Origin: Mustelus asterias
Taxonomy: Eukaryota
Direction of reading: 5' to 3'
DNA length: 64,000 nucleotides
NCBI RefSeq assembly: GCF_964213995.1
Contig: NW_027590418.1
Coordinates: 248,001-312,000 of the forward strand
Under the pieces are notes generated by a model, which was given only the letters and a program-made list of their open reading frames with translations, was not told the origin of the DNA and did no database searches. Numbering within the stretch: the stretch's first letter is position 1; each line of letters opens with the position of its first letter. Below are positions 1 through 64,000 of the stretch, in pieces. A program made the position numbers and the translations under genes.

Positions 1-575
1 ACAATTACTCCAGTTCCCCTGGATTACTGCTCTGTAACATATCACTGTGTAATCTAACAATTAATCCAGTTCCCCTGGATTACTGCTCTGTAACATATCA
101 CTGTGTAATCTCACAATTAATCCAGTTCCCTGGATTACTGCTCTGTAACATATCACTGTGTAATCTAACAATTACTCCAGTTCCCCTGGATTACTGCTCT
201 GTAACATATCACTGTGTAATCTAACAATTAATCCAGTTCCCCTGGATTACTGCTCTGTAACATATCACTGTGTAATCTAACAATTAATCCAGTTCCCCTG
301 GATTACTGCTCTGTAACATATCACTGTGTAATCTAACAATTAATCCAGTTCCCCTGGATTACTGCTCTGTGACATATCACTGTGTAATCTAACAATTAAT
401 CCAGTTCCCCTGGATTTCTGCTCTGTGACATCTCACTGTGTAATCTAACAATTAATCCAGTTCCCCTGGATTACTGCCCTGTAACATATCACTGTGTAAT
501 CCAACAATTAATCCAGTTCCCCTGGATTACTGCTCTGTAACATATCACTGTGTAATCCAACAATTAACCCAGTTC
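1..575. repeat. 56-bp tandem repeat, about 10 copies (continues off the window edge)
   Basis: Unit ACAATTAATCCAGTTCCCCTGGATTACTGCTCTGTAACATATCACTGTGTAATCTA repeated with few substitutions. Confidence 0.97.
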
Positions 576-651
576 TCCTGGTTTATGTTTCCCTGTATCA
601 ATGTGTAATGGAACCCACTCCTGATACCGTGATCACACAAACACGGTGAGG

Positions 652-668
652 GCGCTCCCTCTGGTGGT
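652..668 (-). promoter_or_regulatory. CTCF-binding-motif-like site
   Basis: Minus strand CCACCAGAGGGAGCGC matches the CTCF core consensus. Confidence 0.55.
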
Positions 669-716
669 GATCTGAGGTAAATGGCCTCTGCTTGGGAGAT
701 CAGTGAATTCTCAGAC

Positions 717-810
717 TACTGGAGGATCTTGTTGCAGGAATACACTGCTGTATTTTTCTTAGGAATAAGAAAAATACAGCACCGTAATCCTGCAACAAGA
801 TCCTCCAGTA
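717..810. repeat. Near-perfect inverted repeat (45-bp arms, 4-nt loop)
   Basis: 717-761 equals the reverse complement of 766-810 with 3 mismatches; loop GGAA. Confidence 0.93.
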
Positions 811-819
811 ATTATAAAT

Positions 820-1185
820 TGCCCCTCTGGAACTTTTGTATCTCTCCCCTCTCACCTTAAACCTATGCCCTATGCTTTTAGACTTCCTTATCTTTGGGAA
901 AATATATTGACTATCCAGCTGATCTGTGCCCCTCATTATTTTATCGACCTCTATAACATCACCCCTCAGCCTCCTACGCTCCAGAGAAAAAAGTCCCAGT
1001 CTATCCAGCCTCTCCTTATAACTCAAACAATCAAGTCCCGGTCGCATCCTCGTAAATCTTTTCTGCAGCCCTTCTAATTTAATAATATCCTTTCTATAAT
1101 AGGGTGACCAGAACTGTACACAGAATTCCAAGTGTGACCTTACCAATGTCTTGTCCAACTTCAACAAGACGTCCCAACTCCAGTG
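820..1185 (-). mobile_element. CR1-type LINE ORF2 3' fragment
   Basis: Translates to KTLVRSHLEFCVQFWSPYYRKDI..LERRRLRGD..GHRFKV, the typical CR1 ORF2 C-terminus. Confidence 0.9.
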
Positions 1186-1369
1186 CTTATCTGAAATACG
1201 GCTGAAGGGGAAAATTATTAACCAATTTACAATGTTTTTGACAGAATACATAAGACACTACAAACAAAGAGTTAAATGATTCTTGAAACAAGGATAATAA
1301 GGGAATGAAACAAATACTTTACAAATATGTGGATGCAATAAGAGAATTAAATAAATAACTATGCTTATC

Positions 1370-1692
1370 TTAGAAATCTTAGAAACTCTACAGCACAGAA
1401 AGAGGCCATTCGGCCCATCGAGTCTGCACTGACCACAATCCCACCCAGGCCCTATCCCCACATCCTTACATATTTACCCACTAATCCCTCTAACCTACGC
1501 ATCCCAGGACACTAAGGGCAATTTTTCAGCATAGCCTATCAACCTAAGCCGCACATCTTTGGACTGTGGGAGGAAACCCATGCAGACACGAGGAGAATGT
1601 GCAAACTCCAGACAGTGACCCAAGCCGGGAATCGAACCCAAGTCCCTGGAGCTGTGAAGCAGCAGTGCTAACCACTGTGCTACCGTGCCGCC
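1370..1692 (-). mobile_element. HE1-like tRNA-derived V-SINE
   Basis: Reverse complement has tRNA head GGCGGCACGGTAGCACAGTGGTTAGCAC, a V-domain core and a CR1-derived tail GGGCCGAATGGCCTC. Confidence 0.9.
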
Positions 1693-1754
1693 TTATAAAA
1701 CATGTATGCTCATATTTTAAATGTAATTTATGCTTACTTTGTTCTAAGTTAAAG

Positions 1755-2051
1755 TTTATTTATTAGTTACATTTAGACTTACATTAACACTGCAATGAAG
1801 TAGCTGTGAGAGTCCCCCAGCCACCACACCCTGGCGCCTGTTCCGGTACACAGCGGATGAATCTGGCAAGGCCAGTGCACCGAACCAGCACGTATTTCGG
1901 AATGTGGGAGGAAACCAGAGCACGCGGAGGAAACCCACACAGACACGGGGAGAACGTGCAAACTCCGCACAGACAGGGACTCGAGCCTGGAACCGAACCC
2001 AGGTCCCTGACGCTGTGAGGTAGCAGTGCTAACCCACTGTGCCACCGTGCC
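1755..2051 (-). mobile_element. tRNA-derived V-SINE with alternative 3' tail
   Basis: tRNA head and V-domain core; tail ..CTTCATTGCAGTGTTAATGTAAG..AATAAATAAAC. The same tail recurs at 12440-12550, 22375-22485 and 42890-43180. Confidence 0.8.
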
Positions 2052-2408
2052 ACTTATGGTCAATATGGGAATGTGGGCATCTGCAATTTTAGTCCACCGT
2101 CAAAACAGGACATCAACATTGTAAAGAGTTACAAGCCTCAGAGGATGGTTAGACACAGGAATTGAATCAGTTGTCAGAGAGTGGTGTTTGTGACAGGGAC
2201 TGATTGATATGTTCTATGAATTCACTCATGTTTAATCCAGCAGTGGCTGGAGAACAAGTAGCAATGCCTTTGGAATAATTGAAATCTGGAGGTGGTGAAT
2301 AGGCAGATCAGGTGGTTTTCAGTCGGGTTTCAGTCACTGGTTGGATCGGGAATAGCTTTTTATTTGCAGTCCACTCGGTAACGTCTTTCTCCTTTTATTC
2401 TCTTCCAG

Positions 2409-2716
2409 CCAACTTGGTGGCGATCATCATCCTATCCCGTGGACGGTGCGGACTCTCCCAGTGCATCACTTACGACCTGGTGGCGATAGCGGTGACTGAT
2501 TTCCTTGTCATGGTTACCACTGTTATCCTCAACCGGATCGGTGGCGTTTATTTCAGGTACAGTGTCCTATCTACCGCCCCCGGATGAGCTGTCAGCACTG
2601 TGCTGGTGTCTGCAACTCGGGATGGTTCAGTCTGGCTGACAGTGGCTTTCACCTTCGACCGTTATGTGGTGATCTGCTGTCAGGAACTAAAGGCCAGATG
2701 CTGCACTGAGAAAACT
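2409..2716 (+). pseudogene. GPR139/GPR142-like GPCR pseudogene, truncated exon 2 (TM1 to just past TM3)
   Basis: Acceptor ttccag then NLVAIIILSRGRCGLSQCI..AVTDFLV..; in-frame TGA at 2585 where the paralog has Cys; continues SVWLTVAFTFDRYVVICCQELKARCCTEK then breaks. Paralog of the gene at 33164-34841. Confidence 0.9.
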
Positions 2717-3020
2717 TTCCATCCCTTTATCTTTATTTCTTAGCCTGAAGATTCCTGTGTTGCAGCGTTTGCTTCCCTCACGGGATCTCCATCCAAATCC
2801 TCAGTAATGTTCAATCCGTGTACAGTTCTATTTACAATCGCAACCCGAGGAAATCTACCCGTCAGAAGGAAAAGTTCAGCGTAAACAGGTCAAGCGCGTG
2901 GTAATAAGATTAAGGTTCTTGAGAAGTCGTCACAAACTGGTATAAAAATAAATAACATTTAACATGAGCGAGTTAATCCGATCAAATAAAACCACAGACA
3001 TCTGAGGCCTCTGGGTTTGT
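2717..3020. repeat. Diverged duplicate of 28815-29100
   Basis: Shared blocks GAAGATT.CTGTGTTGC, CCCTCACGGGATC, TTTACAATCGCAACC, CCGATCAAATAAAACC. Confidence 0.75.
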
Positions 3021-3525
3021 ACTTATAAACGTTAATAAGATTAAGTATACTCTTTCACTATTGTCGTTAATTTACTCTGACTAAAATGATTGAATTCTGA
3101 CAGACGCACCGATAGATATCGTAATTAATACTATCCTGATGGCAACGGAAACATGGTCTATTGCAATATGAAGACAGGCTCTGGTGTCATATAAAGAGCT
3201 GATCTCCGGTTGGAAGGAAAGAGAGTTAAACCGAGAAAGAGACAGAATGACTGAGAATGTGACAGAGAGCAAGAGGGTGAGAAAGACGCACTCAGCCTGG
3301 GCTACAATTTGATTGGAGAAAGCCAGCCGCACTTCGTCGTCAACTAACAGTAATTGGTCCAAAGCTAACATCATCTCAGGCAGACTAACCAATCGCAGCA
3401 CTGAGAAACGCCCCCCAGTTCCCCAATAATTGCAGTTGCCTCTGATCTGAGTTGACTCTGTGATATAAACTAGAAGCAGCAACATCGTTTAAACAGTGTG
3501 GCTGCTTACTGTCCAATCAGGAACC

Positions 3526-3961
3526 ATGTGTTCCCTGTGTGCTTTACTGATAATAATGGTCATGCTGCCCGGTGAGTCTGAGCTCAAATCCTCAGTGTGT
3601 GTTTCATGGGTTATATTCACTCAGATTTCTCACACATTCTATATGTTGTTACAGGAACCAATGGCCAAGATTCAGTTTCCCAGGACCGGCCCGAATTCAC
3701 GGTCCAGGAAGGGCAGACGGTAATATTGAACTGCAACTACACAACACAATACACTGGCGAGACTCTCTTCTGGTACATTCAACATCCCGGGGACGCTCCG
3801 AGATATTTACTGAAGAAATACGGCAAGGGACAGGGGGAAAAGTCTCCAGATTTCCCTGACCGGTTTTCGGCTGAATTGGACAAAGACAAGAGAACAGTTC
3901 CTTTAACAATCACCGGGGTCCATGTCTCTGACTCTGCCGTGTATCACTGTGCGCTGAGCCC
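3526..3961 (+). CDS. TRAV: V1: TCR alpha/delta-type V segment, family A (leader 3526-3571, V exon 3655-3961)
   Basis: Leader MCSLCALLIIMVMLP, GT-AG phase-1 intron, V exon DSVSQ..LNCNY..WYIQ..DSAVYHCALSP, followed by RSS. Confidence 0.93.
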
Positions 3962-4000
3962 CACACTGTTACAGAGACACAGTCAGCCCGTACAAAAACC
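3962..4000 (+). other. 23-RSS of V1
   Basis: CACACTG - 23 nt - ACAAAAACC. Confidence 0.95.
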
Positions 4001-4329
4001 GGCAAAGGCACTCTCACCTCCTCTCACTGAATCAGATCTGTGAGCTGGATTGTGGATTTGTAATTGAACCCAAATCATATAAAGACCAGCTTGGCTGGTC
4101 TTTAAGTCCCCTTGAAACACAAGGGGAATCAATTATATTTGCAAAAGTAAATCGAGAAACAATATTTCCAACATATTATTGATCACGCATTTATCATACA
4201 TAACTTTAAAATGAGGGCAAACCTCATTTTAAAATCATGCCTTTATTGGTGAAGTTAAACTTTAACCACTTTTATAAATGACAGTTACTGCAGTAAAGCA
4301 GTGTCCTGTTTTTTGGACAATTGATTTGT

Positions 4330-4425
4330 TCACACGTGACCCGGAAGAGAAGCAGCTTCGGATCAACAACCACATCCTGATACCGGAAGCACGGAGTCTG
4401 ATTCCAGCCAATCAGATTGCAGAAA
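4330..4425 (+). promoter_or_regulatory. V2 promoter: E-box, ETS and CCAAT motifs
   Basis: CACGTG, CCGGAAG twice and CCAATCAG 120-220 bp upstream of the ATG; partly conserved in the V11 promoter. Confidence 0.5.
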
Positions 4426-4546
4426 ACCCAAGTGTCTGAAACTTTATCTGGTGCAGATGTTGAAGACGTTGATTCAATCCATGCTCTTCTGCTGTGAGCT
4501 GTGCTCCGTATTCTTACTGACATTGTTATTATATCACACGGTGCAA

Positions 4547-4956
4547 ATGAAACTGTTCCTTATCATTCTGGTGGTGTTAACTTGTAAGCGCAGGATATTT
4601 ATTTGTGGAGCTATTTGTTTATAATAATTTTGCTCCAGTGTCTCACTGTATGAATGTTTTTTTATAGATCGGTGTCGCTCGGACCAAGTTTCACAAACTC
4701 CCACAGCGAGAACAGTCCAGAGCGGGGATTCGGTGCTGATAAACTGCAGTTATGAGATGTCCAGCATTTATGGAATGTATTGGTACAGACAAAAACCCGG
4801 TCAGAGACTGGAGTGGATAATAAGCAGATCATCGAATGGCAAAGAGAGAAAAGACCGGTTCGAATTGGAACTTTCCACTGCGGGCAAACGGGGCCAGTTG
4901 GTTATTGAAAACACGGAGAGCGCGGATGCCGCTCTGTATTACTGTGCGATACAGCC
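4547..4956 (+). CDS. TRAV: V2: TCR alpha/delta-type V segment, family B (leader 4547-4583, V exon 4668-4956)
   Basis: Leader MKLFLIILVVLT; V exon DQVSQTP..INCSY..WYRQKPGQRLEWII..DAALYYCAIQP. Confidence 0.93.
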
Positions 4957-4995
4957 CACACTGAGAGGAAAGACGCTCGTCACTGTACAAAAACC
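4957..4995 (+). other. 23-RSS of V2
   Basis: CACACTG - 23 nt - ACAAAAACC. Confidence 0.95.
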
Positions 4996-5269
4996 TCACG
5001 CCTGTTTTCAGTTGCTGCAGCAATCCTACAAATAGCAGACTGCAGGCAATAGCTGCCAGAACTAGAGCAGGAAATGGAGCAGGTGAGCGGGGTTACCCGG
5101 GGCTTTGCAATTCCTGACAGCGACTTTCCTTTTCTCAGACATATTGAGAGTCATGATGTAACTAATCCGATTGAAGGAACAGTCGCTCAGTGAGTGTGGG
5201 CTTTATGGTGAGGAAATCATCCGCATTCTTTAATTTAAACATGATACTACACTGTCTGGAATCAGACAT

Positions 5270-5680
5270 TTGGTCTCTGCACAAATACAGAAAGACCTGG
5301 ACAATATTCAGGTTTGGACTGATAAGTGGAAGCAACGTTCAGGTCACACAGGTTCCAGGCAATGACCGTCTCCAAAAGAAGAGGATCTGACGAACTTTCC
5401 TTGATATTCAATGGCATTACCATCGCGGAATCCTCCCCTCTGCTCCCCCCCTTCCTCTCCCCCACCCCCAACAACATCCTGGGAGTTGACCGAAAGCTGA
5501 ACTGGACCGAAGAATATGAATACAGTGGCTACCGGAGCAGATCAAAGGTTAGGAATCCTGTGGCGAGTAACTCGCCTCGTGACTCCCCAAAGCCTGTCCA
5601 CCATCTACAAGATACAAGTCAGGGGTGTGAATTGAATTCTCCAGACTTACCCACTTGTCTGCCTCCCTTGGCCCTGGTGT
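5270..5680 (+). mobile_element. Decayed LINE (CR1/L2-like) fragment
   Basis: Degenerate RT-tail-like sequence (GACCTGGACAATATTCAGG..CCAGGCAATGACC..CTGAACTGGACC); recognised by eye only. Confidence 0.5.
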
Positions 5681-6605
5681 GACCACCTGCTGATAGCTCC
5701 TGTCTGTCACCTCCTCATTTTCCCTAACCGGACGATGATCCCGGAGCTGCACTTCCAGTTCTCTAACACGGTCCCTTAGGAACCGCAGCTCGACACACCC
5801 ATCACAGGTTCACAGGTTGTGAAACTTTCAATGTGCGGATAATGAGCAAAGTGCAAATTTGTCGATAGGGCAGTTTCCAGTGCCCGGATTTTAGGAGATG
5901 TTTCAGGAAATTCAGCCGTTTAAATATCTCGTAAATATGAGCGTTTATTTTAGTCATTTGTGAGACTTAGGCGTCACGGGCTCTCGTTGGAGGGCAGTTG
6001 AGAGTCAACCACATTGCGGTGGCTCTGGAGTCACATGTCGGCCAGACAAGGTAAGGGCGGCAGATTTCCTTCCCTAAAGTACATCAGTGAACCAGATGGG
6101 TGTTTCCGACAATCTACAATGGTTTCATGGTTTCAGTAGATTCTAAATTGTTATTGAATTCAAGTTTCACCACCTGCCGTGCAGGAATTCGGACCGGGGT
6201 CCCCAGAATATTAACTGAGTTTCTGGGTTAATAATCTCACGATGATGCCACTAGGCCATCCCCTCTTTATTCATGATATTACCTGATTTTTAAACTGTCT
6301 ATCACACTTTCCAATCTCTTCCATTTCTATTTCAACAGTTTATTCATTTTCTGACCACTTCTCCTATGATAACTGAACTTTCCTATGTTCTGTTTTCCTC
6401 TCACTCAGTCGAGTTTACATGTTCCCTCGTTCCTCTTCTCCATCTGTTTTCAACTATCTTCATTTTAACGGGATTTCAATAACTAGATTGTATGTTTTAT
6501 TTTGTGTTGCGCTCATTTCCTTTCTTTACGGATTTTAAAAAATAATCCCATCACTCTCTCTGCCGCTCCTGCAGACACAGCAGAGTGGCTCTCACTGTCG
6601 ATGCA

Positions 6606-6644
6606 GGTTTTTGCATGGGCTCTCCCTGTGTTTGTCACACTGTG
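6606..6644 (-). other. 23-RSS of V3
   Basis: CACAGTG - 23 nt - GCAAAAACC on the minus strand. Confidence 0.95.
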
Positions 6645-6977
6645 GCTCACAGCACAGAGATAGGTGGCAGTGTCAGTAACTCCGGCGTCTCTCACAGTCA
6701 GGGCACTGAATTTGTAGCCTCCGCCGATTGAGGCTGTGATCCCCTCGTGTAGATCGGTTTCTCTTGTGGCCATCACCAGGTACTGGGGTGGCTGATTCGG
6801 GGACTGTCTGTACCAATGTAGGTTGCTAAATGTAGTGATCGTGGTGCAGTTCATGGATACGGTTCCCCCTTCACTAACAACCTTCCGCCGAGGAAGCTGC
6901 ATCACCTCATCTGCTCCAGTCACCCCAGTGCAGGTCAGAGTGAAACACAGCAAAGAGAGTCTGTAAATTCGGAGCAT
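6645..6977 (-). CDS. TRAV: V3: TCR alpha/delta-type V segment, family C, with an apparently intronless leader
   Basis: Continuous ORF MLRIYRLSLLCFTLTCTGVTG-ADEVMQ..MNCT..WYRQ..DTATYLCAVS, then RSS. Confidence 0.88.
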
Positions 6978-7673
6978 TTTTCAGATCATATGAAATTTCT
7001 GCTGAAGTAATTGTCCAGGGAGTTCAGATTAGAACCAGGACCTGGGTTTAATATTCGGATGAATTTACAAGGAGTCAAACACCTGCTTCGTGTCCAACTG
7101 GGGCGTCTCTCTGTCGAACTGATGAAAGAAGCTGAGACTCGGGTTTTATCCGCCCACATTCACTGGCATCGATTCTACTGGAATCGGAGATGAAGAATTG
7201 AAGCCGGAATAAATAAACCCCATCAGTGACCCCATGTTTCCGGTTACAAATCTCTTCCCACGTGTCTAACTGGGGAACCATTCGCCCTATCAGAACACTG
7301 AGTGAACCCAGCTCGGGGTGAATCCATTCACTGGCAGACAGTTCACCAGCTGCCAACCCCACAGCACCCCCGCGGACACAGGGAAATGCAGTGAGAGCAT
7401 CCCGAGACACGGCAGCAAAATATACAGGGTGAAGTTTGGAAAGGGTGTCTTCAAATATCCAACTCCCCTTTTACAGAGCAGACAACAACGATGCTGCTAC
7501 TCAGCATCTGGATTGTGCGGGGAACCTTCCTGACAGGTACTTATGGACCAAACGCATTTCATATTTACTTTAATTTTACAAACTTGTTTTTGAACTGAAT
7601 CTTACGGATTCAGTCGGTCTGCTCTGTTTCCGTTCGAACATGTTTTTCCGATCTGGGTCATGGAGATTCTGTT

Positions 7674-7781
7674 ACCGAAAGCTTATGGTATTTGCTACCA
7701 AATAAACCTGTTGGACTTTAACCTGGTGTTGTGAGACTTCTTACTGTGCTTACCCCAGTCCAACGCCGGCATCTCCACATC
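7674..7781 (+). mobile_element. Penelope-like element terminal fragment
   Basis: CGAAAGCT..CCAAATAAACCTGTTGGACTTTAACCTGGTGTTGTGAGACTTC; same family as 12888-13200. Confidence 0.65.
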
Positions 7782-10260
7782 ACTGCTTCAGTTATACAGG
7801 GCGTTGCTGAGACTGCATCTTGAACACTGGGTGCAGCTTTGTCTCCTATTTAAGAAATGATACAAATGCATTGAAAGTGGTTCAGAGGAGGTTTAATAGA
7901 TTGCTTCCCAATTTTTTCCGATTTTCCTTGCCTTCACCTCTGACAAAGAGTAATCCTGACTCAAAATGTTGCCTCCATTCTCTCTCTACAGATGCTGTCA
8001 GACTTGCTGAGATTGTCCAGCATTTTCTGTTTTTGTTTCAGATTCCAACAACAGCAGAATTTTGCCTTTATACCAATTCTTGTTGGATAAGGGAATCAAA
8101 AATATCGGGTGTAGAACGGGAATGTGGAAATCTACACAAATAGATCAGCCATGATGTAAATAAATGGGGGAGCAGACTCAAAGGGCCAAATGGCCGACTT
8201 CTGCTCCGATGTCGAATGTTGGTCACAAATTCCTGAGAATTGTGAACCAAGGCTGGAAGATTCGCCTTGCTTGTGTTAGTGGGAAAATGTCCAGGAGAAC
8301 CATCACTGTGAAGGACAGTTCTGGGATTAAAGGTTGCCAGACTGGAAAAGGAAAACAATGGAAATAAACCCTTGGGGAGGAAAGAATCACTTTGGGCTGG
8401 TTTTTGGAGAAGGAGTGTCAACATTCCAAGGCAAAATAAAATGTATCCATTGAGTGGATATTTAATGGTGTTAAGAGTAAAAGGGCAAAGTTTAATTTTA
8501 CAGTTTCAGGGCTATGTTCCCTATAAGAAAGTGTTTAATCATTGTTGCCTCCAGTTTGTTGGAATAAACATCAGAAAACTTGAAGTTTTGTCATGTGATT
8601 CTTTAATTTGTTTACTGGGTTCAGAATTCATTTTTAAAAATTGTTGATCGTCAGAGATGCTAACAGTTCATTTAAAGCCACACGTTTCGACTTCCCATTT
8701 GAGCCTGTGGCACCTTTCTGTCTCTCTATTGCTCGTGTTAATGACAGCCAGGCGACGGAGCTGAGGGCTGAATTTAGCTGAGAATAATGGGGCCTGCGCC
8801 CCAGTTGGGAAACTGCCATGGGCGACGCACTAATAGAGAGACAGGAAGGTGCTGGAGGACTGACTGGGAAATGGGCCTCCAACCAATTATATCGGTCACT
8901 CAGAACTAAAGAGAAACCTGTCTCTTTAAATACAGATACAGGGAAGAGGCTGCAATGAAATCTGTCCCTTTTAACCTGCACAAAAGCAGGAGGCTGAGAT
9001 TGCCAGGCTGCAGGAGGAGTCCATTCAGCCCATCATGTTCTGCTATCTCTTTGAAAGGACTCTCTGATTCATCCAACTGCTCTGTTCTTTCCCCACAGCC
9101 CTGCAAATTCTTTCCTTTCAAGTCTTTACCCTTTGGAACGATTCTATTGAATCTGCTTTCAGGCAGATCAGAACAACTCACTGCGTCAAAAAATAAAATA
9201 AAATCTCATCTCCCCCTCTGGCTCCTTTGTCAATTACCTTAGAGGGACTCACTTTCTGTTAAAGAGCCTGCCAACCCCTCTCACCCACTTTCCCGAAAGT
9301 GCATCAATCTCATCAGGAAAAGTCCAGAAAAATCAAATATTTTTACTGATAAAAGTTTATTAATGAAACAGAACATGATTAAAACAAACAGAAAAAGACT
9401 TGAGGATCAAAGACAACCAGAGTAAAAGGATGTTCACAATGTTCTGGACACAAATGGTTTCTCTCTATCTGTTCCCTGACCTCTTTGTGGTAAAGGCAGA
9501 ATTCTCTGGACAGTAAATTTAAAAAGAAGTTTGTCGAATGAAAAAGGTTTACTGAACACAGTGGCACAGTGGTTACTGCTGCCTGACAGTGCCATTTTGC
9601 AATGTTTTATTGGAGAGTTTTTTTTTGTGAATAAAGTATATTTTTGAAAGAAAAAAAAACGTGTCGCAGTGGTGTTTTTAGCCCTATAGCTGGAGACCTG
9701 GCTTTCAGTGAGCAGAAATATCCCAAGCTGAGATATAATCAGTTTGCTCATTCGGAAAATCACTACATTGTTGGGGGCCAGGGGTGGGAATGAAGTCGCT
9801 GGTCTGATTATTGAAACAGAGAAACACTGGGTTGCGAATTGTGTCAGAAAACATTTGACAGACATTCAAAATGAGAATGAACATTGATGGTAACTTGTTC
9901 TCAGGGATTGTTTTAAATAGCACAATGACAACCTTGCGAAATGTATATGCCAATATAAGCTGTCCCTTAGGCAGCAAAATACTCTAATCAAATAGACCCT
10001 TTGATCAAAGAGACCTTGAAAAGGAGAGTGAAGATGGGGAAAGTGCTGCACAATAATTCACACAGGCAAGAAAATGTTATCAAAGGTTGAAGCGTGAGTT
10101 AAGGAACTGTGAATGTATTTTTAGTATTGTTGCAAGTTAAAAATTCAACTGTGGCTCAGCTACTCGTGTTGAGTGTTGTGTTTTGTTTTGATATTTTGTT
10201 TATGACCCTGTGACTATCACTGTCGAGACAAAATAATTATTTCTGTTTATCAGTGTGGGA

Positions 10261-10274
10261 GCGCCCTCTGCTGA
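10261..10274 (-). promoter_or_regulatory. RSS-proximal CTCF-like site (psiV4)
   Basis: TCAGCAGAGGGCGC on the minus strand, 25 bp past the nonamer. Confidence 0.65.
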
Positions 10275-10299
10275 TCACTAACCGGAACTCCCAGTCTGG

Positions 10300-10337
10300 G
10301 GTTTTTGTGCGGGGTTCGCTACATCTGTCCCAGTGTG
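10300..10337 (-). other. RSS of psiV4 (22-nt spacer)
   Basis: CACACTG - 22 nt - ACAAAAACC. Confidence 0.9.
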
Positions 10338-10558
10338 GGCTTCATGGCACAGAAATACACGGCGTTGTCGGACAGAACACCTCTGGCGATATTTAAAGGA
10401 ACAGTATTGTTTCCTTTGTGTAAAGCAGCCGAGAATCTATCTGAGAAATCCGGAGACTTATCGGTATTGCCCGAGCTATATATCATCATCAAATATCTCG
10501 GAGCTTGCCCGGGATACTGGATGTACCAGAACATAGTTTCAGAAGTAGCTGTTGAGTA
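10338..10558 (-). pseudogene. psiV4: 5'-truncated copy of V10 (no leader, FR1 or first Cys)
   Basis: YSTATSETMFWYIQ..DNAVYFCAMKP nearly identical to V10; homology ends at a deletion junction at 10557-10558. Confidence 0.92.
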
Positions 10559-10781
10559 CCGGATGCTCTGCCGCATGCGCACTCTCCTCCCCCGCACTAT
10601 CAATGCTGAAGCTCCCTCACTGATTCACTTTGTGATCACAAGTCCCAGAGACCCGGCTCTCACCGCCACTCTGTGACTGGTTTGGGGCTCGGTTTGATAT
10701 CCAATAGCATTGCTTTCCCAGGAGCTTCTCTCAGCCTGGGATCTGCTGACAGCTGTTTCACACAAGCCGATAGGATCCAAC

Positions 10782-11284
10782 ATGTTCCTGAGTTTCACTT
10801 TGGTGATTATTTTCCTGGATTTCTTACTGTTCCCTCAGTGTAAGTGTGGTCACTATTTCTGACAGCAATATTTCACACCTCAGCAATGTTATGTTCTGTT
10901 AAATTGTACTCAGCTTTATTGTATTATCTCGAATTGTGAATACAATGGTACTTTATTGTGCTACATTATAGTACGATATGTTCTTACTGCAAATGTACAT
11001 ATTCTTCCCAGATGCCGCTGGCAGTGAAGAGCTATCACAGTCTCCGGAGTCAGTGGTTGTTACCGAGGGAGCCACTGCATCGTTGAACTGTTCAACCACA
11101 GTAACTGGACAGCTCCTTCAATGGTACAGACAAAATCCAGACAGAACCGTGCAGCACCTGGTGAGCGGTACCAGCGATCAGGGCAGGATCACGGCTCAGT
11201 ACAGTTTCTCAGAGAAACGCAGCGTTCTGAATGTTAGTGAAGCTCGGCTGACAGACACCGCCACCTATTTCTGTGCGATGGAGG
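10782..11284 (+). CDS. TRAV: V5: TCR alpha/delta-type V segment, family D (leader 10782-10839, V exon 11012-11284)
   Basis: Leader MFLSFTLVIIFLDFLLFPQ; V exon EELSQSP..LNCS..WYRQ..DTATYFCAME. Confidence 0.92.
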
Positions 11285-11323
11285 CACAGTCTAGCAAAGA
11301 CCGTACAGGGCCGTACAAAAACC
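11285..11323 (+). other. 23-RSS of V5
   Basis: CACAGTC - 23 nt - ACAAAAACC. Confidence 0.93.
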
Positions 11324-12169
11324 TGCCGCGATCACCCGGAACGTGTACAGCCTGTTTAGAGAGCTGGACTTTTAATCACTCTCTCCCTTGGATACGCGCC
11401 ACAGTCACCCGATCAGTGAGACCTGTTGCCGATTTGGGTTTACTCTTTAAAATCAAAAAAGAACGGATAAAATACATTTAAATTGGGTTATTTTCTGTGG
11501 AAATGTCATCCGGGCAGCGCATGTTCCATGGTGCTTCCAAATTGGAATAATCGTGGTATTCCGTGAGTCAATATTAAAAGGATCCTTGTCTATTTCCTGT
11601 GATAAATCCCATTCCAGTCTGTGACACATTCTAAGTTCGGCTGCAGGGACGAGTGACAGACATTGAGTTTCCCAGACTCCATCGGAGTTGAAAGCTCTGG
11701 AAGACCAGTCAGGAGTGCTAAGGGACAGTCACTCCATATCTGAAAGCTTTCTGTGCCTATCTAGACAGAGCAGTATTCCGGGTAAGTTATGGGATATTTA
11801 ATGAAGTGGTAGAGGGCCAGACATTGAGAGAGGTCCCAAGGTCTCTCAGACCGGTTCGCTGTTCATTTGAACGAACAAAGGCAGCAATGCACCTGTTCGA
11901 TAAATAAACGACCAAGTCATCCCATTTTCACAGAAAAGTGGACAGGGATCGATAAATGTTATTCATTGCATTGCTATTTGTTACCATCTGGAGTAGAGCG
12001 CCGCAAACTATAAAGGAAGAGCATTCAATAGTAAATTTCAAAAAGGCATTGTCAGACCTTGAGAACGGAAAACAACTCGTGGAATGGGGGGTGAGAAGAG
12101 CAATTGGGAAAGGTCTTTCATTGAGCCACAGGGAGAGTCAATTGTTTCTGATCCATTCGCGCCCGTCCG

Positions 12170-12430
12170 ACACTATTTTTTCTCAGTCACTTGAGCAGTG
12201 AGCAGATGCAGGTTGTCACAGACTGCTGCAGGTTTCAGCTGTCGCTGTTTCCTCTCCATCACCTGCGACTGCCGCTGAGAACCCCGCACTTCCATCAGCT
12301 TTGAGTCTGCGGTGTCCCCGGTCACAGCTTCCGGTTGCTGCTATTCATTCCAACACCATTGTGCTTTTCTAGACAGTGCTGCCGCTGGTCGATTTCTGTC
12401 ATTGGTTAGATCAGAAGTTCAGTGCTTCAG
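12170..12430 (+). promoter_or_regulatory. Orphan family-F V promoter remnant (copy at ~22105-22365)
   Basis: Homologous to the V12 upstream region (TTCTCAGTCACTTG..AGTGAGCAG; TGCCGCTG..CATTGGTT.GATCAG); cut by a SINE tail, no V follows. Confidence 0.6.
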
Positions 12431-12887
12431 TCTATTCATTAGTGTAGCAAGTAAGCTTATATTAACACTGCAGTGAAGTTACTGTGGAAATCTCCTCGTC
12501 GCCACACTCCGGCGCCTGTTCGGGTACACTGAGGGAGAGTTTAGCATGGCTGATTAGCGACTGATTCAGGAAGTGGTGCGTGGTACTGTCGGATAATACA
12601 GCCTTTTTAACGAGGTGAGTCTGTGTTGAAATGATTATTGAGCAATCCAAGTATTCATAACTACAGCAGACTTTGACACATCCAATGTTTGGTTCTAGGA
12701 ATTGCTGGCGCAATCTCAGTTAACGGCCCTGGAAGATGATATAACAGTAATTTTTGGCTACATGATCTCTACATCTGAGAACTTTCATTACCGCTGCTCT
12801 GAAGTAGATTTGGAGGTTAACTGCATGCATTGCGCCATAAAGATATGTCTCATCATTTCGCAATCTGTTCCTCTGGTGACCTAGACA

Positions 12888-13205
12888 AGATGTGGAGATT
12901 CCGGCGTTGGACTGGGGTAAACACAGTAAGAAGTCTCACAACACCAGGTTAAAGTCCAACAGGTTTATTTGGTAGCAAAAACCACGAGCTTTCGGAGCGC
13001 TGCCCCTTCGTCAGGTGAGTGGGAGTTCTGATCACAAACAGGGCACAAAGACACAAACTCAATTTACATGAATAATGATTGGAATGTGAGTCTTTACAGC
13101 TAATCAAGTCTTAAAGGTACAGACAATGTGAGTGGAGGGAGCATTAAGCACAGGTTAAACAGATGTGTATTGTCTCCAGACAGGACAGCTAGTGAGATTT
13201 TGCAC
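12888..13205 (-). mobile_element. Penelope-like element end with hammerhead ribozyme core (copy at 22824-23140)
   Basis: Minus strand CACCTGACGAAGGGGCAGCGCTCCGAAAGCTC followed by AATAAACCTGTTGG. Confidence 0.7.
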
Positions 13206-14223
13206 AGGTTTTGCCACACTCTCTGACAGAGATTTTGCATCGAGAGACAGAGGGAGAGTGTGTGCGTGTGTCCCTGTGTGTGAGAGAGTTCAAAGTAACT
13301 TTCAAATACCTGGACTCCGCAATCTCTTTACTCCAGGATCAGCGTGGCAACCCTGTCTGACAGAGAATTAAACATTCCCACTGTTTTCTGTGTTAATAAA
13401 GTTTCTAACATCACCACAGCGCGACACTGGAAATGAGCTTCCTTGGGTTAGAAAGCGCTTTCGGACATCGGAAGTCTGTAAAAGGCATCAATAAAAATCT
13501 TTCTTTCTGTTTTCGTCTGAAATTTCTTTCTGGAGATTAAATTCATTGTCTTCATATTTCCACGGGCCAGAAAAGTTTACTTTTAATTTCATTTTTAAAA
13601 TTTAAATCCGTTTCTTTCCCGGATTGGGTTAATGAGTGGTCACCACCTCCTAGGATTTCCCGGATTCTGTCTCCAGTCGGTTCAGATATTCTTTCCGCTC
13701 CAGAGGACACAGGCAGTCTGGCAGGAATAAGAATCCGGGAACTGACCGAGGAGACAGTGCAGTGCTCCGGGAACGCTGCACCGTCAGAGCGGCCAGCCTC
13801 GCGGTGACCTGTTCAATCGGGGGCACCGTGTTCCCTCTCAGCTGGAGGTGATACATCACATGGTCACTGTTTCCAAGAAGAGCAGGAGAAATGTCCTGTT
13901 TGATATCTGTTCACCAACCACAATTCCTGAAACAGACAGAACACTACAATATTACTGAATGAAACGTCACACTGAGTCCAAATTGGCTGCTGTGTTTTGT
14001 ACAGTGACAGGGAAACACTTTGGGACATCAAACTCTACAAATAGTTAAATGTTCATTCCCTGAGCTGCCCCCATTGTTTTAGTTTGGTAATATATTTATA
14101 AATAATACATATATATATTAGAATTAAAAGTTTGAGATACCAGCACGATTTCAGGTTCCAGATCAGACTCACTCTGATCACAATGTTTGCCTAACGCTCT
14201 GTTATGTTGAGCGAGGCTCTGGC

Positions 14224-14262
14224 AGTTTTTGTACAGGTTCAGCCCAGCTCTGGGTCTCTGTG
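14224..14262 (-). other. 23-RSS of V6
   Basis: CACAGAG - 23 nt - ACAAAAACT. Confidence 0.92.
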
Positions 14263-15141
14263 GGTCTCAGTGCGCAGTAATAAACCCCGGAGTCTGCCAG
14301 CTCTGTTTTAGACACTTTCAGCGGGACTGTGCGGATTGTATAATTGAGTTCCGCTGAAAAACTGTCCCCTTTGGATCTCCCTGTGTTCCCGGTGTATTTA
14401 TTTGTCTGCAGCAGATATTCCATGGATCCACTGGGATACTGCCGGTACCAGAATAGATAAGGGTTGATGTCTGTAGATGTGTAATTACAGAGCAACCGAA
14501 CATCATCTCCTTCAGTGACGGTGACTGCAGCCGCTGTCTGTGAAACAGAATCTCCTCGGGAATGTCCTGGAAAAGTCCAAAGAAATATTAAATTAAACAT
14601 TGCAATTTATCTCAGTTTTCCCAGATATTCCCCGTTATCGGCAAAAATAATCTCAGAGAGAAATCAGACAGCAAAACAGAAACATATTTTTCACAGTTCA
14701 GCGGCTAGAAAGGGAAGGTGCTTGTGGCGATTAAATAAAACTTCCACCATAAACATTCTCTTCTTTCTAACGAGATCAGTTCCTCGTCTTCAGTCCCTGT
14801 AACTGGAAACTGCTCACTGTCTGTCTGTTTGAAATGTGATGTTTGCCAAAGCGGTTCACTGGTATCAGAGGAGCTGGAATCTGAGCCCAACTCATTCTCT
14901 ATCAATCCCTGGGGGAAATGTGCCGAATCCCAACAGTGTTCAGTGTTGAGACCAGAGAGATCCAAATAACTTTTCGATGTTGTGATCAATCCATTCCCTG
15001 ATCAACCCCCTTGCATTGAGCGAACCGCCCGACAGAATATAGTGTGTGGTAATGGTGTGTAACACAGAGTGAGCAACTTGTGAACTTACCGATTAACAGA
15101 GCTGCCGCTGTGAGGAATAAATACAGAGTAACAAGACACAT
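14263..15141 (-). CDS. TRAV: V6: TCR alpha/delta-type V segment, family E (leader 15090-15141, V exon 14263-14566)
   Basis: Leader MCLVTLYLFLTAAALLI with GTAAGT donor, ~520-bp intron; V exon GDSVSQT..LLCNY..WYRQYP..DSGVYYCALRP. Confidence 0.92.
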
Positions 15142-15403
15142 GTTTGCAGAGCTCGCGGTGAATTTGACCAGAACGAGTTGAAGCTGAATTTGTGTCGGTC
15201 AAGAGTTGGGAAAAGGGTGAGTCATATCCGGCTACCTGTTGATTGGTTTACCATTGAAAACGTCATCAGATGACATCCAATCGGATTCAACCTCCTATGT
15301 TCTTCAGTTCAACCAATGACCTCACAGTTCCTTTATCTGCAATTCATCCTATTGGCGGAGGGACGAATGGAACAAAGTGAAGTTGATCATCCCACGACAG
15401 GGG

Positions 15404-15633
15404 ATTACTTTCCCCTTCAACCGTCATTTCAGGAACCGACCATTCCCCTGAGTCCTGATGGCTCTGTTCTGACATGGAGAATGACAATATCCATCCTCAC
15501 AGCAACATAACAAGCAGTTTGTTATTAATCATGTTTGGGATAGCAGCTATCGTGCGGGGGAGGATGATTTTTTAGTCAAAACATCTACCTCATAAGAAGT
15601 GACAGAACAATGAATGGTCTGAGATATTTCCAT
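15404..15633 (-). pseudogene. Decayed family-F V pseudogene (leader, intron, start of FR1)
   Basis: Leader aligns to the V7 leader but the donor is lost; exon remnant QSHQDSGEWSVPEMTVEGESN versus V7 WSHQDEVEQLDPGIKVKEEND, then truncated. Confidence 0.7.
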
Positions 15634-16084
15634 ATGATGTTCTCTCAATTTGTAATTTTGCAGCCTGTCAAATCTTCTTTCAGAGTGGAAATATAGCTTG
15701 TCTCCCCATTGGACTGCTGATCCAATCAGTGCCAAACAGGGAAAAGCAACAAAGATCAACATCTCCAATAAAATATCAGAGTGCGAACAGCACAGGAAAA
15801 CTGTGGGTGGGGCTACCATAGGCAGTGTGGTGACCGCTGGGATTTATCTGCAAGGAGCTGAATTCAATAACAATGTCAAATTGGAAATTCTATAACTTTG
15901 TCTCTCTATATGAGAGGCAGCTGAATGTCCATTCCATACTGCGGACCAGCATTCTTGCACCAGGAGTATCGGGTTAGTAAGTGATTCAATACAAAGCGAA
16001 ATCCTCATCAGTGACGTGGATTGAAAATGGGACCCAATAGCTGAGCAACCGGATTGGAGAGGTCCTGATTTAATGTACAAGGGA

Positions 16085-17895
16085 ACAGAAAAAGAACAAC
16101 AAAGAACAATACAGCACAGGAACAGGCCCTTCGGCCCTCCAACCCCGCGCCGCTCCCCGGTCCAGGATTGAATCCTGAATCCAGGATCCCCGCCCAATTT
16201 TCCAGCCTATCTACATACCAATATCCTATCCACCAAGCTGTCCCTCACAGCTACGATGCTTTGTTCATTACAACCTATTAACTCACCCCCACCCCCCCAT
16301 TCCAGACCATGTGATCTCCAGGGAGAGGCGAAAACCCAGAGTGAAAAACCCCAGGGCCAATATGGGGAAAAAAAAAATCTGGGAAATTCCTCTCCGACCC
16401 CCTGAGGCGATCGAAACGAGTCCAGGAGATCACAATGGCCCTGATCGGAAAATGCTTCCCAACCCGAGTCATTTCCACTTCCACGAAAACCATATGAATT
16501 CCCTGCCCCCGAGACAGGTTCCCAACTATCCGCAGTCTCGCTCTGTACTGGCACCAGCAAGATGATCATAGAATGAAGCCTTGAAACGAGAAACCAGGAA
16601 CAATTAGCCCGCGCCGCTCCCTGGTCCAAACTAGACCACTCTTTTGTATCCCTCCATTCCCACTCCGTTCATATAGCTGTCTAGATAAGTCTTAAACGTT
16701 CCCAGTGTGTCCGCCTCCACCACCTTGCCCGGCAACACATTCCAGGCCCCCACGACCCTCTGTGTGAAATATGTCCTTCTGATATCCGTGTTAAACCTCC
16801 CCCCCTTCACCTTGAACCTATGACCCCTCGTGAACGTCACCACCGACCCGGGGAAAAGCTTCCCACCGTTCACCCTATCTATGCCTTTCATAATTTTATA
16901 CACCTCTATTAAGTCTCCCCTCATCCTCCGTCTTTCCAAGGAGAACAACCCCAGTTTCCCCAATCTCTCCTCATAACCAAGCCCCTCCATACCAGGCAAC
17001 ATCCTGGTAAACCTCCTCTGTACTCTCTCCAAAGCCTCCACGTCCTTCTGGTCGTGTGGCGACCAGAACTGGACGCAGTATTCCAAATGCGGCCGAACCA
17101 ACGTTCTATACATCTGCAACATCAGACCCCAACTTTTATACTCTATGCCCCGTCCTATAAAGGCAAGCATGCCATATGCCTTCTTCACCACCTTCTCCAC
17201 CTGTGACGTCACCTTCAAAGATCTGTGGACTTGCACACCCAGGTCCCTCTGCGTCTCTACACCCTTTATGGTTCTTCCATTTATCGTGTAGCTCCTCCCT
17301 ACATTATTCCCACCAAAATGCATCACTTCGCATTTATCAGGATTGAACTCCATCTGCCATTTCCTTGCCCAAATTTCCAGCCTATCTATATCCTTCTGTA
17401 GCCTCTGACAATGTTCCTCACTATCTGCAAGTCCTGCCAGTTTTGTGTCGTCCGCAAACTTACTGATCACCCCAGTTACTCCTTCTTCCAGATCATTTAT
17501 ATAAATCACAAACAGCAGAGGTCCCAATACAGAGCCCTGCGGTACACCACTAGTCACAGGCCTCCAGCCGGAAAAAGACCCTTCCACTACCACCCTCTGT
17601 CTTCTATGACCAAGCCAGTTCTCCACCCATCTAGCCACCTCCCCCTTTATCCCATGGGATCCAACCTTTTTCACTAGCCGACCATGAGGGACTTTGTCAA
17701 ACGCTTTACTAAAGTCCATATAGACAACATCCACGGCCCTTCCTTCGTCAACCATTTTCGTCACTTCTTCAAAAAACACCACCAGGTTAGTGAGGCATGA
17801 CCTCCCTCTCACAAAACCATGTTGACTATCGTTAATGAGTATATTCCTTTCTAAATGCGCATACATCCTATCTTTAAGAATCTTCTCCAACAACT
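16085..17895 (-). mobile_element. Young 5'-truncated CR1 LINE (RT core to C-terminus, 3'UTR, microsatellite tail)
   Basis: 420-aa uninterrupted ORF with QHGF, YMDFSKAFD, GVPQGSVLGP and KFADD motifs; tail TTCTTTGTTGTTCTTT. Confidence 0.97.
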
Positions 17896-18213
17896 TTAAT
17901 GCTTATGTTAAAGACTTGAAAGGAAATGTGCAGAATTTCCATAAATCAGCAGACATGGACAGTTTGCAACAAATAGGCAGAGAAGGGCATCGAAAACGAA
18001 AGAAAAAGTGTTGAAGTAGCTCAGATCGATATTGCAAATGTAAGCTCCGACCATTAACTAATGTAACTGCAACTGGACCACACCAGTTGCTGTTTTTGAG
18101 TGTTGTCTTTTGTTGCAATGTTAAGAATCTCTGTCACTCTCTCTGTGGAAATTGAATTACCCGCGTGTGTGCGCGCGCACCCTGCTGGGAACTAACTGGA
18201 ACTGCCAGTGTGG

Positions 18214-18253
18214 GGTTTTTGTACGGGATTCGCTATATCTCTGCAGCAGTGTG
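18214..18253 (-). other. RSS of V7 (24-nt spacer)
   Basis: CACACTG - 24 nt - ACAAAAACC. Confidence 0.88.
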
Positions 18254-18751
18254 GGCTTCATGGCACAGAAGTACCCGGCGCTGTCGGAAATCAGTGTGTT
18301 ACTGATCGTTAGCTCGCTAGTCTTGTTCTTTTTATCAAATTTGGAAGAAAACCGATCATTGAGGTCGGGATTCTTTTGTACATTCTCTCCAATAAGCTTA
18401 AACATGTACACTGGAGCTTTCCCGGGCTGCTGACTGTACCAGTACACATAAGGGTTGGAATCGCTTGTTTTCAAAGCGCAGGTTAGTGTGACATCATTTT
18501 CCTCTTTAACCTTTATTCCAGGATCCAATTGTTCCACTTCGTCTTGGTGGCTCCATTCTAACAGAAACAACAGCAATATGACAATCAGAGTTAGCCTCAG
18601 ATTAAACGATACAATTATCATCATCACTATTGTTTTATCAACAAGAATATCTGGGTTACAGCAGTCAGGAGGAGCTTGTAGTTTTACTGGGAAGAAAATG
18701 CTTACTGAGAAGTGAGAGAATGATGAGGATCGGAGTGAGATAGTTCACCAT
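18254..18751 (-). CDS. TRAV: V7: TCR alpha/delta-type V segment, family F (leader 18706-18751, V exon 18254-18557)
   Basis: Leader MVNYLTPILIILSLL; V exon QDEVEQ..LTCAL..WYSQQPGKAP..DSAGYFCAMKP. Confidence 0.92.
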
Positions 18752-19854
18752 GATGCTTCCTGAGTCTGTAACTCTGCAATGAGTGAAATCCTGTCAGAGA
18801 CAGAAAGACACTGTTCCAGTGCACTGCTGATCCAACCAATGAGAGGAATGGAGCAGCGGCAGCAATCCGTCCAATCACGAGAGCAGAAAACGGAAGTCGT
18901 GGGCGGGGATGCAGTAGACAAAATATTGAGTGAAGTGTGCGGCAGCTTCAGCTGCACCCGGAACAGAAATAGCGAGACTTCCATCTCCGGAATCTGTCAC
19001 CATTCTGCACCTGCTCACTATCCAAGTGACTGAGAAGAAATAGAGAGGGAGGGGCATTACGGGGCCAGGGACATGAACAAAATAGAAACATAGCGTATCA
19101 ATGCAGGAGATGTGGCCACTCGGCCCATGGTATCTTTGCCTAACAGATTTCAGAGTTGACAGATTTCTTCAATTCATCTTTCAAACCTCGAATCTCTCAC
19201 AGTCACGGACATTTTTCTGCTTTCAACTTATCTCTCATTTCCTTCTAAAACTTACTATTATCTCTTCTTCCGCCATCTCTTTCAACACCGCAGGGCCTAG
19301 ATAAGAGTCGGTGCAGACTTGATGGGCCGAATGGCCTCCTTTTGCACTGTAGGGATCCGATGACCACCTTCCAAGTTTAACAAATCGGAGAGTAATCAAT
19401 TAATCTAATCTTTCCATTGCACTCTCCCCTCCTAAAGTAGACGCTTGTGTTTTCCAAAGTTCTGCCGGCGGAAACACTTTCCCGGAGTTGAGCTGAACAT
19501 CAAACCTTGGCTTTAAAGGAATAAACAATTTATGGGAAGCAGAAAAGGAAGCTTAACTGGCAGATAGATTCTACTGGGAGACCTGTATTAGCAAAATCTT
19601 CCTTATATTTGTTTCAAAACAGAGCTTTTTCTCATAAACCTTGGCTGTGGATCCCGGTGTTGCTTGTACCACTGGCCCACATGAAGGCAGGACCTCCCTG
19701 CTTCTGATTAGATCTTAATTCCGCAACCTCAGGGCTGGATATTCACATCAGCTCCGGGAGAGATGTTTCAGATCAGCTGTTAATTCCCATCAACTCAGGG
19801 CTGAATATTCAGATCAGCTCCAGGAGAGATGTCTCTGACCCACAATCCAGACCC

Positions 19855-20500
19855 ACTGACGTCACTCGCAGTTCACAGTGACGTCACATGGGCTACAGGG
19901 TGACGTCACACATTCTGACGCCACACATATCCGCATTCCGACGTCACAATACACGATGTTCTGACGTCTGACGTTGGGCGTCACGGTGCCACAGTGGTTA
20001 GCACAGCTGCCTCACAGCGCCCCCGGTTCGATTCCAGCCTCGGGTCACTGTCTGTCTGGAGTTTGGATGTTCTCCCCGTGTCTGCGTGGGTTCCCTCCGG
20101 GTGCTCCGGTTTCCTCCCACAGTCCCAAGATGTGCGGGTTAGGTTGACTGGCCGTGCTGAATTGCTCCCTCGTGTCAGGGGGATTCGCGGGGTAAAGATG
20201 TGAGGTTACGGGGAGAGGGTCTGGGTGGGGCTGTGGTCGGTGCGGGTTCAATGGGCCGAATGGTCTCTTTCTGCACTGTAGGCATTCTATGATTCTATGA
20301 GGTTCCAATGCCGCGGATGCTCTGACGTCAGAATGCCGGATGTTCTGACGTCAGAATGCCGGATGTTCTGACGTCAGAATGCCGGATGTTCTGACGTCAG
20401 AATGCCGGATGTTCTGACGTCAGAATGCCGGGTGTTCTGACGTCAGAATGCCGGATGTTCTGACGTCACAATGCCGGATGTTCTGACGTCACAATACCGG
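19855..20500. promoter_or_regulatory. CRE-rich region with a 23-bp tandem CRE/ETS array (8 copies, 20321-20500), split by a SINE
   Basis: 11 perfect TGACGTCA; unit CTGACGTCAGAATGCCGGATGTT. Confidence 0.8.
19977..20300 (+). mobile_element. HE1-like V-SINE
   Basis: tRNA head, V-domain core and tail ending ATTCTATGATTCTATG. Confidence 0.9.
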
Positions 20501-20719
20501 ATGCTCTGCCGCATGCGCACTCTCCTCCCCCGCACTATCAATGCTGAAGCTCCCTCACTGATTCACTTTGTGATCACAAGTCCCAGCGACCCGGCTCCCA
20601 CCGCCACTCTGTGACTGGTTTGGGGCTCGGTTTGATATCCAATAGCATTGCTTTCCCAGGAGCTTCTCTCAGCCTGGGATCTGCTGACAGCTGTTTCACA
20701 CAAGCCGATAGGATCCAAC

Positions 20720-21222
20720 ATGTTTCTGAACTTCACTTTGGTGATTATTTTCCTGGATTTCTTACTGTTCCCTCAGTGTAAGTGTGGTCACTATTTCTGA
20801 CAGCAATATTTCACACCTCAGCAATGTTATGTTCTGTTAAATTGTACTCAGCTTTATTGTGTCATCTCGAATTGTGAATACAATGGTACTTTATTGTGCT
20901 ACATTATAGTACGATATGTTCTTACTGCAAATGTACATATTCTTCCCAGGTGCCGCTGGCAGTGAAGAGCTATCACAGTCTCCGGAGTCAGTGGTTGTTA
21001 CCGAGGGAGCCACTGCATCGTTGAACTGTTCAGCTGCAGTAACTGGACAGGTCCTTCATTGGTACAGACAAAATCCAGACAGAACCGTGCAGCACCTGGT
21101 GAGCGGTACCAGCGATCAGGGCAGGATCACGGCTCAGTACAGTTTCTCAGAGAACCACAGCGTTCTGAATGTTAGTGAAGCTCGGCTGACAGACACCGCC
21201 ACCTATTTCTGTGCGATGCAGG
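20720..21222 (+). CDS. TRAV: V8: TCR alpha/delta-type V segment, family D (leader 20720-20777, V exon 20950-21222)
   Basis: Paralog of V5; V exon ends DTATYFCAMQ. Confidence 0.92.
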
Positions 21223-21261
21223 CACAGTGTAGCAAAGACCGTACAGGGCCGTACAAAAACC
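21223..21261 (+). other. 23-RSS of V8
   Basis: Perfect CACAGTG - 23 nt - ACAAAAACC. Confidence 0.96.
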
Positions 21262-24156
21262 TGCCGCGATCATCCAGAAATTGGAGCCTGTGCAGAGAGC
21301 TGGACTTTTAATCACTCTCTCCCTTGGATACGCGCCACAGTCACCCGATCAGTGAGACCTGTTGCCGATTTGGGTTTACTCTTTAAAATCAAAAAAGAAC
21401 GGATAAAATACATTTAAATTGGGTTATTTTCTGTGGAAATGTCATCCGGGCAGCGCATGTTCCATGGTGCTTCCAAATTGGAATAATCGTGGTATTCCGT
21501 GAGTCAATATTAAAAGGATCCTTGTCTATTTCCTGTGATAAATCCCATTCCAGTCTGTGACACATTCTAAGTTCGGCTGCAGGGACGAGTGACAGACATT
21601 GAGTTTCCCAGACTCCATCGGAGTTGAAAGCTCTGGAAGACCAGTCAGGAGTGCTAAGGGACAGTCACTCCATATCTGAAAGCTTTCTGTGCCTATCTAG
21701 ACAGAGCAGTATTCCGGGTAAGTTATGGGATATTTAATGAAGTGGTAGAGGGCCAGACATTGAGAGAGGTCCCAAGGTCTCTCAGACCGGTTCGCTGTTC
21801 ATTTGAACGAACAAAGGCAGCAATGAACCTGTTCGATAAATAAACGACCAAGTCATCCCATTTTCACAGAAAAGTGGACAGGGATCGATAAATGTTATTC
21901 ATTGCATTGATATTTGTTACCATCTGGAGTAGAGCGCCGCAAACTATAAAGGAAGAGCATTCAATAGTAAATTTCAAAAAGGCATTGTCAGACCTTGAGA
22001 ACGGAAAATAACACGTGGAATGGGGGGTGAGAAGAGCAATTGGGAAAGGTCTTTCATAGAGCCACAGGGAGAGTCAATTGTTTCTGATCCATTCGCGCCC
22101 GTCCGTCACTATTTTTTCTCAGTCACTTGAGCAGTGAGCAGATGCAGGTTGTCACAGACTGCTGCAGGTTCAGCTGTCGCTGTTTCCTCTCCATCACCTG
22201 CGACTGCCGCTGAGAACTCCGCACTTCCATCAGCTTTGAGTCTGCGGTGACCCCGGCCACAGCTTCCGGTTGCTGCTATTCATTCCAACACCATTGTGCT
22301 TTTCGAGACATTGCTGCCGCTGGTCGATTTCTGTCATTGGTTAGATCAGAAGTTCAGTGCTTCAGTCTATTCATTAGTGTAGCAAGTAAGCTTATATTAA
22401 CACTGCAGTGAAGTTACTGTGGAAATCCCCTCGTCGCCACACTCCGGCGCCTGTTCGGGTACACTGAGGGAGAGTTTAGCATGGCTGATTAGCGACTGAT
22501 TCAGGAAGTGGTGCGTGGTACTGTCGGATAATACAGCCTTTTTAACGAGGTGAGTCTGTGTTGAAATTATTATTGAGCAATCCAAGTATTCATAACTACA
22601 GCAGACTTTGACACATCCAATGTTTGGTTCTAGGAATTGCTGGCGCAATCTCAGTTAACGGCCCTGGAAGATGATATAACAGTAATTTTTGGCTACACGA
22701 TCTCTACATCTGAGAGCTTTCATTACCGCTGCTCTGAAGTAGATTTGGAGGTTAACTGCATGCATTGCGCCATAAAGATATGTCTCATCATTTCGCAATC
22801 TGTTCCTCTGGTGACCTAGACAAGATGTAGAGATTCCGGCGTTGGACTGGGGTAAACAAAGTAAGAAGTCTCACAACACCAGGTTAAAGTCCAACAGGTT
22901 TATTTGGTAGCAAAAACCACGAGCTTTCGGAGCGCTGCCCCTTCGTCAGGTGAGTGGGAGTTCTGATCACAAACAGTGCACAAAGACACAAACTCAATTT
23001 ACATGAATAATGATTGGAATGTGAGTCTTTACAGCTAATCAAGTCTTAAAGGTACAGACAATGTGAGTGGAGGGAGCATTAAGCACAGGTTAAACAGATG
23101 TGTATTGTCTCCAGACAGGACAGCTAGTGAGATTTTGCACAGGTTTTGCCACACTCTCTGACAGAGATTTTGCATCGAGAGACAGAGGGAGAGTGTGTGC
23201 GTGTGTCCCTGTGTGTGAGAGAGTTCAAAGTAACCTTCAAATACCTGGACTCCGCAATCTCTTTATTCCTGGATCAGTGTGGCAACCCTGTCTGACAGAG
23301 AATTAAACATTCCCACTGTTTTCTGTGTTAATAAAGTTTCTAACATCACCACAGCGCGACACTGGAAATGAGCTTCCTTGGGTTAGAAAGCGCTTTCGGA
23401 CATCTGAAGTCTGTAAAAGGCATCAATAAAAATCTTTCTTTCTGTTTTCGACTGAAATTTCTTTCTGGAGATTAAATTCATTGTCCTCTTGTTTCCACGG
23501 CCAGAAAAGTTTATTTTTAATTTCATTTTTAAAATTTAAATCCGTTTCTTTCCCGGATTGGGTTAATGAGTGGTCACCACCTCCTAGCATTTCCCGGATT
23601 CTGTCTCCAGTCGGTTCAGAGATTCTTTCCGCTCCAGAGGACACAGGCAGTCTGGCAGGAATAAGAATCCGGGAACTTACCGAGGAGACAGTGCAGTGCT
23701 CAGGGAACGCTGCACAGTCAGAGCTGCCAGCCTCTCGGTGACCTGTTCAATCGGGGGCACCGTGTTCCCTCTCAGCTGGAGGTGGTACATCACATGGTCA
23801 CACTTTCCAAGAAGAGCAGAGAAATGTCCTGTTTGATATCTGTTCACCAATCACAATGACTGAAACAGACAGAACACTACAATGTTACTGAATGAAATGT
23901 CACACTGAGTCCAAATTGGCTGCTGTGTTTTCTACAGTGACAGGGAAACACTTTGGGACATCAAACTGTACAAATAGTCAAATGTTCATTCTCTAAGTTG
24001 CCCTCATTGTTTTAGTTTGGTAATATATTTATAAATAATACATATATATATTAGAATTAAAAGTTTGAGATACCAGCACGATTTCAGGTTCCAGATCAGA
24101 CTCACTCTGATCACAATGTTTTCCTAATGCTCTGTTGTGTTGCGTGGGGCTCTGAC

Positions 24157-24195
24157 AGTTTTTGTACAGGTTCATCCCAGCTCTGTGTCTCTGTG
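24157..24195 (-). other. 23-RSS of V9
   Basis: CACAGAG - 23 nt - ACAAAAACT. Confidence 0.92.
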
Positions 24196-25080
24196 GGACT
24201 CAGTGCGCAGTAATAAACCCCGGAGTCTGCCAGCTCTGTTTTAGACACATTCAGCGGGACTGTGCGGGTTGTATCATTGAGTTCTGCTGAAAAACGGTCC
24301 CCTTTGGATCTCCCTGCGTTCCCGGTGTATTTATTTGTCTGCAGCAGATATTCCATGGATCCACTGGGATACTGACGGTACCAGTAAAGATAAAAGCTGT
24401 TGCTTGTAGTTGTGTAATTACAGAGCAACCGAACATCATCTCCTTCAGTGACGGTGACTGCAGCCGCTGTCTGTGAAACAGAATCTCCTCGGGAATGTCC
24501 TGTAAGAATCCAAAGAAATATTAAATTAAACATTGTGACTTTACTCCGATTCCCCCAGAATTTGCCTGTTATCGACAAAAATAATCTGAGAGAGAAATCA
24601 GAGAGCAAAACAGAAACATATTTCTCACAGTTCAGTGGCTGGATTGGGAAGTTTTTGTGGCGATGAAATAAAACTTCCACCATAAACATTCTGCTCTTTC
24701 TAACGAGATCAGTTCCTCGACTTCAGTCCCTGTAACTGCAAACTGCTCACGGTCTGTTTGAAGTGTGATGTTTGCCAAAGTGGTTCACTGGTATCAGAGG
24801 AGCTGGAATCTGAGCCCAACTCATTCTCTATCAATCCCTGGGGGAAATGTGCCCAATCCCAACAGTGTTCAGTGATGAGACCAGCGAAATCCAGATAACT
24901 TTTCGATGTTGAGATCAATCCATTCCCTCATCACCGACCCCCTCCCCCTCGCATTGAAGGAACTGCCTGACAGAATATAGTGTGTGGTAATGATGTGTAA
25001 CACAGACTTGAGCAACTTGTGAAATTACCGGTTAACAGAGCTGCCGCTGTGAGGAATAAATACCGAGTAACAGGAGACAT
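24196..25080 (-). CDS. TRAV: V9: TCR alpha/delta-type V segment, family E (leader 25029-25080, V exon 24196-24499)
   Basis: Leader MSPVTRYLFLTAAALLT with GT donor; V exon ends DSGVYYCALSP. Confidence 0.92.
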
Positions 25081-25340
25081 GTTTGCAGAGAGCTCGGGGC
25101 GGATCTGACCAGAGCGGGTGGGAGATGTCATTGTTTCAGTCAAGAGTTGAAAGAGGCGGAGTCACACCCGGGTCCCTGTGGATTGGTTCACTGCTGGAAA
25201 CATCAGATGACATCCAATCGGATTCAAGCTCCTTTGTTCTTCAGTTCAACCAATGGTCTCACAGCTCCTTTATCTCCAATTCACCCCATAGGCGGAGAGA
25301 CGGAAGGAACAAAGTGAAGTTGGCCATCCCACGACAGGGG

Positions 25341-25570
25341 ATTATTTTCCTCTTCAACAGTTATTCCATGAACCGACCGGTCCCCTGAGTGTTGATGGGT
25401 CTGTTCTGACATGGAGAATGACAATGTTCATCCCTACAGCAACATGTCAAGCAGTTTGTTATCAATCGTGTTTGGGATAGCAGCTACGGTGCGGGGGAGG
25501 ATGAATTTTTAGTTGAAACATGTACTTCACAAGAAGTGATAGAATAATGAATAGTCTGTGATATTTCCAT
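25341..25570 (-). pseudogene. Decayed family-F V pseudogene (paralog of 15404-15633)
   Basis: Remnant ..HGITVEEENN versus V7 PGIKVKEEND; leader and CCAAT promoter homology. Confidence 0.7.
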
Positions 25571-26552
25571 ACGATCTTCCCTCAATTTGTAACTTTGCCG
25601 CGTGTGAAATCCTCTTTCAGAGAGAAAGTATAGCTTGCCACCCCATTGGACTGCTGATCCAATCGGTGCCAAACAGGGAAAAGCAGCAAAGGTCAATATC
25701 TACAATAAAATCTCTAATAAAACAACACAGATGAGGCAGGTCAGAGTGAGAACAACACAGGAAAGCTGTGGGTGTGGCTGCCATAGGCAGTGTGGTGAGA
25801 GGTAGAATTTATCTGCAAGGAATTGAACTCAATAACACTATCGCATTGGAAATCATATAAATTTGCCTGTCTGTAGGAGCGGCAGCTGAATGTTCATTCC
25901 ATAGCGCGGACCAGCAGTCTCGCACCAGGAAGGTCAGGGTTAGTAAATGATCCAATACAAAGCGGAATCTTCATCAGTGATGGAGATGGACAGTGGGACC
26001 GAATAGCTGAGTAGCTGGATTGGAGAGGTTCTCAGTGTGCTTGTGAGGAAAATCACTACATTGTTAGGGCCAGGGGTGGGAATGAAGTAGCTGGTCTGAT
26101 TATTGTAACAGAGGAACACTGAGTTGCGAATTGTGTCAGAAAACATTTGACAGACATTCAAAATGAGAATGAACATTGATGGCAACTTGTTCTCAGTGAT
26201 TGTTTTAAATAGCACAATGACAACCTTGCGAAATGTATATGCCAATATAAGCTGTCCCTTAGGCAGCAAAATACTCTCATCATATAGACCCTTTGGTCAA
26301 AGAGACCTTGAAAAGGAGAGTGAAGATGGGGAAAGTGCTGCACAATAATTCACACAGGCAAGAAAATGTCATCAAAGGTTGAAGCGTGAGTTAAGGAACT
26401 GTAAATGTATTTTTAGTATAGTTGCAAGTTAAAAATTCAACTGTGGCTCAGCCGTTCGTGTTGAGTGTTGTGTTTTGTTTTGATATTTTGTTTATGACCC
26501 TGTGACTATCACTGTCGAGACAAAATAATTATTTCTGTTTATCAGTGTGGGA

Positions 26553-26566
26553 GCGCCCTCTGCTGA
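26553..26566 (-). promoter_or_regulatory. RSS-proximal CTCF-like site (V10)
   Basis: TCAGCAGAGGGCGC, 25 bp past the nonamer. Confidence 0.65.
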
Positions 26567-26591
26567 TCACTAACCGGAACTCCCAGTCTGG

Positions 26592-26629
26592 GGTTTTTGT
26601 GCGGGGTTCGCTACATCTGTACCAGTGTG
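26592..26629 (-). other. RSS of V10 (22-nt spacer)
   Basis: CACACTG - 22 nt - ACAAAAACC. Confidence 0.9.
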
Positions 26630-27172
26630 GGCTTCATGGCACAGAAATACACGGCGTTGTCGGACAGAACAGCTCTGGCGATATTTAAAGGAACAGTATT
26701 GTTTCCTTTGTGTAAAGCAGCCGAGAATCTATCTGAGAAATCCGGAGACTTATCGGTATTGCCCGAGCTATATATCTTCATCAAATATCTCAGAGATTGC
26801 CCGGGATACTGGATGTACCAGAACATAGTTTCAGAAGTAGCTGTTGAGTATTTACAGTCCAGTGTCATGTTCTGTCCTTCCAGAACCGATAATTCAGATC
26901 GATCTTGAAACACTGAATCTTCAGCCTTTGCCCCTGTAACAAAACACAGAAGTTATTCAATATCTGGGAGGGAAGAGAGCCCATGGGACAGACACTGATC
27001 ATTTAAACATTGACTCAAAAAAAGAAAATGCTCGAAATTTTCAGTAGATCTGACAACATCTGTGAGAGGCGAACAGAGATAATGTTTCAAGTCAGGATGA
27101 CACTTTGTCAGAGTTTATTGACTCACCGGGCAGCAAGACCATTATTATCAGCAAACAAAGTAAGGAGCACAT
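26630..27172 (-). CDS. TRAV: V10: TCR alpha/delta-type V segment, family A (leader 27127-27172, V exon 26630-26933)
   Basis: Leader MCSLLCLLIIMVLLP; V exon EDSVFQD..LDCKY..WYIQYP..DNAVYFCAMKP. Confidence 0.93.
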
Positions 27173-28024
27173 GGTGTCTGGTTTCGGGTTCGGCAGAAAT
27201 GAAGCAGTATTTGAAATGTGTTGACATTTCTGTTCTGATATTCAAGCGGAAATTCACATCAGCGGAAACGTAATTTACTCAGAAATTATGGGGCGTTTCC
27301 CAGCGACAGGATTGGCCGCTTTCTCAGGATTGATGATCGTCGGGCATCAATCAGCGTTCGCTCGACTAATAAGTTCTGAGTTTCTCTTTCTCCCTGTCTT
27401 TCTCAGATTCCCCTGCTCTCTCTTCGTTTGGAGCCTGTCTATCTCGCTCTGTCATTCCGCCTCTGTTTGTCTAACCCCCATTGCTCTGCTTCTGACCGTC
27501 TCTGTCTTCGCACTGGCTCTACGCTCTTATCTTTCTCCCCTTCTCCCTAGAGTTCAGAGTTCAGACAATCCGATTTCCCTCACTCTCCTATTTCAATGAA
27601 TCCACTAAGTTACTCATTCTTTTGGTGCAACAAATGTAGAAAACGTTAATAACCAGAAGTTGCGAGGTAAATTATGATGGAAATATTTAAATGTAAATAA
27701 CTAAAGAATATAGGAAATGAATGTGAATCCAGGGTCATATTTACATCTTGTGTTGTCATTTTAGGAAAGGCATCTTATCGGAATCTTGAGGGCTTCATAT
27801 TGTTTAGAATGAGTTTTATAACCACTATTAATTGAATAAAGCGAATCGCCAGCAATTAAAATAACGATGTTATTATCTCTCATGTATACGTTCAACTGTG
27901 TTCAATTGCATTGGAATAGTAAAAGGATGAACAAGAATAATGCAACATAATCACCAGTAGTAACGACCTTCTGTAATTTGAGAATTCGATGATTTTGCAG
28001 GAAATGACCAGTTACCTCAGATTG

Positions 28025-28040
28025 CCGCCAGATGGCGGTG
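28025..28040 (+). promoter_or_regulatory. CTCF-binding-motif-like site
   Basis: CCGCCAGATGGCGGTG. Confidence 0.55.
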
Positions 28041-28284
28041 CCTCACCATGTTTGTGTGTTTACTGCAGCGGGTCCGGGAAGCTTTACTCGGCGGTTCTGC
28101 TGCTGGTCTGGTTTCCTCGGGCGTCCAGAAGCTCTCGGAAATAATCCTGTCGGTATCATGTACTATGTTATATTATGTTGTGTTAAGGAATGAAGGTAAA
28201 GGAATGGAAAGACAGTGGGTGAACTCGAGGCCGAGGCCGTGATAGAAGTCAAGGCACAGATTAGGAGGAACAGATGGAGAAATC

Positions 28285-28465
28285 AGAGAAACCCTACAGT
28301 GCAGAAGGAGGCCATTCGGCCCATCGAGTCTGTACCGACCACAATCCCACCCAGGCTCTACCCCCATATCCCTACACATTTACCCGCTAATCCCTCTAAC
28401 CTACACATCTCAGGACACTAAGGGCATTTTTTAGCACGGCCAATCAACCTGACCCGCACATCTTT
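28285..28465 (-). mobile_element. HE1-like SINE 3' half
   Basis: AGAAGGAGGCCATTCGGCCCATCGAGTCTG.. tail sequence. Confidence 0.85.
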
Positions 28466-29099
28466 GTTCTCTCTTTATGCTTTCGTCTGTACTGTCTCCA
28501 TAAATCTGCAACTGCTCCCTTCACAGTTCCTTCACCGAACCTTCATCTATTTCCCTTCCTGTCTCCGTCTCTCCCTCATTTATCTTACTGTCTGTCCCTC
28601 TATTTATCTCCTTGCCTCTCGCACATTTCTCTCATTCCCTTTCCTCGTGTTTATATCCCTGTAACTCCATCTGTTCCTCCTAATCTGTGCCTTGACTTCT
28701 ATCACGGTCTCGAATTCACCCACTGTCTTTCCATTCGTCTAGTTGGACCAATGAGCGGCACAGGCTTGGAGGGCCGAAGGGCCTGTTTCCTGTGCTGTAC
28801 TGTTCTGTGTTCTTTGTTCTTTGTTTATCTTCATTCCTCAGCTTGAAGATTTCTGTGTTGCTGCATTTATTCCCCTCACGGGATCAACATCTAAATCCAC
28901 TGTTGTACAAATCGTGTATTGTTTTATTTACAATCGCAACCCCCTGAAATCTACCGTGGAGGATAAAGAGTTCAGCGTCACCAGGTCACGCACAATGAGA
29001 TTAGTGTTCTTGAGAAACCGTCACAAAAAATAAATAACATTCAATCTGAGCGTGTGAGGCCGATCAAATAAAACCGCAGACAGCTGAGGACTTTGGATC

Positions 29100-29330
29100 T
29101 GCATTCGATGGAGTTTAGAGAGATGAAGGGGGAATCTCATTGAAAAATACTTGGTTTGTTCTCACTGGATCGACGGAGGTTTGAAGGGAGACCTGATAGA
29201 AGTCTACAAGATTATGAGGGGCACGGACAGAGTGGATGGTCAGAAGCTTTTTCCCAGGGTGGAAGAGCCAATTACTAGGGGGCATAGGTTTAAGGTGTGA
29301 GGGGCGAGGTTTAAAGGAGATGTACGAGGC
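29100..29330 (+). mobile_element. CR1 fragment
   Basis: GGAGACCTGATAGAAGTCTACAAGATTATG..GGGCATAGGTTTAAGGTG. Confidence 0.85.
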
Positions 29331-29362
29331 AGGATTGCTGCAGCAACTGAAAACAGGCGTGA

Positions 29363-29401
29363 GGTTTTTGTACAGTGACTGGCGTCTTTCCTCTCAGTGT
29401 G
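29363..29401 (-). other. 23-RSS of V11
   Basis: CACACTG - 23 nt - ACAAAAACC. Confidence 0.95.
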
Positions 29402-29820
29402 GGCTGTATCGCACAGTAATACAGAGCGGCATCCGCGCTCTCCGTGTTTCCAATAACCAACTGGCCCCGTTTGCCCGCAGTGGAAAGTTCCAATTCGAAC
29501 CGGTCTTTTCTCTCTTTGCCATTCGAGAATCTTCTTATTATCCACTCGAGTCCCTGACCGGGTTTTTGTCTGTACCAATACATTCCATAAATGCTGGACA
29601 TATCATAACTGCAGTTTATCAGCACCGAATCCCCGCTCTGGACTGTTCTCGCTGTGGGAGTTTGTGAAACTTGGTCCGAACGACACCGATCTATGAAAAA
29701 ACATTCAGACAATGAGGCACTGGAGCAAAACGTTTTTAAATAAACAGTCTCTACAAGTGACCGAGTAAATTTCCTGCACTTACAAGTTAGTAGAATCAGA
29801 ATGAAAACGAACAGATCCAT
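29402..29820 (-). CDS. TRAV: V11: TCR alpha/delta-type V segment, family B (leader 29784-29820, V exon 29402-29690)
   Basis: Leader MDLFVFILILLT; V exon DQVSQTP..WYRQKPGQGLEWII..YYCAIQP; inverted paralog of V2. Confidence 0.93.
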
Positions 29821-30499
29821 TAATACAACAAAAATGTCAGAAGGGAACCGGAGCAGAACTCGCAGCAGAAAAGCACGGAGTGAATCAACAGCTTCAATCC
29901 GCCACTCATGGAGCACCAGATAAAGTTTCAGTTTTTTGCAGTCTGATTGGCTGGAATCAGACTCTGTTCTTCGGATGTCAGGATGTGGTTTGTTGATCCG
30001 CCGCCGCTTCTCTTTCGGGTCACTTATGAACAAGTCAGTTGTCAATAACCCAGCGCGCTTCTTTACTGCAGCTACTTTCATTGATAAAAGTGTTTAAAGT
30101 TTAACTGTTCATCAATGAAGGCATTGATTTCAAATTGAAATGATCAGTCATGCGAATTCTACTGAAGCTGCAATTCAAATATTCGTTTCAAATGTAACCA
30201 GGTCCTCCCGCCTCTCGGCTCTGGCTCCGTTTTCTCCAGGATTTCAACTGAAGCATCAACGATTTAGTTTGATGTCCCTCCCTCTTCAGGTGAAATCTTA
30301 ATTATATTATAATCATTCGTACCATGACAAGAGGAATATCCTGTTATCATCCCCAAACGTCCCATTTTATAATTTATACGCACGTGCTTCGCCAAACGGT
30401 GGCAACATTAAAATAGGGACAAGTGTCCAGATTTTTTTCACCTGCAAGAATCAAGATTGCTTTCAACAATTGCCGATTCTACATTCTACAAGAGTTTAT

Positions 30500-30842
30500 A
30501 GATCATAGAATCCCTACAGTACAGAACGAGGCCATTCGGCCCATCGAGTCTGCACCGACCACAATCCCACCCAGGCCCTACCCCCATATCCCTACATATT
30601 TTGCCCGCTAATCCCTCTAATCTACGCATCCCGGGACACTAAGGGGCAATTTTAACCTGGCCAATCAACCTATCCCGCACATCTTTGGACTGTGGGAGGA
30701 AACCGGAGCACCCGGAGGAAACCCACGCAGACACGAGGAGAATGTGCAAACTTCACACAGACAGTGACCCAAGCCAGGAATCGAACCCAGGTCCCTGGAG
30801 CTGTAAAGCAGCAGTGCTAACCACTGTGCTACCGTGCCGCCC
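30500..30842 (-). mobile_element. Full-length HE1-like V-SINE
   Basis: tRNA head, V-domain and CR1-like tail. Confidence 0.92.
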
Positions 30843-31339
30843 CACTTTTATACCACTTTCTGGCTTACCAGGAAAAACAGCAAGGACTATGTATAATTAG
30901 GTCCAATTTAAATATCTGGAAGATGTTGTCTGATATTTCTGCTTTGATTTGTAAACCAATAAATCTATGATTCTATGATTCTAAAACCGCAGACATCTTC
31001 GTTTAACGGTAACAAGGACTCTGTGAACAATCTTGGGTAAACGATTCGAAAGCGGGTAATGACTTTGGAATAAGGGCGGCGGCAATACACCAGAATAATG
31101 CCAGGGATGAGGAATTGCGATGCAGATGGACTATGCAAACTGCAATTCTTCTGGAGTTCTCTGCAAAGAGACAGGTCCGACCCATAGCGCGATGAACTGA
31201 ACCACGCGAAGGACAAGGAGGCGAGTTTGAAATACATCACAGCCCGAATTGGAATAGGGCTCTGTGCTCCTATAACAACCTGTCCTCCGTTCAAACCATT
31301 CCCTCGGAGCAGTCTGAGTTACAGCGGCAAAACTCTTAT

Positions 31340-31515
31340 AGAATAGAAACCCTACAGTGCAGAAGGAGGCCATTCGGCCCATCGAGTCTGCACCGACCAC
31401 AATCCCACCCAGGCCCTACCCCCACATATTTACCCGCTAATCCCTCTCACTTACGCATCTCAGGACTCTAAGGGGCAATTTTTAACCTGGCCAATCAACC
31501 TAACCCGCACATCTT
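31340..31515 (-). mobile_element. HE1-like SINE 3' half
   Basis: Same tail as the other copies. Confidence 0.85.
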
Positions 31516-32530
31516 CTTATGTACTCTGTTCACTTTTTTTCCATGTTATTGTCTGGAGTTGTGGATAGTAATGGCTGAGGCTCCAATAAATATCCTCAGC
31601 TATCAGGTACTGGCTTTCGAATTGAAGCCGATGTTTCTGCCTCAGAGGCACAGACGCGATCCACTGTGACACAGGAGTTCATCTCTTAATATCAAAGGAG
31701 GTAGAACAGAGACCGAACTGAGGTGCTCAACATCATGTGGTTTTGTTAAAGTAAATCGCATGTCACAGTTTCCGCCGGCAGAACTTTGGAAAACACAAGC
31801 GTCTACTTTAGGAGGGGAGAGGGCAATGGAAAGATTAGATTAATTGATTACTCTGCGATTTGTTAAACTTGGAAGGTGGTCATCGGATCCCGACAGTGCA
31901 AAAGGAGGCCATTCGGCCCATCAAGACTGCACCGACTCTTATCTAGGCCCTATCCCTGCGGTGTCGAAAGAGATGGCGGAAGAAGAGATAACAGTAAGTT
32001 TCAGAAGGGAATGGGAGATAAGTTGAAAGCAGAAAAGTGCAGTCACTGTGAGAGATGCGGGGTTTGAAAGCTGAATTGAAGAATTCTGTAATTCTGAATT
32101 CTCCACATCAATTCTGCATTCTGTCAGGCAAAGACACCATGGGCCGAGTGGCCTCATCTCCTGCATTGATACGCTATGTTTCTATTTTGTCCATGTCCCT
32201 GGCCCCGTTATGCCCCTCCCTCTCTATTTCTTCTCAGTCACTTGGACAGTGAGCAGGTGCAGAATGGTGACAGATTCCGGAGATGGAAGTCTCGCTATTT
32301 CTGTTCCGGGTGCAGCTGAATCTGCCGCACACTTCACTCAATATTTTGTCTCCTGCATCCCCGCCCACGACTTCCGTTTTCTGCTCTCACTCTGAACCTA
32401 TTGTGTGATTGGACGGATTGCTGCCGCTGCTCCATTCCTCTCATTGGTTGGATCAGCAGTGCAGTGGAACAGTGTCTTTCTGTCTCTGACAGGATTTCAC
32501 TCATTGCAGATTACAGACTCAGGAAGCATC

Positions 32531-33028
32531 ATGGTGAACTATCTCACTCCCATCCTCATCATTCTCTCACTTCTCAGTAAGCATTTTCTTCCCAGTAAAA
32601 CTACAAGCTCCTCCTGACTGCTGTAACCCAGATATTCTTGTTGATAAAACAATAGTGATGATGACAATTGTATCGTTTAATCTGAGGCTAACTCTGATTG
32701 TCATATTGCTGTTGTTTCTGTTAGAATGGAGCCACCAAGACGAAGTGGAACAATTGGATCCTGGAATAAAGGTTAAAGAGGAAAATGATGTCACACTAAC
32801 CTGCGCTTTGAAAACAAGCGATTCCAACCCTTATGTGTACTGGTACAGTCAGCAGCCCGGGAAAGCTCCGGTGTACATGTTTAAGCTTATTGGAGAGAAT
32901 GTGCAAAAGAATCCCGACCTCAATGATCGATTTTCTTCCAAATTTGATAAAAAGAACAAGACTAGTGAGCTGACAATCAGTAACACACTGATTTCCGACA
33001 GCGCCGTGTACTTCTGTGCCATGGAGCC
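32531..33028 (+). CDS. TRAV: V12: TCR alpha/delta-type V segment, family F (leader 32531-32576, V exon 32725-33028)
   Basis: Inverted paralog of V7; ends DSAVYFCAMEP. Confidence 0.92.
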
Positions 33029-33068
33029 CACACTGCTGCAGAGACATAGCCAATGCCGTGCAAAAACC
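33029..33068 (+). other. RSS of V12 (24-nt spacer)
   Basis: CACACTG - 24 nt - GCAAAAACC. Confidence 0.85.
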
Positions 33069-33114
33069 CCACACTGGCAGTTCCAGTTAGTGCCCAGCAG
33101 GGTGCGCGCTCTAA

Positions 33115-33120
33115 TTTATT
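33115..33120 (-). terminator. Putative polyadenylation signal of the GPCR gene
   Basis: AATAAA on the minus strand, ~45 nt after the stop codon. Confidence 0.55.
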
Positions 33121-33163
33121 AGCAAAACATCAGATAAATACATTGTCGTGATAGAATAGCTTA

Positions 33164-34841
33164 TTACTGTTTAATGAATTTCAAAATTCCAGTTACTGGA
33201 AACATCACCACATTTTTCAGATCCTCTCTGAACTGTGTCTGTGTCACTGCATAGATGCATGTGTTGGTGCAGCAACTCAGGAGTTGGAGCATAACTCCTA
33301 ATTCCTGAAGAAAATGTGGTAAACGCGACAGAAATAATTTAAACATGTACAGTCGGTCATATAAACAATAGAAGAGGAACACTGACCATAACAGGAGAAA
33401 ATTTCCCGATATTGCAAACAGTATGATGATAGATTTTCTTCTTTTCTCTATCACTGGGTCACTTGGACTTTCCCCATTCTTGTGGGTCCGAAGTCTCCTG
33501 CGGACTTTACTCAACACCACAATGTATTTAACGGTTAAAACGTTGAACAGCACAACCAACACAAAAGGAATAGTCGGGGTTAAAATATAGTGGAGACTTT
33601 CAGCTGCTGTCCATGCTGGTGAGGAGGCGACATCAAAATCTACAGAACAGAAATAGGGAGTATTGGAAAGCCAATAGCTATTCTCACACATAAAGTACCA
33701 GAAAGTGTTTTTTACAGTGAATAGCACAATCACTGTTCCTAGAACCACAGTTGCCGTTTCCTCAGTGCAGTATTTTATTTTCAGCTTCTGACAAGTCATG
33801 GCCACGAATCGATCAAAGGTAAAAGTGACAGTGAACCAGACAGAACAGTCAGTGACTGCGTAAAGCAGGACGGCATGGATATTGCACACTTTAACATGAT
33901 ACATGAAGACAAATTGATCTCTGAAACTGATGGGAATTTGCCTCAATACGAGGTCGATGATGACGACGAGTAGATCCGCCGCTGACATGGAAATTAGGTA
34001 ACGTGAGACACATTTGGAAAGTCCACACCTCCCTCGAGACAGGATAAGAATCGTCAATAAGTTCACTGCAGGGAAGTGAGAGACAATTAACTCATATTTC
34101 AGACTGAGAACAGGAGCAGTAATCTGGCAGGTTTCTGGGGAACAGCTGCAGGATTTTGTTTTACAGAGTCCAGCCTCAGAAAAACATGGATTCACCTGTT
34201 CTGCTGAGACTGGGTTCACAGTAAGAAAGCATCGCACTGAGGTATCAAGAAACTAAATTTACCAACAGAGCAGATCTCCAATTCCCTGCCTTCTCTTTAT
34301 TTGTATTTGGGAGACACAATGGTACCAATGGGTTTGGACGGAATGTTCCTGGTCTGGGTCACTCTGCTGTGGCTGTGCTGCAGACTGTGCATCTGAAGAT
34401 ATTGCATCAGTTGATTTGGAATTGGCTGTAAATCACAAAACTGGAAATTATATATTTTATTTTACTGAGGCAGGACCCTGTAGATATTAAGGCAGGAATA
34501 GTGGAAGTGGCCGGTGAAGGTGTGGTGGGAGTGGGGGGAGTGAGGAGAGGGGGTTGGTAGTGGGGAGGGGGGAGAGTGGGAAATAGAGAGCAACCACCAG
34601 GCAAGAGTAGGGAAAATGTCTGCTGGGAAGATAGAGAAATTTTCCAATTGCATTAGCACATATGCAACATGAAGTTTGCACATTATAAAATTATTAATTG
34701 GGTCTCATGGACAAGTGCAATCAACAGAGTGAAATTTAACTCACCAGCTACACCAACTGCAGCGAGGAGTGGGTAGTAAATCCTTTGGATATCGTGAAGT
34801 ACCCAAGCAACACGAAGCTCAAGTGGAATAATCCAGAACAT
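33164..34841 (-). CDS. GPR139/GPR142-like orphan class A GPCR, 2 exons (34745-34841, 33164-34065), 332 aa
   Basis: Exon 1 MFWIIPLELRVAWVLHDIQRIYYPLLAAVGVA with GTGAGT donor; exon 2 NLLTILILSRGRCGLSKC, AADLL, FTFDRF, SCCTNTCIY; seven hydrophobic segments, intact frame. Confidence 0.9.
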
Positions 34842-37234
34842 GGTTTAGTGACTCTGAGATTCAATGATCACTGGTTGTACTGGAGACCACTCTCAGTTTT
34901 AACACTGATGCGCACAATGAAAACATTCTATATTTACCGAGTGAGGAAAGTCCCCTGGTGAAACAATTAAATGATGTGCGGAATGACATTAATCACGATC
35001 AATGAACAAACATGATGACTTCGGCTTTTATTGCAAAATATATGTTTATTGAAAGTCTTTTGCACTCATAGTACAGGAACTGACTGAAGGCAAACAGATT
35101 TGTCCAGCAGTTTGGTGAAAAAAGATGAATATTGATTAACACTATGTACTGAACTGAAGTGAATTAAAGGAGTTACGAATATTTCTATCACATAATGTCA
35201 GTCTACAATTTCAGAATTTGAATGAAATTGTAATCATGAAATTAGTGCAGATTCGAGATTCTTCTGTTCATGCAAGAGAGGTGCCAGAAGCAGGATGATT
35301 GGAAACATCGCACTGCTGCTATTCAGCAAGAAACAGTTTAAAATCAATAAGACAGACATTTACCCTCAAGTTGTTCACAGATAATATTTTATGGAGATTA
35401 CTCCGAGAGAGGGGTAAATCACGTGTCCAAACTACTTTCGGAAACACATGTACAATTTCTGGTATCTTTGGAGATGAGTGAGGATGTGTCCTGTATCATT
35501 CATTCAAACTTTCATCTTCTTCCTTATGCCATGTTCCTTGCAGTCTGTGTGGAAGCTATTCCCTCGATCTTGAACTGTTGCATTCTCGAAATGTCTTGGA
35601 CTTTCAACTAACTTATCCTGGTAATATTCAAAGCCTTCGATTACTTTTGATTGGTAGATTGAAAAAGAAAGTATCAGTCCAGAGTTTTTGTAAAACTGGC
35701 AATGAAATATTATTTAATCTGAAATATACCCGATATAATTTTATAAGTACCCTTTCAGTTTGCAAACCTCTGGTGAAAATAGAACAGTAGAAAGTCGATG
35801 GTGCGAACAGTGGTCATTCAGCTGATCGTGTGGCGCTGGACACAACAGCGACAAATGGAGCTAGTAGCTCCTTTTAATACCACACTCTAACAAGTGACCC
35901 GAGGCTTTGACGGTTGCATCACTGTGGATGGAGAACCCATATTAGAAATAATGTGTATACTCCTACGTCTCGTTATTTTATGGGAAATATAATTGCAGTC
36001 GAGGCGGTCCAGTTCAGATTTTCCAGATGATTTAACAGGAATCGGTGGGTTTCCTTTTGGAGATGGTTGGCCAGGTTCTCCCTGCACAACCACTAAACCT
36101 CCTCACGCCTGGACTAGTGCTGTATGTACATTCAGCATCAGCAATTGAGCTCCAACTTCTATCAGTCACCTCTCCCCACTCCAACTCTGTAGAGAACTAC
36201 AGAACCTTTGCCTCTCTTAATAAACCGCCCCACATCAACATCGTCCTCATACTCCTATCTTTTCCGCCTCTCTCTCATTCTGTTTTTCATCGGCCAGATT
36301 GTGTGTCATAATGCGTGTTTATTTTATTCATATCGGGCTCTGTATTGGGACCTCTGCTGTTTGTGATTTATATAAACGATCTAGAAGAAGGTGTAACTGG
36401 GGTGATCAGTAAGTTTGCGGACGACACGAGACAAGGTTAACGCTATTAATTAGAAACATTGCACTGATATTTTCCTACAGACTACCCTGTGACCGTTCGC
36501 CATGAAATGCAATGGTTTACAAAGTTCACTCTCTAAGTCTCTTCTGCCATAACATTGACAATTCATCACAGGTGCTTGTCCTAAATATACCACTGTTCAC
36601 AGTGAAATGTCACTTCGCAACATTATTTCCTGTAATTTACAGCTGTCACCTGTGGGAGCGGTGAACTGTAGTTTTATGTAGTTTCGGTTAAACATAAATT
36701 CTTGGAGAGCCACCTGGTGGAATGATCTGTGTAAACACAAATATTCTCGAATATTGCGGAATTGAATATTGCGGAACTCAGCCTTTTCCCTCTGCTCTCT
36801 CCACACACAATCTACAAGATACAAACAGGAAAGATGGATTCCAGGAGAGAAAGGTCACACCTGATCCTCCTCTCAATGGATTCTCTGTCGCCAGAGAGAA
36901 CATTCCAGCTCCTACAGAAAGTCACAACTGATTCATGTCAGGGACAGAATTGGAATGAATTAGACACAAGAGAGATGAAAGGTTTCTGCTCATCATAAAA
37001 AGCTAAAGAGTCACTCAATGTCATTAAGGGAGAGACCTCGCTGGTCTATCTTTGACCCAAGTCACACACTGACTCTGAATGTCCTCACAGCAACTTGGGG
37101 GATGGACATTTCTAAAGGACTATTCATGGCTTTAGGGTTTCCAAAAGAGTTTCACCGACAATGGAGCGCTTTTGAAATGTTGTCAGTGTTATTTAGGAAA
37201 TAAGCAAACTTTTGACGCCACACGCATTGAGTGC

Positions 37235-39830
37235 AGCTTTATAGAACCATTGTTAGGCCGCACTTGGAATATAGTGTTCAATTCTGGTTGCCACACTACT
37301 AGAAGGATGTGGAGGCTTTGGAGACGGTACAGAAAAGATTTACCAGGATGTTGCCTGGTATGGAGGGCATTAGCTATGAGGAGAGTTTGGAGAAACTTGG
37401 TTTGTTCTCACTGGAATGACGGAGGCAAGGGGGGTGACCTGATAGAAGTCTACAAGATTATGAGAGGCATGGACAGAGTGGATAGTCAGAAGCTTTTTCC
37501 CAGGGTTGAAGAGTCAATTACTCGGGGGCACAGGTTTAAGGTGTGAGGGACAAGGTTGAAAGGAGATGTATGAGGCAAGTGTTTTACACAGAGAGTGGTG
37601 GGTGCCTGGAACTCGCTGCTGGGAGAGGTAGTGGAAGAAGGGTGGTGAATCTCTGGAATTCTCTGCCCACTGAAGTGGTGGAGGCTACCTCGTTGAATAT
37701 GTTTAAATCACGGAGAGATGGATTCCTGATCGGTAAGGGAATTAGGGGTTATGGGGATCAGGCGGGTAAGTGGAACTGATCCACTTCAGATCAGCCATGA
37801 TCTTATTGAATGGCAGGGCAGGCTCGAGGGGCTAGATGGCCTACTCCTGCTCCTATTTCTTATGTTCTTATCTCAGTCCTAAATGTCCTGCCCCCTTACT
37901 CTGCGACTATGCCATGGTTCGAGACACCACCCCCCGCCCCCCCCCCCCCCGCCAGCCAGGGGAAACATCCTTCCTGTATCTACTCAGCTAATGTTTGGGG
38001 GTTGGGGAGAGTTATAAAACAAAGAGATCTCGGGGTACAGGTTCATAGCTTCTTGACAGTGGAGTCACAGGTGGACAGAGTGGTGAAGAAGGCATTCAGC
38101 ATGCTTGGTTTCATTGGTCAGAACATTGAATGCAGGAGTTGGGACGTCTTGTTGAAGTTGTACAAGACATTGTTAAGGCCACGCTTGGAATACTGTGTAC
38201 AGTTCTGGTCACCCTATTTTAGAATGGATATTATTAAACTAGAAAGAGTGCAAAAAAGATTTACTAGGATGCTACCGGGACATGATGGTTTGGGTTTTAA
38301 GGAGAGGTTGTACAGACTGGGACTTTTGTCCCTGAAGTGTAGAAGACTGAGGGGTGATTTTATAGAGGTCTATAAAATAATGAGGGGCATTGATCAGCTA
38401 CATAGGCAATATCTTCTCCCAAAGGTCGGGGAGTCTAAAACTAGAGGGCATAGGTTTAAGGTGAGAGATACAAAAGGGTCCAGAGGGCAATTCTTTTCAC
38501 ACAGAGGGTGGTGAGTGTCTGGAATGAGCTGCCAGGGGCAGTAGTAGTGGCGGGTACAATTTTATGTTTTAAAAAGCATTTAGACAGTTACATGGGTAAG
38601 ATTGGTATAGAGGGATATGGGCGAAACACAGGCAATTGTGATTTGCTTAATGGTAAAAACTGGACGGCATGGACAAGTTGGGCCAAAGCGCGTTTCCATG
38701 CTGTAAACCTCTATGACTCGACCCTGCTGAGCCCTGTAAGAATTGTCCAAGTTTGAATGAGGTCACCTCTCATGCTTCTCAAGTGCATAAAGTAAAAGTC
38801 CAGTTTATTTTCTTTCCTCAGAGGATAATCCCTCCATCCCAGGAATTAATGCAGTGAAATGTCATTGAAGTCCCTCTCGGACAAGAATGTCTTTCCTTAG
38901 GTAAGAGGATAAAACTGTCCACAACACTCCGTGTGTGGTTTCACCACTAATTCAGCCTCTCCACATCTCCTTGAAGAGTCTACATCCTCCTCACAACTCA
39001 CACTTCCACCTGCTTTCCTGTCATCTGCAAACTCGGAAATATTACATTTGATCCCAAACGTCCAAATCAATGATATGGATTGTGAATAGCTGGGCTCCCG
39101 AGTACTGATCCTTGTGATAAGCCGCTGGTCACAGCCTGCCACCCTGAAAATGACCCATTTGTACCTCAGCTCTGTTTTCTCTCTGTTAACCATTTCTCAA
39201 TTCATGCCAGTATTATCAGGGTAAATACGTTGCATCACGGGGAAAGGGCCTGGGTGGGAATGTTGTTAGCTCAGGCTCGATGGGCTGTATGGCCTCCTTC
39301 TGCACTGGAGGGATTCCATGATTCTAATATGTACATATGTCAGTGAAGGTGGCAGGGCACTTTGAGAGAGCAGTAAATGAAGTATATGGTATCCCAGCTT
39401 TTATTAATGGAGGAATTGAGGACAAGAGTAAGGAGTTCATATTGAACTTGTATAAGACACTTGTTAGGCCTCATCTGGAGACTGCGCCCAGTTCTGGGCA
39501 CCGTACTTGAGGAGGGATGTGAAGACATTGGAGAGAGTGCAGAGGAGATTCACAAGAATGATTCCAGGGAATAAGATCCGTAGCTACGAGGGTAGATTGG
39601 AGAGGTTGGGACTGTTTTCCTTGGAGAAAAGAAGGCTGAGGTGAGACTTGAGAGAGAGATTCAAGATCCTAAGGGGTATCCACAGGTTAAAGAGTGAGAA
39701 ACTCTTCCCTCTCAAGAGATGGTCATGAACTAGTGGGCACAGATTCTAAATGATGGGGAAATGGATCAGAAGTGAAGTGAGGAAAAGCACTTCATCAAGA
39801 GGGTGTTTGGAATCTGGAACAATCTTCCTG
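37235..39830. mobile_element. Mosaic of decayed CR1 fragments in both orientations
   Basis: Repeated RPxLEYCVQFWSP / RGDLIEVYKIM motifs with frameshifts. Confidence 0.85.
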
Positions 39831-41497
39831 AAAGCCTGTTCCAATATTCAATAAGATCCTGGCTGATCTGTGATCTAACTCTCTGTCTCTTAACCCCTTG
39901 GACTAAGGAAAATCTATCAACCCCAGATTTAAAATAATAACAAGTGACTGAGCATCAATAGCCATTTGCAGAAGATTGTTTCAAACTCACTCCACACCAC
40001 ATCTGGCAATGTTTCCATTTCTACAATTCCAAAATTCTAAACTGAGGTTAACATTCAAATATTCCAAAATCCTGGAGTTCCCAGCCAGCAGAAAAAACTT
40101 GTTCTTTATCAGCCTCTCCCTTTCCCTCATTATTTTCAATGTTTGATTAAATCAGCCCCCAACTTAAATTCCAGCGGTGAAGAATAATGTTTCATCTGCA
40201 CTGTTCATCAAATGTTCCCAACACAAATACTGTAATGGGCTAAATACAGAGTAAAATCACCTCTGCTCTGTCCAAGGAATGTTTCAGCACAGATTTTTAT
40301 TTTGAAGTTTAGGAAAAACAGGAATCAAATTGCTCAGCATCCCAGTGTGGCCTCCTGTTTATTTCAATCAGCCCTTCACATTCAAACATGAAGTTGAAGC
40401 TTCGAATACTGTCTGTGGCAGCGTTTGTGGATTCAGTTGTTCTCCTGCTTTTTCACTTATCTGAAGGATTTGAATTATAGACATTGTTTAATCATTCCTT
40501 TCTCTCAGCACATGGAACTTGTGAATCTTCAAGGCAGACAATCTCATGTAATTAACAACAAACTGCATCTTTATTCATCCGTCCATTTCCTATCTCTGAA
40601 TGGATCACACACATTTCCAGAATGCAGGAAGCTCTCAATGGAAACTGCTTCCAATTATTCCCCAATACAATTGTTCACACTTTACTGTGAACTACATTCC
40701 ACTGACATTCCCAAAGCAGCCACAGAAAAGTGACTGGTTATTTTAAACATTGAACCTGAACTATTTGAGCTGATGATTCACTCACATTGTACAGAAATGT
40801 TGACCCTGTTTTGATGAGAGTGATCAGATTAACATTGTAACATGAAGACAGCCTCCGTACTGAGATTCACCACATTTACAACAATTCCGCAATATCAGAT
40901 CCATTGCTGTGTGTTTTGTGTGAATCCAGCTGTGAAATATCTGGACATTTGGAGCTTCCACTGTTTCTGTCATTTCATCATTTATTAAAGTACGCTGTTC
41001 TGTCCCTTTTAAATCTAAGTTGTGTCAAATTACATTTCCCTGCACTGAAACCTCTCCACCAGTTTTGTCCATGTACAAAATATGAATAACTCTTTGCAAT
41101 CTGATGTTTCCAGCTATGCTGCTTACAATGCTGTCTAATGTTTTGTGTCATCGGCAAACCAGGATGTGTAACATTCAGTCACATTAAATGGTCAATAAAT
41201 ATGTNNNNNNNNNNNNNNNNNNNNNNNNNNNNNNNNNNNNNNNNNNNNNNNNNNNNNNNNNNNNNNNNNNNNNNNNNNNNNNNNNNNNNNNNNNNNNNNN
41301 NNNNNNNNNNNNNNNNNNNNNNNNNNNNNNNNNNNNNNNNNNNNNNNNNNNNNNNNNNNNNNNNNNNNNNNNNNNNNNNNNNNNNNNNNNNNNNNNNNNN
41401 NNNNNNNNNNNNNNNGTCAATGTATTTGAATCTCAAATATGTGCAGTTGGAGGCCATTTGACCCATCGAGCCTGCTCCCCCACTCACACAGATCATG

Positions 41498-41501
41498 ACA
41501 A

Positions 41502-41533
<32 letters not shown>

Positions 41534-41820
41534 ACACACACACACACAGACAAAGAGAGAGGCACACAGACACTCACGGACACACACACACAGAGAGACA
41601 CAAACACACACTCACGGACACACACGCACACACGCAGAGAGACACAAACACACTCACAGACACACATGCACAAAGACACAGAGAGAGAGACACACACAGA
41701 CACACACTCACTCACAGACACACGCAGAGATACACAATCACACACACAGAAACACACATTGAAATAGACACTTGCACACACTTAGAAACTGTCTCTCTCT
41801 CTCACACACACACACACACA
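41498..41820. repeat. (CA)n-rich microsatellite region
   Basis: Direct inspection; follows an N gap at 41205-41414. Confidence 0.95.
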
Positions 41821-42170
41821 GAAATACAAAAACATAAGCGCACCGACACTCTCATTCCTATTTCTGTTTTACTCCTCAATGCCCCAACTAAAAAGTACTG
41901 GGATCTGAACTTGAAATGCTGGAACTGATCATGGAGGAACGAGTGGGGCCTAATAGACACTGAGAAGTTAACTTGTGTGTGAATCATAGAATGGTGACAG
42001 CACAGGAGGCCATTCAGCCCGTCTAGCCTGGATCGACACACTGCAAGAGCAGTTTCACTATTCCCAATCCTCCACCCTCTCCCCGTAACCCTGTCAATAT
42101 TTTCCCTTCAGCTTCCCATTCAGCTTTCCTCTTGATGGAATCTTCTCCCACCTCTGACTCAGGCAGAACA

Positions 42171-42395
42171 TGATGTGGAGATGCCGGCGTTGGACTGGGG
42201 TAAACACAGTAAGAAGTTTAACAACACCAGCTTAAAGTCCAACAGCTTTATTTGGTAGCAAAAGCCACACAAGCTTTCGGAGCTCCAAGCCCCTTCTTCA
42301 GGTGAGTGGGAATTCTGTTCACAAACAGGGCAGATAAAGACACAGACTCAATTTACATGAATAATGGTTGGAATGCGAATCCTTACAGCGAATCA
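42171..42395 (-). mobile_element. Penelope-like element end with hammerhead core
   Basis: Minus strand CACCTGAAGAAGGGGCTTGGAGCTCCGAAAGCTT. Confidence 0.7.
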
Positions 42396-42454
42396 AGGCA
42401 GAACATTCCAGATACCAGCAGTCACGACGTTAAAAACATTTCCTCATCACAGAT

Positions 42455-44560
42455 TCATACAGTGCAGAAGAGACCCTTCGGCCCATCGAGTCTGCACCGA
42501 CACGTGAGGACCACCTAACATACCGACCTCACCCCATTTACCAGCACTTGGCCCATAGCCCTGAATGTGATGATGTGCCAAGTGCTTATCCAGCTACTTT
42601 TTAAAGGATGTGAGGCAACTTGCCTCGACCAACCTCCCAGGCAGCGCATTCCAGACTGTCACCACCCTGTGGGTAAAACAGATTTTCCTCACATCCCCCC
42701 TAAACCTCCTGCCCCTCACCTTGAACCTATGTCCCCTCGTGACTGACCCTTCAACTAAGGGGAACAGCTGCTCCCGATCCACACTCTTCATGTCTCTCAT
42801 AATATTGTCCACCTCAATCAGGTCGCCCCCCCAGTCTTCTCTGCTCCAATGAATACAACACAAGCCTACTCAACATCTCAGTTTTAATTTTGTTTATTAG
42901 TGTCACAAGTAGGCTTGCATTAACACTGTGAAGTTACTGTGAAAATTCCCCAGATGCCACACTCTGGTGTTCGGTTACACTGAGAGAAAATTTACCACGG
43001 CCAATGCACCCTAACCAGCACATCATTCACACTGTGGGAGGAAACCGCAGCACCCAGAGGAAAGGCACGCAGACACGGAGAGAACGTGCAGACTCCACAC
43101 AGACAGTGGCCTAAGCCGGGAATCGAACCTGGGTCCCTGGCGCTGTGATGCAGCAGTGATAACAACTGTGCCACCGTGTGGCCCATAGCTCTCTTCATAG
43201 CTGAAACACTCCAGCTCAGATGCATCCTGGTGAATCTCCTCTGCATCCTGTCCAGTCCATTCACACCCTTCCTATAATGTGGCGACCAGAACCGCACACA
43301 GTACTCCAGCTGTGGCCTCACCAAAGTTTTATACAGCTCCAACATGTCTACCCTGCTTTTGTCATCTATGCCTCGACTGAAAAAGGCAAGCGTTCCGCAT
43401 GCCTTTTACACCGCTCCACTAACATGCAAATCAGCAAATGAGAAATATTAGGGATGGATGAGTCCTTGGCAGCATGGATTAGAAGTTTGGTAAGAGATAG
43501 GAAACAGAGGGGAGGTAGAGATGGGCATTTCTCAGACTGGAGACGAGTTGAAAGTGGTGTTCCCCAGGGATCAGTGTTGGGATCCTTGCTTTTTCTGATT
43601 TATATTAACAGCTCAGCGACGGGGGTTGAACGCACAATCTCCAAATTTGCAGATGATGCTGAGCTCGGGAGAAGAGTGAATTGTGAGGATGACACTGAGC
43701 GACTTCAGAGGGACGTGGACAAGTTGGCCAAATGGGCAGACCACCTGGCAGATAAATTTCAATGCAGCGAAATGGGAGGGAATGCATTTTGGTGGAAGAA
43801 ACATGGGGAGACGATACAGACTCAATGGTACAACGTTGAGGGGACTACAGGAGCAGATGGGCCTTGGGTTTCAAGTGATTCATTCTCTGAAGGTGGCCAG
43901 GCAAGATGAAACAGTTGTTAAGAAGCCTGATAGGATCCTTGGGTTTATAAAGAGAGGCATAGAGTATAAAAGCAAGGAAGTGATGCTACACCTCTACAAA
44001 TCATTGGACAGATCACATTCGGAGCACTGGGATCAGTTCTGGGCACCTTATTTAAGGAAGGACGTTAAAGTCCTCGAGAGAGGCAGAGAGAGAGAGAGTG
44101 CAAAGGAGATTCACTAGAATGATTCCAGGAATGAGAGATTTTAGATCCAAGGAAAGATGAGAGAAATTGGCCTTATTCTCCTTGGAGCAGAGAAGATTAA
44201 GAGGTGACCTTATCGAGGTGTTCAGAATGATGAACAATGTTGACAGGGTGAAGAAGGATATTCTGTTTCCACTCGTTGGTGTGTCAGTGACGAAGGGGTC
44301 ACAATTTCAAGATGGTCAGAAAGGGAGCTGGGAGTGAGATGAGGAGAAACTTCTTTACTCGGAGAGTTGTTAGGATTTGGAATGCGCTGCCTGGGAGAGA
44401 GGTGGAGGCAGATTCCATAGGAGTATTCAAAAGAGAGGCGGATACATATTTGAAAGTGATTGATTTAGGGGGCTGAGGAGACAGGGCTGGAGAATGGGAC
44501 TCGCTGGGTGGCTCTTCCGGGATCGGGGCAGACATGATGGGCCGAATGGCCTCCTGCTGT
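42455..44560. mobile_element. CR1 fragments (- at 42455-43420 with an inserted SINE; + at 43425-44560)
   Basis: GVPQGSVLG and SKFADD motifs, frameshifted; SINE at 42890-43180. Confidence 0.85.
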
Positions 44561-44989
44561 TCTGTGATTCGAGAACACCCTTTGTGTGAAGAAGTGTTCC
44601 TTCATTTCACTTTGAAAGGGTTTCAGAATATTTTTAATATTTCAGACACTCCACCCCCTCTCTTGCCTCCCTCCCTGTCCTTCCTGAAACATCTGAATCC
44701 CGGCACCTGGAGTATCCAGTCCTGTCCCTGAGACATCCAAGTCTCCGTAATGGCCACCACATCACACTTTCAGGCATCGATCCACGCTCTGAGCTCATCC
44801 CCTTTACTCACTATACTCCTGGCATTAAAGTAAACACATCTCAATCCTTAGGTCTGAGCTCTCCCCTTCTCTATTCCCTGTCCATCCGCCCTCTTGCACT
44901 GCCCATAACCCTTCTCTGCTTGCGAGCTACCTTCCTCACTCTCAGTCACCTCATTTTTATCCCCTCCCCACAACCTATCTAGTTTAAAC

Positions 44990-64000: not shown

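Follow-up and report, generated by a model that had tools for sequence, protein, structure and literature searches.

Is a group of TCR V genes that lies on both strands between two GPR139-like receptor genes the outer end of a TCR locus, a stranded copy, or part of a working locus? The initial annotation saw here either the distal end of the shark TRA/TRD locus or a V orphon that had disrupted a GPCR gene. The window, by which we mean the whole stretch of 64,000 nucleotides analysed, is carried by a 363-kb contig (C386), while C71, C119, C232, C546 and similar names denote other contigs of the same genome. It contains an island of 11 intact V genes (5 on the plus and 6 on the minus strand) and one broken V gene, flanked by two GPR139-like genes, one truncated and the other intact. 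The window was probably pieced together recently from segmental duplicates of TCR alpha/delta V genes and likely forms part of the antigen-receptor complex, with the GPR139-like genes as likely passengers, not boundaries.

On the plus strand, a leader, a V exon and a 23-RSS were found for V1 (3526..4000, RSS at 3962), V2 (4547..4995, RSS at 4957), V5 (10782..11323, RSS at 11285) and V8 (20720..21261, RSS at 21223), while the leader and V exon of V12 (32531..33068) are accompanied by a 24-spacer RSS at 33029. The minus strand carries V6 (14224..15141, 23-RSS at 14262), V7 (18214..18751, 24-spacer RSS at 18253), V9 (24157..25080, 23-RSS at 24195), V10 (26592..27172, 22-spacer RSS at 26629) and V11 (29363..29820, 23-RSS at 29401), each with leader and V exon. 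It also bears V3 (6606..6977, 23-RSS at 6644), in which leader and V share a single exon, and V4 (10300..10556, 22-spacer RSS at 10337), a pseudogene without leader and FR1 start whose 5′ end was replaced at the 10556/10557 junction. At the amino acid level, V8 is 92% identical to V5 and V9 88% to V6; V11 (95% to V2) and V12 (98% to V7) are inverted duplicates. All 12 V exons matched the Pfam V-set model, both cysteines and the tryptophan were present in each of the 11 intact translations, and an open leader-plus-V model with splice sites was obtained for 11 of the 12 genes, the leader of V3 being intronless and V4 being broken. The RSS spacers measure 23 nucleotides in eight genes, 22 in two and 24 in two, and 100 shuffles yielded at most 1 RSS, on average 0.02, against the 12 observed. 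Both the original count of 11 intact V genes, five on the plus and six on the minus strand, and the assignment of every V gene to the 23-RSS class were thereby verified. Three other candidates were discarded: a V-like frame at 47091 that has neither a Pfam match nor an RSS, a match to V4 at 20494-20562 that is duplicated non-V upstream DNA, and a 12-RSS-like match at 49544 that arose by chance within CA repeats.

The proposal that these are shark TRA/TRD-type V genes was confirmed by their V-set matches, their RSS, their T8G9 ends and their near-identical counterparts among the V genes that J-alpha/C-alpha is linked with. Specifically, TG occupies positions 8-9 past the Cys codon in 10 of the 12 genes, and the RSS starts at position 15 in nine (V1 was scored by eye in both cases); a T8G9 V end with the RSS at position 15 is the TRA signature given in the portion of PMC10322711 used here. 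On C546, 129 of the 136 J segments begin with TG, and the V5-V8 and V10 types were found there at 88-100% amino acid identity. C546 lacks the V1, V2/V11 and V3 families, and a V1-based search for full-length shark chains returned none.

As the initial annotation had noted for D, J and C, joining partners are missing nearby: no J or C was detected in 362,000 of the 362,736 bases of C386 that were scanned. One further V gene lies on this contig, 170 kb upstream of the island. C386 is unplaced, its ends lie 250 kb and 78 kb away from the island, and the flanks around the island consist mostly of 57-96% tandem repeat, with four 20-kb bins at 16-27%; there is no tRNA on C386. The window itself begins with the end of a 56-bp satellite (1..609), and the same satellite precedes the left GPCR gene in C315, C391 and C815.

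C546 carries 10 stop-free V genes (7 plus, 3 minus), 136 J-alpha segments and C-alpha, the latter located through the J pattern (a Pfam DUF1968 search found no C-alpha). Its V units that match the 9.9-kb unit of the island lie 75 kb upstream of J-alpha/C-alpha. V5-V8 have their closest relatives in a J-proximal position, contrary to the view that the island marks the distal end of the locus. Three of the 10 V genes beside J-alpha on C546 are inverted, the V5 family being inverted relative to J-C, and inversional joining would therefore be needed, as had been anticipated. Furthermore, at C71:11.024 Mb the coding end of a V6/V9 paralogue is germline-joined to a D-delta segment, the join being trimmed and bearing a single added base, from which we infer that the V6/V9 family was once a RAG substrate. 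In thymocytes, RAG would join the 23-RSS V genes of the island to a J-alpha or D-delta with a 12-RSS; V genes that point the same way as the J-C block would do so by deletion, the remainder by inversion. If the island were oriented as its C546 twin, the six minus-strand V genes would delete and the five plus-strand V genes would invert. The likeliest partner would be the J-alpha/C-alpha block of C546, with several delta D-J-C clusters as alternatives.

With respect to its origin, the island is a mosaic of segmental duplicates that are 96-99.8% identical to other contigs, and it includes seven V families. Positions 1-2715 match C315/C391 at 98%, 2715-7675 and 4112-10145 match C232 at 97.7% and 99.2%, and a 9.9-kb duplication unit with V5, V6 and V7 (10557..20442), which contains a LINE reverse-transcriptase fragment on the minus strand (16631..17902), recurs at 98.5% identity in the tandem units of C546 (41.6-61.2 kb). 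Further to the right, 26032-35776 again match C232 (97.8%), 35026-36759 match C1126 (99.8%), and the right flank (36760..42342) resembles C546 at 19.9-27.9 kb (96-98% in pieces over 36776-42342) and also C815. The island junctions are blunt or show microhomology or filler. The one at 2715/2716 joins the left GPCR pseudogene to the upstream flank of V1 with 1 nucleotide of microhomology and recurs in C815 (99.1%), the tail-to-tail junction between V12 and the right GPCR holds a 10-nucleotide filler (33110..33119) that creates AATAAA on the GPCR strand, and the right junction at 36760 is a short templated duplication. None is located at an RSS, and a RAG origin of the window junctions was rejected since none lies at a heptamer. 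The break at 2716 had been described as leading straight into sequence duplicated elsewhere in the V block. The break is real; the sequence past it consists chiefly of DNA that normally lies upstream of V1 and occurs in 12 other places, and within the window it is copied only at 2726-3014 (76%). Duplication, inversion and end-joining repair may have flipped V blocks and thereby placed V genes on both strands.

The left GPCR gene is represented by the 5′ part of exon 2 (2409..2715, plus strand), truncated at the rearrangement junction. While the break after 2715 stood as first described, an in-frame TGA at 2585-2587 had been overlooked. The right gene (33164..34841, minus strand) is an intact class A receptor gene of two exons (34841-34745 and 34065-33164) encoding 332 amino acids; its ATG is at 34841 and its stop ends at 33164, 95 bp from the V12 nonamer, as initially stated. 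It is part of a 2.7-3.2 kb module (33120..36303) whose duplicates, scattered through the genome, have their left border in common. At E<=0.01, its only Pfam match was 7tm_1, and the olfactory-receptor model was not matched. It is 60-70% identical to shark records named 'probable GPR139', and its nearest solved structure is human GPR139 (PDB 9M42, 7VUG; E 3e-7). Nevertheless, with 131 matches scored of 5948 candidates and a weak match to human GPR139, the right GPCR is probably not a GPR139 orthologue. GPR139 is a single-copy gene, whereas the shark family is multi-copy and matches human GPR139 weakly.

The right gene has 13 close copies (95-98% amino acid identity). Among its recent copies, 26 nonsynonymous and 5 synonymous variant codons were counted at 693:204 sites, a ratio that matches the expectation without purifying selection. 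Compared with an 89% copy on C71, dN/dS was 0.30, indicating purifying selection over a longer span, and exon 2 has stayed open in 13 of the 14 close copies. Judging from this ratio and the open copies, the right GPCR may have a function. The suggested co-expansion of V genes with a non-olfactory GPCR family was substantiated by duplicated copies that hold both. Yet the bracketing of the island by GPCR genes proved incidental: in the paralogous regions of C232, C1506, C315 and C1126, V arrays flank the right GPCR on both sides, an arrangement that the initial annotation had named as speaking against its reading.

Could the island be an orphon, a recent duplicate of a V block stranded in satellite-rich DNA, remote from or unlinked to J-C, with V genes that are intact merely through youth and never rearrange? 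The repeat-rich flanks and the lack of J or C on C386 would fit this idea, as would the frequent stops in older V1- and V12-family copies on C71. However, the right flank of the island matches DNA directly upstream of the V genes on C546, C315 and C391 have V arrays behind their copies of the left flank, and V genes of the great white shark are dispersed over ~9 Mb (PMC12227049 table S1). The junctions inspected bear neither a target-site duplication nor a mark of retroposition. Moreover, the notion that an orphon disrupted a GPCR is contradicted by the left gene, which is already broken in all three longer copies inspected (two of them 2-7 kb from V genes), and by the flanks, which adjoin V arrays elsewhere. 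We therefore regard the orphon explanation as unlikely. An assembly artefact, in which the island would be chimeric or represent an unpurged haplotig from the C546/C232 region, appears barely credible. Dozens of unplaced contigs do carry near-identical V genes, and among the matches listed no short-read contig (4 runs, one study; 2100-4200 covered) bridges 2715, a loose end there being the untruncated GPCR. On the other hand, the blocks differ by 0.2-4% from their best matches and switch partner at defined junctions, and the tail-to-tail arrangement of V12 and the right GPCR is common to C232 and C1506 (three contigs in all). The recurrence of the 2715 junction on C815 shows that the left junction is probably not a chimera, and C815 was rejected as an allelic haplotig because its flanks are merely 93-98% alike and ordered differently.

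It is also conceivable, by analogy with what the neighbourhood of TRAV and olfactory receptor genes might mean in mammals, that the GPCR-V association is functional and under selection, for instance through shared chromatin opening or insulation in lymphocytes. In support of this, 11 of 19 GPCR matches on C71 lie within 30 kb of a V match, against 1.4 in a shift null (among the matches listed), although 8 of these 11 pairs stem from four copies of one unit. V genes are found within ~5 kb of 9 of the 13 close copies of the right GPCR and are absent within ~10 kb of the other four, and older GPCR paralogues on C119 flank V genes as well. Against it, no such GPCR occurs in the 249 kb of C546, which bears J and C; the family extends to more than 10 large scaffolds, and 1064 of 2451 candidate relatives scored E<=1e-40; all five inspected copies of the left gene are defunct; and the geometry varies among copies. 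A functional link thus seems very improbable.

Returning to the island as a mosaic within the antigen-receptor complex, the remainder of the genome holds two divergent J-alpha/C-alpha blocks with 35 and 136 J segments and up to 19 delta-type C exons, counts that haplotigs may inflate. The delta identity of these clusters was derived from their anatomy, no named shark C-delta having been matched. All nine delta C copies examined of the 19 have their own D/J, with D segments flanked by 12/23 RSS or fused in a V-D join, few J segments, and open C and TM exons. Three delta clusters carry germline V-D joins, one of which uses the V6/V9 family of the island. Scaffold C71 combines one TRA block with three delta clusters, and C1 exons of IgH type occur on it together with V genes and TCR J-C, while C119 and C436 contain units of NAR V-D-J, a second V, J and C, with their own C. 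Upstream of either J-alpha block no delta constant gene was found; the 19 lie elsewhere. A broader view, which we consider evenly balanced, is that the TCR alpha/delta translocon has split into an Ig-like multi-cluster system. This would comprise two J-alpha/C-alpha blocks, ~10-19 delta D-J-C miniclusters that function, and some NAR-TCR units that are self-contained, have V-D joined in the germline and are convergent with TCR mu of mammals. Mobile V islands of mixed strand, such as the present one, would belong to it as well; spreading together with GPR139-like passengers, they would supply V genes to several J-C targets through deletion or inversion, and germline RAG activity would contribute to the reshaping of the complex.

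Taken alone, the island is for the most part what one would expect of the shark antigen-receptor complex. Since it has private V alleles on both strands, TCR joins by inversion and by deletion could be counted separately in a shark. The larger value lies in the alpha joining-constant blocks, of which there are two, and in the delta constant genes, of which there are up to 19, one of each being usual. If real and expressed, a multi-cluster TCR would blur the divide between cluster (Ig) and translocon (TCR) organization in the oldest jawed lineage, and delta miniclusters with germline V-D would parallel TCR mu and raise the question of allelic exclusion.

That shark TRA/D V genes can be dispersed and lie on both strands has been described before: TCR alpha/delta-type V genes on both strands are tabulated for great white shark, epaulette shark and stingray (PMC12227049 table S1). 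In the same table, catshark and stingray have one delta constant gene adjoining TRA, unlike the 19 found here. The sections of that work drawn on here (Flajnik et al. 2025) describe an elasmobranch AgRC with TCR alpha/delta V genes dispersed among IgH clusters, like C71; its text in these sections mentions neither GPCRs nor orientation, and the supplements do not contain the terms G-protein or receptor 139. Shark TCR genes are described as translocons in the passages used of PMC6795676 and PMC12227049. No published report was found of GPR139-like genes co-duplicating with shark TCR V genes, of a second shark J-alpha/C-alpha block, or of 19 delta-type C exons, and earlier shark TCR work may already report several delta constants.

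According to the part of PMC8559430 considered, V genes of the teleost TRA/TRD locus opposite to J-C imply inversional rearrangement, as here, and salmon has a direct-orientation V block as well. However, teleost V genes form large single-orientation blocks, whereas here the strand switches every one to three genes via small inverted duplications. The mammalian TRAV region, as outlined in excerpts of PMC2275272, likewise has a large birth-and-death GPCR family amid V genes. In mammals one or two TRAV take part, at a 5′ edge that is conserved, whereas in this shark the GPCRs belong to a non-olfactory class A family and have been duplicated within V-bearing units at many sites; the likeness is one of analogy, not homology. 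The NAR units of C119/C436 resemble the platypus V1-D-J1-V2-J2-C clusters of TCR mu in the portion of PMC7615758 used, but differ from marsupial and monotreme TCR mu in belonging to the delta lineage and in a germline join of V-D only, not V-D-J. Finally, the newt, as far as described in the relevant part of PMC12698447, also has two TRA loci with TRD not nested in TRA; in this shark, by contrast, a TRA block shares C71 with three delta clusters, and delta has multiplied far more.

The assembly analysed comprises 3.68 Gb in 5313 contigs and belongs to a shark, as one of its TCR exons shows 100% identity to a protein record labelled Mustelus asterias. Within the window (C386:248001–312000), on a contig of 362,736 bases, we detected 12 V exons with an RSS of 22–24-nt spacer, where shuffled sequence gave a mean of 0.02. 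All 12 matched the V-set domain and 11 yielded an open leader-V gene model, which bore out the initial annotation of 11 intact V genes with 23-class RSS; V4 lacks its 5′ end, which is cut at the 10556/10557 junction. The V genes form seven families (V1, V2/V11, V3, V4/V10, V5/V8, V6/V9 and V7/V12), with V2/V11 and V7/V12 present as inverted duplicates, and the stretch 10557–16066 has a second copy at 20495–26032. The T8G9 end signature, as described in the accessible text of PMC10322711, was present in 10 of the 12, and for V1, the only one compared, the top single-domain PDB matches were TCR alpha chains. By their sequence, the window V genes are to be classed as TRA/TRD-type. Genome searches with V1 and V12 returned at least 150 matches each, over dozens of small contigs and C71:4.5–19.4 Mb, and contig C71 also bears many C1-set exons with IgH-like spacing. 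In 362,000 scanned bases of C386, there was a single V (at 79.6 kb) beyond the island formed by V1–V12 and two GPCR genes, and J or C segments were not found, as had been stated for the V cluster. V3 (6645–6977, −) is a single exon comprising leader and V, with no leader intron. Repeated CRE-like motifs lie 5′ of V8, at about 20430–20500; the CRE is used in TCR V promoters. Long LINE reverse-transcriptase frames were seen at 16631–17902 (423 aa, inside the duplicated V unit) and 55417–57609 (730 aa), and a compound satellite built from GA/GT repeats together with a 69-bp unit, also present in contig C815, makes up the bulk of C386, including the flanks and 47–64 kb of the window.

A J pattern search led to the first C-alpha, in a block of 35 J and one C-alpha at C71:18366453–18431907; no V matches were found in the 200 kb examined near it. 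A second block (C546:138259–242101) carries 136 J followed by a C-alpha, and the two C-alpha exons are 73–74% identical in amino acids. Neither block has a delta constant upstream. Contig C546 contains 10 stop-free V genes at 32–63 kb, seven in line with J-C and three inverted, and no GPCR, and the window unit 10557–20442 matches two tandem units of that contig at 98.5% identity. V genes immediately 5′ of J-alpha are therefore themselves of mixed orientation. Under the 12/23 rule of V(D)J joining, inverted V genes would be joined by inversion, as has likewise been inferred for teleost V genes in the accessible part of PMC8559430. C2H2 zinc-finger arrays lie 5′ of both blocks (C546:68–94 kb; C71:18.30–18.36 Mb).

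The island is a mosaic, in which consecutive blocks resemble contigs C315/C391, C232, C546, C232/C1506, C1126 and C546/C815 at 96–99.8% identity. Its junctions show 1–2 nt of microhomology at 2715 and 10557, a 10-nt filler at 33110–33119 and, at 36760, a short templated duplication; no RSS coincides with any of the four. In C315, the two sequences that meet at 2715 are oppositely oriented and separated by 7 kb, so that a local inversion or template switch within a V region would account for the junction. The same junction occurs in C815; since its neighbours differ, C815 was ruled out as allelic to the island.

The left GPCR, a truncated GPR139-like pseudogene (2409–2715), contains an in-frame stop, and each of the three longer copies examined is broken as well, two of them carrying the same stop. 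The 2715 junction was therefore not its killer, and the proposal that a V orphon had disrupted it fails. The right GPCR (33164–34841, −) is a complete two-exon gene of 332 aa that ends 95 bp from the V12 nonamer, confirming the intact gene first described there. Both are members of a very large shark GPCR family, annotated as 'probable GPR139', with weak likeness to human GPR139. The right module (2.7–3.2 kb) has 13 close copies: among 11 inspected, a V lies within about 5 kb in seven and none within about 10 kb in four, and the other two have a V1-type match about 4 kb off. V genes flank the copy on both sides in C232, C1506, C315 and C1126, and the close tail-to-tail arrangement with V12 recurs in C386, C232 and C1506; this tight V12-GPCR fit is a derived junction. 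The filler at 33110–33119 creates an AATAAA about 45 nt past the GPCR stop, absent there in the C231 copy. Recent copies differ at 26 nonsynonymous versus 5 synonymous codons, with no purifying signal, and comparison with an older C71 copy gave a dN/dS of 0.30.

Co-duplication of V genes and GPCRs is real, in line with the suggested co-expansion with a non-olfactory GPCR family. Among the matches listed, 11 of 19 GPCR matches on C71 lie within 30 kb of a V match, against a circular-shift expectation of 1.4, as a functional link would have it; however, eight of the 11 represent four copies of one unit, and we consider such a link improbable. That the island is an assembly artefact, its junctions included, seems more improbable still. 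A stranded orphon, on a contig devoid of J and C, is unlikely, though the least so of the three. At C71:11.024 Mb (11023470–11023820), a paralogue of the V7–V6 block extends precisely to the end of the V6 coding sequence, where a trimmed D-delta with its 3′ RSS follows; the trimming and the loss of the RSS pair suggest that a RAG-type coding joint became fixed in the germline. One island V family has thus been joined to D-delta, and this joined V now carries a stop and a frameshift. We consider it probable that the island, with its duplicated V genes, is part of the antigen-receptor complex; the GPCRs would be passengers and the V genes would rearrange by deletion or inversion. The initial annotation accordingly held in its observations (V exons, RSS and GPCR edges) and partly in its interpretation, co-duplication being supported and GPCR disruption not. 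In the accessible text of Flajnik et al. 2025 (PMC12227049), elasmobranch V exons of TCR alpha/delta are interspersed with IgH clusters, and three species have them in both orientations, so V dispersal and mixed strands are already known. Mammalian TRAV genes are interspersed with olfactory receptors (PMC2275272, in part), but that case concerns one or two V genes and a different receptor family. We found no published report of GPR139-like genes amid shark TCR V genes or of multi-copy shark C-delta, a provisional result given incomplete coverage of the shark TCR literature.

The main interest lies in the multi-cluster alpha/delta organisation around the island, more than in the island itself. 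A delta-type C exon occurs at 19 places (82–100% amino acid identity), although these may represent fewer distinct loci, since pairs at least 99% alike may be haplotigs; three are on C71 (7.14, 11.04 and 12.27 Mb), and others include C119:572692 and C436:226387. By coordinates, a co-oriented supporting-type V lies 13–56 kb upstream at 15 of the 19. Each of the nine loci examined has 2–4 J of its own, either a D or a V-D join, and C and TM exons with open frames; the C exons of the nine are 89.6–99.4% alike. On C119 (stretch L085:55–3990) and C436 (210106–214090), compact units combine NAR V-D-J, a supporting V germline-joined to D-delta, J and C, and are TCR-mu-like; the parts consulted of PMC7615758 and PMC12698447 describe, respectively, clustered TCR mu genes with germline joins and, in newts, a duplicated TRA with a separate TRD. 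About 440 bp upstream of a D-delta, C138:218166–218444 (stretch L160) holds a V exon whose end is IgH-like and which carries a 23-RSS. We presume that this exon may be a TAILV-type gene.

Follow-up and report, generated by a model that had tools for sequence, protein, structure and literature searches.

A CRE-cored minisatellite in the upstream promoter region of a family of shark TCR V segments

Upstream of V8, a TCR alpha/delta-type V segment of the shark Mustelus asterias, we find a minisatellite that carries a CRE in every unit. This array is real and specific to the V8 family, and it combines two known things, a CRE in TCR V promoters and a promoter VNTR. Judged from the sequence, this old CRE-cored repeat is probably the V8 family's own CREB/ATF-bound upstream promoter module, the eight units found at V8 being a recent and likely slippage-driven state. 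The window, here and below, is the whole stretch of DNA that was analysed (64,000 nucleotides), and positions are counted from its first letter.

Results

Twelve V segments in both orientations, with RSS spacers of 22-24 bp, lie within the window's first 33 kb, and the remainder beyond them is transposon and satellite DNA. J and C genes were not found in the 64-kb window, and genome-wide searches with the PF09291 profile and a strict J pattern, both of them weak, returned 0 matches. The field resembles the described elasmobranch TCR alpha/delta V field, in which shark V segments lie interspersed and in either orientation (PMC12227049). V8 possesses a leader, a GT-AG intron, both cysteines, the tryptophan and a 23-spacer RSS, and TCR alpha chains dominate its best single-domain PDB matches. 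A full-length homolog was not found, and the only close protein match is an unnamed fragment. The V8 family has a short CDR2 region, with 51 residues from Trp to the second Cys against 55-59 in its neighbours. As for the other segments, the RSS spacer is 24 bp long in V7 (18214-18253) and V12 (33029-33068) and 22 bp in V4 and V10, and the GYFC of V7 corresponds to VYFC in V12. A decayed (about 70%) V7/V12-type promoter region without a V exon lies 3' of V8, at 22097-22359. A second rearrangement junction is located at 26032, where the V8-V9 block abuts the V10 block; the V5-V6 copy runs into a LINE and V7.

Table 1. Features of the window around V8 and at the V4/V5 junction.
Feature	Position	Strand	Description
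V4/V5 junction (10557)	10337..11323	.	5'-truncated V4 exon (-) joined to V5 proximal promoter (+)
V7, V segment	18214..18906	-	ATG 18751; points away from V8
Distal, older degenerate units, 15-23 bp	19855..19975	+	three perfect CREs and three imperfect cores
High-copy SINE	19976..20297	+	inserted within one CRE unit; very high contig depth
Proximal 23-bp minisatellite, 8 full units	20314..20508	+	perfect CRE in every unit
V8 proximal promoter/5' leader region	20509..20719	+	CCAAT 20639-20643; kept in V5
V8, intact TCR alpha/delta-type V segment	20720..21261	+	leader 20720-20777, GT-AG intron
V8 V exon	20950-21222	+	
V8 consensus 23-RSS	21223-21261	+	

The proximal array was recovered by TRF (20314-20508) with a period of 23, 8.5 copies and 96% matches. 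Its CREs start at 20323, 20346, 20369, 20392, 20415, 20438, 20461 and 20484, and its units lie head to tail and exceed the 7 bp from which a tandem repeat is called a minisatellite. The window contains 12 occurrences of the CRE palindrome TGACGTCA, where 0.84 would be expected, and 0 of 100 shuffles reached 12; eight of these occurrences fall at 20323-20491 in 23-bp steps, and three at 19857, 19879 and 19901. Six of the proximal units are of the G type, five of them with the CRE inside the 14-bp palindrome, and CCGGATG is present in seven of the eight, with CCGGGTG in unit 5. TRF and the motif positions agree with the original prediction of eight 23-bp units that each contain a CRE, five of them within a 14-bp palindrome. 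Its further description of the locus was equally accurate: three more perfect CREs past the SINE, one CCGGATG-type site per unit with a single variant, an array ending 220 bp before the V8 ATG (20720), and V7 in the opposite orientation.

The SINE is flanked by a 7-bp target-site duplication (19969-19975 and 20298-20304), which has one mismatch in the V8 copy and is perfect in five copies, those of C91, C325, C108 and C71 among them. Once the SINE is excised, the distal CREs and the proximal array form a single run of 15-23-bp units, an older degenerate repeat; this continuity, like the recurrence of the array in paralogous promoters, had escaped the original prediction. Contigs of other organisms reach across the V gene and into the array's last units (X9 record 25; X20 record 8), and one of them joins the distal to the proximal CREs without the SINE (X9, joint 19865-20431). 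Immediately downstream of the array is what we take to be an NRF1-like motif (20509-20519, with two mismatches). The CpG o/e ratio rises to 0.88 at 20000-20499, compared to a window mean of 0.51; since these CpGs come from the repeat and the SINE, the peak was not taken as a CpG island. A reading of the array as an RNA family or miRNA was also set aside, the hairpin matches being at chance level and far below gathering scores. The low contig depth inside the array was left unused; contigs collapse repeats.

The 3.68-Gb genome was searched with the unit, allowing at most one mismatch, and with the reversed unit as a control. The unit gave 61 matches and the control 0, and all 61 were inside 28 close V8-family promoters (V5 excepted), which excludes a dispersed satellite or a transposon part. 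The original prediction had placed a CRE minisatellite in the promoter region of a TCR V and had named a common dispersed satellite as a case that would refute it; this case is absent. With the V8 promoter and exon as query (46 matches; 40 of 84 candidates scored, which makes the counts lower bounds), the V8 family comprises at least 29 close copies that are 91-100% identical, V8 and V5 included, and at least 11 distant ones (78-82%). All 38 loci outside the window were examined directly, and the last CRE stood at position -236 relative to the ATG wherever the promoter was free of indels. Some near-identical copies (C90/C106/C119, C89/C128 and C71/C108) may be uncollapsed haplotypes of one another.

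CRE pairs 20-25 bp apart number 187 in the genome, of which 101 lie in the 40 V8-family loci. Many of the remaining pairs come from a CRE minisatellite on C5 that is unrelated to the array (L088:5400-6968); its 22-bp unit is present in 71 copies with 58 perfect CREs, in SINE-rich DNA. No V match was found near it, so repeats with a CRE core do expand in places that have no V promoter. None of the window's other 11 V segments has a CRE palindrome in its 1.1 kb upstream (the anchors of V3 and V4 being approximate), so CREs are not generally required for shark V promoters.

Distant V8 subfamilies, whose intron and exon are 79-84% identical to those of V8, have 4-8 degenerate units and lack this SINE; at a divergence of about 20%, the degenerate units are CRE-bearing and 22-23 bp long. 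All ten distant paralogs with a readable promoter, from four lineages, contain one to four perfect CREs, and every readable V8-family promoter examined, V5 excepted, retains at least one. These comparisons indicate that the CRE repeat predates both the SINE insertion and the split of the approximately 20%-diverged subfamilies. One distant V8-family gene, L068 (C3978), was excluded from the unit counts, its promoter being replaced by a GC-rich satellite, and its upstream region is a long 14-bp GC-box-containing tandem repeat. L056, which has no V exon, was excluded from the tree.

Among the 28 close copies, proximal units number 2 (14 copies), 3 (6), 4 (3), 5 (2), 6 (1) or 8 (2). A count that varies between homologous copies is characteristic of a minisatellite, and here it ranges from 2 to 8 among paralogous or haplotypic ones. 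In an ML tree of 27 close copies, calculated with the array collapsed, two units are seen on the basal branches and two to eight in the youngest group of 13 copies, whose terminal branches (0-0.021) are poorly resolved. Counts also differ in cis, on C546 (2, 5, 3), C436 (3, 8) and C232 (3, 2), and the tandem 9.9-kb duplicates on C546, each a V7-array-V8-V9 unit, are 98-99% identical despite their different counts. The copy-number variation anticipated in the original prediction is thus borne out at the level of paralogs, including paralogs on one contig. Of the 34 units in excess of two per copy, 29 are of the palindromic type, which is twice as stable in folding (two such units reach -13.2 as against -6.3 kcal/mol); the whole array has z=-11. 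Since growth occurred mainly by the hairpin-prone palindromic unit, expansion is well explained by mutation alone, and the eight-unit state is likely to be recent and slippage-driven. All 14 copies with at least three units are intact genes. All seven broken copies have two units, which was disregarded as a signal, being confounded by phylogeny.

The conservation of core and spacer was compared within units of equal age, with the anchor dropped. The core matched the consensus at 0.86 and the spacer at 0.77 in 21 units from four distant lineages (Wilcoxon p=0.01), and at 0.88 and 0.76 in 33 units from six lineages (p=0.001); these units are related and not independent, and the wrap-around alignment loses inserted bases and may flatter or misplace spacers. 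The CpG was kept in 24 of 33 cores versus 15 of 33 spacers (p=0.04), and in 14/21 versus 10/21 in the distant set alone (p=0.35). Perfect CREs were found in 7 of the 21 distant units, with 4.2 expected. When the 28 close copies were all included, variation was alike in the core (16/56 sites) and the spacer (34/102 sites; p=0.59). In the 21 intact close copies, variable sites made up 5/64 in the core, compared to 21/118 in the spacer (p=0.08) and 61/329 in the SINE (p=0.04). Within the SINE, 21/36 CpG sites were variable as against 94/293 non-CpG sites, and the CpGs of the array had no excess variation (core 5/14, spacer 4/12), although these numbers are small. Taken together, the CRE core is kept moderately better than the spacer, a modest sign of constraint; self-repair of the palindrome could keep the core without selection and thus imitate it.

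V5 is alone among the 29 close copies listed in having no CRE. Its ORF is intact, and its RSS heptamer is CACAGTC, where V8 has CACAGTG. The V4/V5 junction shows a 2-bp microhomology. On C232 both ends are preserved, an intact V4-type gene being followed 9,942 bp further by a 3-unit array, and the copy nearest to V5 over 1.36 kb (C546, 99.2%) has five units. For these reasons the simplest reading is that V5 lost the whole CRE cluster through a deletion of about 9.9 kb, in agreement with the original prediction, and an origin by a tandem-duplication junction is disfavoured. An assembly error at this junction is possible. V5 and V8 had also been proposed as a clean control pair distinguishable by diagnostic SNPs, and this did not hold. 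The two differ at eight exon positions, mostly in CDR1, and among 22 intact copies V5 has 0 private sites and V8 has one in the exon and two upstream; from a copy on C232, V5 differs at a single exon position. Since the deletion removed all upstream DNA, the heptamer differs and there is no private site, V5 is a weak control. Shark TCR alpha undergoes hypermutation (PMC5931798), and the assignment of reads by a single site would therefore be blurred.

V7 has promoter motifs of its own, namely two CCAAT boxes (18836 and 18871), an ETS site (18891) and a GC box (18901), and V12, its paralog in the window, likewise has its own CCAAT, ETS and GC motifs. The nearest CRE is 1.1 kb from V7. In a bidirectional promoter the divergent starts are less than about 1 kb apart; the ATGs of V7 and V8 are separated by 1969 bp, and their pairing is not conserved. 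A V7-type gene lies head-to-head with 13 of the 28 arrays, at 1.4-1.5 kb, five arrays follow a same-strand V4/10-type gene, and ten are without a V within the 3.7 kb examined. A search for V7-type genes (40 of 214 candidates scored) gave at least 30 copies at 91-100% identity over gene and promoter, and among the 30 listed, 12 are head-to-head with an array and 18 are not. The array follows the V8 family; it would thus act on V8 and probably not as an element shared by V7 and V8.

The ETS part of the original prediction fared no better. GABPA and CREB1 cooperate only with precisely overlapping motifs (PMC4555227). The array resembles their ETS-CRE composite in having an ETS-like core directly 5' of the CRE, and differs from it in its GGAT core, in the lack of overlap and in spacing, with 10 nt in place of 7 nt from the ETS-like site to the start of the CRE. 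The composite motif had 0 matches in the window, and the site is not conserved in distant paralogs, CCGGA[AT] being absent from nine of ten distant promoters. Cooperation with ETS factors is unlikely to be the conserved logic of the array.

Discussion

If the array is the V8 family's own promoter module, as we think probable, its mode of action can be proposed by analogy. CREB1/ATF1-type dimers would bind the predicted CRE units when unmethylated, and the neighbouring V8-family gene would thereby undergo germline transcription and become accessible to RAG, in line with the action of V promoters in the mouse. The unit count would be altered by hairpin-assisted slippage, or by unequal exchange among the tandem 9.9-kb duplicates. 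A CRE motif occurs in mammalian TRBV promoters (PMC2685407), and V promoters determine accessibility in mouse Tcra/Tcrd (PMC2212846, PMC8679779). One may also speculate, with considerable doubt, that the CRE count acts as a repertoire rheostat that sets opening, rearrangement and mutation for each V copy, so that usage outpaces coding evolution.

It is rather unlikely, in our estimate, that the array is a neutral minisatellite which arose once in the family founder and was copied with the gene, its growth and repair driven by its own hairpins and the true promoter being the proximal 210 bp. Such an origin agrees with the strong self-complementarity of the array, with an expansion biased toward the palindromic unit and with the existence of an unrelated CRE minisatellite on C5. 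It also agrees with the insertions (SINE, LINE-like and others) tolerated within the array in several lineages, with the likeness of core and spacer across all close copies, and with V5, whose ORF is intact without the array and which retains the proximal 210 bp. What argues against neutrality is that old units keep the core, including its mutable CpG, better than the spacer, that at least one perfect CRE persists in every readable promoter except that of V5, and that the position of the array in the promoter is fixed. Were the neutral origin nevertheless correct, the array would be an ordinary minisatellite carried along by a duplicated gene.

CREB binding is blocked by CpG methylation, and long CpG-rich arrays beside a SINE might draw methylation or silencing, so that the array would lower or cap V usage. 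We consider this repressive or self-limiting role improbable. The greater variability of CpG over non-CpG sites in the SINE points to earlier methylation of the vicinity in the germline, and MORC3 can repress homotypic motif repeats in mammals (PMC13373173). Against this, the array CpGs themselves lack such an excess, small as the numbers are, the 14 copies with three or more units are all intact, and eight motifs are far below the up to 61 reported in the MORC3 paper (PMC13373173). A CRE/ETS bidirectional enhancer common to the head-to-head V7 and V8, as originally predicted, we judge very improbable. The 13 head-to-head arrays, the duplication of the pair as one 9.9-kb unit, the orientation-free nature of the CRE and the CCGGATG of seven units are in keeping with it. 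However, 15 of the 28 arrays have no V7-type partner, and 18 of the 30 V7-type genes listed have no array. The array instead keeps to -236 from the V8-family ATG, V7 has a CCAAT/ETS/GC promoter of its own, and the ETS-like site is both poorly conserved and 3 bp off the only cooperative GABPA/CREB1 configuration (PMC4555227).

The promoter module that we favour has partial counterparts in mammals. One is the CRE/decamer of TRBV promoters (PMC2685407), likewise a CRE-type palindrome before a TCR V leader that is present in only some V subgroups. An AGTGAxxTCA-type motif is found upstream of the V8 leader, and AGTGACGTCA itself occurs at 19877-19886. Unlike TRBV, the shark genes are alpha/delta-type V segments with up to 11 perfect CREs in tandem in place of one motif (PMC2685407), and these lie at -236 to -863 from the V8 ATG, farther than the single mammalian motif at about -80 to -120. 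The human TRIB3 promoter contains a 33-bp VNTR with a C/EBP-ATF site in one to five copies (PMC7425993), which the shark array resembles as a promoter minisatellite with a bZIP site per unit and few copies (2-8). The TRIB3 count is allelic and raises expression, whereas the shark count is known among paralogs, some of them in cis, and its expected output would be V(D)J accessibility (PMC7425993). Mouse Trav15-dv6 promoters similarly have a family-shared sequence and a proposed position-independent role in V accessibility, and a tandem CRE repeat is not described in the available parts of these accounts of Tcra/Tcrd promoters (PMC2212846, PMC8679779). Our literature search turned up no study of the promoters of shark TCR V genes or of CRE repeats in them; its coverage of subscription journals and older work was thin.

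The weight of the V promoter, relative to position or RSS, in V usage is a standing question of V(D)J recombination, usually approached with one mouse knock-in each. Here about 16 intact V copies, 97-99% identical, differ in the count of one predicted activator site and constitute a ready-made dose series. This series of paralogs, with 0, 2, 3, 4, 5, 6 and 8 units, is a better comparison than the V5/V8 pair. The link between CRE and TCR V promoters would extend to cartilaginous fish.

The TCR alpha/delta-type V field as a whole is strongly amplified, with at least 40 V8-family and at least 40 V7-family matches on more than 20 contigs, among them C232, C315, C386, C387, C391, C436, C546, C591 and C71. 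The V8-type copies on C71, a 20-Mb contig, are pseudogenes. The V8-family exons (window 20950-21222 and paralogs L031-L050) differ at 29 sites when 22 copies are compared. These sites concentrate in CDR1 and in the loop that precedes the second Cys, and two variants of the RSS heptamer are found in changing combination with them. Such mosaic exons suggest gene conversion. Five intact members of the V8 family (L046-L050), located on contigs of 1-3 Mb, all have the heptamer CACAATG and only two units.
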